Notes: generated from the sequence alone by a model not told the origin. A DNA stretch of 64,000 nucleotides from Candidatus Bathyarchaeota archaeon (GCA_963706285.1 CAVPLU010000004.1:1-64000); one strand, 5' to 3'. Shown: positions 1 to 64,000, counted from the stretch's first letter. Numbers and translations are program-made.

Positions 1-265
1 CTAACATTGTATGTTCAAACCTATAGAGAATGAGGGTTCGGAAGAACCTTTGACTTGCGTTGATTATGGCGGACCGAATATTCCCGGACAGCACATTTGG
101 TGGCATGGCTTCTATCTTGAATGTATTGGAATGGAAAGGCGGATTCGAGCGGGGCTCCTTGTGCCATAGCACCGGCAGTAGTCAACTCCAAATCCCGTCA
201 TGCTGGCTGTCTTTGGTCGATCTTATCTAGTCTAGATAGCTTGACATCTAACTCGGAAATGATCA

Positions 266-1150
266 TTGAGTCAGTCAGAATTTGAGAAGGAACTAGAGGA
301 ATTTGCTGGAAACCTAGCGACTCTCAAGACGTGCATCTTCTTTTTCCCTCCGAACTCGAGGGAAGAAGATATCATTAATTGCTTTACCTCGTTCAGGCTC
401 GCGTTCTCACAATTAGACAGTTTGGCGAACTTTCTCGACAAGTACGATTCCTTCTTTTCGATTCTGGACACAAAGTTTGGGTTGGACACGGTTCGGCATG
501 TGAAGCTTGTCAAGTCAGAACTCGGGTCGCTAAGGACAAGTCTCAGACAATTGAAGATGCTCATGTCTGAGAAGAAATTTGAACCAGCGGATAATGAGGT
601 GAAGGGTCTCTCAAAACTAGCCGCGGGTCTGATTGAGGGGTCATCTTCGTTATTCTCCGTACCCGCGAAGATAGATTATCCGAGGCTTGATCCGGACGAT
701 TGGAAGATGATTGGAATACCGGGAGTTCACTACAAGAGCAGGGTCTTCTTGAGTTACCAGTGGAGGGACAAAACCCCCACCAAGGATGAGAACGAGTTCC
801 TGATGGGCAACTTCGTCAAGCCCCTACTCGTGGAGATGGGGATAGTGCCTGTTACATTTAGGGATAATTCGCTCCCACAAGACCCTATTGATGACAAGGC
901 GAAGCAACTTATTCGGGGTTGCAACGGGGTTATTGCCTTCTACACCAAGGGCGACCCTATTGGCAACGTTGAGCACGAGATGGCACAGAATCAGAATCTC
1001 GTGGCCATTTGTAATGAGAAAGGATCCCAAGGTCCTTCTATGAGAAGAGACAGAGTGCAGATAGAATTCTCTAGAGATGACATGACACATATGATGCTCG
1101 GCCTTATCAGGGCGCTGAAACAAAACCGCCTATTCAGACTCTGGGTATGA
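266..1150 (+). CDS. Helical N-terminal region plus C-terminal TIR-like / nucleoside deoxyribosyltransferase-like domain
   Basis: C-half RVFLSYQW...QLIRGCNGVIAFYT...NVEHEM follows the TIR beta-A motif and keeps a Glu at the catalytic position. Confidence 0.55.
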   Translation: MSQSEFEKELEEFAGNLATLKTCIFFFPPNSREEDIINCFTSFRLAFSQLDSLANFLDKYDSFFSILDTKFGLDTVRHVKLVKSELGSLRTSLRQLKMLMSEKKFEPADNEVKGLSKLAAGLIEGSSSLFSVPAKIDYPRLDPDDWKMIGIPGVHYKSRVFLSYQWRDKTPTKDENEFLMGNFVKPLLVEMGIVPVTFRDNSLPQDPIDDKAKQLIRGCNGVIAFYTKGDPIGNVEHEMAQNQNLVAICNEKGSQGPSMRRDRVQIEFSRDDMTHMMLGLIRALKQNRLFRLWV

Positions 1151-1480
1151 GGACACTAGGTCTCTGTCTCTAAATTGTGACAGCTCGCCTCTCTGAGTTC
1201 ATCGAATTGCGAAACACTGGTGATCCTACGATGTCACGTGCCCCATAACAGCCTACGGCATCTCTATCTTTGAATGGTGCTGAGCTGTGAGCATCAGGGA
1301 AGACCGCTGCGAGGCGTAGCGAACGAAGAGAGCAGCCGAGCCGTGTCGCCAATACAAGCGCAACAGCGAAGCAACACCCGCGATTGCTGAAGCCGAATGT
1401 TCTCTGAGGGCAAAAGCTCGATCCTAGGCACACGCCTCTCGCTCGTACCTCGAAAGGCATAAGTCGAGAACGCCCGCACG

Positions 1481-2230
1481 TTGGTCTGGTGTCATTTCCT
1501 GACTTCTCGCTGTCACAAGTGCGGATCACAACTGAGGTTTGATGAATCATCGTACTCTTGGATATGCGATGCTTGCACCACCAGAACAGCGTTGACGCAA
1601 CGACAATGCCAATTCTGCGGAGGCACTCCAGAGTATAGACTGAAGCAAGACACGTGGATTTGCACAAAATGTCACAAGGAACCAACTCCTGTTGATCTCA
1701 ACAATCGCGCCGAACGCTTGGCTTGGACTACTTCGGGAAGTCTCTTGGCAGAGACAATTGACCTTGACAAGACTCCAGATTCCACCTACCAGTACGCGAT
1801 CAAGACGATGCAGAGGCTCGGAGCGGTCCCAAAGGATCAAGACTCGCCAAATGTTTTCGACTTCAAGTTTGTGGAGACTGGGGATAGAGGATCAATTCTG
1901 ATTCGGCCCGCATCGGATTCGAGTCATTCAAGTGTGACAATATGCCTTGGGGCGAAGTCCCAACCAGAGAACGCCCAGCGCATGAGGAGTCTAATGAAGC
2001 AAATCATAGTAGAGATGAACCCACCGGAAGCCGTTACTGTAAGACACAGGCGAGATCGTCCAGTATAGTATTGCGAGACATCATTCAGCTTGGATTCAAG
2101 CGGTGCCTTGCTTATCAGGTGTCCTCACTGCGGAGCTCAGAGACCAAAAGCAGACAGGGACCCGCAAGTGAAATGCCCCAACTGCGGCCAGACATATCTG
2201 ATACCCCAGAAACTACTGGGTCTCATCTGA
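1481..2230 (+). CDS. Multi zinc-ribbon protein, interrupted near 2050-2077
   Basis: CHKC/CDAC/CQFC/CTKC at the N-terminus. After TAG 2066-2068 the same frame continues ...LLIRCPHCGAQRPKADRDPQVKCPNCGQTY to TGA 2228-2230. Confidence 0.6.
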
Positions 2231-2645
2231 GACCAATCTCATCGTTTTCTCCAGAGCGGACTCGCAACACGCCTCGTGCGAATTGACTGTAGAAAAACGG
2301 GCTAGGGGGGCCCTACTTTCCCACCTTCTAAAAAAGCAGATGTATGCTTCTTCTGCATACCCATTTCTGGTCTTGGTACCGCGTACCCTGTCGAACATAT
2401 TTCCGGTAGCTGACTTAATCGGGTCAGGCTTTACCTATGACGTATGTCGCTATAGCTGGATGAGCTAATCCTCAGACTACGTGTTTATGCTCATACAACG
2501 AAGATTGGAGATAGATCTCGGAGGAGTTGGTGGCTTCGCGTTCGGGTTTCTAGCGGAGTATATTGTGAAGGTGGCTGAATGACAAGAGCTATACCTCGAA
2601 TTTGGTGATGCATACTATGCTGGTTCTAGGATAAGACTGCCCGGT

Positions 2646-3689
2646 GTGCTCGTCGTGCTGGCGATTATGCTTGCGGTTCTCAGCGGAGGATTTACGCAGG
2701 CGGGGTACTACGTGAATCCTGATGCCAAGACAATCACGGCAACGACCACTCGATCGACGACCGTATACTCAACGATACCTGTAGCAACGAGAACTGAAAC
2801 GCAAATTATGCAAACAACCACAGCAATATCGCTACACAAAGTGCTGAGCATCCAACAACCCAACACTTACAATGGGTTCTGCTACTTTGCAATGAATTAC
2901 ATGCCCCTTAAGGCAGGAAAGCTGCACATATCATGGACTTCGGTGGTCACTCACCGGCAGCCCCAGATCCTTCTGGATCACCTACCCCCTATGCGCCCAA
3001 CTTCTTCTTGGTAGATAGCTACTATGCCTTTGTATTGCTTGGTAGTATCATGTATTGTTCCAGCCCAAAGGTTCCAGTCCTTTCCGAAGTTTACAACAAA
3101 CAATCCTATGACCTGACTGTCAACATTCCATCGAGTGGAAACTACACTCTTATTGTCGCGAATTTCGTGCGGGGATCTAGTGTCGTGGTGACTCTAGATG
3201 CTGTACAGGAACAACAAACGCAGGTAACCACGATGCAGTACTCCACGCTGTGGACGACGATGACCTATAGCAGCAATCTGGTGTATACGACGACGATAGT
3301 GTATACGGAAAGCACTACTGCTCAGACTGCCACTCGAACTAGCTCAACACATAGAACCATCTTTGCTCAAGTTCAGCAGGCAAACGACATTCCGATTTTG
3401 GTCGCATTGATGGTCATTATTGTAGCGTTAGTGGCCTTGGTTTTTTTCATGAGAAGAAAGAAAGTTGTTCCGCCGACGCCCGTTCAGCGTCCAACAATTG
3501 TCCCACCTAGTACGACTGTTCAGCATCACACGCCAGTTCCAACTGAGGTGACTTATCAACCAACTCCCAAGACTGTTCCTTCAAGTCCTGCGCCTATTGC
3601 GTCAACGAAGTTCTGTGGGCGTTGCGGGAGCTAAGATTCCACGCGACAGCGCCTACTGTGAAGAATGTGGTGCTCGACTAGTCGGGTAA
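2646..3689 (+). CDS. Thr-rich surface/membrane protein with C-terminal TM and double zinc ribbon (two frameshifts)
   Basis: Signal-like N-terminus, Thr-rich tracts, TM IPILVALMVIIVALVALVFF, Pro-rich linker, KFCGRCG; a +1 shift gives KIPRDSAYCEECGARLVG with TAA at 3687-3689. Confidence 0.7.
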
Positions 3690-3831
3690 CCGGACAGATG
3701 AGACTATTGGCAGATGGCACTGCGAGGATATGAGAGTGTGATATGTGAGCCTTAGCCAGCATTCCATGAGTGCGTAGGAATGCCAAGAGTTATACCTTGA
3801 ACTATGAGATACAGGCCTACTTGTTCCTAGA

Positions 3832-4732
3832 ATGAAAACTGTTAGTGCACTTGTCGTGTTGGCAGTTGTGCTTGCAGTTATGGGAGCCGGATTGTTATAC
3901 TCAGGGTACAATGAGCCCCTGCAGGTTGCAACCTCAACGAACATTCGATCCTATACTACGACTTTGACGAGAACTATCGTGCTTACCAGCACGGAATCCT
4001 TCGTGACAGTGACAAACAGCACCGTTTTGCTTCTCAACGGGGAGGTGATCAATATCGATGCGGCAGGCGATCTATATTGTGGTCGTCTTATGCATTTCAC
4101 TCTGAATCTTACGGCAGGTCAAGTGCATGTCTCATACAAAACAACAACTGAATATGCTGATCGTGTATATTTCTGGATGCTCACGCGTAGTGACTACTTC
4201 GGATTGGTCACCTCTTCTTCCACCTGTGAGATTTTTGGTTTTGAACCCAAGGACAGTTTCTCTGTCAAGGGGTGGACGCTCTGGTGACTTTGCAAAGCAG
4301 GTGCCTTCCAGCGGAGAATATTACTTTGTCTTTGGGAACTATGACAAGAACCACGTTGCGGCAATAATCATCAGCATTGATCAGCAAACACAATCCACGA
4401 TCACAAACATGCTTACGGTTTATTCGACGCGGCAGACCACCGTAACGACCGTGAGCACCACGTCTATTCCAACCGCTACTAATACTCAATCTTGGATAGA
4501 TTACGGGCTGCTTTTGGCTTCAGGAACGATCGTGGTTGTCGTGATAGTCGCCGCTTTGTTTATCATGAGGAGAAAGTCCGTACCGCCGACGCTCATCCAA
4601 CATCCTGCAGTTACGCCCAGCCCTGCACTAGCTTCGCCGACGAAGTTCTGTCGTCATTGCGGTGCGAAGATTCCGCGTGACAGCAAACATTGCGAAGAAT
4701 GTGGCGCTCGGCTCGTGGGATTGCAGGAATAG
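3832..4732 (+). CDS. Tandem paralog of the preceding Thr-rich TM + double zinc-ribbon protein (frameshift ~4270)
   Basis: Same architecture; ends TKFCRHCGAKIPRDSKHCEECGARLVGLQE. Confidence 0.75.
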
Positions 4733-5108
4733 CTGACATTCGTGGCGGACCGGTGGAGATGGCCCAAAATATTGGATGCCACTTATTTTAGAGAGTATTT
4801 TGGGATTGGGGCGTCCTTATCGGGCTGGGTTTCTTCTCTTGCCGTTATCACGTTCGCAACTGACTGAGTAACTCGCAAGTGTGTTATAGTAGGAAAAGAG
4901 AATTGTGGGTCGTCGTTTGAGGTTTGACCTTGGCGACCGCTTGTGAATGTGGACGTTCATGGGAGCACGCTCACTATTCTAGAGATCATGATTGGCTTGT
5001 CAAGTCTGGTCTGCTCACGGTACTATCAGCTGAGGCATTTGGTTTCCTGCACAGGTACATTGAAGCGTCAACAGTTTCCTACCCTCCGTACACGCAGGAT
5101 ACGGCGTA

Positions 5109-5382
5109 CTATGGAGTCGCAGTCGTTCTTGTGATATGTTTCCAGCGGTAGAATCCGTCTAGGTCCTCAACTAGCTTAGCCTTACGTGCCTCACTAAATG
5201 TCGCGGAAGCTAGGAATCCCTTAACGGATTCAGGGTCTAGTAGGTTTGCTCGTCTAGCCACCGACTTCAACGCTTGAATACAGTAGTGGATGGTGGATTC
5301 GCGGTAGCCTTGCTTCTGCATCCATAACCCGTAGTTGATATGATCTCCCTTCGATTGGGAGGGTAGGGGGTTTAGTGAAAAG
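5109..5382 (-). mobile_element. Truncated tyrosine recombinase/integrase (N-terminal core-binding domain only) abutting tRNA-Ser
   Basis: INYGLWMQKQGYRESTI...LLDPESVKGFLA...KAKLVEDLDGFYRW resembles the N-domain of archaeal integrases. The frame is open through the tRNA 3' half; no catalytic domain follows. Confidence 0.65.
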
Positions 5383-5492
5383 CGCCGGGGGTGGGATTTG
5401 AACCCACGAGGCCCGAAGACCATCGGCTTAGCAAGCCGACGCCTTACCTGGCTGCCCAATGCGTTCTTCGCGCATTTCTAGGCAACCCCGGC
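5383..5492 (-). tRNA. tRNA-Ser(GCT) with 26-nt non-canonical D-loop intron (5452-5477)
   Basis: Acceptor GCCGGGG/CCCCGGC, anticodon arm TCGGC-TTGCTAA-GCCGA, long variable arm, T-arm GTGGG-TTCAAAT-CCCAC; intron hairpin AATGCG/CGCATT. Confidence 0.92.
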
Positions 5493-5575
5493 ATACAATT
5501 AAGCTTGAGCGCCCGCGGAGACTGATAACGCTTCCGTCGAGCCGCAAACAATCCCTTGCACAGTTTTCCCGGTGA

Positions 5576-5993
5576 CTAGGCTTCCTGTTCGATACGGTAA
5601 CTTGTCGTCACTTTGACTTCCGGACGGAAGATTCCTCTTACTGAGCAGTATTTCTGTTCTGAAAGCTCGATCGCTCTCTTCACCGCTGACTCTCTCAGGT
5701 TCCGTCCACGTACAACATACTCGATCTGCACATCCTCGTAGTATCGTGGATCCTTCTCTCTCCTTGTTCCTGTAACGATTCATTTCAAGGCCAGTGACTT
5801 CTTGGCGTTGACGCTTCAGAATCCAGACGATATCCATACCTGTGCATCCGCCCAGTCCGACGAGCACAAGCTTGACTGGTCGGAACCCGTGGCCCTCGCC
5901 GCCGCTTTCGGCGTCCGTATCCATCGTGAGTGAGTCGCCTTCTTCTGTGGTCGCTGTGAAGCGCATTCCTCCATCCCACTTTACATTGACCAA
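5576..5993 (-). CDS. OsmC/Ohr family protein (frameshift ~5777)
   Basis: GFRPVKLVLVGLGGCTGMD; corrected frame gives RAIELSEQKYCSV with TAG at 5576-5578. Confidence 0.85.
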
Positions 5994-6151
5994 CCGCTTG
6001 GTCCTCCTTAACGAGATGAGCGTGCGTTCGTGGATACAAATACTTGCATTCCCGATCAGCGTTGAACAAGGAGACTCGAAAAGTCACTAGCAGAGCATTT
6101 ATTCTCAAGCGGATCTGGAGTACTGTGTAATAGTGGGAGGTTTCTGCTGCT

Positions 6152-6802
6152 TTGTTCGAGTATGGGGGCGTGAAGATTAGTTGGCTTGGTCACGACGGCT
6201 TCAGAATCAAGAACGCAAAGACGATCTACATCGATCCATACGAGATCAAAGGCGGAGAGAAAGCTAACATCCTCTTGATCAGCCACGATCACTTCGACCA
6301 TTGTAGCCCCGAAGACATCGACAAGATAGTCTCTCAAGAGACGATCATAATCACAACAGAAGAATCGAAACGCAGACTCTCGAAGATCAAAGCAAAGGAG
6401 ATACGAGTAACGAAGCCGGGCGAGAAGATCGTCATTGATGATGTCTCAATCGAGGCGGTTCCCGCATACAACGTGAACAAGTTCAGGTCTCCAGGTCAAC
6501 CCTTCCATCCGAAGCAGACAGGGATGGTCGGTTTCATCGTGACCGTGAACGGCGTCAGAATCTATCACGCAGGAGATACTGATATGATTCCAGAGATGGA
6601 TCGCTTCAAGGTTGACATTGCGTGCATACCAGTCAGCGGCACTTATGTGATGACTGCGGAGGAAGCCGCAGAGTCCACTAAGCACATCAAACCGAAGATC
6701 GCAATTCCGATGCATTACGGAGCAATTGTTGGCGACAAAGCTGACGCTGAGAAGTTCAAGAGACTAGCGTCGTGCGAGGTTCAAATACTCTCGAAAGAGT
6801 AG
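6152..6802 (+). CDS. MBL-fold metallo-hydrolase
   Basis: WLGHDGF, SHDHFDH, YHAGDT, IPMHYG motifs. Confidence 0.9.
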   Translation: MFEYGGVKISWLGHDGFRIKNAKTIYIDPYEIKGGEKANILLISHDHFDHCSPEDIDKIVSQETIIITTEESKRRLSKIKAKEIRVTKPGEKIVIDDVSIEAVPAYNVNKFRSPGQPFHPKQTGMVGFIVTVNGVRIYHAGDTDMIPEMDRFKVDIACIPVSGTYVMTAEEAAESTKHIKPKIAIPMHYGAIVGDKADAEKFKRLASCEVQILSKE

Positions 6803-6841
6803 CCTCGATCGCTGTTAGGGCGGGTGCCCGTCTCTGGTTCT

Positions 6842-6994
6842 CTAGAGTCTACGCTTTACGCGGCGTAGTCCTCTCTTGAGACTTCGCGTTGTCTTTCGGA
6901 TTGTTCTCTTTGCTTTTCCGCGTATGGTTCTCGGTCGTCGGCTACGTTTGCGAGAACTGCGTTTCCGAGTTGCACGCTTTTTTCGCTTTGGCAT
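6842..6994 (-). CDS. 50-aa Arg/Lys-rich protamine-like protein (absent from the ORF track)
   Basis: Hand translation MPKRKKRATRKRSSRKRSRRPRTIRGKAKRTIRKTTRSLKRGLRRVKRRL*; ATG to TAG fits the intergenic gap. Confidence 0.7.
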   Translation of the reverse strand: MPKRKKRATRKRSSRKRSRRPRTIRGKAKRTIRKTTRSLKRGLRRVKRRL

Positions 6995-7073
6995 AACTGA
7001 GTATCATTCTCTTGGGATCAAAAGGATTTCGGAACAGCGAATTTCCTCAGAAGCGAATGAAGTATCAGGTTTG

Positions 7074-7937
7074 TCATTGCAGTTTCTTAACAAATGCCCG
7101 CATGGGATGTTGTAGTGTGAGTTGATCGAGCGGAATTTCCAGAAGCTCTCCTCTAGAGCTCGCGACAAAAGCATCATGCGTTTCTTTCACGACTAGGTCG
7201 AGTTTTGCGATCTTCTCACGTAACGCGCTGTTGGTCTTGGCTGAAGATAGTGTTTTGAAAATGTTCGGTGCGATGAGTTTAGCGCAGGCGAACATTGCCC
7301 ATGCTAGGTCTCTGATCTCCCATTGTGCATCGGCGGCGCATCTTAGTTCAAGAACATGCAGCAGTTGTCTGGGATTCATTGAGGCAACAATGTTGGTTAC
7401 AGCAGCGTTTGGTCGCACGTATCTTGCGTCTTCAGCTCTGACTCCTGCTTTGAGAAGTCCTTCCTCCATCTGTGCTGCTGCATCAATCATATCTTCGTAA
7501 CTCATCTCAATGTTCTTGTCACGGATCTGCACCGGAACTCTAACATCTTCTCGGATGGCGGGTGGTTTGATGTGACCGTGGCTGCGTGTTATCTTCACAT
7601 ATCGTTGGCTTTGCTGAGAAAAGGAGGCGAGCCTGTGGCGAACCAGTTGGTGCGTACAAGCCCGAGAGACATGCTCCAGATCGAAAGTCAATAGGCCATG
7701 TTCGAGGATGTCGTGATGTTCAAGTTCAATCGCTTTCTGCAGTAGCGCCTCAACTCTCTGGGCATCGAGAGGTCTCTCATCCTCAAGAGCATGGGTTTTC
7801 TCATCCGAGTGCAAGTATAGGTCGTAGCTTGTATGTGGTGAGTAACATGAACGCATGGCTGCCGCGCATACACGCTCCACGTCGGGATCGTATGAGAAGA
7901 GGATCACTTTCGATTCTGTCGCGTCCAAGACTCTCAC
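7074..7937 (-). CDS. thyX: FAD-dependent thymidylate synthase
   Basis: SRACTHQLVRHRLASFSQQSQRY ThyX motif; EDARY; AQWEIR. Confidence 0.95.
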   Translation of the reverse strand: MRVLDATESKVILFSYDPDVERVCAAAMRSCYSPHTSYDLYLHSDEKTHALEDERPLDAQRVEALLQKAIELEHHDILEHGLLTFDLEHVSRACTHQLVRHRLASFSQQSQRYVKITRSHGHIKPPAIREDVRVPVQIRDKNIEMSYEDMIDAAAQMEEGLLKAGVRAEDARYVRPNAAVTNIVASMNPRQLLHVLELRCAADAQWEIRDLAWAMFACAKLIAPNIFKTLSSAKTNSALREKIAKLDLVVKETHDAFVASSRGELLEIPLDQLTLQHPMRAFVKKLQ

Positions 7938-8022
7938 TAGAACTCCGCGAAATGAGATTCCCTATGGCGGCGCTTTAGTCTCTTCGGTCTCAGAGAATCA
8001 TCCATGACGGGAATAAGCCTAA

Positions 8023-8397
8023 ATGAGCGTTCGCCTGATGCAGGCGCCTCAACAGGGAGCAGCATCAATTTTGTCGTGGACGGATGAACGTGCAAAGGTT
8101 CTTGCAGATCTCAAGAAGCTTGAGCCGACTGATCGACTTTCACTCTATTCAAGTCTGATCAAACTGAACTCTGCACTCTTCGAGAGTGTGCGTGGTTGGG
8201 ACAGTTGGCTGAGGAATCCCCCATTCATGGACACCTTCTCACAGGAAGAACTCAACGAAATCTTCACGAATTTCAAAGATGTCACAACGAGATTCTTGGA
8301 AGAAGATATCAAGTGGACAGGAACAAAGGAAAAGGAACAGGGCCTCCCGAAGATAATGAAAACAGACAAGGACGAGGGCGAGAGACGCTACGCCTAG
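8023..8397 (+). CDS. DUF2153-like archaeal protein
   Basis: DRL...SVRGWDSWLRNP...FSQEELNEI pattern. Confidence 0.65.
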   Translation: MSVRLMQAPQQGAASILSWTDERAKVLADLKKLEPTDRLSLYSSLIKLNSALFESVRGWDSWLRNPPFMDTFSQEELNEIFTNFKDVTTRFLEEDIKWTGTKEKEQGLPKIMKTDKDEGERRYA

Positions 8398-8419
8398 CCG
8401 ACTGCAGGAGTAGGATATC

Positions 8420-8884
8420 ATGAGCTGCGCGCCGTTTGTTCAAACCCCAGTTGAAGTTGCAAAGAAGATAATTCAGCTCGCGGAGCTCAAACCAGGCCAG
8501 AAACTATTCGATCTCGGCGCGGGAGACGGTAGACTCGTGATAATGGCTGCCCAAGAGACAGAAGCTTCCTCAGTTGGGGTGGAAATGAGAGATGATCTAG
8601 TTGAGCGTGCACGCTCAGAGATTAAGAAGCTAAGCCTTGAAGGTAGAGTCAGAATGATTCATGATGATTTCTTCAACGTGGATCTAAGCGAAGCTGATGT
8701 CGTGACCCTCTATCTGACCACGAGCGGAAACGAGCGCCTCCGACCCAAGCTGGAAAGTGAGCTTAAGGAAGGCGCGAAGGTCATCTCACACGATTTCAAA
8801 GTCGGCAACTGGAAACCATCCGTGGTTTACAGTGAACTGCTCGGGCACACGATCTACTCATACAAAGTCGGAGAACAGCTCTAG
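8420..8884 (+). CDS. Class I SAM-dependent methyltransferase (archaeal protein-lysine MTase-like)
   Basis: APFVQTP, DLGAGDGR, DVVTLYL, VISHDF. Confidence 0.85.
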   Translation: MSCAPFVQTPVEVAKKIIQLAELKPGQKLFDLGAGDGRLVIMAAQETEASSVGVEMRDDLVERARSEIKKLSLEGRVRMIHDDFFNVDLSEADVVTLYLTTSGNERLRPKLESELKEGAKVISHDFKVGNWKPSVVYSELLGHTIYSYKVGEQL

Positions 8885-8960
8885 GCGAATGTAATATCAG
8901 GCGAGCTTGAGAACTGTCCTCTAATGCTTCACTCGTCCTGAAAGGCTCCTTCCACCAGGA

Positions 8961-9863
8961 ATGAGGTCGACACGATTGGTTACGAGTTTCCGCGTCTCGG
9001 TCGCGGTGATGGCATTATCGGGCGTGCTTTGGGGCACGTCCTTTGTTGCCATGAAGGTGGGCCTCGAATATGTTGATCCGTACTCCTTTGTTTTTCTGAG
9101 AATGGTCGTGGCTTTTGTTTTCTCGGCCGCTTTTCTATTCTTCAGGCAACGGCCAAGAGTGAGCGTGCTTCGCGACTGGAGGATCTGGGTGCTCGGGATA
9201 CTGAACGGTGCAGCTTATGTCATTCAGTACGTGGGCATTTCCTATACCACTGCCACGAGAACCGCCCTAATCGTAAATTCAAACGTGGCTTTCACTGCAT
9301 TGCTCAGCTGGAAGATGTTGCAGGAACCGATCGGGCTCGGAGTTCTCTTCGCAATTCCGTTGGCTGCTCTGGGCATATTCCTTCTGACTACTGGCGGAGA
9401 TCTCAGCACGCTGGCGGGCGGACAATCGACTGGTGATCTCCTCGTGCTTGTATCTGGCTTGATCTGGTCAGTGTTCCTTGTGCTCAACAAGAAGGTCGTC
9501 TCGGAGAAGGACTCTAGCGTATCTCAGATGGTAGCGTGGGTGTTGCTTGCCATGACTGTCTCGATCGCTCCCGTAGCTGTGACTTTCGGGAATTTCAGGA
9601 GTAGCATGCTTCCCTGGGAGGCGTGGGTAGCCATCATCTATACGGCTGTCATCTGCACAGCGGTGCCGTACTTTCTCTTCACGATGGCGCAAAGAGCTGT
9701 TGGCGCCACACTCTCTGCGCTCGTTCTCTTGATCGAGGTCGTCGTCGCTATTGTGTCCTCAGCATTGATTCTGAATGAACAATTCGCGATCGGGAGCGGG
9801 CTTGGAGCCGTACTTGTCTGCGCATCCATACTCCTAGCCTCCCGAACCCCCCGTTCAAGATAG
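8961..9863 (+). CDS. DMT/EamA family transporter
   Basis: About 10 TM helices, LWGTSF motif, duplicated EamA halves. Confidence 0.9.
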   Translation: MRSTRLVTSFRVSVAVMALSGVLWGTSFVAMKVGLEYVDPYSFVFLRMVVAFVFSAAFLFFRQRPRVSVLRDWRIWVLGILNGAAYVIQYVGISYTTATRTALIVNSNVAFTALLSWKMLQEPIGLGVLFAIPLAALGIFLLTTGGDLSTLAGGQSTGDLLVLVSGLIWSVFLVLNKKVVSEKDSSVSQMVAWVLLAMTVSIAPVAVTFGNFRSSMLPWEAWVAIIYTAVICTAVPYFLFTMAQRAVGATLSALVLLIEVVVAIVSSALILNEQFAIGSGLGAVLVCASILLASRTPRSR

Positions 9864-9917
9864 AGTCTCGCAAATTTCATACGGGACGCAGACGTTTCTT
9901 CATCAAAGGCGACGCAA

Positions 9918-10583
9918 GTGAGTATCCGTAGGAAAGAACTCGGCAAGATGATCGATCACACACTCCTGAAACCCGCAGCAACTCGAGATCAAATCGAAAA
10001 ACTATGCCAGGAAGGAAAGGCCTACAATGTCCACGCTGTATGCGTAAACTCATCGTGGGTTCTTCTCGCCTTCAATGCATTGCGAGGCACCGATGTCAAG
10101 GTGGTATCGACAGTGGGCTTTCCTCTCGGGGCTTCACTTTCAGAGGTGAAAGCATTCGAGGCCAAAACCGCCGTAGATCTCGGAGCTGCCGAAGTTGACA
10201 TGGTGATGAATATCGGAGCAATGAAGTCTCAAGACCTAGCAGCTGTTCGAGGTGACATTGAGCAAGTCGTCACCGCATGCAAGAATGCTCCGGTCAAAGT
10301 CATTATCGAGACAGGGTTCCTGACCGATCAAGAGAAAATTCAGGCGTGCAAACTCGCTAAGGAAGCAGGTGCAGCTTTCGTGAAAACGGCAACTGGATTC
10401 AGCTCAACCGGTGCCACAGTTGCTGATGTTGCGTTGATGCGAAAGACGGTTGGTGATCGATTTGGAGTCAAGGCTGCCGGAGGCATCCGCACACTCAAAG
10501 AGTGCATTGCGATGATCGAGGCTGGAGCGAACAGAATTGGAAGCAGTGGCACCGTTCAAATTCTCAACGAGTGCCCGGTCTAA
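9918..10583 (+). CDS. deoC: Deoxyribose-phosphate aldolase
   Basis: IDHTLLKP, VGFPLG, VKVIIET, FVKTATGF, VKAAGGIR. Confidence 0.97.
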   Translation: MSIRRKELGKMIDHTLLKPAATRDQIEKLCQEGKAYNVHAVCVNSSWVLLAFNALRGTDVKVVSTVGFPLGASLSEVKAFEAKTAVDLGAAEVDMVMNIGAMKSQDLAAVRGDIEQVVTACKNAPVKVIIETGFLTDQEKIQACKLAKEAGAAFVKTATGFSSTGATVADVALMRKTVGDRFGVKAAGGIRTLKECIAMIEAGANRIGSSGTVQILNECPV

Positions 10584-10685
10584 CGATGGTCAATTCATCT
10601 CTCCGATCGTCAGAATTCGAATAATCATAAGATCGCTGGCTGAACTGACAATACTCAATTAGCACGGGCATGCAATGAGGACTCT

Positions 10686-10958
10686 ATGCTACAAGTCACT
10701 ATGCCCCGATTGGATGAATCCATGCATACAGGGAAGCTCATTGAGTGGTTGAGAAAAGAGGGCGATCGTGTCAAAGAAGGGGAACCGATCGCTCTGGTCG
10801 AAGGAGAAAAGACAACTTTCGAGATAGAGGCTCCGGCATCCGGCGTTCTCCATAAGACACTCCATCCAGCGGGCTCAGATGTTCCAGTCGATGAACCTAT
10901 TGCGTTGATTGCAGCCGATGCAAACAGTCAACAGGAATCAGCGAGAGCTGAAACGTAG
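10686..10958 (+). CDS. Stand-alone lipoyl-domain protein
   Basis: MPRLDESM..G.LIEW...EGD, EGEKTTFEIEAP with the lipoyl-Lys. Confidence 0.85.
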   Translation: MLQVTMPRLDESMHTGKLIEWLRKEGDRVKEGEPIALVEGEKTTFEIEAPASGVLHKTLHPAGSDVPVDEPIALIAADANSQQESARAET

Positions 10959-10980
10959 CATCCCGAGGTCGAATTACATT

Positions 10981-11412
10981 ATGTCTACATTTGCATTGGA
11001 CGACTTCGGCTTGGCCAAGAGAACACTCTCCGAGGAGGGGTTGTCTCTTGCTGTTGCGAAGAACGGCAAGCTGCTCTTTAAGAGCAAGTCTCGCGGCGTC
11101 AGCGATTTGCTTGCGATGATCCGTGAGATTGGTCAACTAGCTGAAGGCGCATCGCTCGCCGACAACATTGTAGGCAGAGCTGCGGCGCTACTCTGTGTCT
11201 ACTCCAAGATCACAAACGTCTACGGCATGACTATGAGCGAAGGCGCGATCCCGATCTTGAAAGCAAGCGGCATTCATTGCGAGTACGGAACCTTAGTTCC
11301 GAAGATACTTAATCGCGAGAAGAATGGCATCTGCCCCTTCGAGAAGGCTGTCCTAGGAATAGAGAACCCTCGCGATGCATTAGATAGGTTGAAAGCGCTC
11401 AAATTCGGTTGA
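10981..11412 (+). CDS. DUF1893 (TM1506-like) protein
   Basis: ADNIVGRAAA, V..ILNREK.GICPFEKA. Confidence 0.8.
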   Translation: MSTFALDDFGLAKRTLSEEGLSLAVAKNGKLLFKSKSRGVSDLLAMIREIGQLAEGASLADNIVGRAAALLCVYSKITNVYGMTMSEGAIPILKASGIHCEYGTLVPKILNREKNGICPFEKAVLGIENPRDALDRLKALKFG

Positions 11413-11533
11413 GACCGTTAGGAGCTTTTCAGAGTTTGTGGGTACCCTTGTGATGGCAAAATGGCATTCCCGCTCCGGGCTTCTTTAGAATGTGAAAAGG
11501 GATGTGCATCCTAACTGCGAGTATCGCGTATAG

Positions 11534-11945
11534 GTGAGCCAGACGAGCAGTCCAGAAACGGATGCACGCAAGGTGAAGTGGTGGGGATGGGGCCTTGAAT
11601 CAAAGACCTATCCGCACGATGGCAAACCGCAGTTCTGGCCCTACCTCACAACGACTCTGAAGATCACGAAACTGAATCAATGCTCGCGTGCGACACTGGA
11701 AAGCGCCAAGTCTCCACAATCGCGCTCGACAAGAGAACCTTGGCGAGGTTGAAACGAGCAATCGGCGGCGCAGACGTCTCAACAGAGAAGTACGACCGAT
11801 TGACGCACAGTCTTGGAAGATCGTATCTTGATCTTCTTGCTCTGCGTCGAGGCATTATCCGAAACGCCCCTGACGGGGGGAAATGGTCGGTCGCCTACCG
11901 GCCCGGTTCGAGATCATTCCCAAGGCGATCAAAATCATCGTCTAG
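11534..11945 (+). pseudogene. Fusion relic: 5' end of an alkyl-DHAP-synthase-like FAD oxidoreductase joined to the 3' end of a diacylglycerol-kinase-family gene
   Basis: KWWGWG and DRLTHSLGRSYLDLL...NAPD, then from 11880 EMVGRLPARFEIIPKAIKIIV* (TAG 11943-11945). Confidence 0.65.
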
Positions 11946-11997
11946 CGCTCGGTCTGGCGTCTTCCTCAGCTGATACGTTCGGCTTGAGTAGTATCCT

Positions 11998-12738
11998 CTA
12001 CACGATCGGGGGACCGACTGTGAAGTGTTCTGCTTTCTTCAAGAGTTCCTGTGAGACATCATAGGAGCCTTGGTAGTGAGCGAATTTTTTCTTGATGAAA
12101 TTCTGCCACAAGTCTCGATCTATGTAGAAGACTCTTGCTCCGCCCAGCTCGGTCTGGAATTCTGGATAGGCTTTCGATTTGTGAGCCCATTGCAAGCCGA
12201 TGACGCGGAATCCATTGTAGCTTTCGAAGCACGCCTCCCACATGTCAGCGCCAAGATAGTCAAAGGCGTACTCGGCTTTGGCGTAGTAGAGAGCAGGTCC
12301 CGCGTCGACGCCTCTCATGAAGCTCATTGTGTGGAGGCTGTAGGCGGTCTTTTCGTTGAACATTCGTGCGTTGGCCAAGCCTGCGAGTTGGCCATCGATT
12401 ATGCCAACGAACGTGTAGGCGTCTTTGATCCTGTGGATCTTCTGGGCGAGAACTTCGCCGTATGTTCTAACGCCTACTATGTCATAGAAGTCCTTCGGGA
12501 TGAACATGTACGGCTTGATCGCCTCCAACAATTGGTCAAACTCATCATCTCTGAGAGATCTGACCACCATTTGCTGGCCGCCTCTCAGAGTGACGACCTT
12601 AGGTTTCCACGGCTTCTCTCTGATGATCTCCATTTCTGGGACGCCGCATCTGAGGATGGGCTCCATGTCTTCGACCTTGAGTCTGTGTTCGGGATAAGCA
12701 ACCGTTTCAGGCGGAGGATAGTAAGTTGAACTCACCAT
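11998..12738 (-). CDS. GNAT-fold N-acetyltransferase-like protein, paralog A
   Basis: GNAT-like VGIIDGQLAGLANAR; shares DFYDIV, ES..GFR and ELGGA with 32626-33292. Confidence 0.6.
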   Translation of the reverse strand: MVSSTYYPPPETVAYPEHRLKVEDMEPILRCGVPEMEIIREKPWKPKVVTLRGGQQMVVRSLRDDEFDQLLEAIKPYMFIPKDFYDIVGVRTYGEVLAQKIHRIKDAYTFVGIIDGQLAGLANARMFNEKTAYSLHTMSFMRGVDAGPALYYAKAEYAFDYLGADMWEACFESYNGFRVIGLQWAHKSKAYPEFQTELGGARVFYIDRDLWQNFIKKKFAHYQGSYDVSQELLKKAEHFTVGPPIV

Positions 12739-12872
12739 CAATACCTCGCATGCGTATTTCAGACTCAACTTGGTATTAATGTTGATAATACGCCACGAAT
12801 TGTTACTTCGTATTCGCTATCTCTAGATGCTAACCGTGGACGAGTTCGAGTAACCCAGGCGCGACACTAGGG

Positions 12873-13796
12873 TTATGCTAGATCACCTAGCTGAAGCTCA
12901 CTGGCAATGGATTCGGTTTCTTCCTTTCCGAGCGCAATATCTCGGACTAGACTTAGCGCTAGTATTGTACCGACTGCGATATCGATCCCAGACGTGTGCC
13001 CTCTAGGCAGAAGTGTCTCGAAGGCCATGACCGCCGCATCTTCGTTTTCGCTGATAACAGAATCTATCAAGACTTGCAGTTGCTCGTCTACGATCAGGTG
13101 TTGTATGTAGTCCAGCAACTTTGCGCTGATCCAGCTAGTCTTCTCTTCCAGCAGTCGCGATTCCAATAGAACTGGCTCACGTCCGATGGCCTCTACAAAT
13201 GAATTGTATGCCAGAAGGAATCCTCCCAGTACGTCATCGCCTGATGGAGTGAATCCTGCTCCTAAGCCAACAATCTTCAGCGAGGTTTCCTGAAATCGTC
13301 GATCCATTCCCGATCGTCGCAGAGGAATGATGCCATCGGACACGAAGTCAACTATCCCTGCGTGGGTGATAGCATGAGGATCCATCGCGCTTTGACTCAC
13401 GTCTATGATGCTCAAGATGAATGAGACAACATGCAAGACTTTTCCGATCTGCGCGAATTCGGATCCAAGTCTACTAGGATGCGCTAGTTGACTTTGGTAA
13501 GTTGATGCTTCGCTGAGGTCGATGACGAAGTCTGCTCCTATCTGAATTTCCTCTCCATGAGCATAGAGGAGTTCCAGCTGTTTGATTCCCTCTAGGTTGC
13601 TTGCTGTGTCGAGATTGATTGTTATCGGAGATCGCACCGAACGATTTGTGACAAATACGAGATCTCCGGTGCTGGTCTTCAAGTAGAATGAATTCGGGAA
13701 AGTGTTGACTACTCGTCCAGCGATTTCGGGATCGCTAGTGTGCAGTGCTTTGAGTGCGAGTGAGCCTACGTATTCGGCTCGCAGGGTGGCTGGCAA
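12873..13796 (-). CDS. DUF2877 / YlbF (AllH-like) protein
   Basis: GLGAGFTPSGDDVLGG and GHTSGID motifs. Confidence 0.85.
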   Translation of the reverse strand: MPATLRAEYVGSLALKALHTSDPEIAGRVVNTFPNSFYLKTSTGDLVFVTNRSVRSPITINLDTASNLEGIKQLELLYAHGEEIQIGADFVIDLSEASTYQSQLAHPSRLGSEFAQIGKVLHVVSFILSIIDVSQSAMDPHAITHAGIVDFVSDGIIPLRRSGMDRRFQETSLKIVGLGAGFTPSGDDVLGGFLLAYNSFVEAIGREPVLLESRLLEEKTSWISAKLLDYIQHLIVDEQLQVLIDSVISENEDAAVMAFETLLPRGHTSGIDIAVGTILALSLVRDIALGKEETESIASELQLGDLA

Positions 13797-13805
13797 GCTT
13801 CGTCC

Positions 13806-15089
13806 TTAGATGCCGTACCTCTGTGCGTATGATTTGAGTGCTTGCTTGAACATGTCAAGCGGGAAGGAAACCATACCTGCGCCGACTTGTCCTATTCCAG
13901 CGTCTTTGTGAGCGATTCCTGTGTTGATGGTTGGTGTGATTCCGGTCCTGACGACTTTGCGTAGATCGACTCCGGTAGGAGTTCCTTGGAAGTCAAGGAA
14001 TGGGATGATGAAGTACTTGTTCTTGGTTTGGGTGATCTCGTACATCTTCTGAGTATTCTCGATGGCGTAAGCAACGGATCCGCCGACCCAGGAAACGATT
14101 CCCGGTGCGGCTGCCATTGCAAATCCGCCGTAGCCTGCGGTTTCTGTGATCGCGCTGTCTCCTAGGTCAGGGTTTGCGTCTTTCTCGCTGTAACCTGGGA
14201 ACCAGACACCTTTTGGTACTGGTGCTGGGGCCGTGAACCATTCATTGTTGAGTCCGCTAACCCAGATTCCGGCGTCTGTTCCGTTTCTTGTAAGCACGGT
14301 CACGATTGTGCTGTACTTGATGCCGTGAGCAGCGAGAGTCATCGCCTTTCCGCTCGCCATGCCCAAATTGAGTAGGGTGAAGTTGTTCTGAGCCATGAAG
14401 TTGAACGACTCGATCAGTGTCTTCTTGTCGAGTCCGGACTGCATCATGTAGGGCGTAATCTCGCGCAGGAAGAGTGAGGTGGCTGCGTTGTAGCGGTTGT
14501 GGCAGTCATCGCCCATGGTCAGTGCTTGGATAATTATGGGTTTCATTGCGACGCCATCTTTCTCTTTCTTGATCTCCTTGAGAGTTGCTTCAAGCGTCGT
14601 TGCGAGCGTGTCACGCATCCAAGTGAGTCTTTGGATTACTTCGCTTGAGTAGGCTCCGTACCTGAGGACCTTGCCTATGCCTTCGTTCAGGTTTGAGTAC
14701 GTCTCATTGGCGTACTTGCGATCGCGAACCGCGTAGACAGGCATGTTTGGCGAGATGATGCCCGCCATTGGTCCGGCGGCGTTGTGGTGATGATTTGGGA
14801 CAAATGTGATTTGGCCGGATTTCGCGAGCTTCTCCGCCTCGGGTCCATCACGCGCCCAGCCTTCGTAAATTGACGCTCCCATGACGGCACCTTTCATCGG
14901 GCCGCTCATACGATTCCATTCGATGGGCGGTCCCGCATGCAAAAGCATCTTCTCTTTCATGCCAGGGATGACCCTTCGGGCTAGTCCCATATCGACCCAC
15001 ACAGGGTCAGATTCCATCATCCTTTCGACAGCCTGCTGATTGGCCCTCTCAATCTCGTCCTTTATCGGGCCGGGACTCTGTGATGTCAA
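13806..15089 (-). CDS. DUF1116 / YlbE (AllG-like) protein
   Basis: LLHAGPPI, GPMAGIISP, ALTMGDDCHNR, DLGDSAITE, INTGIAHK..GIGQVGAG. Confidence 0.92.
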   Translation of the reverse strand: MTSQSPGPIKDEIERANQQAVERMMESDPVWVDMGLARRVIPGMKEKMLLHAGPPIEWNRMSGPMKGAVMGASIYEGWARDGPEAEKLAKSGQITFVPNHHHNAAGPMAGIISPNMPVYAVRDRKYANETYSNLNEGIGKVLRYGAYSSEVIQRLTWMRDTLATTLEATLKEIKKEKDGVAMKPIIIQALTMGDDCHNRYNAATSLFLREITPYMMQSGLDKKTLIESFNFMAQNNFTLLNLGMASGKAMTLAAHGIKYSTIVTVLTRNGTDAGIWVSGLNNEWFTAPAPVPKGVWFPGYSEKDANPDLGDSAITETAGYGGFAMAAAPGIVSWVGGSVAYAIENTQKMYEITQTKNKYFIIPFLDFQGTPTGVDLRKVVRTGITPTINTGIAHKDAGIGQVGAGMVSFPLDMFKQALKSYAQRYGI

Positions 15090-15187
15090 AAAGAAGTCTC
15101 ACCTGTTCGTTGAACCTTACCCAAAGTATAAGAGAATTTTGAAACACTTAACTCGTGTCCGCAGATAGTGAGTGCTGGCGTAGCAGA

Positions 15188-16807
15188 TTGAGTATCGTAC
15201 GCAACGTGGTGAAAAGGAACTTTCACCGAGACTCAGTTCGACTTCTTCATCTCTCAGAGGAGGCGAAGAAGATTGACGGCATCAAGGACGCAGCGGTTGT
15301 CATGGGCACGACAACCAACAAGGAGATTCTGCAGAAGCTTGACCTTCTTACGAACGAGGGCAGAGCGGCCTTGGAAAGTGACATGATACTTGCCGTGATA
15401 GCTGACTCTCAGTCAATCATAGACGGCGCCATGAAACAGATTGAGGAAATGATTCTCAAGCCACCCTCCGCCAAGGGGCGCTCATTCTACAGCGTCGATG
15501 CAGCGCTGCAGGCAGTTCCTGACGCGAACCTTGCGATAGTCTCGATACCCGGGGAACACGCAAGGGAGGTCGTCCTGAAGCTTCTCGACAAGGGTCTCAG
15601 CGTGCATCTGTTCAGTGACCATGTTCCGCCAGAACATGAGCTTGAGCTAAAGCAATACGCGCACGAGAAAGGCCTGCTAGTAATGGGCCCCGGAGCTGGG
15701 ACATCAATAGTTAGCGGAAAAGCGATCGCGTTTGCCAACGTCGTGAAGAAAGGTAAGATAGGTGTAGTAGCTGCTGCTGGAACGGGGCTCCAAGAGGTCA
15801 CGGTTCTCCTGAGCGAAGCCGGACTAGGGGTTTCTCAGGCGCTAGGCACTGGTGGAGGAGATGTCAAAGCCAAGATAGGAGGCATTACAACGCTCCAGTC
15901 CATCGATGCGTTTGAGCAGGATCCTGCAACAACCATGGTACTCGTGGTTTCAAAGCCACCTGACACAGACGTGAAAAAGAGAATTCTCGATCACATAGCA
16001 AGTAAAACCAAGAAGCAATATGTGACGTGTTTCGTAGGCCCAGAGAGCTACGCGGTTCCAGCAAATGCCCGAGGACGAATCAAAGCAACGAAAACACTTC
16101 ACGCCGCCGTCTTGGAGACCGTGAAAGCCGCCGAGCCCAATCATCACGCAGAGATAGTCAGTCGTTTCTCGATGTCTCAGAATGAACTTGCAGCTCTCGC
16201 AAGCAAGATCTCAAATGGATTGAGCGAGAGGCAGAGATGGATCAGAGGATTATACACTGGCGGAACATTCGCCTACGAGGCTCTCGTGCTGCTGGGGCGA
16301 ATGATTGGTGATGTCTACTCTAATGCGCCAATTGATGCCAAACTGAAGCTTGTCGATTCCTACAAGAGCTTGAAGGACTCAATCGTTGATTTGGGCGAGG
16401 AGGAATTCACTGAAGGTAGAGCGCATCCCATGATAGACCCAACGATTCGAAAGATGAGGCTCGTTGAAGAGGCGAACGATCCCGAAGTTGCCGTAATCAT
16501 GATGGATTTCATGCTCGGGTATGGTTCCCACTCTGACCCCGCCGGAGCCATGCTCAGCGCAATCTCGGATGCGAAGAACATCGCAAAAAAGAACGGGAGA
16601 TCACTGCCCATACTTGCGCACGTGTGCGGAACCGAGCAGGATCCGCAGCCTCTGTCAGAGCAGGTTGCGAAGCTACGGAATGCCGGAGTCGAAGTGTTTC
16701 CAACAAACGCGCTCATGGTTATCGCGAGTGCCCTCATCTCAAGAAAAGGAAATATCGCCAACTCGATCATGGAAGATGTTTACGATGCTTTCCTCGCGGG
16801 GTTCTAG
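15188..16807 (+). CDS. fdrA: FdrA (AllF-like, acyl-CoA synthetase fold)
   Basis: DSVRL, LFSDHV, MGPGAGT, GTGLQEV, GLYTGGT, GRAHPMID with the phospho-His. Confidence 0.9.
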   Translation: MSIVRNVVKRNFHRDSVRLLHLSEEAKKIDGIKDAAVVMGTTTNKEILQKLDLLTNEGRAALESDMILAVIADSQSIIDGAMKQIEEMILKPPSAKGRSFYSVDAALQAVPDANLAIVSIPGEHAREVVLKLLDKGLSVHLFSDHVPPEHELELKQYAHEKGLLVMGPGAGTSIVSGKAIAFANVVKKGKIGVVAAAGTGLQEVTVLLSEAGLGVSQALGTGGGDVKAKIGGITTLQSIDAFEQDPATTMVLVVSKPPDTDVKKRILDHIASKTKKQYVTCFVGPESYAVPANARGRIKATKTLHAAVLETVKAAEPNHHAEIVSRFSMSQNELAALASKISNGLSERQRWIRGLYTGGTFAYEALVLLGRMIGDVYSNAPIDAKLKLVDSYKSLKDSIVDLGEEEFTEGRAHPMIDPTIRKMRLVEEANDPEVAVIMMDFMLGYGSHSDPAGAMLSAISDAKNIAKKNGRSLPILAHVCGTEQDPQPLSEQVAKLRNAGVEVFPTNALMVIASALISRKGNIANSIMEDVYDAFLAGF

Positions 16808-16821
16808 TTGGAGGGATTGTT

Positions 16822-16995
16822 TTGGTCGACAAAATCTTGAAGCTCTTCTCTTCTGATCTCAAAGTCATCAATATTGGACTTGAGATCTTCAACGACGCTT
16901 TGAAAGCCCAAGGTGTCGACTCCGTTCAAGTATCATGGCAGCCGCCTCCCAAACTTGAGAAAGAGTACGAGGACATACTGGCAAAGATACTCTAG
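16822..16995 (+). CDS. Small FdrA-associated domain protein (57 aa)
   Basis: TTG start after GGAGGG; VINIGLEIF...QGVDSVQVSWQPP. Confidence 0.75.
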   Translation: MVDKILKLFSSDLKVINIGLEIFNDALKAQGVDSVQVSWQPPPKLEKEYEDILAKIL

Positions 16996-17350
16996 ACGGC
17001 TCGGTGACACCTAGCCTAATGAGACCGCCATGATCAGCTAGTGTCTAGGCGGGTTCTCCTGAACCAGTAGGACATCAACGTTTCAGTGTAGAATACCTAT
17101 ATTCCGTCAGTCATGCACTCTTGAATCGATTAACGATGTCTGATGAAAAGCCTCCAATAATAGTGAGCGTAATCAACCCAACACACGCGATGCAAGTTCG
17201 GTCCGACACACACGACTCCCAGGATCAGGAATCTCCTTCCTAATACATGACAACCGAAGGCGCAAGCAGCGTATTCTGGAGACTCAGTTCGTGAGCTACG
17301 GTCCTGTGCCTGACTATCGTCAGTCAAGCACCTGCAAGACTCGGTGTTCC

Positions 17351-17861
17351 TCAGCGTTTTGCAGCCTGCGGTGCGGTTGATTTTGTCTGATTTTGTTCTT
17401 TCGCGCATTCGAGTATAGCTTCGATCATTTGCTTGTAGGTTCCACATCGGCAAATATGCCCGCTTAGATGCTCTCTGATTTCGTTCTCTGTCGGATTTGG
17501 ATTCGTTGAGAGTAGATAGTGTGCTGTCAACACGAATGATGGCGTGCAGAATCCGCATTGCATGGCTCCCTTTTCGACAAAATGCTTCTGTATCGGAGAA
17601 AGTTGTCCTTCAGGTGCCAGCCCCTCGGCTGTTATGATGTCTCTGCCATCTGCTTCCACTGCGAGACACAAGGCAGGACTTTACGGGTTTGCCGTCAAGC
17701 AGGACTGTGCATAGGCCACATTCTCCTCTCCAGCATCCAGCCTTGACGCTCTTCACACCTGCCTTGTCGCGAATCGCATCTAGGAGGAGTTCGTTGTCTT
17801 TGATCTCGAGCTTTCGATCTACACCGTTGATCTTGATGCTGATCGCACGTGTCATTTTCAT
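17351..17861 (-). CDS. Mo-hydroxylase 2x[2Fe-2S] small subunit, copy 2 (frameshift ~17665)
   Basis: GCWRGECGLCTV, QCGFCTP, HICRCGTY. Confidence 0.92.
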
Positions 17862-18742
17862 CAGCTCCCGAGTAGTCTGCGGAATGCTTTGATTGATAGT
17901 ACCTCAAGGATGTGTGATCGGTACTCTGCTTTTGCAAGAACATCTGTCATCGGTTCAGTTGACTTCTTGATTATGCCAGCTGCTTCATCGATCAGTTGTG
18001 GAACAGGACTCTTACGTTTGAACAGGTCTTCAATTTCTTGTACTCTCGCCGGTTTTGAAGCAATCGCGCCGTAAGCGAATCTCACTGTCCTGTTTTCAGG
18101 TTTGGTGGGATTTGCGCATAATGCTGCTAAGCTTGCGATGCTGAATTCACTGCTTGACGTGTGTTTCAGGAATAGGCTCTTTGAGTTTTCGGGTGGAGAT
18201 TTCAGATGGATCGCGACGGCAAGTTCGTTTGGTTCGAGTGCAGTCTCCGCAATTCCTTTAATGAATTCAGTGATGGGGATGTGTCGCCTTCCCTTGACGC
18301 TGGCTGCTTCGATCTCCGCGTCGAAGATTAGGAGTGGTGTTGGGCCGTCTACGAATGGAAGTGCTTCGCAAATGTCTCCCAACAGTGTTGAGCGATTCCT
18401 AAGAACCGGGTCGCTGAGAAGAGAGATACAATCTTGCAGGGCTGTGTATTTCTGCTTCAGTGGTGCAAAAGCTAGAAGCTCATTCATGGTTGTGGTGGCG
18501 CCGATCGTCAAGCCTTTGGCGTCGTCGTCACGGAGCATGTGGAGTTCGTCGATCGCTTTGATGTCTATGACCCATCGGGGGTCAACGAGTCTTTCCTTCA
18601 TGAATGCGAGCAGCCCGATTCCGCCAGCCATGATCTTCGCTTCGTCTTTATGCTCGTCCAGTAATTGTAGAGCCTCCTGCAGTGTCTTCGGCTTGAGGTA
18701 CTGGAAGTCGGGGAGTGTCAAGTATGGTGATCCGAATGACAT
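17861..18742 (-). CDS. Mo-hydroxylase FAD subunit, copy 2
   Basis: FQYLKPKTLQEAL, IMAGGIGL, LRNRSTLLGDIC. Confidence 0.9.
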   Translation of the reverse strand: MSFGSPYLTLPDFQYLKPKTLQEALQLLDEHKDEAKIMAGGIGLLAFMKERLVDPRWVIDIKAIDELHMLRDDDAKGLTIGATTTMNELLAFAPLKQKYTALQDCISLLSDPVLRNRSTLLGDICEALPFVDGPTPLLIFDAEIEAASVKGRRHIPITEFIKGIAETALEPNELAVAIHLKSPPENSKSLFLKHTSSSEFSIASLAALCANPTKPENRTVRFAYGAIASKPARVQEIEDLFKRKSPVPQLIDEAAGIIKKSTEPMTDVLAKAEYRSHILEVLSIKAFRRLLGS

Positions 18743-18743
18743 C

Positions 18744-21120
18744 TTACTCGCCTCCACTCTCCTTCAGTTTGCGTTTCGCTTCCTCGATGAGCTCCGGTCT
18801 CTGTTCTTGTGATAGCTCTCCAAACGTTTTCAGGTGACATTGGTAATTTTGTGATCTGGACGCCTATTGCATGATAGATTGCGTTTGCAATGGCTGGTGC
18901 AACTGCGATCATTACGAGTTCGCCTAGGCCTCGTGCGCCGTGTGGTCCGTTGCTTTGTGGTGTTTCAACGATGATCTCGTCTATCTTGCGGGGCAGCTCT
19001 TTTGCTCTCACTATTTTGTAGTTGGAGAGGTTAGGGTTCAGGATCCAGCCTTGTTCATCGAAGAGGATCTCTTCGTAGAGGGCGACACTCTGTCCCATGA
19101 CGAAGCCGCCGTCTATCTGGCCTTTCACGAGTAGCGGATTGATGGCCTTGCCAACGTCGAAGGCTTGGGCCGCGTTAATGATCTCGATATCGCCTGTTAA
19201 GACATCGACTTCAATCTCAACACCACAGGCTCCGAATGTGTGGAAGATCGTTGGGATTCCTTGGCCTGTGTCAGCATTGAGGTAGGTCGTTAGTGGCGAC
19301 ATGAACTTTCCTCGTCCGATGATTGGTCCTCCGATTGAGGAGCCGTCCGAGTAGGTGTAGCCGAATACGACTTCAGAGAGGGGGAGCTTGTGCCAGGGGC
19401 TGCCTTTGATGAAAACCTGTTCGTTCGCGATTTGAAGCTCCTCAGGCTTGACTTTCAGAACTTGAGAGGCGACGTCTTTGATCTGAGCCTTGGCGTCTCG
19501 GAGAGCATCCATTACTGCTATTCCGTCGGTGAATAGCCCGCGACTGCCCACCGTCTGCCATGTATAGGCGGACATGTCAGTGCTTCTAACGAGCCCGACT
19601 CGAACCTTCTCGACCGGAATGCCGAGTTCATCTGCGACGATCTGGGTGAGGCTTGTTGGGGTTCCTTGACCAAAGGAGGCGGTGCCGATGATCAGGTCTA
19701 CTGAAACGTCCTCATTGAATTTCACGATCGCCGAAGCGGCCGCGTTCGGCGGCTGAGCCGGCCCCTTGACACACAGCGCGATCCCTTTCCCTCTGAACTT
19801 CCCCGGGCGCGTGGGTTTCTCAGAAGGTCGGTCCCATTCGATTGATCGTGCGATTGATTTTGCGACAGTAACAGGATCTCCAGCGTCCTCATGCAATCTC
19901 TCACCCGTACCGGTTTCGGAAACTCCAGGCTTGAGTAGGTTCTTGAGTCTAAGTTCGATCGGGTCCATCTTCAGTTTCTCGGCTGCCATGTCCATTGTTC
20001 TTTCGAGTGCCCAGTGGCTCTCTGAGTAGCCGAATCCTCTCATTGCGCTCGTTGCTCCCTTGTTCGTGTAGACCGCGAGCGACTCGCAGAAGATATTGGG
20101 CACCGCGTAGCATCCTTCGGACGAGTATCCGGCGGCTCGACACACATTCACTGTGTAGTCCGCGTAGCCGCCTGCGTCCATCACGAACCGAGCCTCGTAA
20201 GCGACCATCGTTCCATCTTTCTTGAATCCTGCTTTGACCGAGGCGTGGAATCCTTCCCTGACGGGTGCTGAGGAGAACTGTTCTTTCCTGGACAGCACTA
20301 GTTTGACTGGCCTGTAGCCTGCTCTTTTGGAAAGCAGTGCAACAAGTGGTTCCCAGCCGATTCCGACTTTTCCTCCGAATCCTCCGCCGCAGAGCGGTGC
20401 CTTGACTACGATCTTGTCGACCGGTATGCCAAGTGACAACGCCATTAGATAACGCGTGGAGAACGGTGACTGAGTGCTGGTCCAAATCTCGATGGTCCCA
20501 TCCTTCCTGTAGTCAGCGATCATGGACTGCAGTTCCATGAACCCGTGGCTGACGTGAGGAATTCCGAACTCTCCCTCAACGATAACGTCTGATTCCTTGA
20601 GGCCTTTCTTGACGTCGCCCTTCACAAGTTTGAACTGATTCGCAATATTCGTACCAGGGATCGGTTTGAATGCCGTCGATACTCTGTACTCTGACATCTT
20701 CTCATGTATGATTGGGGCGCCAGGTTTGAGGGCCTCCATCGGATCGAACACTGTGGGCAGTGGGTCGTACTCAACTTCAACTTCGTCGATTCCTCGTTCA
20801 GCGGCTTCCAGAGTCTCCGCAACGACAGCTGCAACCGGATGGCCAACCCACCTGACCTTATCGATGGCGAGTACGTCTCTATCACCGACATAGATGCCGA
20901 GCCTGTACGGAAATTCTTGACCGGTTGCTACAGCGACAACTCCGGGGATCTTCTCAGCTTTGCTTGTGTCTATCCTGACTATCTTCGCATGGGCATGAGG
21001 GCTCGTCACCAATTTCGCGTGAAGCATCCCGGGGAGTTCAATATCAAAGGCGTAGGTCGCGGTTCCCGTGACTTTCAAGAAGGAATCGTACTGCGGCATC
21101 GGCTTTCCGATATAGCCCAT
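18744..21120 (-). CDS. Xanthine dehydrogenase-family molybdopterin large subunit, copy 2 (+1 shift near C-terminus)
   Basis: GGGFGGK, AMRGFG, GQG, VGSRG, GARGLGE; corrected end ...KLKESGGE* at 18744. Confidence 0.95.
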
Positions 21121-21256
21121 TTTTGACCTTCCAGGAGTAGCTTGTATGTTAGGACGGGGATCATGTTGCGCTTTAACGATATCGGCCGTCGGCTAGATGC
21201 TGCTGCAATTCTCAAGATTGGCGCTTTCGAGTAGTCAGTTGTGAGTACGCAAGTGG

Positions 21257-21728
21257 TCACTGCTTAATCCTAGACGCTTCAAGGATTGCGTCGATTATCT
21301 GTCTGTATCCTGTGCACCTACACAGTACTCCCTCAATAGCCTCAACCACGTCCTCACGCGTCGGGGACGGGTTTCGTTTCAGTAGGGCTTCTCCTGCAAG
21401 TACTGCTGCTGGTGTGCAGAATCCGCACTGGAGTGCGCCGTGCTCGATGAATTTCCTCTGAATAGGGCTGAGGACACCGTCTTTGGCAATTCCTTCGATC
21501 GTCGTTATCCTATGCCCATTCGCTCTCAACTGCAAGTACTAGGCAGGATTTTACTGGGGTGTCGTCGAGTAGCACGGTGCAGAGTCCGCAGTCTCCGCGC
21601 TCGCATGCGGTCTTGGTTCCTGTGAGTCCGAGCTTATGCCGCAATATCCACAGCAAAGTCTTGTTCGATTCCGTTACTATGTCGTTGTCGATTCCGTTGA
21701 CGGTTAGCTTGATCTTATGCTCGGCCAA
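21257..21728 (-). CDS. Mo-hydroxylase 2x[2Fe-2S] small subunit, copy 1 (frameshift ~21525)
   Basis: ACERGDCGLCTV, QCGFCTP, LCRCTGY. Confidence 0.92.
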
Positions 21729-21729
21729 T

Positions 21730-22603
21730 TCACATTGCCTCCCAAAGTTGACGTACGAGTCGTCGAGTTAGGACTTCGACAAGGTTCATGCGGTAGTCCT
21801 TCCCTCCTCTCACGTCGGAGATGGGGGCAACTGTCTTGCCTACGATCGGTATGGCTTGGTCGAGAAGTTCATCGATCGACTTGTTGCTTCTGAAGATTTT
21901 CTCTGCCTCAAACGCTCTCACCGGAGTAGGTGCGACTGACGCATAGGCCAGTCTAACGTTCCTGCCTCCCTCTGAGCCGGGTGCAACAAGTCCCGCGACT
22001 CCGACTAAGGCCAAATCCTCTCCGACGGTTCTACGTGCTTTCAGGTATCCTCCCATCGATCCTTTGGGTGGAATCGGCACATTGACTGAAGTCACAAGCT
22101 CGCTGCTGGTCAGTACCGTTTTCTTCACGCCTGCATGGAATTCTTGAATTGGAATGTTTCGCTTGCCTTTTCCACTTGCGATGCTAACAGTTGCCTCTAG
22201 AACAAGTAATGCTGGGAGCGGAGTCGGCTGCAGGAGATCCGTTACAGATGTTGCCGACTAATGTGGCTCGGTTGCGAACCTCATAGTCTCCGATCGTGCA
22301 GGCAGCTTCTCGGAGAAGTGGATAGTTCTTTGATACTGCTTCATGGTGGATGAGTTTGTTGAGGTTTACTGCTGCTCCTATTGTGAGTCCTCGCTTGTCA
22401 TCATAGGAGAGTTCGTGAAGTTCCTTCACTCCTTTGATGTCGATGATGTGCTTGGGGCGTTGTTCTCTGGCTCGGAGGCTTACGATCAGGTCTGTTCCGC
22501 CCGCCAACAATTTTGCGTCTTTCTCGTGCTCTTCCAGTAGTTCGAATGTTTCTTGGAGTGTCTGCGGGGCGAAATAGTCGAACTTTGGTAGCATCGTCGT
22601 CAC
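21730..22603 (-). CDS. Mo-hydroxylase FAD subunit, copy 1 (frameshift ~22215)
   Basis: LAGGTDL, RNRATLVGNICNGSPAADS, PISDVRG..DYR. Confidence 0.92.
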
Positions 22604-24981
22604 CTCGCTCGTTTCAGAAGTTCTGGTTTCTGTTGTTTGATCGCTGCCCAGACACTCTCGGGCGTCATGGGAAGATTGAACATGTGCACTCCTGTGGCGT
22701 CAAAGATTGCGCTTGCGATCGCGCCTGGTATGGAGAGCATGGTGAGTTCGCCTATGCCTCTCGCACCGTATGGTCCATCACTCTGAGGATTTTCGATTAT
22801 CGTGACGAGATGCTCGTCTGGCATGTCGGATGCTCGTGCGATCTTGTAGTCAGTGAAATTGCTGTTGAGCGTTGCACCTTCCTTGTTGTAGATGTATCCT
22901 TCCATGAGGCCGATGCTGAGGGATTGAAGCATGCCTCCGTAGGCTTGTCCTTGCACCAAGAGCGGATTGATCGCTTTCCCAATATCAAATGCTGAAGCGA
23001 CTTTGAGTGTCCTGACGACTCCGGTTTCAGGATCTACTTCAACCTCCACGGCCTGTGCGCCGAACGTCCACTTCAGAGCCGGATAACCTTGGCCAGTCTC
23101 AGGGTCAAGGTAGGTTAGCCCACGTGGAACGTACGTTCCTCGCCCGATCACCGGCCCGCCGATCGCGGTGCCATTCGGGTAAGTGTAGCCCATTGCGAAC
23201 TGTTGCAGCGGGATTCCTCTGTCGGGTTGTCCCTTCGGATAGACCATTTCATCCTCAAGCACTAGCTCAGTTTTCTGAACTCTGAGCGCCTGTGCTGCCA
23301 TATCGAATATCTGCTCTCTTGCATCTCGAGCTGCGTCTATGACTGCTCTGCCATCCATGAAGAGACCTCTGCTGGCGACGGTTTGCCAAGAATAGGGTGT
23401 TAGGTCCGTGATTCTCTCGGGAACGACTCGTATCTTCTCAACGGGCATACTGAGTTCTTCTGCTGCCATTTGAGCGAGGCTCGTGGTTGTCCCCTGACCG
23501 ATCTCTGTGATGCCAACAGACAGGTTGGCGCTTCCATCTTCGTTGAACTTTATGATCGCGCAAGAAGCCGCGTTCGGAGGCATTGCGGGAGCTTTCCAAA
23601 GGGCCGCCAATCCAATACCATGCAGCTTGCCGTTGCTATCTCGCTTGGCTTTCTTGCCATATCCAATCGTTTCAGCGGCTGCCTTGATGCATTGGTCAAG
23701 CTTGCCTGCGTCTTCTCTCAGCTTCTCTCCTGTGGCTGTAATTGAGCCGGCTCGAAGCGCATTCCTCAGTCGAAGTTCCACAGGATCAATTCCAGTTTTC
23801 TCCGCTATCATGTCTAATTGGCGTTCCACGGCCCAGAGGAACTCCAAGTGCCCGAAACCTCGAAATGCGGTGCCGTACGGGTGGTTCGTGTATGCTGTGA
23901 TCGAGTCGCAGTGAATATTGGGCACTTCATATGGGCCGGTGCAGGCGTAACCGCCAGCTCGGCCGATGTTGACGCCATAGTCGGCGTAGGCACCGGCGTC
24001 GTAGATGTACTTCATTTGTTCCGCAGTGATCTTTCCATCCGCGTCCACGCCCGTTCTTATCCGTCCGAAAAATCCTTGTCTGAGTGGAGCGGTGGTGAAC
24101 TCCTCCTCGCGTGTCAACAGAAGCTTGACCGGTCGACCTCTTGAAAACTTCGACAAGAGTACTGCAAGGGGTTCGAAGTTGATGCCGGCTTTTCCGCCAA
24201 ACCCTCCACCCACGTGTGGTACGTGCACGTTGATCTTTTGGAGCGGGATTCCAAGCGCATGACTGAGGATGTATCGTACAGTGAATGGAGACTGAGCGCA
24301 GGTCCATACCTCAGTGCTGCCGTCCGGAAAGTATTGCGCTATGCATGCGCGTGGTTCCATGGCTGCGTGGCTGACCTGAGGCATTGAGAATTCATTCTCA
24401 ACAATCGTGGTTGCGCGTCTGAAGCCCTCTTCCACATTGCCTTTACGAATCTTGAAGATGCTCGCGATATTTGTCCCGGGAACCGGCATGAAGACTGGAG
24501 AGTGATCATACTGGGCTAGATCTTCATGCACGAGCGGAGCGCCGGGCTTGAGAGCTTCGTTGACATCGAACACTGGCGTCAACGGTTCGTACTTGACGTC
24601 GATGAGGTCGATGGCCTCTTCCGCTGATTCTTCTGATTCGGCTGCAATGGCGGCGACTGGTTCGCCGGCCCATCTGACTTTGTCCTTGGCTAGGACCATC
24701 TTGTCTCTAACGTACAGTCCCATCCTGTAAGGGAAGGCCTGTCCCGTAATCGCCGTAGCTACGCCGGGATAGTTTTCGGCTCGGCTGGTGTCAATCTTGA
24801 GAATGCGAGCGTGCGCGTGGGGGCTTCGCAGGAACTTCCCGTACAACATTCCCGGAACCTCCAAGTCCGCAACGAACCTGGCCATTCCAGTGATCTTCTC
24901 GAACGCGTCAACTCGATGTATACTCTTGCCAACATACTTGTGGCTCAAAATCTCACCGGTACGATTGCGTTCAGTCTGCAA
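22600..24981 (-). CDS. Xanthine dehydrogenase-family molybdopterin large subunit, copy 1
   Basis: GGGFGGK, AFRGFG, EIGQG, VASRG, GARGIGE. Confidence 0.95.
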   Translation of the reverse strand: MQTERNRTGEILSHKYVGKSIHRVDAFEKITGMARFVADLEVPGMLYGKFLRSPHAHARILKIDTSRAENYPGVATAITGQAFPYRMGLYVRDKMVLAKDKVRWAGEPVAAIAAESEESAEEAIDLIDVKYEPLTPVFDVNEALKPGAPLVHEDLAQYDHSPVFMPVPGTNIASIFKIRKGNVEEGFRRATTIVENEFSMPQVSHAAMEPRACIAQYFPDGSTEVWTCAQSPFTVRYILSHALGIPLQKINVHVPHVGGGFGGKAGINFEPLAVLLSKFSRGRPVKLLLTREEEFTTAPLRQGFFGRIRTGVDADGKITAEQMKYIYDAGAYADYGVNIGRAGGYACTGPYEVPNIHCDSITAYTNHPYGTAFRGFGHLEFLWAVERQLDMIAEKTGIDPVELRLRNALRAGSITATGEKLREDAGKLDQCIKAAAETIGYGKKAKRDSNGKLHGIGLAALWKAPAMPPNAASCAIIKFNEDGSANLSVGITEIGQGTTTSLAQMAAEELSMPVEKIRVVPERITDLTPYSWQTVASRGLFMDGRAVIDAARDAREQIFDMAAQALRVQKTELVLEDEMVYPKGQPDRGIPLQQFAMGYTYPNGTAIGGPVIGRGTYVPRGLTYLDPETGQGYPALKWTFGAQAVEVEVDPETGVVRTLKVASAFDIGKAINPLLVQGQAYGGMLQSLSIGLMEGYIYNKEGATLNSNFTDYKIARASDMPDEHLVTIIENPQSDGPYGARGIGELTMLSIPGAIASAIFDATGVHMFNLPMTPESVWAAIKQQKPELLKRAR

Positions 24982-25017
24982 TTCGTATCAAGCCGTCGTA
25001 TCGATCCTTCTAATCGC

Positions 25018-25470
25018 CTATGACGACGTGGTAACTTTGCTGGTCACGCACTCAAGAGTCTGGTTGACAACCTTCTGGGAGGCGTTTTCGATTAGTCCTT
25101 TGGCAACGCTTCCAAGCGGTCCGCTCACGGTGGCGTCTGCAACCCAAGCCAACTCGGAGCCTTCGGGGTGGGAGTTGCAGTTGATTTGGATCTCGGCTTT
25201 GAATGCGCTTGCCGCACCTGATCCGTCGATGATGAGTTTCGCGCGGTGATTCGCAGGGTCTTCTTCCAGTAATCGGCTGTTGACCTTGAAGGTTCCTTTG
25301 ATGAACCCGACGCCCATCTTGACCCTTGCCTCGGTGCGTTTCCCATCAAGCACCTTGTACTCTTCCACACCCGGTAGACATTGTGCAACCGATTCAGGGG
25401 TTGAAATAAATTTCCAAACTTTGTCGACAGGAGCCTTCACTACGGCTTTGCCTTCGAAGTGCATTCCCAT
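25018..25470 (-). CDS. CoxG / SRPBCC family protein
   Basis: APVDKVW...P..VAQCLPG, VGFIKGTF, VSGPLGSV. Confidence 0.88.
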   Translation of the reverse strand: MGMHFEGKAVVKAPVDKVWKFISTPESVAQCLPGVEEYKVLDGKRTEARVKMGVGFIKGTFKVNSRLLEEDPANHRAKLIIDGSGAASAFKAEIQINCNSHPEGSELAWVADATVSGPLGSVAKGLIENASQKVVNQTLECVTSKVTTSS

Positions 25471-25593
25471 CTCACGATGGTAAGGTCGTTTCTGGCCCTA
25501 TATTGCTCTATCCACCTGCGAGAGCAGCCAAACATGACCATGCATAGCCCTAGCTGGGCATTAATAGAAAAATGATGATATGGTACGCGCGTT

Positions 25594-26385
25594 CTACTCG
25601 ACGAATGCTACAACTCGGGCGAAGGCCGATTCGCCTCCGCGGAACTTCCACGGGAAGCATCCTATTGTGGTACGTTTGTTCAAGAGTTTCCCAATGTCTC
25701 CGCCAAGATTCTCCATGTGAATAATGTCGTGTGGAAAGAGCTTGTTGTGTGTTACTTGGTAGTCGTCCTTCGGGAAGAGTTTCTCTATGTTGTCTTTTCC
25801 GAACTTTTGTTCAGCAAAGGCACGTACCTTCGGGACGCATCTTAATCCGAATTCGGGTCTACCGATGGGCAGGTTCATTGGGTGGTCTGTGGAGACTGCG
25901 TCGACACCCCAGACCTTTATCTTGCGTCGTATCAGCCAGTCAACCCAGTCCCTAGATGGTCCTGGATGCAGCTGGATGTATCGTTCTTCATCAGCCATTC
26001 CTTGGGGCTGATACCACGAATACTTGTACCATCCAGTGTGTACAACTAGGATATCACCGTCATGGAAATCGACTCTTTTCTCAACCATTTCAGGCGTGTA
26101 GAGACCGAGATCTCCAACATCACTGACATCGACTATCACTCCAGGTCCATACAGCCATTCGAGCGGAATCTTCTCGATGTCCTTGCCTCCTGTGACGAAA
26201 TGCAGCGGCGCGTCAAGGTGTGTTCCGATATGATTCGAAGTCATGATGTATTGAGCGTTGACTCCATGCTCGGCTTTTCGTTTGATATATTTGACTTCAA
26301 ATGGCGGATACAACGGCCAGAACGGAGTCTCTTGGCACAGAGGCTGCGACAGGTCAACCAGTTTCATTAGTTTTTGACCTCGCAC
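25594..26385 (-). CDS. Cyclase-family (kynurenine formamidase-like) metal hydrolase
   Basis: DLSQP, NHIGTHLDAPLH, GVDAVSTDHP, HMENLGG, GGESAFARVVA. Confidence 0.9.
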   Translation of the reverse strand: MRGQKLMKLVDLSQPLCQETPFWPLYPPFEVKYIKRKAEHGVNAQYIMTSNHIGTHLDAPLHFVTGGKDIEKIPLEWLYGPGVIVDVSDVGDLGLYTPEMVEKRVDFHDGDILVVHTGWYKYSWYQPQGMADEERYIQLHPGPSRDWVDWLIRRKIKVWGVDAVSTDHPMNLPIGRPEFGLRCVPKVRAFAEQKFGKDNIEKLFPKDDYQVTHNKLFPHDIIHMENLGGDIGKLLNKRTTIGCFPWKFRGGESAFARVVAFVE

Positions 26386-26455
26386 ATATCGTCACTCCGG
26401 GAACTTTACTTAAGGACTACGTAAGTAGTCTCGCTTAGAACTGCTAGCGCAAATG

Positions 26456-26998
26456 CTAGTGTCGTGCAATGACTTGAGGCAGGACGTGACGCAATCTCAT
26501 TGCGACTGTGGTTGCGATGACGATTTTGAAAGCGTCACCGATAAGGAATGGCAATACTCCAACTACGAGGGCGTGTTGAAAATCTCCATTCATCCACTGC
26601 GAAAGCTGTAGAACACCAGACGTGTAAATTATTGCAGTCCCCATAACGAATGATCCAGCGATGCGAGGCGCCTTAGGTCGCGTGTGAAGGTTGCTTGCTT
26701 TGCCGATTGCGAATGACGCTATGATGAAGCCAAGGAGATAGCCCCCCGTGGGTCCAATGAGCGTTCCGAAGCCCGCTTTCCCACTAGCGAAGACCGGAAG
26801 GCCGATCCCACCCAACATAATGTAGATCAGTTGACTCAGGGCTCCAAGCCACGGGCCCAATACTGCTCCTGATAGGTACGTGAACAGCGTCTGAAGCGTC
26901 ACGGGAACAGGGTATAGGGGAAGAACTACGAGAGACCCGATTGCTGTCAGAACGCTGAACGTTGTAGTGGTCAGCAGATCGAGCGGCCTAACCTGCAA
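26456..26998 (-). CDS. bioY: Biotin transporter S-component
   Basis: PVPVTLQT, GLPVF, GPTGGYL, PFLIGD. Confidence 0.92.
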   Translation of the reverse strand: MQVRPLDLLTTTTFSVLTAIGSLVVLPLYPVPVTLQTLFTYLSGAVLGPWLGALSQLIYIMLGGIGLPVFASGKAGFGTLIGPTGGYLLGFIIASFAIGKASNLHTRPKAPRIAGSFVMGTAIIYTSGVLQLSQWMNGDFQHALVVGVLPFLIGDAFKIVIATTVAMRLRHVLPQVIARH

Positions 26999-27039
26999 GA
27001 GCTCACATCAACACACTTGAGGATTTGAGATGGCGAAGG

Positions 27040-27339
27040 TCAGCCTCCACCAACTATCTCCATAATGTCGACGCTGTCAATCGTGATCGCATCCTTCTCC
27101 AGAAGTGGCGTGTTGAGGCCTTCGAGCATCTTGACACTATGCCCGTTCACGAGTAGAATGAGGCTTGGACTCAATTCTCTTGTACCAGGGTCGAAAATGT
27201 ATTTTCTTGCTTCTGGTCCGAGTTTCTGCATGATCACGTCCAGCAGGTCGCCAACATTCCTAACTTTCTCAGGGATCTCTATTTCGTCGGATCCTGCTGT
27301 GATGCTTAGCCGGCCATGCAGTTTGACGCGAATCGGCAT
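27040..27339 (-). CDS. MoaD/ThiS/SAMP ubiquitin-like protein
   Basis: ILLVNG...GLNTPL; C-terminus IVGGG. Confidence 0.85.
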   Translation of the reverse strand: MPIRVKLHGRLSITAGSDEIEIPEKVRNVGDLLDVIMQKLGPEARKYIFDPGTRELSPSLILLVNGHSVKMLEGLNTPLLEKDAITIDSVDIMEIVGGG

Positions 27340-27414
27340 TGCTGCTCTGATCTTCTTGTCTCGCTCCTGAATATAGGCCTGTCACAGTTGTGATGGCAGG
27401 ACGCAGGGGTGCAA

Positions 27415-27984
27415 TCAAATCGTTCCGAGAAGCGTCAGGATTCCCAAGACAATGAATGTGATAGCTGAGACCTTGCTGACCTTGTTTATCGGAAGTCTTC
27501 TGCCTAAACGTTCTGCTGATACTATGCTCAAACCATCCACCAGTGCAAGTGCTAGCAATACCCCGGAAAAAACGGCGATCGGCTGCGCATAACGAGCCGC
27601 GAGAGCAATGGCGGCTACCTGAGTCTTGTCGCCTAGTTCTGTCAGGACTATCACTAACGCTGCAGTTCGGAAAGGCTTCCCTAGACGCGTCAAGGGAATA
27701 TTCTCCTCAGTTTTCAATCTAAACATGAGAATTCCCACAACCACAAAGATCAGTCCCGAAATCACTGTGAGCAAAGGGAGGGGGAGTATCGCCAATAGTG
27801 CTTGACCGATCAACACGCTTGCGCCAGCGATGATGGCGAACCCAGTGATCATGCCTAAGAAAATCTCTTTGGGCTTTCTGAGGCTGGCAGATAACATAAC
27901 GAGGGCAAGCTGGGTCTTGTCACCAAGCTCGGCAACGGAAATTGACAGCAAAGATATTGCGAATGCCTCCGTTGCCAGATCCAT
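27415..27984 (-). CDS. TMEM165/GDT1 (UPF0016) Ca2+/Mn2+ transporter
   Basis: Two ELGDKTQ motifs. Confidence 0.93.
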   Translation of the reverse strand: MDLATEAFAISLLSISVAELGDKTQLALVMLSASLRKPKEIFLGMITGFAIIAGASVLIGQALLAILPLPLLTVISGLIFVVVGILMFRLKTEENIPLTRLGKPFRTAALVIVLTELGDKTQVAAIALAARYAQPIAVFSGVLLALALVDGLSIVSAERLGRRLPINKVSKVSAITFIVLGILTLLGTI

Positions 27985-28262
27985 TGCCAGCTCTCCAATA
28001 TTCTGAAGTGAACTTCCGATGGCATCGTCTCTTGGATATGGGGATATTGCTCGGGCTCCGAACTAGGATCACACATGTCAGTCTGCCTCCATTTGGCATT
28101 GATCATAACGGAGGGCACGCCGGATAATCTCGTCTCCTTAGTCAACGGGATTACATTTCTGCGGGCGCATTACAGCGGTGATTCTCGTGGACGTGTCCGC
28201 TTGAAGGGGAAGTGTTCATCTACAGGCAACTGGACTGGGCGTAGATCGATCTCACCAATGCT

Positions 28263-31014
28263 GTGACTGCCTTGGCAACCACTCTCCCGGAAGAGAAGGC
28301 TTGGCATGCGCTCGATCCAGCGGAAGCGATTCTGGCGTTAGAATCGAGCAAGGAATTGGGGCTCACGGACGATCAGGCTATTTCAAGGGCAGCGATCTAC
28401 GGTCCTAACGTACTGGAGACAGGGAAGAGGACTTCCCCTATCCGGGTTTTCCTTGAACAGTTCTCCAACCTGTTGATTGGAATCCTGCTCATTGCGACAG
28501 TAATCTCGGCGTTGCTGGGCGAGATTGTTGATGCTTTGGTCATTTTCGTGATCGTTCTCTTTGCTGTTATTTTGGGATTCTTGCAGGAATTCAGAGCAGA
28601 GAAAGCACTCGAATCTCTCAAGAAGATGCTCAGCCCCACCTCCACAGTCATACGCAATGGCCTCCGCAAAGAGATTCCAGCGTCACAGCTTGTTCCCGGT
28701 GATGTCCTGTTGTTGGAGGCTGGAGACAGAATCGACGCGGACGCACGCCTGATAGAAGCGTTCAACCTTCAGGTGAATGAGGCCCCGCTCACAGGCGAAT
28801 CAGTTCCCGTCATGAAAGTGACTGACAAACTGGGCGAGGTTCTCTCCGTTGCGGACAGACTCAACATCGTATTCGCCGGAACTACCATAACACAAGGCCG
28901 AGCAAAAGCCTTGGTCGTATGTACTGCCACTCGCACCGAATTCGGAAAGATTGCAGCTGAGGTAGCAGCAATCGAGACCGAAGAGACTCCTCTGGAAATA
29001 CGGATGAAAGAAATCGGCGAGAAACTCGGTAGAATCGCCCTCATCATAGTGATGGTGATAGCGTTCGGCGGATTATTGGAGGAATTTTCGAGGACGGGAA
29101 CAGTAGGAATTGACTTCGTAGTGAGAATCTTCCTCTTTGCAGTCGCGTTGGCTGTGGCAGCCATCCCGGAGGCTTTACCGGCAATTGTCACCGGTAGCCT
29201 GGCGATCGGCATGCACATCATGGCCAAGAGGAATGCGCTTGTGCGGAGAATGCCTGCTGTCGAAACTCTTGGTGCAACTCAGATAATCTGCACAGATAAG
29301 ACGGGGACCTTGACAAGGGGCGAAATGACGGTACGCCAACTGTACCTCTCAGGCGCAAAATTCGAGGTTACGGGAAAGGGTTACGAACCTGAAGGTGAAC
29401 TTCTACCGAGCGACGGCTCCTCAGAATCCAGTGCCCCGGGAACTGGGAACAGGTTTGCGACGGCAGCCCTGCTGTGCAGCGATGCGCTGCTAGTCCAAGA
29501 AAAAGGAGAGTGGATCGTCAAAGGAGATACCACCGAAGGCGCACTCGTGACCTTAGCTGAAAAGGTTGGAGTCAAGCAGAGCGAAGTGCGTGATCTGCAT
29601 CCTAGAGTGGGCGAGATATCCTTCACCTCGGAGAGGAAACGCCTAACGACCATCCATGTCGAACCCAACGGCAGAGTAATTGCTTACATGAAGGGCGCAC
29701 CAGACGTCGTGCTGCCCCTATGTTCCTCCATCATTGAAAACGGAAAGGTCAGAGAGCTCAAAGACAGCGGCCGGGCGAGTATTCTCAGAGTAAATGAAGA
29801 GATGGCGCTCAGGGCTCTGCGGGTTATCGCCGTGGCCGAGAAGGAGCTACCATCTATCCCAAAGAACTATTCTGAGAAACTGATTGAATCCAACTTCACA
29901 TTTCTGGGTCTAGCAGGAATCATGGATCCACCTCGTCAGGAAGCCATAGAGGCAGTTCACACGGCGAAAGCTGTCGGCATGAAGCCAATAATGATCACGG
30001 GGGACCACAAACTCACCGCTTTGGCGATAGCAAGGGAGACTGGAATCTATGAAGAAGGCGACTTGGTCCTAACGGGCGATGAGGTTGACAGCCTCAGCGA
30101 GGCGGAATTCGAGGAAAAAGTAGAGAAGATCAGTGTCTACGCTCGCGTCTCTCCAAGTCACAAACTGAAGATCGTTGACGCTTGGAAGAAAAAGGGAAAG
30201 GTCGTCGCTATGACGGGTGATGGCGTCAACGACGCTCCTGCCTTGAAGAAAGCCGACATTGGCATTGCCATGGGAATCACTGGAACTGATGTTGCCAAGG
30301 AATCCGCTGACCTCGTGCTGGCCGACGATAACTTCGCCACCATAATCAAAGCGATCGAACTTGGAAGATGGATCTATGAGAATATCAAAAAGTATCTAGC
30401 GTATCTTCTCCAGGCGAACTTCGTAGAGATAGCAGTCCTCACATCTTGCTTCTCTGATAATTCTACCCTTGACGGGAGCTCATGCTGAGGACGCACTGCC
30501 GTTACTTGCCGTCCAGATATTGTACATCAATCTTGCCACGGACGGCCTTCCAGCAATAGCGCTTGGTTTCAGTCCGCCCGACCCAGATCTAATGAAGAAG
30601 CCGCCAAGACTGAGAGAGGAGTCAGTCTTCACGAGGGAGGTCGTTCGGCTAATAATTCTGGCTCTGGTTGTACAGACGCCTCTCCTACTCTTCGGGTTCA
30701 TATCCGGTTTGTCGGAAGGACTAATTGTGGCTCGGTCAAGGCTGTTCTTGATGTTCATTGGTGTCGAGTTAGCGATTGCGCTCAATTGTCGATCGCTCAG
30801 ACACTCCGTGATTGAAATCAGGCCGCACAAATGGCTGGTAATCGCCGTCGCATGGGAGGTTTTGCTGATAGTTATGCTTCTTTTGATACCTCAAGCGAGA
30901 AACGCTCTGGGAATGGTCTTCCCGACCTACAATGATTTGATGTGGGTTGCTGGAGGAGTGGCAGTGACCTTCGTGAGCATGGAGCTCCTGAAGAAATACA
31001 TCAGGCTACACTGA
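28263..31014 (+). CDS. P2A-type cation (Ca2+) P-type ATPase (frameshift ~30445)
   Basis: [41 protein letters not shown]. Confidence 0.93.
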
Positions 31015-31081
31015 CAGTATCATATTGGAGCGCTGTGGGTCTGCTTCGTGATCGGACCGAACATACTAGATGATGTCTTGA

Positions 31082-31426
31082 CTATGAAAGTCGCTGGAAT
31101 CTGAAACCCTCGACATCTTTTCCACGGATCTTGCGTATGTGTCCCCAAACGGGACGGACTCTATCTCCGATTCTGATCTCTTCGCTTAGGACCTGACCTG
31201 TAACCCTGACCTTGTCATTGAATTCAGCTATGGCAAGGGTTAGTGGCAGTTGTTCGATCCCTTCTGGTACTGCCCAGAGTTTCGTGAATGTCACAATTCT
31301 GCCCTCATCGCCTAGGGGCAGCTCAACAAAGTCTTTCCCTTTGCATGATGGACAGATGAGTCGTTTCGGGTATGTCGCCGCGCCGCACTTCTTACATTTG
31401 TATCCGATGAGCCTATTCTCTGCCAT
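31082..31426 (-). CDS. DUF35 zinc-ribbon/OB-fold protein
   Basis: CKKCG...YPKRLICPSC, GRIVTFT; abuts the thiolase gene. Confidence 0.9.
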   Translation of the reverse strand: MAENRLIGYKCKKCGAATYPKRLICPSCKGKDFVELPLGDEGRIVTFTKLWAVPEGIEQLPLTLAIAEFNDKVRVTGQVLSEEIRIGDRVRPVWGHIRKIRGKDVEGFRFQRLS

Positions 31427-32609
31427 CTAGCTTCTCTCCAGCACGAACGCCACAATGTTGTTTGCGAAGCCTCCCAAGTTGCAGGAGAATGCTCGCTGAG
31501 CGTTCTTCACTTGTCGCTTGTCCGCTTCTCCTCTAAGCTGCCAAGTCATTTCAACTATCTGAGCTACTCCCGTGGCTCCTACGGGGTGACCTCTCGCCTT
31601 TAGTCCGCCGGATGGATTTATCGGAAATTTTCCATCGAGCGCGGTCACGCCTTCGCGAAGCGCTTTGTGGCCTGTGCCTTTTTCGAAAAATCCTGCGTCT
31701 TCGCTCTCAACTATTTCGAGTATTGTGAAGGCGTCGTGTAGTTCTGCGAAACTCATGTCCTGTGGCGTGGTCTTGCTCATCTTGAAAGCTTGTGCAGCAG
31801 GAAACCCTGAGCGCCTCCAGTACCGCTGGATCTTTCCTGTCTTGCAAGGCCATTCTGTCAGTCGCTTGACCGACCCCCGTTATTCTGATGGGGGTGTCTG
31901 TGAATTCCTTCGCCTTGTCTGCGGAGGCTAGGAGAACTGACGCCGCTCCGTCTGTGACAGGACAACAATGGTACATCCGGATTGGATCCGATATGATGGG
32001 GTTGTTCACTTCGGCCTCTGGGGACCCGTAGATCCCCTCCAACGTTACTGGTTGCTGGATGTGGGCGTACGGATTCTTTGAACCGTTGAGGTGGTTCTTC
32101 ACGGCAACGCGTGCGAGATCCTCTTCTGTCACACCGTATTTTTCCATGTACAGTCTCGCTAGCATCCCAGCTAGGGATGGGAGTGTAACGCCGTGAACGT
32201 ATTCGGCCTCTATGTTGGTCATTGTGGCTATGTAATCGGTGATGACTTCGCCTGGTACGTGTCGCATCTTCTCCCCACCCGTAACGAGGACCGTGTCGTA
32301 CAGGCCGCACGCAATTGCACAGAAGGCGTTCTTGACAGCGGATCCTCCAGATGCAGGGCCGTTCTCCACGCGATCCGCGGCAGCGGGAGTCAACGCTAGC
32401 TGGTCCACAAGGGCGCTCCCCACGGCTGTCTGATGGTTCAATTCTCCGGCCAACATGCTGGCCGCATAGACTGCGTCGATGTTCTTGTCGCTTGCGCCGG
32501 CATCCTCTAGCGCTTTGATGCTAGATTCGGTCATAAGGCTGAGCAGAGTCTTATCGTCGTGTCTGCCGAACTTCGTCATGCCGCAACCTACGACGGAGAC
32601 GTCTCTCGA
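31427..32609 (-). CDS. Thiolase-fold protein without the N-terminal catalytic Cys (frameshift ~31800; start uncertain)
   Basis: [43 protein letters not shown]; ENGPASG in place of ExxCASG. Confidence 0.9.
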
Positions 32610-32625
32610 GTCTGCTCCCTCATCA

Positions 32626-33292
32626 CTATTGAGATACCCAGTCTAGGGGTGCGTTCTCAAATGTTCCGGCTTTCTTCAGCACATCGTCAGGTACAGGTCT
32701 TGATCCCAGCACAAGTCGAGGCTTGACTTTCTGATAGATTTCTCTAGTTATTGCCCAGGCCTTGGCTCCGCCCAATTCATGTTGCACGCCTGGTTTGACT
32801 TGGAGCCCCCACTCAACAATCCAGCGGCGAAAACCGATCGGGCTCTCTGCAGTCACAAGTATCTCTTCCGCTCCCAAGGTTTCCATGGAATGTTCATGTT
32901 TAGCTGCGAACAGGTGAGCACCAACCCTAGCACCCCGTTTCAGATGCCGTCGTGTGATAGCTGATGTGAGTCTTCTGATCATGTGCACGGGTGTTGACGA
33001 TTCCAGCCAAAGTTCCGTCAACGATTCCGATGAGACAGAACTCGTTTCTGACTCTACGTCTGTACCATCCCAGCAGCTCGGCGTATTGTCTAGCCGCGAC
33101 AATGTCGTAAAAGTCTCTTGACACTGTTAGGAGCGGCGTGATAGCCTGAAGCAGTTTCGGAACTTCTTCCCTCGCAGCCTCCCGAACTATCATGCGTTCA
33201 CCGGTAGGAAGAAGAACCGTTTTGGGAGGGTAGGGTTTCTTGGGAATGTCCCAATCTATCCCAAGTATGGACTCAATATCTTCACTCAACAA
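32626..33292 (-). CDS. GNAT-fold N-acetyltransferase-like protein, paralog B (frameshift ~32945)
   Basis: DFYDIV, DGTLAGIVNTR, ESPIGFR, QHELGGA shared with 11998-12738. Confidence 0.6.
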
Positions 33293-33473
33293 ACTGCCAC
33301 CGTATTTCGTAGCTCCGAATGCAATTATAGGCTTTTATCATGTCTTGGTAGGTAGCAAATTACTCGCCGTGCTGATGGCTTGACAACCTGACGCCGCCAT
33401 TCGTTGCAAGCGCAAGTTCTCTCTTTGACCGCTAGACACAAATTTCAGTGAAGCTATGGCGCCTTGATTCACG

Positions 33474-34070
33474 TTGGTACTAGTGGAAGACAAAAGATCC
33501 AAGAAAGTGGCGGTCATCGCCCACTGCTTGCTCAACCAGAACGCAAAGGTGAACGGATTCGCTCTCTTCCCAGCCATGATCAAGCCGCTGATCGATATTC
33601 TGCATAAGAACGATTTCGGGATCATCCAGCTTCCCTGCCCCGAAACCACACTATTGGGAACAAGACGATGGTGGTGCGTGAGGGAACAATACGACACACC
33701 GGGGTATCGAATGCACTGCATGAGAATCCTCGAACCAATACTGCCACAGATAGCGGAATACCAGAAGGAAGGGTACAAGGTGGTACTCATTGGTCTGGAT
33801 GGCAGTCCATCCTGCGGAGTAGACTGGTCAGGCACAGGCAAGATGTGGGGCGGCCCTCCAAAAATCCCCGAAGAGGAGATAGTGAAGTATCCGCTAGCGA
33901 AGAAACCTGGAATCTTCTTCGAAGAGCTGATCGCCATGATGAAGAAGGCGGGAATCGAGAAGCCTCACATGATCGGCGCAGGCTTCGACATGCCAGGATT
34001 CAAGATGGATACTATTATTGAAGGGATAGATGCGTTCCTCCGCAAAGTCATAGAACGCCTTGAGTCGTAA
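33474..34070 (+). CDS. TudS/DUF523-related Fe-S protein (putative desulfidase)
   Basis: AHCLLNQN, QLPCPE, GSPSCGV give the three Cys cluster ligands. Confidence 0.8.
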   Translation: MVLVEDKRSKKVAVIAHCLLNQNAKVNGFALFPAMIKPLIDILHKNDFGIIQLPCPETTLLGTRRWWCVREQYDTPGYRMHCMRILEPILPQIAEYQKEGYKVVLIGLDGSPSCGVDWSGTGKMWGGPPKIPEEEIVKYPLAKKPGIFFEELIAMMKKAGIEKPHMIGAGFDMPGFKMDTIIEGIDAFLRKVIERLES

Positions 34071-34213
34071 AGTCGATCTAGCTAGCGCCCCTCAGAGTGG
34101 TCTGCGGATAAAGCGCATGAAACGCCAACCTTTGCCGCTTCACTTCTAACAGACAACTGTCTCCTAACATGCAGTACAGGTTAGCTGGTAAGAAAGGACT
34201 CGTTGGCAAAGCC

Positions 34214-34221
34214 TTTAATAA
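34214..34221 (+). promoter_or_regulatory. Candidate TATA box of the BMP/ABC operon
   Basis: TTTAATAA about 30 bp before ATG 34253. Confidence 0.4.
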
Positions 34222-34252
34222 AAAAGGAAGCGCCATCCTGATCCGAGGAAAT

Positions 34253-35320
34253 ATGAACAACAAGACAACAGCGGTTGCGCTGATAGTAACGCTCGTCATC
34301 GGAATCGTGGTCGGAATTGCAGCAGCACCAATGGTCACGACCTCAGTCATAGGAGGAGTGACTCCCGGGATGACCTCTGCTATCTCCCAACTGAAAGTCG
34401 GCCTAATACTGCCGATAACTCCAGAAGACTACTCGTGGAACTACCAAGCGGACTACTCAATCAAACTGATTCAGAAACAGTTCGGATTTCAACTGACGAC
34501 TGCAGAGAACCTTTTCGACGGAACTAAGGCAGAACCAGTCGCTACCGACTGGGCATCAAAAGGATACAATGTGATAATCGGACAGGGAATTCAGTACCAA
34601 GACATGTTCAACAAGATCGCTCCACAGTTCCCCAAGACCGTGTTCGTCTGTGTCGACTGCTTTGCAGGCACGGGCAACGTGTACAATGTTTGGTGGTACA
34701 TGGCAGACGCAGCATACCTGATGGGACTACTAGCCGGCAAGATGACTCATACCAACAAGATCGGCCTGATTGGAGGTGGAAAAGCCATGTCCATCTGGGC
34801 AGGGCATGAAGCCTTCAAGAGAGGCGTTAGACAAGTGAACAAGGCTGCAACATTCCAGGAAGCATGGATGGCATTCTCATGGGCGGACGTTGCAGGTGCA
34901 AAGAAAGCAGGAGAACAGATGGCAGATCAGGGTGTTGACTTCATCTTCAGCAGCGGGGACGGAATCGATGTCGGTGTCAGACAAGTAGCCAAAGAAAAGA
35001 ACATCCAGATGACAGGAGTGTACGCGGATGCGGCACACCTAGATCCTGCCCACATAGCCCAGAGCATGGTCGTGCGATGGGACATAGCCTACCTTACAGC
35101 GATATTTGACTACGTACGCGGAGACTACAACAACAAATGGCTGCAGGCAGACCTCTTCGCCGGAATGGTCTCTCTGGGCGCATTTGGCAGCGCCGTACCA
35201 CAGGACACCCAAACCTACCTGACTGCACAGCAGAGTTCACTTCGAATGGGCGTCTCATTGCCATTCACGCTGGACTCAACGTGCTTCGACAAACCAGATC
35301 AACCGCAGTGCAAAGTCTAG
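34253..35320 (+). CDS. BMP-family (nucleoside/purine-type) ABC substrate-binding protein
   Basis: N-terminal TM anchor; DYSWN, AYLMGLLAG, NKIGLIGG, DQGVDFIF. Confidence 0.85.
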   Translation: MNNKTTAVALIVTLVIGIVVGIAAAPMVTTSVIGGVTPGMTSAISQLKVGLILPITPEDYSWNYQADYSIKLIQKQFGFQLTTAENLFDGTKAEPVATDWASKGYNVIIGQGIQYQDMFNKIAPQFPKTVFVCVDCFAGTGNVYNVWWYMADAAYLMGLLAGKMTHTNKIGLIGGGKAMSIWAGHEAFKRGVRQVNKAATFQEAWMAFSWADVAGAKKAGEQMADQGVDFIFSSGDGIDVGVRQVAKEKNIQMTGVYADAAHLDPAHIAQSMVVRWDIAYLTAIFDYVRGDYNNKWLQADLFAGMVSLGAFGSAVPQDTQTYLTAQQSSLRMGVSLPFTLDSTCFDKPDQPQCKV

Positions 35321-36337
35321 CCAAGCTACGCGGCGTGGGCTACAACGCCCTCGCGCTAGCTGTGGGCATATCCTCGGGGCTGGCTCTGGTCCTCGCCACT
35401 GGCGGAGACATAAGAGCAGCCTCGATCTCCCTTTTGTTAAGCCCGATATCGAGTGTCTACAGTTTTTCCGAGATATTCGTGCGACTCACAATTCTCTTGA
35501 TAATGGGTCTAGGAATCTCTCTGGGTTTGAGGGCTGGAGTATGGAACGTCGGAGCTGAAGGGCAGTACATCGTTGGAAGCGTGATGGCGATGGTGACGGC
35601 AATGTACCTTACCTCCGTTCCTCCTGCACTGACGCTCGTCATCATGATGCTGGCAGGAGCAGGAGGCGGTGTTCTTTGGATGATCGTCCCAGCGGTTCTT
35701 AAGGCAAGATTTGGAGCTAACGAGATCATAGTCACTCTATTACTGAATCTCGTTGCATCGAACTTCCTCCTATACGCTTTGGATGGTCCAATCCGTGCAA
35801 AGGGATCAGGCGGATACCTAATCTCCGACATTCTGCCTCCTGAACTCAGACTTCCCAAGCTCATCCCCCAAACGAGACTGGGCATTGGGGTACTGATTGC
35901 ATTAGGTTTGGTCGTAGTATTCTATTTGCTGAGCGAAAGAACGTCTTTTGGTCTTCAAGTCAGAACAGTAGGAAGAAACCAGCAAGCAGCAAGATATGCC
36001 GGAATAAGCATACCGAGAATCAGTCATCATGACGCTACTTCTTGCAGGAGCGACGGCCGGCTTAGCTGGAGCAGTGCACGTTAGTGGCGTAATATTTACT
36101 CTTGATCCTGGATATCCTTCCGGCTATGGGTTCATTGCGATAATTGTCGCAATGCTGGGCGGAACATCTGTAGTCGGGACAACCATAGCTGCATTGGTGA
36201 TGAGTTACTTTATCGTTGGTGCTGAATCGATGCAAAGCGCCGCAGGTGTCCCCTTCGCTCTTGTATACACGATTGAAGGCATTATTCTCTTCAGCTTGGC
36301 CGCAGGTCAATATCTGATGTCTAAAGAAAACAGGTGA
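35308..36337 (+). CDS. Nucleoside-type ABC permease 1 (frameshift ~36023; start approximate)
   Basis: WNVGAEGQY, NEIIVTLLLN, AARYAGI, GYGFIAIIVAMLG. Confidence 0.88.
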
Positions 36338-36374
36338 CTCTGCCACGGTCGATATTCTGTTCGCTGAAGCGATC

Positions 36375-37271
36375 TTGTATCAGACTCTGAAGCTGGTTCC
36401 CGCGATTCTCTTGGCGAGTCTTGGCGAACTCGTCGCGGAGAAATCCGGCGTAGTGAATCTTGGCGTCGATGGACTGATGCTGATGGGAGCGTTCACAGCT
36501 TTCACTGTAACCTATTTGACAGGAAATCCATGGCTGGGCATAGTTGGCGCGGTCATGGTATCAGTTCTCTTGGGACTGATGTTTTCATATTTTGCGATCA
36601 ATCTACGTGTGAACCAAGTGGTCGTCGGTCTTGGTCTATGGCTGTTCGGTCTAGGGCTATCTGACACTCTCTTCAGAGGATTCTTCTCCATTGGCTACAC
36701 GCCAACTGTGCCAATAATTGGAGACATAAGCATTCCATTCCTAACTTCGATCCCTGTTATTGGGAGACTCTTCTTTGGACAGAATCCAATAGTCTACATC
36801 TCCATTTTTCTGATACCTGTCGTGGCACTCTTTCTGAGCAAAACGAACCTGGGAATGAGGATTGCAGCCGTAGGTGAGAATCCAAGGGCCGCGGAAACAA
36901 TGGGGGTTGATGTCTACAAGATCCGGTATATAGCGGTGCTAATTGGCGCCGCATTTGCAGGCGCAGGCGGCGCATACTACTCGACAAGTCTCCTGAGTAC
37001 ATTCATCCTAAACATCACTTTCGGGCGCGGCTTCATAGCAATAGCTATGATATACTTCGGAAAATGGAAGCCCTATCGTGTTTTGCTACCACTAATAATC
37101 TTCAGTTTCGTTGATTCACTGCAACTTGGCGTGCAGACTTTGGGTGTACCGATAAAGTACTTCTTCCTCAACATGATTCCTTACATTACGATTATTGCAT
37201 TGATTCCGATACTTGGCAGACATGCGGAGGCTCCCGCAGCCCTCATGGAGCCGTACAAGAAAGGCGGATAA
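36375..37271 (+). CDS. Nucleoside-type ABC permease 2
   Basis: EKSGVVNLGVDGLML, GENPRAA, GRGFIAIA, PAAL..PY. Confidence 0.92.
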   Translation: MYQTLKLVPAILLASLGELVAEKSGVVNLGVDGLMLMGAFTAFTVTYLTGNPWLGIVGAVMVSVLLGLMFSYFAINLRVNQVVVGLGLWLFGLGLSDTLFRGFFSIGYTPTVPIIGDISIPFLTSIPVIGRLFFGQNPIVYISIFLIPVVALFLSKTNLGMRIAAVGENPRAAETMGVDVYKIRYIAVLIGAAFAGAGGAYYSTSLLSTFILNITFGRGFIAIAMIYFGKWKPYRVLLPLIIFSFVDSLQLGVQTLGVPIKYFFLNMIPYITIIALIPILGRHAEAPAALMEPYKKGG

Positions 37272-37288
37272 ATCCAGGCGATCGGATC

Positions 37289-38830
37289 CTATGACGAATG
37301 CGATTTGCTCTGCGTCATTAGCCTAGCGATCTCTTCCACTTTAGCTTGCGCAACAGGGAATATCCCGGAAATTCGGCCGTTACTAATGACTGCAATCCGA
37401 TCGCTCATGTCAAGAAGTTCGTCAAGTTCATTGGAGATCAGAAGAATAGCTCTTCCCTTCTTCTTCTCCTTCATCAGTAGGTTCCGCGTGTACTCAGTTG
37501 CGGCAACATCCAAGCCCTTAGTAGGATTGTGGGCAATAACGATTTTCGGTCCCCAGAAGAGTTCTCTTGACAGCAGGAACTTCTGCTTGTTTCCTCCAGA
37601 AAGGGTCCATGCCTGCACATTCTCCGACTGAGTAGCAACATTGTACTCTGAAATCAATTTCGTCAACTCCGATCTTACGGACTTCAGGTCCAGCAAACCA
37701 GATTTTGTGAACATCTTTGCTATGTGCGGCTCTATAATCAGATTGTCCGGTAGGGAGAAATCGAATACCAGTCCAATCTTCTGATCTTCTGGAATGTGGG
37801 CTACACCAAGCTTCCTGATTTCATCAGGAGCCAACCCTGTGACATCGTTACCCATGATGAGAAGCTTGCCGCCAGTTGGCTTGCGAATACCGGTTGAGAC
37901 TTCAACTAGCTCTCTCTGTCCGTTTCCTGCTATTCCCGCGAGGCCTAGGATCTCTCCGCCTTTGACGGAGATCGAGACATCTTCGAGAGCAGGAAATCCA
38001 ATGTTGTTCAATGCTGATATGTTTTGAAGCTCAAGGAAGGCTTCCCCGATTTGCGACGATAGTCTGTCCACTCGAAAGACCACATCGCGTCCGACGATCA
38101 TCTTTGCCAGGTCTGCCGCCGTAACGTTTCTTGTGGCTTCGGTGGCAACAACCATCCCGCGTCTTAGTACTGTCACGTTATCGGTTACGGCCAGAATCTC
38201 GTCGATCTTGTGTGACACAAAAATGACGGATTTTCCCGAAGCTACCATTTGCCGCAATGCAGAGAAAAGTTCACGAGTTTCCAGGGGCGTCAGCACAGAT
38301 GTCGGTTCATCAAGAATAAGTATGGTTGCGCCCTTGTAGAGGGCCTTTAGAATCTCAACCGACTGTCTCTGTCCTGCGGATAGGTCTCTGATTGTAGCAT
38401 TCGGATCAACAGCAAGTCCGTGCTGCCTAGCAACTTCCGTGATATGTTTCGCCAAGCCTTGGCGATCAACGAATGGGTGTTTCCATCCCTCGCCCTCCAT
38501 GACAGAGATGTTCTCGACAACTGTCATTGTGGGGACGAGCATGAACTCCTGATGCACCATCGCGATTCCAGAGTTCATTGCATCCTTGGGAGAACGGAAG
38601 TGCATTTGTTTACCATTGACGAGGATCCTGCCGCAGTCAGGGCTGTAGAGACCGTAGATGATGTTGCAGAGAGTTGTTTTGCCGGCTCCATTCTCGCCTA
38701 GAAGAGCATGAACCTCTCCGCGTTTGAGGCTGAATGTGATGTTGTTATTGGCTAATAGTGTTCCAAATTGTTTTGTGACACCTTCGGTTGCCAACGCGAG
38801 GTCGACTGGGTTGGTCCTCTCGGATGCCAT
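37289..38830 (-). CDS. Nucleoside/sugar ABC ATPase with duplicated NBD
   Basis: GENGAGKT, LDEPT, GIAGNGQ, LSGGNKQK. Confidence 0.95.
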   Translation of the reverse strand: MASERTNPVDLALATEGVTKQFGTLLANNNITFSLKRGEVHALLGENGAGKTTLCNIIYGLYSPDCGRILVNGKQMHFRSPKDAMNSGIAMVHQEFMLVPTMTVVENISVMEGEGWKHPFVDRQGLAKHITEVARQHGLAVDPNATIRDLSAGQRQSVEILKALYKGATILILDEPTSVLTPLETRELFSALRQMVASGKSVIFVSHKIDEILAVTDNVTVLRRGMVVATEATRNVTAADLAKMIVGRDVVFRVDRLSSQIGEAFLELQNISALNNIGFPALEDVSISVKGGEILGLAGIAGNGQRELVEVSTGIRKPTGGKLLIMGNDVTGLAPDEIRKLGVAHIPEDQKIGLVFDFSLPDNLIIEPHIAKMFTKSGLLDLKSVRSELTKLISEYNVATQSENVQAWTLSGGNKQKFLLSRELFWGPKIVIAHNPTKGLDVAATEYTRNLLMKEKKKGRAILLISNELDELLDMSDRIAVISNGRISGIFPVAQAKVEEIARLMTQSKSHSS

Positions 38831-38974
38831 GTCATGCGGAGTGGATCAGGACGCTAAAGAGCCTTGCGGCATTTCAGCAGCGTTTGTGATGTCATTAGTT
38901 GAATTGAATTCGGGCAATTCTTATTAGCTCGTAACAGTCGCGCGTTGCAGAGGGTGCAAGGAGGCCGGATAGAT

Positions 38975-39813
38975 ATGCAAAAAAAAGTATTCACTTTCTT
39001 GCTTGTTGCATTGGCTTTCTCCGTTTTTGCCTCCAGCTCGGCCTCAGCAACAGCTCAGAGATCGGCACAGCAGGCTGAGATTGAGCTGTCGCTTGATCAC
39101 CAAGTCTTGCGCGATCAGATCATGGTGATCTCTGGTCGTCTAATCACATCGAGTAACTTCCCGATAGCATTAGCCAAGATCCGACTCCAATACTACAGAT
39201 TTGGTGAGACTGATCTTACCCGAGAGGTTGTTCTGATCACATCTAATCCGGTGGCCGGTTCGAGGATAGATTCAACACAACTTCTTTGCTGAGGGTTGGA
39301 ACGTGGGTCGTGAATGCGTCGTTTCCAAGTCAGTTCGGATACGAGAGTACGTCAACGCTTCAGACGTTTACTATTGTGGTGCAACCGGCTCTGTCACTGT
39401 ACCTTTCGAGTCACGAGATTGTGTTGGGCCAGTCGGTCGCGTTCAATGGACTGCTTTTCGCGTGCATACCCTGTATTCAAGATGAAGTAGTCGTGATTCT
39501 TAGTCGCCCAGACAACACATCGGTGTCAATTCCTTTGCGCTTGACGGCTATCGGTGGGCCTTACCCTGGAGGATACTACAATGGAACATTCACGCCGGAC
39601 GTTCCGGGGACGTGGCACGTTACAGCTTTTTGGAAAGGCAGCGAGGTGACTTTGCCCGCACACTCGCAAGTAGAGGAGCTTCACGTGGATTCGGCGGGAA
39701 CAAGGTTAGACGTGGGAATGTTACTCTTTGCCGCGATGGCAGCTGCGGCGCTTGGCGTTGTCGCACTCACGATAATACTGCGGCAAAGACGTTTGCGGAA
39801 GAACCTTGGTTGA
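38975..39813 (+). CDS. Secreted Ig-like protein with C-terminal TM anchor (frameshift ~39250)
   Basis: Signal peptide; FTPDVPGTWHVTAFWKG; terminal TM followed by a basic tail. Confidence 0.6.
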
Positions 39814-39814
39814 G

Positions 39815-39905
39815 TGGTGGGCCGGGAGAGATTTGAACTCTCGACCACCTGCGTTTCCTGGATATCTGTCAGGCAGGTATCCTAACCAGACTAGACGACC
39901 GGCCC
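39815..39905 (-). tRNA. tRNA-Val(GAC) with canonical 37/38 intron (13 nt, 39854-39866), CCA encoded
   Basis: GGGCCGG/CCGGCCC-ACCA; CCTGC-CTGACA|C-GCAGG; GAGAG-TTCAAAT-CTCTC. Confidence 0.95.
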
Positions 39906-39987
39906 ATGACTGCGGTGAATGGGGTTAGGAAACATAAAGATTCTTCGAGGATTGTGGGATGAGATTCCGGTGCGTTGTGCGTGTTCT

Positions 39988-40176
39988 TCACACGATTCTT
40001 ACTCGGTTGACGTTCTTGTTTTGCCAGGAGTAGCGTCGAATCTTGGCTGAGGCACCGAAACCGCATGCCGCACATTTCTTCTTCGTAATGTGGTATGAGT
40101 GACGGCCGCATCGTCGGCATCTGATGTGGGTCTTGGATCGGCTTCGTGGCCCAAAAGAGGGCGTGCCCTTTCCCAT
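39988..40176 (-). CDS. rpl37e: 50S ribosomal protein L37e
   Basis: MGKGTPSFG...[14 protein letters not shown]...CAACGFG. Confidence 0.97.
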
Positions 40177-40273
40177 TTTCGTTCACCCGCATCAGCAAAA
40201 CAGAACGGGTATTTATGTCAACCTAGAAGAGCCCCGGTAGTCGGCACTTGCGGTGAATCTGAAGTGTATGCGC

Positions 40274-40507
40274 CTAGCGGCTCGGAGGCGGACTCACGAG
40301 TACCACGTTGTCGCCTCTCACGATGATTGTTCCAATCTTCCTTGCGTTGTCAGGGTTCGTGATGTCATCAGCGTCCTCGAGGACGAGGTTCATGTGCTGA
40401 TCGTAACTGTAGAGTTTTCCCCTCACAGTGCGGCTGCCCTTAAGTTCGACCAAGACGATCTTGCCTAAGCTTTCATCGAAAATCTTTGTGGCGACGTCGG
40501 AAGACAT
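40274..40507 (-). CDS. Sm-like archaeal protein (SmAP)
   Basis: YDQHMNLVL, IIVRGDNV; upstream of rpl37e. Confidence 0.95.
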   Translation of the reverse strand: MSSDVATKIFDESLGKIVLVELKGSRTVRGKLYSYDQHMNLVLEDADDITNPDNARKIGTIIVRGDNVVLVSPPPSR

Positions 40508-40649
40508 TTTTTCGTGTTCTCCGGTTGGGGTTGAAGTCTAAGCACCAACCCACACAATTTAAGGGTTAGGGTCTCAAATCAGCCTTCAACCAGAAAACTT
40601 TCTGCAATGCAGACTGGTTGCCCACGAATACGCCAGCAATTGGAGGAAG

Positions 40650-41138
40650 ATGACTTCGAAAAGGATAGCTCTCAAGTCCAGCGAGGCAAAGCGAGTGGTC
40701 CAGGAATTCGGCCAGAAGTTTCCAGTATTCGCGGCAGATCTTCACAGCAAGCAATTAGTCGAAGAGATAGATGTGGAGGACGGCAAATTGTACATTCTCG
40801 ACAACAAGCCCTTCGCGGTCTCCAAGGCAAGTGGACTGTTCCCAAGCCTAATGAATGACGACGTGTTGAAAACGCTTCCATCGATCACAGTCGACATGGG
40901 CGCGATCCCGCATATTTGTAATGGAGCCGATATCATGAGACCAGGAATAAGAGTGATCAACGGCGAATTCGAGAAGGGAGCCGTTCTACTAGTCAAAGAC
41001 ATCAAGTTCGGCAAGTCGATTGGAATCTGTATTGCAGAGGTTTCATCCGGATCTATGCAGACAATGGGAAAAGGAAAAGCTGCACAGAACGTGCACTATG
41101 TCGGCGACAGTTTTTGGCAGGCTATGAAGCCGGACTAG
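40650..41138 (+). CDS. PUA-domain RNA-binding protein (Tma20/MCT-1-like)
   Basis: VDMGAIPHICNGADIMRPGI, HYVGD. Confidence 0.9.
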   Translation: MTSKRIALKSSEAKRVVQEFGQKFPVFAADLHSKQLVEEIDVEDGKLYILDNKPFAVSKASGLFPSLMNDDVLKTLPSITVDMGAIPHICNGADIMRPGIRVINGEFEKGAVLLVKDIKFGKSIGICIAEVSSGSMQTMGKGKAAQNVHYVGDSFWQAMKPD

Positions 41139-41298
41139 TTCACTTTATGCCAAGTTCTAGTTGATTTGTCGATCCTATCTCGCGTCACATATACGTGAGG
41201 TTGCACACGTTCCTGATAGAAATGGCTGAGGTTCCCGAAGGTTTAAACTGACGCTCCCGACCGTTTTACCCGAGCCTGCAAGCTACCAGTGTCATCCT

Positions 41299-41625
41299 AT
41301 GAGCAAACAGGGAGCTAATGATGTCTCTGACTCACGGTATGTCAGAGCTATGCCGCTAAGTCAATTGAAGGATCTTGACTCTATTGAACGCGTGCTGTCT
41401 GCTGGCAACGTTTTGATAGTCAAGATCACCCCGATCGCGAAGAGGAGCGTTGAGGAGACAAAGGTCGCTATCAACCAGCTCACAGATTTCGCGAAACGTC
41501 AAGGCGGCGACATCGCTAGACTAGGAGAAGAACGGGTCGTGCTGACTCCGCCCGGAATTAGGATTTGGCGAGAAAAAAGTCAACCAGCAAGCCCATCGTC
41601 AACTCCCGAAGGGCACGGGAGCTAA
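41299..41625 (+). CDS. sepF: Archaeal SepF-like (DUF552) cell division protein
   Basis: GNVLIVKITP...GGDIARLGEERVVLTP. Confidence 0.8.
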   Translation: MSKQGANDVSDSRYVRAMPLSQLKDLDSIERVLSAGNVLIVKITPIAKRSVEETKVAINQLTDFAKRQGGDIARLGEERVVLTPPGIRIWREKSQPASPSSTPEGHGS

Positions 41626-41658
41626 CGGGCTAGTCAGTAATTCCCTATCGCGTGTAGT

Positions 41659-43587
41659 TTACTTTAGCCTGATCGTCTCAAGCAGATCAGGCGCGATCGT
41701 TCTAACCTTAAACAGTCGCGATGCAGCATGCGCGAGACTGTCCACCTTATGCCGCTCGCCATGGCCTACAATGATCTTGGAAGGCTTCGGCGAGATCCTG
41801 CGGAGAAATCCCAGCAGTTGGTTCCGATCTGAGTGACCTGAAAATCCTTCGACACTTTCGATTCGCAGTTCAACCTTGATCGCTTCGATCTTTCCGTTCC
41901 GCCCCATCATCGAGACCTCCTTGACTCCGTTTTTGAGTCGATTTCCCAAAGTCCCTTCGATCTGATAGCTGACGAAGAGTAGAAGATTCTTCGGATCCGG
42001 TGCAAGTTGCTTAAAGTAATCGATGGCCGGTCCCCCTTCCAACATGCCAGATGTTGCCATAATTATTGCCGGCTGGCCCGCAACTATCTGTTCCCGATCG
42101 CCTGGGTGATTGACGACCGTGAAGTAGTCTGACTGGAACGGGTTGATGTCCTTGTGTAGCATCTGATCTCGAAGTTCTCTCACTAAGTATTCGGGGAAAG
42201 CTGTGTGAATTGCGGTAGCTTCGGAAATCATGCCCTCCAAGTAGATTGGCATCTCCTTGATGGTTCCGTTCTTCATGTGGCTGTTGAGAACAAGCATAAT
42301 CTCTTGGGATCGTCCGACGGCTGGAACAGGAATCAACACCTTGCCGCCTTTCTCGACTGTCTCGTTCACGACGGTTGCCAGCCGTGCTTCTACATTCGTC
42401 CTTTCAGGCATAACGTCCTCCTGTCCACCATAGGTGCTCTCGGTAACGAGCGTTTCCGCTCGTGGAAACACGCATGATGCAGGTTCAAGCAGCATGGTGC
42501 GACCGAATTTGAAGTCGCCAGTATAGACAATGTTATGGTAGCCTTCACCAATGTGGAGATGGATCATTGAGGAGCCAAGTATGTGGCCTGCGTTATGGAG
42601 CGTCAATTTGATGTCAGGCGCGATATCGGTCACGACACCATACTTGAGCGGGATTGTGTGCATTACTGTCTCGCGGACATCTTTCTGATCGTACGGTGCG
42701 TGAACACCTTCCCTGTTGTACACGTCCAAGAAATCTAGTTGTAGTAGCGTCATGAGGATTCCTGTGGGCTCCGAGCAGTAGACAGGGCCATCGTACCCGT
42801 ACTTGTAGAGGAACGGAACGAAACCGCAGTGGTCCAGATGTGCGTGTGAGATTACAACGGCGTCCAGTCTGTCAATGTCAAATTCGTCTGCGTCGATCTT
42901 AGGAAATGCGTGCGATGGGTCATTTGAGCCAGGGTTTATGCCCAGATCCAAGAGGACGTTGCTCTCGCTAGTCTGAACGAGTAGAGCGGACCTCCCTACT
43001 TCATGAAACGCTCCGAGAGGAGTGACGAATACGCCATCTCTAGTTCCTATTCTAGGTCTGAATATGCGTTCTCCCACGTCCCGGAGTATGCGATTTCTAG
43101 CCTCACTCTCTGAGTGAAGAATGTGCCTGGTGCTGGTAACAATCTTCGACGGCATCGGCGGCGCACGTAATACTCTCGGTCGCCAACTAGTGCTCTTGAT
43201 AACCTCTTGAAGCGTCGAGCCGTCTTTGCCGATTGCAAGTCCAGGCTTCTTCGCTTCTATAGTCACCTCTCCGAGCGACGGATCAAAGTTGATGTTCGTG
43301 ATCTCTGCTTCTTGCGGAATCGTGGATTTTATCAGTTTCTCAGCTTCGGCCTCGGTTGCTCTGATTGAAGGGTCGGATCGTATTACGACGCGTTTGTGAA
43401 GCATGTTGACAATGTCTGTCACCACATAGCTCTGTTCTAGAAGAAGAACAACGTTCTTCACGTAGATTGCTAGGCGAGGTCCTTCGAACTCGATTCTAGT
43501 GATTTCGGCTTCTTTTGGCATGTTGGTTATGATGGTCTCGCGTATTCGTGCTTGAGAATCATCGATGGGCCTAGCCATTGCATGCAC
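41659..43587 (-). CDS. fttA: beta-CASP ribonuclease aCPSF1 / FttA
   Basis: KH domains (EFEGP, KKPGLAIGKDG), SHAHLDH, AGHILGS, GFSGHSD. Confidence 0.96.
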   Translation of the reverse strand: MHAMARPIDDSQARIRETIITNMPKEAEITRIEFEGPRLAIYVKNVVLLLEQSYVVTDIVNMLHKRVVIRSDPSIRATEAEAEKLIKSTIPQEAEITNINFDPSLGEVTIEAKKPGLAIGKDGSTLQEVIKSTSWRPRVLRAPPMPSKIVTSTRHILHSESEARNRILRDVGERIFRPRIGTRDGVFVTPLGAFHEVGRSALLVQTSESNVLLDLGINPGSNDPSHAFPKIDADEFDIDRLDAVVISHAHLDHCGFVPFLYKYGYDGPVYCSEPTGILMTLLQLDFLDVYNREGVHAPYDQKDVRETVMHTIPLKYGVVTDIAPDIKLTLHNAGHILGSSMIHLHIGEGYHNIVYTGDFKFGRTMLLEPASCVFPRAETLVTESTYGGQEDVMPERTNVEARLATVVNETVEKGGKVLIPVPAVGRSQEIMLVLNSHMKNGTIKEMPIYLEGMISEATAIHTAFPEYLVRELRDQMLHKDINPFQSDYFTVVNHPGDREQIVAGQPAIIMATSGMLEGGPAIDYFKQLAPDPKNLLLFVSYQIEGTLGNRLKNGVKEVSMMGRNGKIEAIKVELRIESVEGFSGHSDRNQLLGFLRRISPKPSKIIVGHGERHKVDSLAHAASRLFKVRTIAPDLLETIRLK

Positions 43588-43618
43588 CTTGAATGATAGG
43601 GAAGGACTGTGATCTTGC

Positions 43619-44278
43619 CTAACTTAGGCTAGAAAGGATCCTCTTCTTCTCGTCCTCACTCAATTCCTCGTATCCTTTGCCTGTAATCAGCGCGACGTCG
43701 AAGCTGTCTCCGCTCGCTGAGTCTCTCTTCATGGCGGAGTTCACGGCTTTCACAACAACCGGAATGGCATCTTTCACGCTCATGCCTTCCTTGAAGTCAT
43801 TCTCAAGGACACCGTACGCGACGGGTGACCCGGAGCCGGTTGAGACGCATTTCTCTTCCATCACACTGCCAAGTGGGTCGAGGGCGAATATGTGAGGTCC
43901 AGAACTGTCAACGCCTCCAAGCAGGGCTTGGAGGATGAGTGGGTAGTACCTGTTAGCGAAAAGCAGATTCGATGTTAGGCTGGCAGCGGCCTTCACAGGC
44001 ATAACGGTGTCTTTCTCGTACTTGTACAGTTTTGCGTTGGCCCTAACGATCTCTACAACGTTTTGGGCGTCAGCTACGCCACCAGCTATTGTCATGGCAA
44101 GGTGGTCATCAAGCTGGTATACTTTCTTGGCATGTTTATGGGCGACGAAGTAACCCATTGTAGCACGTGTGTCTGTGCCTAGGACAACTCCGTCACGACA
44201 GACTAGACCTACGGTGGTTGTTCCCTTTAGCACATACTTCGATATCTTTTCTGCGGGTGGATTGTACATCTTGTTCAC
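43619..44278 (-). CDS. psmB: Proteasome beta subunit (active type)
   Basis: LKG-TTTVG, DTRATMG, TGSGS, RDSASG. Confidence 0.96.
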   Translation of the reverse strand: MNKMYNPPAEKISKYVLKGTTTVGLVCRDGVVLGTDTRATMGYFVAHKHAKKVYQLDDHLAMTIAGGVADAQNVVEIVRANAKLYKYEKDTVMPVKAAASLTSNLLFANRYYPLILQALLGGVDSSGPHIFALDPLGSVMEEKCVSTGSGSPVAYGVLENDFKEGMSVKDAIPVVVKAVNSAMKRDSASGDSFDVALITGKGYEELSEDEKKRILSSLS

Positions 44279-44390
44279 TTACTCTCTCGGAACAGTCCGG
44301 GAAGACTTGAGAACCGCGCTTGAAAGAACGCGCGGAGCTATGACCTGTTGAAGAGCTTAAAAATGTTTCCCGAGTGCGGGCGATAGCATT

Positions 44391-45168
44391 TCACGCTTTA
44401 TTCTTATCGGCTTCCTCTGGGGGCTTTGTCTCCTCGATCTTGGGAGGCGTCGGTTTCTTGTAAGCCTCAAGGAATGAGATCTTGGACAACTCTGGGAAAA
44501 ACTTCTCGATATCCGCTGACATTGCCTTCTTCGCCAGCTGCAGATCTTCGAGGAAGAATGCTTCTTCGGGCACTTCTATTGTGAGTTCGTTTGGGCTCAA
44601 TTGCAGTCCGAACTTCGTTTGATCAACTGCAGGTAGGCGTTTGTGTACGAGATTTCGTATCTTGTCCTCTGACTTCTCAACTATGCTTTGAACTGACACT
44701 TCGTAGACTAGGGTCCGCCCTGCCAGTGGGTGATTGTAATCCACTTGCACCCTACCGGCGCCGACTGTACGAATCTGTCCGACTTTTCCGTCTAGCGTCA
44801 CTTGGATGCCGGGTACTGGTGCTATTCCTTCGTTTCTGAATCTCCTCAATGGGACGAGTCTGACTTTGGATGCGTCCCTTGCCCCGTATCCCTTCTCGGG
44901 AGGAACCTCAATAGTAGAGGATTGGCCCGTGTCGAGTCCTACTAGCCCTTCGTCGAAACCTTGTGTCACCCAACGCTCGCCCACAACGACGAGGAGCGGT
45001 TCGTATCTGTGCACGTCAGTCTCCTCAGCTCCTTCGTGCTCGTGGTGCTCATGGTGACATTCCCTTTTCCTTCGCAACGGATTCTATTGTCGTGTCCACT
45101 ACGTCGCCGCTCTCTTTCACTTTCAACGTGTAGTTGGCTAGTACGAAATCGCCATTCTTGATCGGCAT
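44391..45168 (-). CDS. slyD: Long-type FKBP peptidyl-prolyl isomerase (SlyD-like; frameshift ~45057)
   Basis: ATG 45168 MPIKNGDFVLANYT...DTT; VPPEKGYG.RD; VDYNHPLAG. Confidence 0.9.
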
Positions 45169-45267
45169 TGTGTGTACCCCAGCGATCCCAACATTTGTCG
45201 GGTCTGATTTAACTCTTTGAGAGAATGCCCTTGCGAGGAGTATGGCATCTGGCTTGCTGTTATGCTG

Positions 45268-46446
45268 TCAATTCTGTCTTGCGAAAACGTCACGTGCCGC
45301 TTTTGAGCCAGCGCCGTATTCAAACTTGAGGCCTAGGTCCGCGAGTGTTGATTCGAGTGCCCCGATTGTGCTCAATATTTCAAATTGAGAAATCATTCCC
45401 ATTACTCCAATTCTGAACATGGCCCCTTTGAACTTGCCCATGCCCCCGGCAACTACGACATGATATCGTTCTCTGAGTAGTTCTCTGAACTTCTTGTCAT
45501 CTAGCTGTTGCTGATATTTGGCTGCAATCACGGTCTGCGACCTAAATTCTACGCGTGGAAAGATCTCGAAACCCAGTGCTTCGAGGCCAGCGTAGAGAGA
45601 TCTTGCACATAGATTGTGGCGGCTGTAGCGGGCCTGCAATCCTTCCTCTTTTATCATTAGGAGGGCTTCGTCAAGCGCGTAGAACAATGTCACGGCGGGA
45701 GTGTAAGGCGTCTCGTAGTTTGCGAGGAACTTCTTTTGGTCAAGAAGGTCGAAGTAACAGGACCTTCGGGCGGTCTCCACGACCTTCCAAGCTCTCTCGC
45801 TCACTGACAGGATAACGAGGCCCGGCGGAGTCATGAGACATTTCTGGCTTCCGGCCACGCAAATGTCCACACCCCATTCGTCGACTGGCAGAGCGTCTCC
45901 GCCTAGTATTGAGATTGCATCCACAACGAATAGCGCGCCGTGATCGTGGCAGATCTTGCCAATCTCCCTGAGTTTTCTCGTGGTCGCTCCTGTGGAGGTT
46001 TCATTGTAGACCACTGCGAATGCTTTGATATCCTTCTCCTTCCTGAACAAGTCATCTACCTGGGCTGGAGTGATCGCGCTACCCCAATCGATCGGTATGT
46101 CAACAGCTTTCCCGCCGAATGTGGTCACTGCGTTTCTAAGTCTCTCGCTGAAGACGCCGTTGATCGGAACTGCAATCTTATCGCCATTGGTCAGAATGTT
46201 CCTGATTGCGCACTCAACTCCCCCGGTTCCAGAGGCGGTCAGGACGAAAACGTCGTTCTTCGTTTCGAAGACGAACTTCAGGTTGTCAAGCATCCTGCGG
46301 TAAAGGTCACGGAACTCCTCACCTCTGTGGTTGATCACGGGTTTGGTCATTGCACGCGTTACGCGGGATGGAACATTGGTCGGTCCAGGCAACATCAAAA
46401 GTTGTGAATTCTCCAATTCCAGAATCCTCTGTGCCTCGCTGTGCAA
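45268..46446 (-). CDS. Class V PLP aminotransferase (serine-pyruvate/alanine-glyoxylate type)
   Basis: MLPGPT, SGTGGVE, NETSTG, VDAIS, GSQKCL. Confidence 0.93.
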   Translation of the reverse strand: MHSEAQRILELENSQLLMLPGPTNVPSRVTRAMTKPVINHRGEEFRDLYRRMLDNLKFVFETKNDVFVLTASGTGGVECAIRNILTNGDKIAVPINGVFSERLRNAVTTFGGKAVDIPIDWGSAITPAQVDDLFRKEKDIKAFAVVYNETSTGATTRKLREIGKICHDHGALFVVDAISILGGDALPVDEWGVDICVAGSQKCLMTPPGLVILSVSERAWKVVETARRSCYFDLLDQKKFLANYETPYTPAVTLFYALDEALLMIKEEGLQARYSRHNLCARSLYAGLEALGFEIFPRVEFRSQTVIAAKYQQQLDDKKFRELLRERYHVVVAGGMGKFKGAMFRIGVMGMISQFEILSTIGALESTLADLGLKFEYGAGSKAARDVFARQN

Positions 46447-46557
46447 CGGAGAGGCAAAGGTGCTTGAAAACTCTTTGCAGCCTGCAGGCCAGGCGTTAAT
46501 GTCGTGTGACGTGCGGCTTGGAAACGTTTTCTAGCTCGAAGACTCACCTGTTCATGC

Positions 46558-47367
46558 ATGCCGATTGTCACGTTGCTTTCGGATTTTGGAAATCGAGATC
46601 AGTACGTCTCTGAGATGAAAGGAACAATACTGAGCCTCTGTCCGTCGACGACTGTGGTGGACATTAGCCATGAGATAGAGAAGTTCAACATTCGATTGGG
46701 CGCTTTCGTCCTCGCTGCTGCCTCAACCTATTTTCCCGCAGGCACCATTCACGTCGCAGTGATAGATCCGGGAGTTGGGGGACAGAGACGAAATCTCTTG
46801 ATAGAAACCGAAAGAGCCGTTTACATAGGGCCTGACAACGGAACGCTTCTCCCCGCAGCCCTCAGAGACGGGATCAAAGAGACATACTCGATTGAGAACC
46901 GGCAATTCATGAGAAGCCCCGTTTCATCCACATTCCACGGGAGAGATGTATTTGCATACGCAGCAGGCAGGGTGGCCTGCGGCGCTAAACCGTCCGAAGT
47001 TGGACCAAAGGTCTCTGATCCGGTTTCATTTACTCGCATGACGGCAGATGTAGCTCACGATACGATCAACTGTGAAGTGCTAGGAGTCGACTCATTTGGG
47101 AACATAGTGACTACTGCGAGCGGGAAAGATCTGAGCGCCATCGGGCTACAGGTTGGGGCCAATGTCGTGATGAGGGCGAAACGGCGAGGACATAACTTGA
47201 TCGTGGGCAAGACCTACTCTGACACACCAGAGGGCAAGCCCCTTCTGCTGGTCGGAAGCCATGACTTTCTTGAGGTAGCGATCAACAAGGCAAATGCGGC
47301 AAGAAGATTTCGTCTGAAGGCGGGTGATCGGCTCATTTTCCGGCGGCGTTCGGGTTATCGCTCATAG
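46558..47367 (+). CDS. SAM hydroxide adenosyltransferase / chlorinase-like (DUF62)
   Basis: LLSDFG, VIDPGVG, GPDNG, STFHGRDVF, DSFGN. Confidence 0.93.
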   Translation: MPIVTLLSDFGNRDQYVSEMKGTILSLCPSTTVVDISHEIEKFNIRLGAFVLAAASTYFPAGTIHVAVIDPGVGGQRRNLLIETERAVYIGPDNGTLLPAALRDGIKETYSIENRQFMRSPVSSTFHGRDVFAYAAGRVACGAKPSEVGPKVSDPVSFTRMTADVAHDTINCEVLGVDSFGNIVTTASGKDLSAIGLQVGANVVMRAKRRGHNLIVGKTYSDTPEGKPLLLVGSHDFLEVAINKANAARRFRLKAGDRLIFRRRSGYRS

Positions 47368-47881
47368 CAAGTTCTCTGATTCTTTCGATTCCGTGGAATT
47401 TCACGAGTAGTTCTGCAACGCTCTTCGGAACGAGGGACTCCCAGTTCTTGCCTTTGAGGATCCTCTTTCGGATTTCCGTTGCTGAGTAGTCATCGCGCTG
47501 GAGCAAGTGAATTGGTTCGACTAGGTACCCACGTTCCTTGAAGAGACGTGATGTAAGCGGCTCATTTGTGAATACAATATCGAACATGGGAATCTGAGAT
47601 ACGATGAACGGAACCCAGGTCGCATGGATATGCACATCCCTGATGGGGATGACGAGATACCTGCTTGGGTCCATGTTAGCCTCTTTCAGTGCGGCTCGGA
47701 TCATTTCGACACGCTCTCCCGCGGTGAATGGGTTCTTGTCAGAATGGCTGTACTCACCGCTTCCGACGACTATGATCAGTTCTTCCACCCGTTCAAGCGT
47801 GGCTTTTATCGCGTCCAAGTGCCCAAGATGGAACGGTTGAAACCTTCCCACAAACAACCCGCGATTGAATCTGCCTGTCAC
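47333..47881 (-). CDS. nadM: Nicotinamide-nucleotide adenylyltransferase
   Basis: GRFQPFHLGH, NPFTAGER, SATEIR. Confidence 0.95.
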   Translation of the reverse strand: MTGRFNRGLFVGRFQPFHLGHLDAIKATLERVEELIIVVGSGEYSHSDKNPFTAGERVEMIRAALKEANMDPSRYLVIPIRDVHIHATWVPFIVSQIPMFDIVFTNEPLTSRLFKERGYLVEPIHLLQRDDYSATEIRKRILKGKNWESLVPKSVAELLVKFHGIERIRELAMSDNPNAAGK

Positions 47882-47892
47882 ATCATCTCAAC

Positions 47893-48457
47893 TCAGGATG
47901 GAGCCCACACACAACTCTTCGAAATCTTCTCTCCCTCAAATCGCACACCCTCATGCACAAGCAGCGCTCGTTTCGTGCGACTCGGACCATTTCTCTCCGA
48001 ACCATAGCTTCCAATTTGGAGCGTCGATAGGACTACTCTATGACATGGTATCGCTAGGGGAAGCGGATTTCTCGCCATCGCATTTCCAACTGCTCTGGCA
48101 GCTCTCCTATAGCCCACTAGCTTTGCCAATCCTCCGTATGTGATCACTTTCCCTTTGGGAATTCCCATCGTCATCTTGTAGACGCTTCTCAAGAACTCCG
48201 ATGGCGTCCTAAGGGCGATGCTTGGGCGATGGTTGATGTCTTTGCCTGCATGTATTCGGCTTAAGCATTTCAATGACCTCAGATTCGCATTGTGAGCGCA
48301 CCAAGTCACGTCTTAGGCCTTTGGGTAGAGACCGGATCGCGGATTCCTCGGCAGATTTCTTGCTGTTAGAGAAGCTGCAGGCCAAAAGCCCCTTGTCCTT
48401 GGAAGAGGTCACTGTAGCGTACCAGATGTTGCCTCGCCTTGCCGAGCCAAGAATCAA
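47893..48457 (-). CDS. ogt: O6-methylguanine-DNA methyltransferase (frameshift ~48262)
   Basis: RAVGNAMARNP, IPCHRVV. Confidence 0.9.
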
Positions 48458-48538
48458 GGTTCGGAACTCCCGAACTGGCCGGAGATGCTCCTAAGGGTAA
48501 ATAAACTAGAGTCATTCAGCTCCGACAGGAAAGTTACG

Positions 48539-49600
48539 ATGATCGAGATAGACGGCAGCCTCGGCGAAGGAGGAGGGCAAGTCCTCAGAACCACGGTCGC
48601 GCTATCCGCTCTCCTTGGAAGAGATGTCTACGTTAGAGACATACGAGCTAAGCGACCGAATCCTGGCCTCCAAGCACAACACGTGACCGCGATCAAAGCA
48701 GTTGCGGCGCTCTCGAGCGCTGACACAACAGGTCTTCAGATCGGATCCACTGACCTGCACTTCACGCCAGGAAAGAAGATGTCCGGGTCCTTCAAGTTCG
48801 ATGTCGGCACTGCAGGCAGTATTCCACTGGTACTTCAGGCCTTGATGCCTGCAGCAGCCTTCTCGTCAGGCGAAACGGAGTTTGAGATTACTGGTGGAAC
48901 AGATGTGAAATGGAGCCCAACAATTGACTACGTCCGCTTCGTCGTGCTTCCGAATCTGTCGAAGATCGGGTATCATGCAGAATTGAGACTAATCCGGCGA
49001 GGACACTACCCGAAGGGGGGAGGAAGAGTGTCGATGACAATCCAAGCCTGTAGCGGATTGAAGTGTCTGCATCTGACTGAACGATCAGAAATCAAAGGAG
49101 TCCGCGGAATTAGCCACTGTGTAAAGCTTCCTGCGCACGTAGCGCAGAGACAGGTCACTGCCGCAAAAGAAGTCTTGAATGAGATCGATCAACTGAATGT
49201 CTCCGTGAACGTGGAAACATATCCCATGGGTACTGATCCCCATATTGCGCCGGGAAGCGGAATAGTCCTATACACGGACAGCGAACCCAGCGGGGCCGTC
49301 GGAGCCGATAGCGTGGGAGAACGAGGAAAACCCGCGGAAGAAGTAGGTCGCCACGCGGCAACACAACTTGCACAAGAGATCCAGAGTGGTGCTCCCGTCG
49401 ACAGGCACATGTCCGACATCCTCATCCCATACTTGGCCGTGGCTGAGGGCGATTCCGAGTTTCGCACGTCACTGATCACCATGCACACCCTCACAAATGC
49501 AAGAATAGCTGAGCTTGTCTCCGGCGCGAAGATCAAGGTAGACGGTGAACTCGGAAGTTCCGGAATCGTAAGAGTGGAAGGAGTCGGTCTCAAACCCTAA
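48539..49600 (+). CDS. rtcA: RNA 3'-terminal phosphate cyclase
   Basis: IDGSLGEGGGQVLR, PGLQAQH, GGTDV, RGHYPKGGG, VDRHMSD. Confidence 0.96.
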   Translation: MIEIDGSLGEGGGQVLRTTVALSALLGRDVYVRDIRAKRPNPGLQAQHVTAIKAVAALSSADTTGLQIGSTDLHFTPGKKMSGSFKFDVGTAGSIPLVLQALMPAAAFSSGETEFEITGGTDVKWSPTIDYVRFVVLPNLSKIGYHAELRLIRRGHYPKGGGRVSMTIQACSGLKCLHLTERSEIKGVRGISHCVKLPAHVAQRQVTAAKEVLNEIDQLNVSVNVETYPMGTDPHIAPGSGIVLYTDSEPSGAVGADSVGERGKPAEEVGRHAATQLAQEIQSGAPVDRHMSDILIPYLAVAEGDSEFRTSLITMHTLTNARIAELVSGAKIKVDGELGSSGIVRVEGVGLKP

Positions 49601-49866
49601 TCGGTCTTGCGAGTCCTCGATATCCAGATCGCTTGACCAGTCTTTGCATTGACGATTTTCTTGACACGATGAAAAGGGATCAGCGTCTCCTCAGATTCAG
49701 AACTAGCGTACGTGAACCATGAGGGACCGACCTTTGTGATGACGGAGGCGTTGATCTCACGCGTATCTTCAGGTGCTCCACGGTGAATGAAGTAGATTAG
49801 ATAGTTCCCAGCCCGTTCTCTTGTGTCCCAAGTTATTTTCTTGAAGACGTTTCTCAGAGGATGCAT
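49597..49866 (-). CDS. MJ1316/DUF504 RNA-repair-associated protein
   Basis: KITWD, HRGAP, IPFHRV...IW. Confidence 0.85.
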   Translation of the reverse strand: MHPLRNVFKKITWDTRERAGNYLIYFIHRGAPEDTREINASVITKVGPSWFTYASSESEETLIPFHRVKKIVNAKTGQAIWISRTRKTD

Positions 49867-49959
49867 GACAGGTCAGCCGAGAAGAATGAGAAAGTCAACA
49901 TCAACCTTAATAGAGTCGCCATTTCATGCGGATTCTGCGACTGGTTTCTGGTGACTTGA

Positions 49960-50562
49960 ATGAGCGAACCCTTCATGCCCGGCGCCACAACAATCGGTGT
50001 AGTATGCAAAGACGGAGTAGTGCTGGCATCCGAGAGACGTGTATCCTACGGGTACTTTGTGCAAAGCAAGACTGGGAAAAAGGTCTTCCAGATAACAGAC
50101 AGAATCGGTGCCGTGTGTGCAGGACTCGTTGCAGACATGCAGGTCTTGACAAAGGAAGTCGCAGCTCATCTGAGAGTGTACTCTTTCGAGCGGGACAGGA
50201 CTGCATCAGTTAGGTCCGCTGCGAAAGTCATGGCCAACCTTCTATTTGAGAGACGCATGTATCCATACCTTGCCCAGACGATAGTCGGCGGAATTGACGA
50301 CGAAGGCCCCAGCCTCTACGTGCTGGACCCGCTAGGATCGGTTATTGACGACAAGTTCGCGTCCGTAGGATCCGGATCTGAGATCGCTATCGGCGTCCTA
50401 GAAGCGGAGTTCAAAGAAGGCCTCAGCGTTGAGCAGGGCAAAGAACTTGTCAAGAAAGCAGCCAAGGCCGCGTTGGCCCGGGACATAGGAAGCGGAAATG
50501 GCCTCGACATTATGACAATCACTAAGAGCGGAATCAAAGAGGAAGGCGAGCCTCTCAAATAA
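49960..50562 (+). CDS. psmB: Second proteasome beta subunit (Ala at mature position 1)
   Basis: MPG-ATTIG, GSGS, RDIGSG. Confidence 0.93.
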   Translation: MSEPFMPGATTIGVVCKDGVVLASERRVSYGYFVQSKTGKKVFQITDRIGAVCAGLVADMQVLTKEVAAHLRVYSFERDRTASVRSAAKVMANLLFERRMYPYLAQTIVGGIDDEGPSLYVLDPLGSVIDDKFASVGSGSEIAIGVLEAEFKEGLSVEQGKELVKKAAKAALARDIGSGNGLDIMTITKSGIKEEGEPLK

Positions 50563-50648
50563 GTAGTTGAATAGGCCGACTTTTCAAACGGCACGTGTTC
50601 TTAGGCCAACCCATTTATTCATCACAGGAGAGTAAGCATCGAACATAG

Positions 50649-51272
50649 TTGCTTTCAAAAAGCGAACTTGCCGGACTGCAACAGAGTCTTACTGACTACG
50701 ACAAGACAAGAGAGAAGCTGCTAGAGCTAACGAGGAAGACCACTCGACAATCAAGCTGGGCAATCATCCAGGTTCATAGACAACAGATCCCAAAGGCCAA
50801 GGCCACTCTAAAAGAAGCGGAAGAGAGCATCACCCAGATACGGGGCCTCTTGAATGAACGCTCCGAGTTCAAACAAGCTGGCTATGTTGTCGTTGCTTTC
50901 CAGGAGTTCTCCGAGGCCAAGATACTGCTAGGCTACGCGACCCGAAAGAAGCTGTTGTCACAACGTGAGGTAGGTGTGGATTGGATGCCCTTCTCCCTCG
51001 GCCTTCTCGATTTCATCGGCGAACTTCGCAGAAGGACGATGGATCAGTTGAAAGCCGGCAAGTCGAAAGAGGCGGAAGAGACCTTCGGATCGATGGAAGC
51101 CCTCTTCGAAGATCTTCTCTCGCTCGACCGTACATCGATAGTTCCAACGTTTCGAAGAAAGTTGGATGTCGCTAAGAAGCTGGTTGAGGCCACCCGTTCG
51201 GATGTAATTGCTGATGCTCGTAGATCCTCTTTAGAGAAGACAATGAAGAATCTTGAGAAGCGCATGCGCTGA
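50649..51272 (+). CDS. Translin/Trax-family protein
   Basis: QEFSEA and GLLDFIGELRR acidic motifs. Confidence 0.88.
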   Translation: MLSKSELAGLQQSLTDYDKTREKLLELTRKTTRQSSWAIIQVHRQQIPKAKATLKEAEESITQIRGLLNERSEFKQAGYVVVAFQEFSEAKILLGYATRKKLLSQREVGVDWMPFSLGLLDFIGELRRRTMDQLKAGKSKEAEETFGSMEALFEDLLSLDRTSIVPTFRRKLDVAKKLVEATRSDVIADARRSSLEKTMKNLEKRMR

Positions 51273-51278
51273 ACCTCT

Positions 51279-51930
51279 TTGCCCTCGAAGAGAATCAATA
51301 TTCCTCAAAATCCCAAGCCTCCAGAAGCGATTGCTATACAGAACAAGTTAGCCTCACTGGTATCTCAACAAAGCGACCTTCCCGATACAGATACGCCGTA
51401 TTGCCGGAATTGACGTTGCATATGACAACGAAAAAGCTTCAGGCGCAGCCGTGCTCATTGCCTACGACACTTTGGAGCAGATCGAAACCGCAACTGTCAA
51501 GGCAAGAGCAACGTTCCCCTACATTCCTGGACTGCTCTCATTCAGAGAGGGGCCAGTGGCTGTTCGAGCACTCCGCAAGCTAAAGCATCGGCCTGACGTG
51601 TGCATAGTTGATGGTCATGGCCTTGCACATCCAAGAAGATTCGGCTTGGCCTGCTATGTGGGCCTCGTCATGAATCTTCCCACGATTGGAGTGGCAAAGA
51701 GCCGACTGTTTGGCATAGACAATGGTGAAACGCTACTAGATTCCGAGGGGAACTTGATCGCAACAGTTCTCCAGTATAATAGGAAGAATCTCTATGTGAG
51801 TGTAGGTCACAAGATATCGCTCGAAGATGCGACGAGGATCGTAAAGCACTGCATCACCAGACGCGGTCTTGAACCCGTCCTACTGGCGCATCAGGAGTCG
51901 AGAAGGCTCAAATGGTCAACCAAAACGTGA
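51279..51930 (+). CDS. nfi: Endonuclease V (frameshift ~51391)
   Basis: IAGIDVAY, FPYIPGLLSFRE, VDGHGLAHPRRFGLA, GVAKS. Confidence 0.93.
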
Positions 51931-52616
51931 GTCCCGCATTGCTGCTGACATTGTTCAAGCTCGCAGAACTCGGAGCCTTCTCCGGCGAGCTATCGATCAC
52001 CACCGCAGATCTTGCGAAGAGTCTTAGCATCTCCCAGCAGACTGCCTCGCGACATCTGATTGAACTTCAGACCCTTGGCCTGATCCGAAGAACTCGAAGT
52101 ACACGCAGGGAGGCGATCAGAATTACCGCGAAAGGTTCAGAAGAACTCAACAAAATGCACCTTAGGCTCAAAGCAATATTCGAATTGAAACCAAGAGAAG
52201 TAATGCTGGAAGGAATATTGTTCTCTGGAATAGGCGAAGGTGCTTGGTACGTCAGCCAGCCAGGATACCGTAAACAATTTGCGGAGAAACTGGGCTTCAA
52301 TCCTTTTCCAGGCACACTGAATCTACGCCTCAAACCTGAGTACGAAGACGAGAAAAGACTGCTCGAAACGATTCCACATGTCCAGATTGAAGGGTTTCGT
52401 GACGGCGAGAGAACATTCGGACCTGTAGTGTGTTACAAAGCCAAGATCAATGATGCGGAGGATGGAGCATTGATCTCCGCCGTCAGAACACACTACGCGG
52501 GTGACGTAGTCGAGGTAATTGCAGCGAGCAATCTGAGAGTGAAACTCGGACTAAGAGACGGTGATACAGTGAGGGCACGCATCATCAGCTCGGCTCTCGG
52601 AAAAATCTCTGTCTGA
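51912..52616 (+). CDS. ribK: CTP-dependent riboflavin kinase with N-terminal wHTH (RbkR)
   Basis: SQQTASR HTH; SGIGEG, PFPGTLN, RTHY...VEVIA. Confidence 0.93.
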   Translation: MVNQNVSPALLLTLFKLAELGAFSGELSITTADLAKSLSISQQTASRHLIELQTLGLIRRTRSTRREAIRITAKGSEELNKMHLRLKAIFELKPREVMLEGILFSGIGEGAWYVSQPGYRKQFAEKLGFNPFPGTLNLRLKPEYEDEKRLLETIPHVQIEGFRDGERTFGPVVCYKAKINDAEDGALISAVRTHYAGDVVEVIAASNLRVKLGLRDGDTVRARIISSALGKISV

Positions 52617-53232
52617 TCGCTGAAGAGCTCAGGTACTTCTCTTTATCAAACTTGGAAAGCCGCACCACTCGGATGCTGAGTTTCTTCCTCTCGACAAGCT
52701 GAGTGACCATCCGAGCGACCGAATCTTGATCATATCCAAGCGCAATTATGTTGGGCTTGACTTCATCAATTATCTGATCATAGCCCATACCAACATCCTC
52801 GTACCCAAGGATAGCTGCATCAACAGGTCTTAGCGACTCGACCAGCGCACGCCTATCTTCTTCCGGAAACACAGGTCTGCGACCCTTGAGTGTCTCAACT
52901 GTAACATCGGTTGCTACGACAACGACTAGAATATCTCCATACGTTTTCGCTTCGGCAAGAACGGCAAGATGGCCAAGATGGAGTATGTCATAGACGCCCC
53001 CTACGAGAACTATCCCTAGCTTCGATCTTCCCTTGCTAAGCAATGAATACTCGTCAGTGTTCTTGCATTCCAACATTCCAGATGACGTGAACTGTTTCAA
53101 GACGTCATCAGATTTGCTGGAATCCAGTCCTGTCCTATTCATCAGCTCAGCTTTGGTGAAGAATGGTCTTCGAAGTTGCAGAAGGTAGATGAATTTCAGC
53201 AGATCCTTTTCATCTTGCTTGCTCACGTCCAT
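52585..53232 (-). CDS. ribL: FAD synthetase (RibL-like) with N-terminal wHTH-like extension
   Basis: GVYDILHLGH, PNIIALGYDQ, SSSAI. Confidence 0.8.
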   Translation of the reverse strand: MDVSKQDEKDLLKFIYLLQLRRPFFTKAELMNRTGLDSSKSDDVLKQFTSSGMLECKNTDEYSLLSKGRSKLGIVLVGGVYDILHLGHLAVLAEAKTYGDILVVVVATDVTVETLKGRRPVFPEEDRRALVESLRPVDAAILGYEDVGMGYDQIIDEVKPNIIALGYDQDSVARMVTQLVERKKLSIRVVRLSKFDKEKYLSSSAIRQRFFREPS

Positions 53233-53309
53233 CTCGTCATTGCCTCCTAGCCCTCAAATGGTATGATCAACGGGATATTGTTTCTCAAGTAGCAAAGATG
53301 TGACTGGCT

Positions 53310-53564
53310 TCAATGAGTTGGGTCTTTCGCATCCGTTATGCCAATTATGCTCAGCGAGTCCAGAAGCCCTTCAGCGTAGGCAACTGACGCAAGAGCGGTT
53401 GTCGGCCTCCCTGTTTCAAGGAAGTACTTGGAATCAGCCACATATCTCTTGGCATAATCTATGACGCGAAGCGCATCCGGATTGTTGATAGTCTCGACCA
53501 GTTTGATGGATTTCTCAATGGCTGTCAGATAGACTCGTGTTCGTTCTTTGGGGTCTTCGCTCAT
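53310..53564 (-). CDS. DUF357 protein
   Basis: YVADSKYF...ALASVAYAEGLLD; ATGA overlap with dph5. Confidence 0.88.
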   Translation of the reverse strand: MSEDPKERTRVYLTAIEKSIKLVETINNPDALRVIDYAKRYVADSKYFLETGRPTTALASVAYAEGLLDSLSIIGITDAKDPTH

Positions 53565-54355
53565 CTGTGAGCCTCCAAGAGTTCTCGTGGAGCTCCGGCC
53601 AGCAATTGCAGTGCCTCCACCTCCACAAAATGCAGTTTGCTTGGTAGAATGATTGACCATGGAGGTTCACCAAAATCTGTTTTGACGAGATTTCCTGCTG
53701 TATCCGCTTTCACTACACAATCGGGCGCTTCCACACGCGCAAGTACTACCATGAGTGTCTCCTCCGTCACCAGGCCGGCTTTTTTGACGGATTCCAACTT
53801 GAGAAGGACTTGAATTGCTTCCGGAACTGTCAGTGCTCTTTGCTCGAGGTCCAAGAGAGCGAGTGTGTGTAGGCCTATTCTCTTGTTAGCGCTGATGAAG
53901 TCGTATACTGATTCCGGAAGGGGGTTAGTTGTAGGTGAGGGAATCGTGATGGTCCTGCCGAACTTGTAGACTTCTAGTCCTGCAACCCCAGCCGCCGCAG
54001 TGATTATTGAAGCTGAATGAATGATTGTTGTTGGAATCCCAAGTTGCTTCGCCGAGAGTAGAAGCCCAACATGCGTAGTTGCCGACATCGGGTCTCCCGG
54101 CGTAAGGAGAGCCACGCGTGCTTGCTTTGCATTTGACAGTATCGTGCTCTCAGCGTCTTCCTCTAGATCTTTCCTGGCAAGAATGTTGATTCTCTTTCCG
54201 AGAGTACGTTGTAGTCGATCCACTGAAAGCCCGGGCATGACGCTCGTGTAGAGTTCAAGGTAGATAGTATCCGAGTTCTTAGCGGATTCTAGGCCGCGTA
54301 ATGTTAGGCCGTTATCGTCGTGCAAACCCATTCCGATGAGTGATAATGCTCCCAT
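53561..54355 (-). CDS. dph5: Diphthine synthase
   Basis: YLELYTS, GDPMSATTH, YKFGRT, GLHTL.LLD, LHFVE. Confidence 0.95.
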   Translation of the reverse strand: MGALSLIGMGLHDDNGLTLRGLESAKNSDTIYLELYTSVMPGLSVDRLQRTLGKRINILARKDLEEDAESTILSNAKQARVALLTPGDPMSATTHVGLLLSAKQLGIPTTIIHSASIITAAAGVAGLEVYKFGRTITIPSPTTNPLPESVYDFISANKRIGLHTLALLDLEQRALTVPEAIQVLLKLESVKKAGLVTEETLMVVLARVEAPDCVVKADTAGNLVKTDFGEPPWSIILPSKLHFVEVEALQLLAGAPRELLEAHR

Positions 54356-54415
54356 CTCATCTCAGGTGGAACTAGGCGTGGGATGGTATTATTCGTGACC
54401 GATGGATAGTGTCTG

Positions 54416-55501
54416 TTAGACCACTATTCTGCCGTTCTCTACTAGTGTTCTTCCGTCAAGTTCCACGGTGGCTTGGCTCAGGGTGCCTTGGAAGCCGTAG
54501 TCGCTGTCATTCTTTCCGCCCACTGAAAGGTTTGATCCTATCGCGATCGTAACGGCCCCTTTTGATAGGTTATCGTTGAGGAATCCGGTTCTCACTCGGG
54601 GATTCAGTCCAATTGTGATGCTGGAAATCTTGTCCTTGTCTCCGTGTCCTTTCTCGAATATGGGTTTGAATGCGTCTAGGTTCTTTTCTGCGTTGAAAGT
54701 CGTGACATGTCCGTTCTCGAACACCCATTGGAGGCCGTGGATCACTTTGCCGACCTGTTGTATTGGCAGATCGAAACTGATCTTCCCCGATGCGCTGTCT
54801 TCAACAATGGAAACAGTCACCGATCCGGTTGGGAGAGTTGTGAATAGTGCTCCACGCCTAATATCGTCTTCGTCAATGATTCCGTCGTTAATCTGAGCTT
54901 GTCGTCCAAGTATGGAGAACTTCAGATCTGTCCCTATCCTAGATCGAACTCGTACTTCTCTCGCTCGTTCTAGGTTTGAGGTCACACGCCTGCCCAGAAT
55001 GCTCATGTCATCGTACCGAATAGCCGTTGCAGAGTCCGTCATTCGTTTCCACCGCTGGAAGTTGATCCCATACGCGCGAGCTCTCTCAAGGGTCACCATT
55101 CCCTGTGACAAGTAAGCGCTTCGGATCTTCTTCTCGCGGCTCTTGTCCTCGTGCGCCTTTTCGCCCTCGAACAATGCCGCGAACTTCTCGGGTGGTATCT
55201 TTCGCATGCGTAATGGATTCGCTGGACCGCCGATGAAGATGTTCACGGTCGAGTACTCGGCCGTGCCTAGACAATGCTTCGATGTCACCTTCAGGTTCTC
55301 TTCGGACAGCGTCTCCAGCTGCGAATAATACGATCTGTCAGTGTCAAGTATGGCAATCGCATCGGCGCCAATTCTGTAACACTCCTCCAGTATCGCGTCA
55401 GACAGTTCAATGGTGTGCGCCCACGTGTTTACAGTCACAACATCATCCGGTCTTATTCGCAGACAATCACTCACAATTGCATGTGCGACTCGAACCGACA
55501 T
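54416..55501 (-). CDS. M29 (AmpT/AmpS-like) aminopeptidase homolog, metal ligands apparently lost
   Basis: GTDLKF, LPTG, IGLNP, IAIGSN...GGKN fold motifs. Confidence 0.75.
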   Translation of the reverse strand: MSVRVAHAIVSDCLRIRPDDVVTVNTWAHTIELSDAILEECYRIGADAIAILDTDRSYYSQLETLSEENLKVTSKHCLGTAEYSTVNIFIGGPANPLRMRKIPPEKFAALFEGEKAHEDKSREKKIRSAYLSQGMVTLERARAYGINFQRWKRMTDSATAIRYDDMSILGRRVTSNLERAREVRVRSRIGTDLKFSILGRQAQINDGIIDEDDIRRGALFTTLPTGSVTVSIVEDSASGKISFDLPIQQVGKVIHGLQWVFENGHVTTFNAEKNLDAFKPIFEKGHGDKDKISSITIGLNPRVRTGFLNDNLSKGAVTIAIGSNLSVGGKNDSDYGFQGTLSQATVELDGRTLVENGRIVV

Positions 55502-55704
55502 TGATTATCTACTTGTACTAATACGGCGAAGTGCCTGATAAGACTTGAAGCATGGCGACCCTATGAGCACTAGTTTGTACGTTGGACTGGACAATTCGAG
55601 CGAGGTCGTCCGATCGAAGTTACAACGACAAGATTGGTGAGCATTAGGAATCGTTTCATCGGACGGATGGGCGAGAATGTGGTTCTAGGTCTTGTCTTGG
55701 TCTA

Positions 55705-55718
55705 CGAAAACTTAAGTA
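55705..55718 (+). promoter_or_regulatory. Candidate BRE + TATA box of tRNA-Lys
   Basis: CGAAAA-CTTAAGTA ending 28 bp before the tRNA 5' end. Confidence 0.5.
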
Positions 55719-55745
55719 GACTTCCCAGTTATGTCCGAAAGCTCA

Positions 55746-55878
55746 GGGTCCGTAGCTCAGTCAGGCGTTCGATTCGTCCTCGAAAGGTAGAGCAGCGGTC
55801 TGCCAGGAGCAAGGCTGAAGCTCTTAACCGCTGAGAGACACCCGAAGGTCGAGGGTTCAATTCCCTCCGGACCCGCCA
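55746..55878 (+). tRNA. tRNA-Lys(CTT) with three introns (D-loop ~55766-55787; 30/31 55799-55819; 37/38 55827-55839), CCA encoded
   Basis: Removing 22+21+13 nt leaves a 77-nt cloverleaf GGGTCCG...GCGGG-CTCTTAA-CCCGA...GAGGG-TTCAATT-CCCTC-CGGACCC-GCCA. Confidence 0.88.
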
Positions 55879-55902
55879 AAGCAAGTTGAGCTAGCGCTGA
55901 GA

Positions 55903-57150
55903 ATGAAACTGCCCAGGAAAATATCATCGTTTGCCGAGGTTCCGCCCGGAGTAAGCAGGGTCGTCTTTGGGGCTGGTCCTCTAGCAGCGGGACTTGGATT
56001 CTACGAAGTTGCGATCGCTGTCTTTCTTCCCCTGGAAGGGGTCTCTATCACCAACGTTGGGGTTATCCTGACCACGTTCGGCCTAGCAGCTGTGGTCTGC
56101 AGCATTCCCTTTTCGATTCTCTCGGATCGGCACGGGCGAAAACTGATGATGCTCACTGGTGCTCTTCTCTCCATACCCGTAACCATGATCCCAGGATTGA
56201 CATCGGACTTCCTGATTCTCGAAATTTCAGCTCTAGTGGGCGGTGCGGCCGATGCCATGTATATCTCAACTTGGAACGCCTACCTCGCGGACGCTACGCC
56301 TGTCTCTGCAAGGCCTGCGACTTACAGTCTTTCATTCGTTGTTTTCACGATGGCCGCAGGCTTCGGCAGTTTTGTTCCAGCTGCTTTTCCCTTTTTGCCG
56401 CTGGATTTCTTTCAAGCTCATCGAATTGCCTTTATCGCATTAGGTCTACTAGGATTCTTGACCCCGCTTGCGGTATTGCGCTGGGCTACTGACATCAAAC
56501 CCGCACAATCTCGCCACGGAATACTGCCTCGCAAGTCTCTGGGAATTCTAGCGAAATTCTCGACCGCGAATTTCATGATCGCTCTCGGTGCAGGCTTCAT
56601 AATTCCTCTCATACCGACCTGGTTCTACCTTCGCTTCAGCGTTACCGACGCATTCTCGGGCCCTGTGGTTGCCTTTTCGAGCATACTCATGGGCCTCGCT
56701 GCCATTGCCTCGCCAGGAATAGCAAAGAGGATGGGCTTGGTAATCGGGATTGTGGCCACACAGCTCGCGTCAACTCTCTTCCTCGTACTTACACCGTGGA
56801 GTCCAACGCCGTTGATCGCAGCTTCAGTGTACGTCGTCCGTTCGATGCTCATGAATATGTCCAGCCCGCTCGCTGATTCACTTCTCATGAATTTGGTTGC
56901 GCAGGACGAACGAGCCACAGCGTCTGCGCTCAATGCAGTCGTCTGGAGACTCCCGAATGCTGCAAGCACTGTCTTTGGAGCAGCTGCTCTCAGCGCAGGA
57001 AACCTAAGCCTGCCCTTCTACCTCTGTGCAGTTCTGTACATTGTCTCGATTACTCTGTTCTACGTGCTATTCAGGAAAGTCGAGCCAAGGAATAGTGCAC
57101 CGACTCTGAAAACCAATTTGCAGAGGTCGGAAGTCAACCTGAAACCATAA
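55903..57150 (+). CDS. MFS transporter
   Basis: LSDRHGRK motif A; about 12 TMs. Confidence 0.92.
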   Translation: MKLPRKISSFAEVPPGVSRVVFGAGPLAAGLGFYEVAIAVFLPLEGVSITNVGVILTTFGLAAVVCSIPFSILSDRHGRKLMMLTGALLSIPVTMIPGLTSDFLILEISALVGGAADAMYISTWNAYLADATPVSARPATYSLSFVVFTMAAGFGSFVPAAFPFLPLDFFQAHRIAFIALGLLGFLTPLAVLRWATDIKPAQSRHGILPRKSLGILAKFSTANFMIALGAGFIIPLIPTWFYLRFSVTDAFSGPVVAFSSILMGLAAIASPGIAKRMGLVIGIVATQLASTLFLVLTPWSPTPLIAASVYVVRSMLMNMSSPLADSLLMNLVAQDERATASALNAVVWRLPNAASTVFGAAALSAGNLSLPFYLCAVLYIVSITLFYVLFRKVEPRNSAPTLKTNLQRSEVNLKP

Positions 57151-57433
57151 TGGCATATCTGCCTGGTTTCTTCGCGTCTTCTCGAATTTCTATTCTATCT
57201 CCTTTCTTGAGTCCCTTCCAGCGGATGAAGTAGTGTTCGTGAGGCGAGTCGGGCCCTTGACAAAAACATCGATAGGACTCTACTCTAGCTCTTTTCTGTT
57301 TGCCATCGTGAATCAGCTGAAACGTCTTTCCCAGCGGAGGGAAAAAGGAGAGCTTGCTCTTCAATACCAGAACATATCCTTCTGCTGCCTCTTCAGAAGA
57401 TATCTTCCTTGAATAAGCAGACTTTTCCTCCAA
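57134..57433 (-). CDS. Hypothetical small beta-barrel-like protein with CxC...HxH
   Basis: CFCQGPDSPHEHY; LKKGDRIEI. Confidence 0.55.
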   Translation of the reverse strand: MEEKSAYSRKISSEEAAEGYVLVLKSKLSFFPPLGKTFQLIHDGKQKRARVESYRCFCQGPDSPHEHYFIRWKGLKKGDRIEIREDAKKPGRYAIMVSG

Positions 57434-57565
57434 CGTAGTTGTCTCTCCAGCATTATCTTCCGAAGTGTCTGCAATAAGTCATAATGATTTGATTCCGGTT
57501 TTCAGCAAATCAGCGCTGATCGTCTTATATAACCGGGCCGCTGTGTCCATTCATGGTGTGCTGTA

Positions 57566-58246
57566 TTGGATCTAGCTAGTAATTTGAGTAATAGCTTCGA
57601 GTACGCCAAGAAACTGATGAGCGATTTTGGCAGACTATTGATCCTCATTGTATTGAATATAATACCAGTTGTTAACTGGATTGTCGTCGGTTATGCTGCA
57701 CGGGCGCTGAGAGAATCTCCAGGCGCAGATGCACCTCCGAAACTTGAGGACTATGGCAAATTGTTCGTTGAGGGAGCGAAGATCTTCTTCGCATCGCTAA
57801 TCTACATGATTATTCCGTTGATAATAATCGTAGCAGGGCTCGGGTCATTCTTCGCAAGCATGGTAATGGGAGGCGGCCCAACCTTCATCCCGGGCGGGTT
57901 TGAACCAAGTGCTATGGGCTTACTGAGCGGCACAGGAATCGCGCTTGTGGTTATTGGAGCGGTCATCGCGTTCGTCATGCTAATACTGCTAGCTGCTGGG
58001 ATAGCCCATATGATCAAGACTGACAAGTTCGTCAAGGCCTTTGCTTTCGGGGAAATCCTAGGCATAATCAAGAGGGTCGGATGGGGCAAGTACATTGCTT
58101 GGATCATACTGGTCGCAGTAATCGCCTTTATCGTCGGCGCAATAACCGGTGCAATACCATATGTCGGATGGCTCATCTCAGTGATTATCGGTCCTGGCGT
58201 GATAGTGTTCTTCTTCAGATCTCTAGGGCTACTCTATAGTGAGTGA
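57566..58246 (+). CDS. DUF4013 membrane protein
   Basis: IIPVVNWIVVGY, P.LEDYGKLFVEG.K, AFAFGEI. Confidence 0.85.
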   Translation: MDLASNLSNSFEYAKKLMSDFGRLLILIVLNIIPVVNWIVVGYAARALRESPGADAPPKLEDYGKLFVEGAKIFFASLIYMIIPLIIIVAGLGSFFASMVMGGGPTFIPGGFEPSAMGLLSGTGIALVVIGAVIAFVMLILLAAGIAHMIKTDKFVKAFAFGEILGIIKRVGWGKYIAWIILVAVIAFIVGAITGAIPYVGWLISVIIGPGVIVFFFRSLGLLYSE

Positions 58247-58428
58247 TCTAATCACCCACACAATCTCCTGCCTTTGTTCGGGGCCTCGATCCACAGGGCA
58301 CTTTACATGCGTAAAGGGTCCAAAGGCAGGATCTCCCTTTGCATACTGCGTAGACAAGATGCTGCTTGACATCAGAATACGAGTAGCCTTTAGACAAGGG
58401 AGCCACACCTTAGACAAGAGTGTCTTCA

Positions 58429-58866
58429 ATGGAATCGCGAAAAGAGCTAATCGAGCTCATACGCGAGCAGGCTGAGATTGAGAAGGTAAGCGTAGAAAAG
58501 CTCGCCGAGACGGAGCGGAAAGTAGGTACTGGTGCAGCAAGGCTCCTGCTCGTAGAGATGAGATGTGACTCGCAGAAACACGCAGCGATTCTGGAGGCAG
58601 TCCTTGAAACATTGAAAGGTGCTCCGCCGTCGAAATCGCTTTGGGAACAAGCTTTCAGCGGGTTCGCTGATCCAATAATAGTGAATCGAGAAATAGAGAA
58701 TCATAAGGCTATGAGCGGATCGATGGCGGCTCACATAGACAAGGAAATGAGCAAAACGGATGATGAAACAGTACGGACAGTACTCCGGCATCTTGCGGAA
58801 GACGAAAGACGACACAATGAGATCTTGGACACAATAGCGCAAAGAGCCTACAAGATGATCCGTTGA
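58429..58866 (+). CDS. Ferritin-like four-helix protein
   Basis: DSQKH and DERRH motifs in a duplicated helix pair. Confidence 0.7.
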   Translation: MESRKELIELIREQAEIEKVSVEKLAETERKVGTGAARLLLVEMRCDSQKHAAILEAVLETLKGAPPSKSLWEQAFSGFADPIIVNREIENHKAMSGSMAAHIDKEMSKTDDETVRTVLRHLAEDERRHNEILDTIAQRAYKMIR

Positions 58867-58894
58867 ACCTCTTGGAAACCCACTAGTTGCACTG

Positions 58895-59254
58895 TCATCG
58901 ATCTAGTTTTGGCATTAGCCAGAACACGTTGCCGTCAGGATCCTTGAACATAGCGTAAGTCAAATCCTCATCCCAGTCAGATTTGCCTAGTTCGCGAGTG
59001 AACTGCACACCATTCTTCTTGAGCTCTTGGCATGTACCTTCAATGTCTCCGGCATGCAACGCGATTCCAGTGTTCCCTGGTTCAAGTGATTCGCCTGCGC
59101 ACAGATGGAGACCGAACGATGAGCCCCGTGGGGCAACTACAACCCAATGTTCTTGGTCGCTCTGCACCTCGAATCCAAGCTTGTCCCTGTACCATTCCTT
59201 GGCCTTTTTCTCATCCGAAACCATGACCGCCACGGTCCGAATCTCTTCAATCAT
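58895..59254 (-). CDS. VOC/glyoxalase family protein
   Basis: VSD..KA..WY.DKLGF; FKDPDGN. Confidence 0.9.
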   Translation of the reverse strand: MIEEIRTVAVMVSDEKKAKEWYRDKLGFEVQSDQEHWVVVAPRGSSFGLHLCAGESLEPGNTGIALHAGDIEGTCQELKKNGVQFTRELGKSDWDEDLTYAMFKDPDGNVFWLMPKLDR

Positions 59255-59377
59255 CCAACGCCCAACCTCGCACTTAGTCTAGCGATCCGATCGATATTTA
59301 ACGTGGGCAGGCAGTCCAAAATAACATTGGTATAGACTGCCGATTGCGCACCCGAATATCGCAGTACTTCAGGAAGA

Positions 59378-60077
59378 GTGAGTTGCATGCGTGTAGTTCT
59401 TTTTGACATCGACGGCACGCTCATACTGAAGCGTAGTACCGACGCGAACGAGAAGGAACGTTTCAGACGCGCGATCGCTGACGAGGTTGGGGTATCTCCC
59501 CCGACTGAGCCTTGGCAATATGACGGTATGGTAGATCCTCAAATCTGCAGACTCCTTCTGATCAAAGTTGGTCTGAGCCCGGAGCGATGCAGATAGACAT
59601 CTCCGAAAGGTGATCGAACGAGTCGGACAAATCTATGCGGCAATGGAGAAGCAACCAATACTGAGCGACGGCGTCGAGAAATTGCTTCCAATTCTGCATG
59701 CCTCAAAGCAGAAGCTCGGAGTTCTTACCGGTAACATTTCAGTTGTGGCCGAGGAGAAGCTTCGCATCACGGGAATTCGAGACTACTTCGAGGAGGCATT
59801 CTACAGCGACGGCTACTTTGACAGAGGAGATTTAGTGAGGAATGCGGTCAAGACTTGCGTTAGTAAGTATCAACTGCGCGATAATGGAGAAGTCACAGTC
59901 ATCGGCGATACGCCGCGTGATGTGGAAGCCGCGAAGCATAGCGGCGTGAGGGTTCTGGCCGTTGCGAGTGGATTCTTCTCCGAGAGCGAACTGGCAGCAG
60001 CTGGACCGAATGCTGTCTTCCGTGACTTGAATCCTCGTAGGGAGTTGCTTAGCGCTCTTGCAGTCGAAGTTGCCTAG
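59378..60077 (+). CDS. HAD-superfamily hydrolase (frameshift ~59588)
   Basis: LFDIDGTL, LTGN, IGDTPRDV. Confidence 0.9.
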
Positions 60078-60100
60078 TCTCTCGGGCTCCAGTCTGCTTT

Positions 60101-60994
60101 CTATCGTAGACTGTTCACAATCAGCTGGTTGAGTTTCGCCGCTTCTTTTCCTGTTGAATCTCTGCGAGCATTGAACACCATGATGGCTAGTCCGCATAGT
60201 CTTCCCGACTGGTTGACAACCTTCAGAGCGTTCGCGCATTCGGATAACCCAAGCCCGTCTGGCACGGGCATATGAATCGCTTCCATCTCTTTCGGATCCA
60301 AGACATCTATGTCGATGTGGACGTAGATTCTTTTTGAGGCTCGTAGCAGTTTCTCGGTTGCCTCCATCATAGCGTGCTCAGGCCCCAGCTCTCGGACTTT
60401 GTCCATCGTGTAGAGATTGACTTTAGATTTCTTCAGCATCTCTCGCTCGGGTGGGTCGAGGTCTCGAGCACCAAAGATCGCTATCTGTTCCTCTTGTAGC
60501 TGGGGTTTGTGGCCAAAGATATTCGTCAGCAGGTCGGGCCCACGCCCTGCGAGTACCGCCACATCCATTCCTCCGACAAGTCCGGAAGGTGTAGTTTCAG
60601 GGGTGTTGAAATCGCCATGGGCGTCAAGGTAGATCAGCCCGATTGATTCACCGAGTCCCTGCTGTAGTCCTTCCACGATGCCCATGATGATGCTGTCCTC
60701 TGAGCCGAGTATGAGAGGGAAGTATCCTTCCTCGCATGCGCTTCTCACTCGGGGAGCTATGGCTCTGCAAACCGCTACAACTTGGTGAGGGTTGAGAAGC
60801 CTCGGATCAGTATCATCTCGCGGGGGCAGATTCGCTTTCACATCGCCCAGATCCGCAACGGTCTCGGCAACTTGGCTTAGTTGTTTGACTAATCCTGCCT
60901 TGCGAAGTGCTGCAGGTCCTTCATCTATTCCCTCACCTTTCCAGCCCACGGTGTAGGGAATCCCGATTACACCGATCGATTTGAGCTTCGCCAA
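60101..60994 (-). CDS. Arginase/ureohydrolase family protein (variant motifs)
   Basis: GPAALR, LDAHGDFNTPETTPSG, HIDIDVLDP. Confidence 0.9.
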   Translation of the reverse strand: MAKLKSIGVIGIPYTVGWKGEGIDEGPAALRKAGLVKQLSQVAETVADLGDVKANLPPRDDTDPRLLNPHQVVAVCRAIAPRVRSACEEGYFPLILGSEDSIIMGIVEGLQQGLGESIGLIYLDAHGDFNTPETTPSGLVGGMDVAVLAGRGPDLLTNIFGHKPQLQEEQIAIFGARDLDPPEREMLKKSKVNLYTMDKVRELGPEHAMMEATEKLLRASKRIYVHIDIDVLDPKEMEAIHMPVPDGLGLSECANALKVVNQSGRLCGLAIMVFNARRDSTGKEAAKLNQLIVNSLR

Positions 60995-61145
60995 GTCTAG
61001 GAACTCCAGGCATGATGAGTGGCGCGAGTTCCTTCAAAGCTTAATGGCTCGGTTAGCCTACGAGTCGATTCGGGTTGCGACCTCGGGCACTGAAGCTTTG
61101 CCTCAGCAGCGAGGGGAAGGGTCGAATGCAAATGGTCACAAGGAG

Positions 61146-62360
61146 ATGAAAGGCTTGCCGATCCTGCGAGCATTCGATGGAATCGGAAGAGACGCTAGGC
61201 TGTTGCTCACTTCATCGTTCATAGGGGGTGTATCCTACGCGTTTTATTTCCTGATACTGCCCTTCTACCTTATCTCGGCAGGGTACGATGCCACGTGGAT
61301 CGGTATTGCTAACGCGACCTTCGGCGTATCCATGACCCTATTCATAATTCCGGCAGGGATACTCGCGGACTCGTTCGGCCGTAGGAGATTCAATCTTTTC
61401 GGCTATGTGGTCATGAGTCTTGGAATGATTGTCGTGGCGCTGAGCCCTTCAGTTCCTGCGATCATCGGAGGAGCAGCTCTTTCAGGATTCGGCGGAGCAT
61501 TGACCTTCGCCTCCTCGGGGGCGCTCCTTGCGGGGTCAGTGCCCGAAAGGCGAATGACGACAATCTTCAGCTACTCCTATTTTCTGAGTGCATTCGCGTC
61601 GTCGCTGGGCTCTGCCGCAGGCTGGCTTCCCACTATCCTGACCGACCTCTCCGGCGCCAGCCGTTTGCTCGCTCTTCAAGGGACAATGGGAATCGGGGGA
61701 GTCATTACACTGTTAGGAGCCGTTCCGTTGCTGTTCGTACACGAGGCTCGGACTGAACAGAAGCGTGAGGCGAGGTTCAGTTTGAAATCTCGCGGGATCA
61801 TCGCCAAATTCATGATAGTCAATATCTTCATCGGATTCGGAGCCGGACTTACCATACCATTGTTCCCAGTGTATTTCTGGAAGAAATTTGGCGTTGACAG
61901 CGGCCCAATGGGAACGTTGCAGGCCGTGTCAAATCTTGTTGCTGCATTGGCATTCTTGGCAGCGCCGAAGGTAGCCTCACGGTTGGGAAGAGTACGAGGA
62001 ATAGTCATTACGACCGGGATCTCAGTCCCACTATTGGCTTTGATCCCGCTGGCTCCAAGTTTCCTACTCTCAACGCCTTTCTATGTCGCACGTCAAGCCA
62101 TGATCAACATGAATTCGCCGATTATCGATAGCCTCATCATGCGTTTGGTAGATGAGAAGGAGCGTGCCACTGCGGCTGGTGTCGCGCAGCTCTTCTGGAA
62201 CCTCCCCAACTCGTTTGGGCAGCCTGTTGGCGGGTACATGATCGACAAGATATGGATTGATGCGCCTCCGTTCTCCACGGCGGCGTTCTACGTTGTCTAT
62301 ACTACCATGTTCTGGGTGATGTTTAGGAACGTCAAGGACTCGCGGACTACTGAACTCTGA
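61146..62360 (+). CDS. MFS transporter (paralog of 55903-57150)
   Basis: LADSFGRR; shared GAG..IP..P..F and NM.SP..DSL.M.LV...ERATA...W.LPN. Confidence 0.9.
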   Translation: MKGLPILRAFDGIGRDARLLLTSSFIGGVSYAFYFLILPFYLISAGYDATWIGIANATFGVSMTLFIIPAGILADSFGRRRFNLFGYVVMSLGMIVVALSPSVPAIIGGAALSGFGGALTFASSGALLAGSVPERRMTTIFSYSYFLSAFASSLGSAAGWLPTILTDLSGASRLLALQGTMGIGGVITLLGAVPLLFVHEARTEQKREARFSLKSRGIIAKFMIVNIFIGFGAGLTIPLFPVYFWKKFGVDSGPMGTLQAVSNLVAALAFLAAPKVASRLGRVRGIVITTGISVPLLALIPLAPSFLLSTPFYVARQAMINMNSPIIDSLIMRLVDEKERATAAGVAQLFWNLPNSFGQPVGGYMIDKIWIDAPPFSTAAFYVVYTTMFWVMFRNVKDSRTTEL

Positions 62361-63434
62361 CTAGGTAGCTCGCTTCAATGTTTCAGCCTGCAGGGTCTTC
62401 TGAAGAAGATCAAGTTCCTTCTCGGCTATCTGATTCTGCCAAGCCTCGAAGCAATCGATCTCGTAGAGAGTTTTGATGAGTCGAATGCTATTGTTCAGGT
62501 GTCCGATGATGTCGCCGGGCTCCTGGGAGACTCCGTTGAAAAGCTCACTTTGTCTAGCGGACCAATCACCAGGCTGATCTGAGCCCGGAACGAAATCATG
62601 AATGTATTCTTCGAGGCTGACTCTATCAATTGCACTCCCAATTCTTCGGATTGTGTGGGTCCTTTGCCAATGTGCTTCGTCGACCCCGTATAGGGGCATG
62701 TCATAGTTGTTGGTCGATAGGGCAGTAAGGTTACCCATCGCAAATGCAACCATCGAAATATCGTTTTGCTTCGCAATATGATTGAGAATCCCAAGGCCAT
62801 ATTCGGAAATGAAACCGTAGATGATCCATTTCTCAATCTTACATCCAGATTTCTGACAATGCTTCAGAGTAGCGTTGATGCTTACCTCTCCGGAACGTCC
62901 GCTTGCCACCGTATCCTGCATGACCAACACGATCTTCTTTCCCTTGGGGAACTCCGAAAACTCATGATGGACAATCTCAATCTCTCTCTGAACCATTCCG
63001 TCGTGGTCCCTGTAGGACCTGTACGTGTATCTCGGGCGAAGGTAGACTGTCCTGTATGATGCTACCAGAACCTCAGGAGCGATATCTTGAAGCTTGTATC
63101 CAGGAGCTGCTCGCAGGATCTGCTCGAAAACGATCTGAGAATCATCGTCCCTGCCGCCTACCTCGGACAGCTCCAAAATTGCAGGGAGTGCTTCAGCTGC
63201 AGCTTCACGCGATTTCTGCTCGAGCGATTCGCCGACCAGATGCGGATAGCAAGCAATCTCACGCGCCATCGGTGTATCAATAATGAATGCGGGAAATTCC
63301 AGCCGGTCAATTCTGAAGATCCTTGTTCTACTACCGAGTTTGGCTTTCTTGGTCTTCACGAGTTTCGTCGAGTCGGTGTCGATCTTGTACTCTTGAATCA
63401 TCCGGTCAATAGTCCCACGGGTTGGCTCCATCAT
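62361..63434 (-). CDS. Divergent type I phosphoribosyltransferase-like (UPRT-like) protein
   Basis: QILRAAPG, LVMQDTVASGRS, PGSDQPGDWSAR. Confidence 0.5.
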   Translation of the reverse strand: MMEPTRGTIDRMIQEYKIDTDSTKLVKTKKAKLGSRTRIFRIDRLEFPAFIIDTPMAREIACYPHLVGESLEQKSREAAAEALPAILELSEVGGRDDDSQIVFEQILRAAPGYKLQDIAPEVLVASYRTVYLRPRYTYRSYRDHDGMVQREIEIVHHEFSEFPKGKKIVLVMQDTVASGRSGEVSINATLKHCQKSGCKIEKWIIYGFISEYGLGILNHIAKQNDISMVAFAMGNLTALSTNNYDMPLYGVDEAHWQRTHTIRRIGSAIDRVSLEEYIHDFVPGSDQPGDWSARQSELFNGVSQEPGDIIGHLNNSIRLIKTLYEIDCFEAWQNQIAEKELDLLQKTLQAETLKRAT

Positions 63435-63897
63435 GCTGCATACCCAAATGCACTGGCTGGACAATCGTGTGAATGATCTGAATGTGTGTCTTTCGGCTCC
63501 GATTAGTAGCAGTGTCTATTCGAGGTTCTGAGAAACACTATAATATGGATCCCTTCTACGTGACGAACCGAAACCCGATTCAAGACGTGAGACACATGAG
63601 CATGCCTGAAGAAGAGATCGTCAAACGTGCATTGGATGAACTTCACCTGAGAGTATCAGAATCCGCCAAGGGTGAACTTGTGCCTCCCTGTGAAGCCGCT
63701 GCCAAACGGGAACAATGTTGTAACCCTCAAGTGCACTCAGGGATCAACCTCATACGAGGTCGAAATAGAGCTCACGAAGAGAGGAAAGTTCGTAGACCTC
63801 CGAACGAAATGACGAACGTCGATTCTATCTTGTGCGTCGCACAGTCCTTAGCGTGAACGTTGCGCCTTCAGCAAGATCCTACTGTATGATCTTGGTC

Positions 63898-64000
63898 TCA
63901 AGAATTGCGAGGGAAACAGGCGGCGTAGTGGTGCGGTTCGATCTCTTCTAGCTGTGGCTCGCGGTCCGTGCAGATCTTTTGCGCGTAAGGACATCTGGGG
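63898..64000 (-). CDS. 3' end of an oligopeptide/dipeptide ABC ATPase (partial, runs off the window)
   Basis: Hand translation PRCPYAQKICTDREPQLEEIEPHHYAACFPRNS*. Confidence 0.85.
   Translation of the reverse strand, partial: PRCPYAQKICTDREPQLEEIEPHHYAACFPRNS

Follow-up and report, generated by a model that had tools for sequence, protein, structure and literature searches.

The window (the whole 64,000-nucleotide stretch of Candidatus Bathyarchaeota DNA that was analysed) contains a gene-dense block of about 27 kb between positions 11,998 and 38,830. Families were assigned by Pfam and NCBIfam profile matches, and all the genes that an earlier interpretation of this DNA (the sequence-only reading) had named were found where it had placed them:

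9918-10583: DeoC-family aldolase, 1.4 kb upstream of the block
11998-12738, minus strand: Y241a, GNAT-like protein of ~246 aa, no match in Pfam or NCBIfam; AllH-adjacent type
12873-13796, minus strand: AllH/DUF2877 (PF11392, 68.8 bits)
13806-15089, minus strand: AllG/DUF1116 (PF06545, 284.3 bits)
15155-16807, plus strand: FdrA, AllF-like (PF00549 Ligase_CoA, 119.4 bits; PF02629 CoA_binding, 40.6 bits)
16816-16995, plus strand: small free-standing domain VINIGL...WQPP (comparison with FdrA and AllG termini)
17351-17861, minus strand: CoxS1, 2x[2Fe-2S] subunit (Fer2 and Fer2_2 on two ORFs; split near 17665-17667)
17861-18757, minus strand: CoxM1, FAD subunit (PF00941, 135.5 bits; PF03450, 47.8 bits)
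18718-21120, minus strand: CoxL1, molybdopterin subunit, FdrA-adjacent type (three XDH-family domains)
~21257-21730, minus strand: CoxS2 (Fer2_2; N-terminal part by tblastn at 21495-21713; split near 21524)
21730-22603, minus strand: CoxM2 (FAD_binding_5 and CO_deh_flav_C on two ORFs, tblastn pieces; split near 22225)
22600-24981, minus strand: CoxL2, molybdopterin subunit (Pfam; XdhA best NCBIfam match)
25018-25470, minus strand: CoxG (SRPBCC) accessory protein (PF06240, 93.5 bits)
25594-26385, minus strand: cyclase-family metal amidohydrolase (PF04199, 130.2 bits)
26456-26998, minus strand: BioY biotin transporter (PF02632, 144.2 bits)
27040-27339, minus strand: ThiS/MoaD/SAMP-like beta-grasp protein with C-terminus GGG (MoaD_arch 42.6 bits, cut-off 49.5)
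27415-27984, minus strand: GDT1 cation antiporter (Pfam)
28263-31014, plus strand: P-type ATPase, split (Pfam)
31082-31426, minus strand: DUF35, ChsH2-type zinc ribbon and OB fold (Pfam)
31427-32579, minus strand: thiolase-like protein, split near 31799 (Pfam)
~32629-33300, minus strand: Y241b, second GNAT-like paralogue, split near 32940 (tblastn, comparison with relatives)
33474-34070, plus strand: TudS-related CD3072 family, putative desulfidase (NF045597, 153.1 bits, cut-off 130)
34169-35320, plus strand: BMP/PnrA-type binding protein (Pfam)
35137-36337, plus strand: permease 1, split near 36021 (Pfam)
36375-37271, plus strand: permease 2 (Pfam)
37289-38830, minus strand: double ABC ATPase (Pfam)

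As assembled, seven or eight genes of the block are frame-broken. Both L-M-S molybdenum-hydroxylase sets are present, as the sequence-only reading had it, but they are not intact triplets in the assembly, where S1, S2 and M2 each lie in two frames. We compared the breaks with short-read contigs from four wetland metagenome runs. Among the matches listed, one base is absent from the short-read contigs at 17665/17667 (S1), 21524 (S2), 30444 (ATPase), 31799 (thiolase) and 36021/36023 (permease 1), and omission of the extra base gives single frames of 175, 160, 920, 390 and 401 aa, respectively. The frame breaks at these five sites are assembly artefacts. The CoxL1 C-terminus may contain one more extra base at 18811, where an indel was seen in run X2 only. 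The small domain downstream of fdrA does not result from an assembly break, since it is off-frame from FdrA in the short-read relatives L001 and L003 too.

Y241a and Y241b belong to an uncharacterised family of about 241 aa with a GNAT fold, and differ in that Y241b has AESPIG where the Y241a type has FESYNG. A search for Y241a relatives found 62, and 516 species-genome loci carry one. The AF2 model of Y241a (pLDDT 79) was matched by Foldseek to the GNAT fold (probability 1.0, TM 0.35-0.61). Y241a serves as the marker of the cassette. To examine synteny we took the best 80 loci encoding a Y241 relative, which span 14 phylum labels, and counted partners within 10 kb. FdrA lies near Y241 in 45 of them, the cyclase in 45, AllG in 38, an XDH-family large subunit in 35, AllH in 22 and CoxG in 11; these loci were picked with Y241a-type patterns, so the sample is biased and the counts for Y241b-type partners (thiolase, BioY) are too low. 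Among the 39 loci with a full 20 kb, at least three of FdrA, AllG, cyclase and XDH-family large subunit were present in 21 and none in 4. The genes are therefore clustered beyond chance. In nine regions fetched from the archaeal phylum, an XDH gene accompanies Y241 in seven and parts of AllFGH in five. Across 201 genomes of the class, Y241 was found in 14 and AllG in 16 (both in 12, neither in 183); counted by genus, five have both, two Y241 only, three AllG only and 77 neither, for which Fisher's p = 3e-5 is only indicative because related genomes are non-independent.

The genes thus co-occur and cluster in other genomes, the opposite of what the sequence-only reading had named as a refutation. 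Its label of an archaeal pathway needs correction, since anaerobic bacteria widely carry the cassette. The tidiest operons are found in Caldisericota, Chloroflexota and Spirochaetota: the same-strand order in Caldisericota is Y241-AllH-FdrA-AllG-cyclase-CoxM-CoxS-CoxL-NCS2 permease, and the other two have variants of it. Other cassette loci also contain a carbamate kinase, a methylmalonyl-CoA-decarboxylase-type Na+ pump, NCS2 permeases or adenine deaminase. The view that the region is one block is borne out in part. The thiolase-like/DUF35 pair recurs (beside the Y241b type in L093, L096, L098 and L106, and the Y241b type adjoins the thiolase-like gene in five further lineages), as do BioY and the MoaD-like protein, the latter next to the cassette in L013, L016, L019 and L102. 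In contrast, the P-type ATPase, GDT1 and DeoC are rare among the 80 loci (3, 1 and 3, respectively) and recur only in relatives from the same genus. The ATPase and GDT1 keep their position in L010 and L098; these two are probably passengers outside the pathway. Their interruption of the block, together with the number of frame breaks in the assembly, could suggest that unrelated operons are adjacent by chance in a decaying region. We consider this very improbable, and it is contradicted by the synteny across phyla and genome-level co-occurrence, by the five breaks absent from independent short-read contigs and by the intact genes of relatives.

The FdrA, AllG and AllH proteins resemble FdrA-YlbE-YlbF (AllFGH) of E. 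coli. AllG is 46% identical to YlbE over 417 aa, AllH is 32% identical to YlbF over 112 aa, and FdrA is 35% identical to its E. coli counterpart, with a GRxHPMIDPT block in both. The VINIGL...WQPP domain is separate here; it is C-terminal in E. coli FdrA and N-terminal in the AllG proteins of Caldisericota and Spirochaetota. The fdrA gene is divergently oriented from AllG-AllH. No PDB fold match was found for the AF2 model of AllH (pLDDT 93). Carbamoyltransferase activity is reported for the E. coli proteins (PMC11326118), and oxalurate is the only substrate on which they are known to have been tested. In E. coli the carbamate kinase gene ybcF comes after allFGH; a carbamate kinase also accompanies the cassette at two further archaeal loci, L066 (412.5 bits, cut-off 358) and L013, where an AA_kinase gene of the same cluster is next to FdrA. 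The present genome also encodes a carbamate kinase, on contig 8, and has molybdenum cofactor genes (MoaE twice and MoaC). It is unlikely, in our opinion, that AllFGH acts canonically on oxalurate which the molybdenum enzyme and the cyclase make from a different ring, such as a hydantoin/parabanate-type or triazine-related compound. The identities of AllG and FdrA to the E. coli proteins fit such a route, and archaeal and comammox allFGHK are reported beside biuret/triuret genes and bmpA-nupABC (PMC12625717). However, FdrA scores 422.7 bits, just below the cut-off of 433 for the E. coli subfamily (NF004760), no biuret, triuret or allantoin genes occur in the window or in the frequent neighbour clusters of the 80 loci, and the CoA-ester neighbours described below would be unexplained, oxamate having no such fate.

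CoxL1 and CoxL2 are sister paralogues in our tree, from a duplication within one archaeal clade, and bacterial cassettes mostly contain just one L-M-S set. The two successive hydroxylations proposed by the sequence-only reading are not supported. In other Thermoproteota, the CoxL2 type has Y241, the decarboxylase genes and BioY as its neighbours. Both CoxL proteins have retained the GGGFGGK and GxGE blocks, the AYRCSFR loop of CO dehydrogenase is missing from both, and the metal motif H52xGTH56xD58xPxH62 of the cyclase is conserved in 32 sequences, so that these enzymes look functional. Neither L subunit reaches any NCBIfam equivalog cut-off. Among solved structures, both are closest overall to the alpha subunit of 4-hydroxybenzoyl-CoA reductase (326 bits for L1 and 347 bits for L2), and the active-site stretch of L2 best matches nicotinate dehydrogenase (3hrd_A, 93.6 bits). 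These matches, the CoA-binding and CoA-ligase domains of FdrA and the GNAT, thiolase-like/DUF35, carboxyltransferase, mutase and thioesterase neighbours, which suggest CoA esters, might indicate that the substrate is the CoA-thioester of an aromatic or heteroaromatic acid, with a molybdenum enzyme like 4-hydroxybenzoyl-CoA reductase or nicotinate dehydrogenase and an FdrA resembling acyl-CoA synthetases that transfers no carbamoyl group. We give this little credence: the beta-subunit model of 4-hydroxybenzoyl-CoA reductase (cut-off 404.55) matches CoxM1 in two stretches with no more than 104.7 bits, nucleobase permeases, BMP importers, adenine deaminase, carbamate kinase and a TudS-related gene recur in the cassette, and E. 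coli FdrA-YlbE-YlbF is a reported carbamoyltransferase (PMC11326118).

The nearest solved structures to the cyclase are kynurenine formamidase and isatin hydrolase, and this protein is a candidate ring opener. The sequence-only reading had seen no barbiturase, and no member of the AtzD/barbiturase family was found in the genome (best 18 bits, cut-off 25). Its statement that allantoinase is lacking is true of the window only, since two allantoinase-like cyclic amidohydrolases are encoded elsewhere in the genome. BMP transporters lie beside the cassette in ten loci (L012, L013, L016, L017, L018, L038, L052, L093, L096 and L105), and the TudS-related gene adjoins Y241 also in L011 and L012. TudS-family enzymes desulfurate 2- and 4-thiouracil (PMC10611767). 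For the NCS2 permeases of L030 and L062, uracil permease is the top-scoring assignment. Among the 80 loci, an MmdA-like carboxyltransferase was found in 15, BCCP in 12 and OAD-beta in 11, and methylmalonyl-CoA mutase and an FlK-like thioesterase are also neighbours of the cassette. BioY lies between decarboxylase genes and CoxSML-Y241 in L104 and L107; none of the 80 loci of the first set has BioY. Elsewhere, BioY is tied to the cassette's biotin-dependent decarboxylase genes. The thiolase-like protein has a proline at the position of the nucleophilic cysteine of thiolases (VENGPASGG), and its L096 orthologue matches NF004720 (452 bits, cut-off 420).

Oxidative breakdown of uracil or thymine leads to ureidomalonate or its methyl form and then to malonate or methylmalonate; ureidomalonate is an acyl-urea one carbon longer than oxalurate. 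The TudS family, the uracil-type permeases and the methylmalonyl-CoA-type neighbours are hints of a pyrimidine, and the pyrimidine route that the sequence-only reading offered as an alternative agrees better than a purine one with the neighbours that the other loci add. The same cassette logic could also serve a purine, which we regard as possible but doubtful: the molybdenum enzyme would hydroxylate adenine, hypoxanthine or xanthine, the cyclase would open the pyrimidine ring of xanthine or urate, and the ureido group would be phosphorolysed to carbamoyl phosphate. BMP/PnrA proteins are known chiefly for purine nucleosides, an equivalog-level adenine deaminase comes first in the operon at three Chloroflexota loci (L038, L062 and L077; 562.7 bits, cut-off 472.5), the NCS2 permease of L054 (Caldisericota) is closest to the xanthine permease pbuX, and XdhA is the best NCBIfam name for both L subunits. 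However, the XdhA scores (503 for L1 and 539 for L2) are far under the cut-off of 780, the decarboxylase, mutase and thioesterase are hard to place after a purine ring has been opened, xanthine would give an aryl-urea as its ureide, whereas E. coli AllFGH uses oxalurate, an acyl-urea, and the TudS family works on thiouracils (PMC10611767).

We therefore favour, at about an even chance, the reading that a widely conserved, putative catabolic cassette for an oxidised N-heterocycle is present twice in the block, its two copies interleaved, and that the substrate is most likely a uracil/thymine-type pyrimidine, thio-forms included. The BMP-type ABC importer, replaced in bacterial versions by an NCS2 nucleobase permease, would take up the base, and the TudS-related Fe-S protein would strip sulfur from a thio-base. 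An L-M-S molybdenum hydroxylase, helped by CoxG and the MoaD-like protein, would then put an oxo group on the ring, the paralogous L1M1S1 and L2M2S2 enzymes probably acting on different bases. The cyclase-family amidohydrolase would open the ring and so yield an N-acyl-ureide (for uracil, ureidomalonate), from which FdrA, the small domain, AllG and AllH would, by homology to E. coli AllFGH, release carbamoyl phosphate with phosphate, and carbamate kinase would make ATP. Neighbourhood suggests that the C3 remainder may be handled as a CoA ester by the Y241 proteins and the Cys-less thiolase-like/DUF35 pair and, in other lineages, also by the Na+ pump with BioY, methylmalonyl-CoA mutase and the FlK-like thioesterase. 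Against this reading count the purine hints and the low equivalog scores of both L subunits given above, and the following observations: AllH was not detected in Anaerolineae-type loci, tblastn found no decarboxylase beta subunit in this genome, and its carbamate kinase adjoins an ornithine-carbamoyltransferase-like gene and so may serve arginine metabolism.

The earlier pathway interpretation is thus supported in part, by the clustering, the carbamate kinase, the cofactor genes and the fit of its pyrimidine option, and not as an archaeal pathway, as two hydroxylations or as one block. In the literature searched we found no description of the route, in line with the claim that it is undescribed. 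Judged from its genes, this peat-soil archaeon carries, in doubled form, a gene set common to many oxygen-avoiding bacteria, by which a nucleobase such as uracil would probably be degraded with a gain of ATP.

Pfam and NCBIfam scans placed every family that the sequence-only reading had named in the block at 11998-38830 where that reading had put it. The window covers the opening 64 kb of contig 4 in a genome of 2.13 Mb (21 contigs, 51% G+C). It encodes the archaeal termination factor FttA at 41659-43587, and the closest public loci are peat and soil MAGs titled Candidatus Bathyarchaeia. Genes of the block to which the argument returns are the following.

11998-12738, minus strand: Y241a (246 aa), one of two uncharacterised paralogues with a predicted GNAT fold
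12873-16807: FdrA (AllF), AllG (DUF1116) and AllH (DUF2877) genes, side by side
16816-16995: VINIGL...WQPP domain
25594-26385, minus strand: cyclase-family protein
27040-27339: protein with C-terminal GGG
about 32629-33300, minus strand: Y241b, the second paralogue

FdrA (PF00549, 119.4 bits; PF02629, 40.6 bits), AllG (PF06545, 284.3 bits) and AllH (PF11392, 68.8 bits) all match above the Pfam cut-offs, and FdrA lies slightly below the cut-off of NCBIfam model NF004760 (422.7 against 433 bits). The BMP/PnrA-type importer is complete (PF02608, 144.0 bits; BPD_transp_2, 95.6 + 21.9 bits in a split gene and 127.8 bits; double ABC ATPase, 162.1 bits). The TudS-related protein passes the CD3072 family model NF045597 (153.1 bits, cut-off 130), and the protein ending in GGG matches MoaD/SAMP weakly (42.6 bits against a cut-off of 49.5). 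In the cyclase (PF04199, 130.2 bits) residues H52, G54, T55, H56, D58 and H62, kept in at least 93% of 32 sequences, belong to HxGTHxDxPxH, which we take to be the metal motif of the kynurenine formamidase/isatin hydrolase-type cyclase family; the protein scores 64.8 bits against the equivalog cut-off of 223 for arylformamidase TIGR03035. A second cyclase-family paralogue, 49% identical to it, lies 330 kb downstream on contig 4 (354654-355415). The AllH model (pLDDT 93, pTM 0.92) has a beta domain at the N-terminus and a C-terminal domain made up of helices only, and matches no PDB fold at E <= 0.001; the invariant motif is GxGxGxTPxGDD. A complex prediction of AllH and AllG with Y241 as partner scored 0.00 and carries no weight either way.

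A protein collection contains 62 relatives of Y241a. With each species represented by a single genome, 516 loci encode a Y241 relative, that is, hundreds of species genomes. Neighbours were counted by tblastn (at least 40% query cover) in the 10-kb flanks of the best 80 of the 516 loci, which had been chosen with patterns of the Y241a type (FESYNG).

Genes within 10 kb of a Y241 gene, in the best 80 loci and in the 39 loci with the full 20 kb
FdrA: 45 of 80; 25 of 39
Cyclase: 45 of 80; 26 of 39
AllG: 38 of 80; 23 of 39
XDH-family large subunit: 35 of 80; 24 of 39
AllH: 22 of 80; 14 of 39

Three or all four of the modules FdrA, AllG, cyclase and XDH-family large subunit are present in 21 of the 39 full-length loci, and none of them in four (L037, L047, L060 and L075). 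The same genes form same-strand operons in bacteria.

Same-strand operons carrying Y241
Caldisericota: Y241-AllH-FdrA-AllG-cyclase-CoxM-CoxS-CoxL-NCS2 permease
Chloroflexota: adenine deaminase-AllH-FdrA-AllG-cyclase-Y241-NCS2 permease-CoxMSL
Anaerolineae: Y241-FdrA-AllG-tandem cyclase-CoxMSL-CoxG
Spirochaetota: CoxSML-OAD-beta-BCCP-MmdA-like carboxyltransferase-FlK-like thioesterase-Y241

Clustering in other genomes, which had been named as a test of the proposed pathway, therefore recurs, as synteny under 14 phylum labels among the best 80 loci. The description of the pathway as archaeal does not hold, since these bacteria carry the cassette as well. Within the window's class, Y241 was found in 14 and AllG in 16 of 201 sampled genomes; 12 have both and 183 have neither, and each of the six genomes of the window's genus carries the two together.

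The Anaerolineae loci differ in some respects. Their 556-aa 'cyclase' had been considered an AllH-cyclase fusion, but two Pfam cyclase stretches identify it as a tandem cyclase. Such proteins (556-558 aa) occur in L031, L039, L050 and L067, and AllH was detected in none of these four loci. L067 is the locus of Anaerolinea thermophila and relatives; another cultivated carrier, Marinitoga hydrogenitolerans DSM 16785, has a Y241 homologue (P0045). The XDH large subunits of the four loci branch together as a deep clade of their own, joined there by a second copy from two Thermoproteota genomes (L102 and L105). In the AllG tree E. coli is the longest branch; because the sample is skewed to Y241 loci, a clean split between cassette-type and canonical AllG cannot be claimed from this tree.

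The assembly splits seven genes of the region over two frames each: three hydroxylase subunit genes (CoxS1, CoxS2 and CoxM2), the P-type ATPase and thiolase-like genes, Y241b and permease 1. Long homopolymers are rare across the genome. Logan contigs from four wetland metagenome runs, aligned to 17000-36900, are one base short at 17665/17667, 21524, 30444, 31799 and 36021/36023, and dropping the extra base joins each ORF pair into a single frame at these five breaks.

Lengths of five products as assembled and without the extra base
CoxS1: 109 aa; 175 aa
CoxS2: 93 aa; 160 aa
P-type ATPase: 745 aa; 920 aa
Thiolase-like: 297 aa; 390 aa
Permease 1: 317 aa; 401 aa

The sites listed include none at the CoxM2 and Y241b breaks, and a sixth one-base site, in the tail of CoxL1 (18811), is present in a single run only. 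All the frame-broken genes are intact in short-read relatives, and aEF-2 is intact in the assembly itself, so that the insertion errors spare some long genes. The breaks at the five sites are single-base insertion errors of the assembly; gene-content claims made from this genome are affected, as apparent pseudogenes here are errors of this kind. The two Mo-hydroxylase triplets had been described as complete. As assembled S1, M2 and S2 are split, but S1 and S2 are whole once the extra base is removed and, given the contigs lacking the extra bases and the intact genes in relatives, the organism itself very probably has both triplets complete.

The VINIGL...WQPP domain has a different history: it is out of frame with FdrA in the short-read relatives too, and this frame shift is real anatomy and not an assembly error. 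In E. coli and Anaerolineae the domain forms one protein with FdrA, in Caldisericota and Spirochaetota with AllG, and it may be the piece that links FdrA with AllG. In its VINIGL...W.P form it spans about 55 aa (L054, 13165-13323; L031, 7710-7862; E. coli FdrA, residues 510-554).

Several observations concern the edges of the block. Two adjacent ORFs at 38945-39813 (115 and 175 aa; signal-like N-terminus, C-terminal membrane anchor, no Pfam match) match a single 319-aa gene lying between Y241 and the ABC ATPase in locus L016; they are probably one further frame break, and the product may be a surface protein accessory to the importer. Immediately upstream of the block, 10686-11412 encodes a biotinyl/lipoyl carrier protein of 90 aa and a TM1506/DUF1893 protein, both kept at that position by same-genus relatives. 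Another carrier copy lies on each of contigs 6 and 7, together with an MmdA-like carboxyltransferase, at near-equal scores, and these copies may represent a duplicated or co-assembled region; the contamination estimate of the genome is 7.5%. Between TM1506 and Y241a the same-genus loci L001, L003 and L098 have a diacylglycerol-kinase-like gene (312 aa) and an FAD-linked oxidase gene (467-586 aa). At that place the window (11532-11973; compare L001, about 10800-13500) has a mere 97-aa oxidase fragment, and tblastn at 1e-8 over the whole genome found neither gene; the loss is either a deletion or a mis-join.

The thiolase-like/DUF35 pair, BioY and the ThiS-like gene might have been unrelated insertions, as they were matched in 0-4 of the best 80 loci. 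Those few matches are due to patterns specific to the Y241a type, for Y241b has AESPIG where that type has FESYNG, and Y241b-type and phylum-sample loci refuted the idea. A Cys-less thiolase-like gene directly follows Y241b, usually together with DUF35, in L098 (same genus) and in four lineages beyond it, L093, L096, L106 and L066, and in L093 and L066 this Y241b-thiolase-like pair lies within an AllFGH-cyclase-XDH locus. In L104 and L107 BioY has biotin-dependent decarboxylase genes on one side and CoxSML-Y241 on the other, and the ThiS/MoaD-like gene recurs in L013, L016, L019 and L102. Recurrence of GDT1, the P-type ATPase and DeoC is limited to same-genus relatives. The single block of the sequence-only reading needs correcting there. 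The window reads as two interleaved modules, module A comprising Y241a-AllH-AllG, FdrA-small domain and CoxS1-M1-L1, and module B comprising CoxS2-M2-L2, CoxG, cyclase, BioY and MoaD-like and, after two passenger genes, DUF35-thiolase-like-Y241b, the TudS-related gene and the BMP importer. It is an archaeal, doubled version of the cassette, and shows the split of Y241 into a and b types with differing partners.

Both hydroxylase sets consist of a large subunit (Ald_Xan_dh_C + MoCoBD_1 + MoCoBD_2), an FAD subunit and a 2x[2Fe-2S] subunit, and L1 and L2 are the sole XDH-family large subunits in the genome besides a 67-aa fragment on contig 16. Two hydroxylations had been proposed, and two sets are indeed present. 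A tree built from 41 large subunits linked to the cassette (FastTree SH-like support 96-99, no bootstrap), however, places L1 and L2 in sister clades inside one archaeal clade, and bacterial cassettes mostly carry one set; both observations favour two substrate specificities over two successive steps. L1-type genes adjoin FdrA; L2-type genes adjoin Y241, decarboxylase genes and BioY. The best NCBIfam model for both is XdhA NF043082 (L1 503.4 and L2 539.2 bits, cut-off 780), and both are below the equivalog cut-offs of all 13 NCBIfam models listed, CODH models included. A motif search of L1 and L2 found no AYRCSFR, presumably the active-site loop of form I aerobic CO dehydrogenase. Overall the closest solved structure is 4-hydroxybenzoyl-CoA reductase, and the active-site stretch of L2 best matches nicotinate dehydrogenase.

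Y241 has no sequence match in Pfam or NCBIfam, its family profile found nothing meaningful among PDB sequences, and PF00583 is precomputed on two of the 62 relatives. The AlphaFold model of Y241a (pLDDT 79), in contrast, has 224 PDB matches at E <= 0.001 (probability 1.0, TM 0.35-0.61), GNAT acetyltransferases throughout among the matches listed, and on this model Y241 is predicted to have a GNAT fold. In the beta4-alpha3 loop R152 is nearly invariant and G157 invariant, with a spacing that departs from Q/RxxGxG/A, which we take to be the canonical GNAT CoA loop. The many invariant polar residues (D93, D96, R101, E105, R113, K115, D116, N133, R135, S144, H146, E182, S183, Q205 and E207) point to a putative enzyme rather than a scaffold.

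The thiolase-like protein has VENGPASGG in the window, in L096 and in L098, and intact orthologues are alike; its Pro stands at what is presumably the position of the thiolase nucleophile (compare ExxCASGG). The L096 orthologue passes NF004720 (452 bits, cut-off 420). Known thiolase-like/DUF35 pairs include those of the archaeal thiolase-HMGCS-DUF35 complex, BbsAB and the Ltp2-ChsH2 aldolase. The window's pair resembles them in its SCP-x-type thiolase fold and DUF35 zinc-ribbon/OB protein, but it has Pro for Cys, no HMG-CoA synthase adjoins it, and the cassette's pair is always preceded by a Y241b gene.

Other neighbours bear on the chemistry. In L066 a carbamate kinase at equivalog level (412.5 bits, cut-off 358) adjoins AllH/FdrA, in L013 an AA_kinase gene of the same cluster stands beside FdrA, and in E. 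coli the carbamate kinase gene ybcF follows allFGH. Carbamate kinase and Moco genes had been proposed as things to seek in the genome, and both are there: MoaE (two copies) and MoaC, and a carbamate kinase on contig 8 (24552-25478, in four frame pieces with one internal TGA) beside an OTC-like gene. Around this kinase are also threonine synthase, purF, purD, two formyltransferases and folD; a YgeW/YgeX-like identity of its neighbours was rejected, as they are an OTC-like protein below every cut-off and threonine synthase. MobA-like transferases occur in L019 and L066. Among the examined Y241 loci we found MmdA-like carboxyltransferase in 15 (752 bits, under the subfamily cut-off of 999), BCCP in 12, OAD-beta in 11, and methylmalonyl-CoA mutase and FlK-like thioesterase in five each. 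NCS2 permeases, present in 10 loci, score best as uracil permease (L030, L062) or xanthine permease (L054), all below equivalog cut-offs, and adenine deaminase (562.7 bits, cut-off 472.5) comes first in three Chloroflexota operons. No allantoinase had been seen in the window, which stands; elsewhere in the genome there are two allantoinase-like cyclic amidohydrolases (contig 16, 67225-68526; contig 9, 41252-42562), which score 355.2 and 317.2 bits against the allantoinase cut-off of 357.85 and could each be an allantoinase, a dihydropyrimidinase or a dihydroorotase.

Among characterised systems E. coli AllFGH with AllK comes nearest; in it oxalurate and phosphate give oxamate and carbamoyl phosphate. 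AllF-AllG-AllH (FdrA-YlbE-YlbF) is its oxamic transcarbamylase and AllK its carbamate kinase (PMC11326118, PMC9843812). The window's proteins are of the same families (35% identity for AllF, 46% for AllG and 32% over the C-terminal 112 aa for AllH), with the FdrA GRxHPMIDPT block, the VINIGL domain and a carbamate kinase in the genome. Unlike E. coli allFGH, which has allB/C/D/E and ybcF around it, the window has none of these, the genome's kinase being on contig 8. Here the AllFGH genes are accompanied by those of a Mo-hydroxylase, a hydrolase of the cyclase family and a protein with a predicted GNAT fold; FdrA is oriented divergently to AllG-AllH, and a separate gene encodes the small domain. 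The AllFGH protein families are thus present in the window, but assignment to the functional AllFGH system is not supported, given the missing allantoin context and an FdrA just below its subfamily cut-off. The cassette's AllFGH probably acts on a substrate other than oxalurate.

The aerobic actinomycete oxidative pyrimidine pathway uses uracil/thymine dehydrogenase, barbiturase and ureidomalonase. The proposed route would share with it hydroxylation by a Mo-Fe/S-flavin enzyme, hydrolytic ring opening and conversion of ureidomalonate to a malonate-level product. It would differ in that a cyclase-family hydrolase opens the ring, the window's genome having no AtzD/barbiturase gene (best PF09663 match genome-wide 18 bits, cut-off 25), in keeping with the sequence-only reading, which saw none; in that phosphate would cleave the ureide to carbamoyl phosphate, a source of ATP, where water gives urea; and in that the carriers are anaerobes and archaea. 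Anaerobic urate degradation by the 2,8-dioxopurine pathway involves XdhD, YgfK, SsnA, YgeW, YgeX and YqeA in the accessible text of PMC12507026 (bioRxiv 10.1101/2025.05.19.654654). As described there, that pathway is likewise anaerobic, starts with an XDH-family enzyme and gains ATP via a carbamoyltransferase and carbamate kinase, but where it has OTC-fold YgeW the cassette has FdrA/DUF1116/DUF2877; YgfK, SsnA and hydantoinase partners are absent from the cassette, and the genome's carbamate kinase neighbours the OTC-like gene and threonine synthase instead of YgeW/YgeX. Nitrifier MAGs carry an archaeal allFGHK with bmpA-nupABC and, in the accessible text of PMC12625717, without hydroxylase, cyclase or Y241. 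The literature searched, with few subscription journals, yielded no paper in which FdrA/DUF1116/DUF2877, an XDH-family enzyme and a cyclase come together, nor one on an anaerobic oxidative pyrimidine route. The cassette is a variation on two known kinds of chemistry, carbamoyl transfer as by AllFGH and the oxidative breakdown of nucleobases, and is not specific to archaea; its substrate is a proposal. In all, the gene-level observation of the sequence-only reading is confirmed and its interpretation partly supported.

The most likely scheme has seven steps; the data show family membership, synteny and gene presence, and from these we infer every substrate. A base would be imported, optionally desulfurated, and hydroxylated on the ring by the Mo enzyme; the cyclase-family metal amidohydrolase, whose motif is intact, would open the ring; the AllFGH-like enzyme would phosphorolyse the resulting N-acyl-ureide; carbamoyl phosphate would give ATP; and the malonyl- or methylmalonyl-level remainder would be removed as a CoA ester. 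Ureidomalonate, which is ring-opened barbiturate, is an acyl-urea that exceeds oxalurate by one methylene. This likeness, the malonyl-type neighbours and the TudS-related gene lead us to favour uracil or thymine as the putative substrate; a purine reading stays alive because of the adenine deaminase and the xanthine-like permease. In the accessible text of PMC11326118 oxalurate is the sole AllFGH substrate tested so far, and that of PMC10611767 has the TudS family taking sulfur off thiouracils.

We offer a fuller reading tentatively, judging it somewhat more apt to be wrong than right. The cassette would be an energy-yielding, O2-independent oxidative pyrimidine pathway of archaea and bacteria, leading from uracil or thymine through (methyl)barbiturate to ureido(methyl)malonate, which an AllFGH-type 'acyl-ureide phosphorylase' would convert to carbamoyl phosphate and hence ATP. 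Y241 and the Cys-less thiolase-like/DUF35 pair would be new enzymes passing on the malonyl-level rest as a CoA ester, and a Na+-pumping decarboxylase would add energy in some lineages.

Anoxic soils, sediments and guts offer a constant supply of nucleobases, from which nitrogen and energy can be drawn. Of the anaerobic routes known to us, namely reductive pyrimidine, clostridial purine and 2,8-dioxopurine, none uses this gene set. If confirmed, the cassette would represent a new ATP-yielding catabolic route and would give functions to DUF1116/DUF2877 beyond E. coli, as well as to a GNAT-fold family that has no name yet and the Cys-less thiolase-like/DUF35 pair. If the reading is true, FdrA/DUF1116/DUF2877 enzymes would be a general ureide phosphorylase family, the cyclase family would include a ring-opening barbiturase-like member, and peat Bathyarchaeia would ferment nucleobases, a concrete heterotrophic trait.
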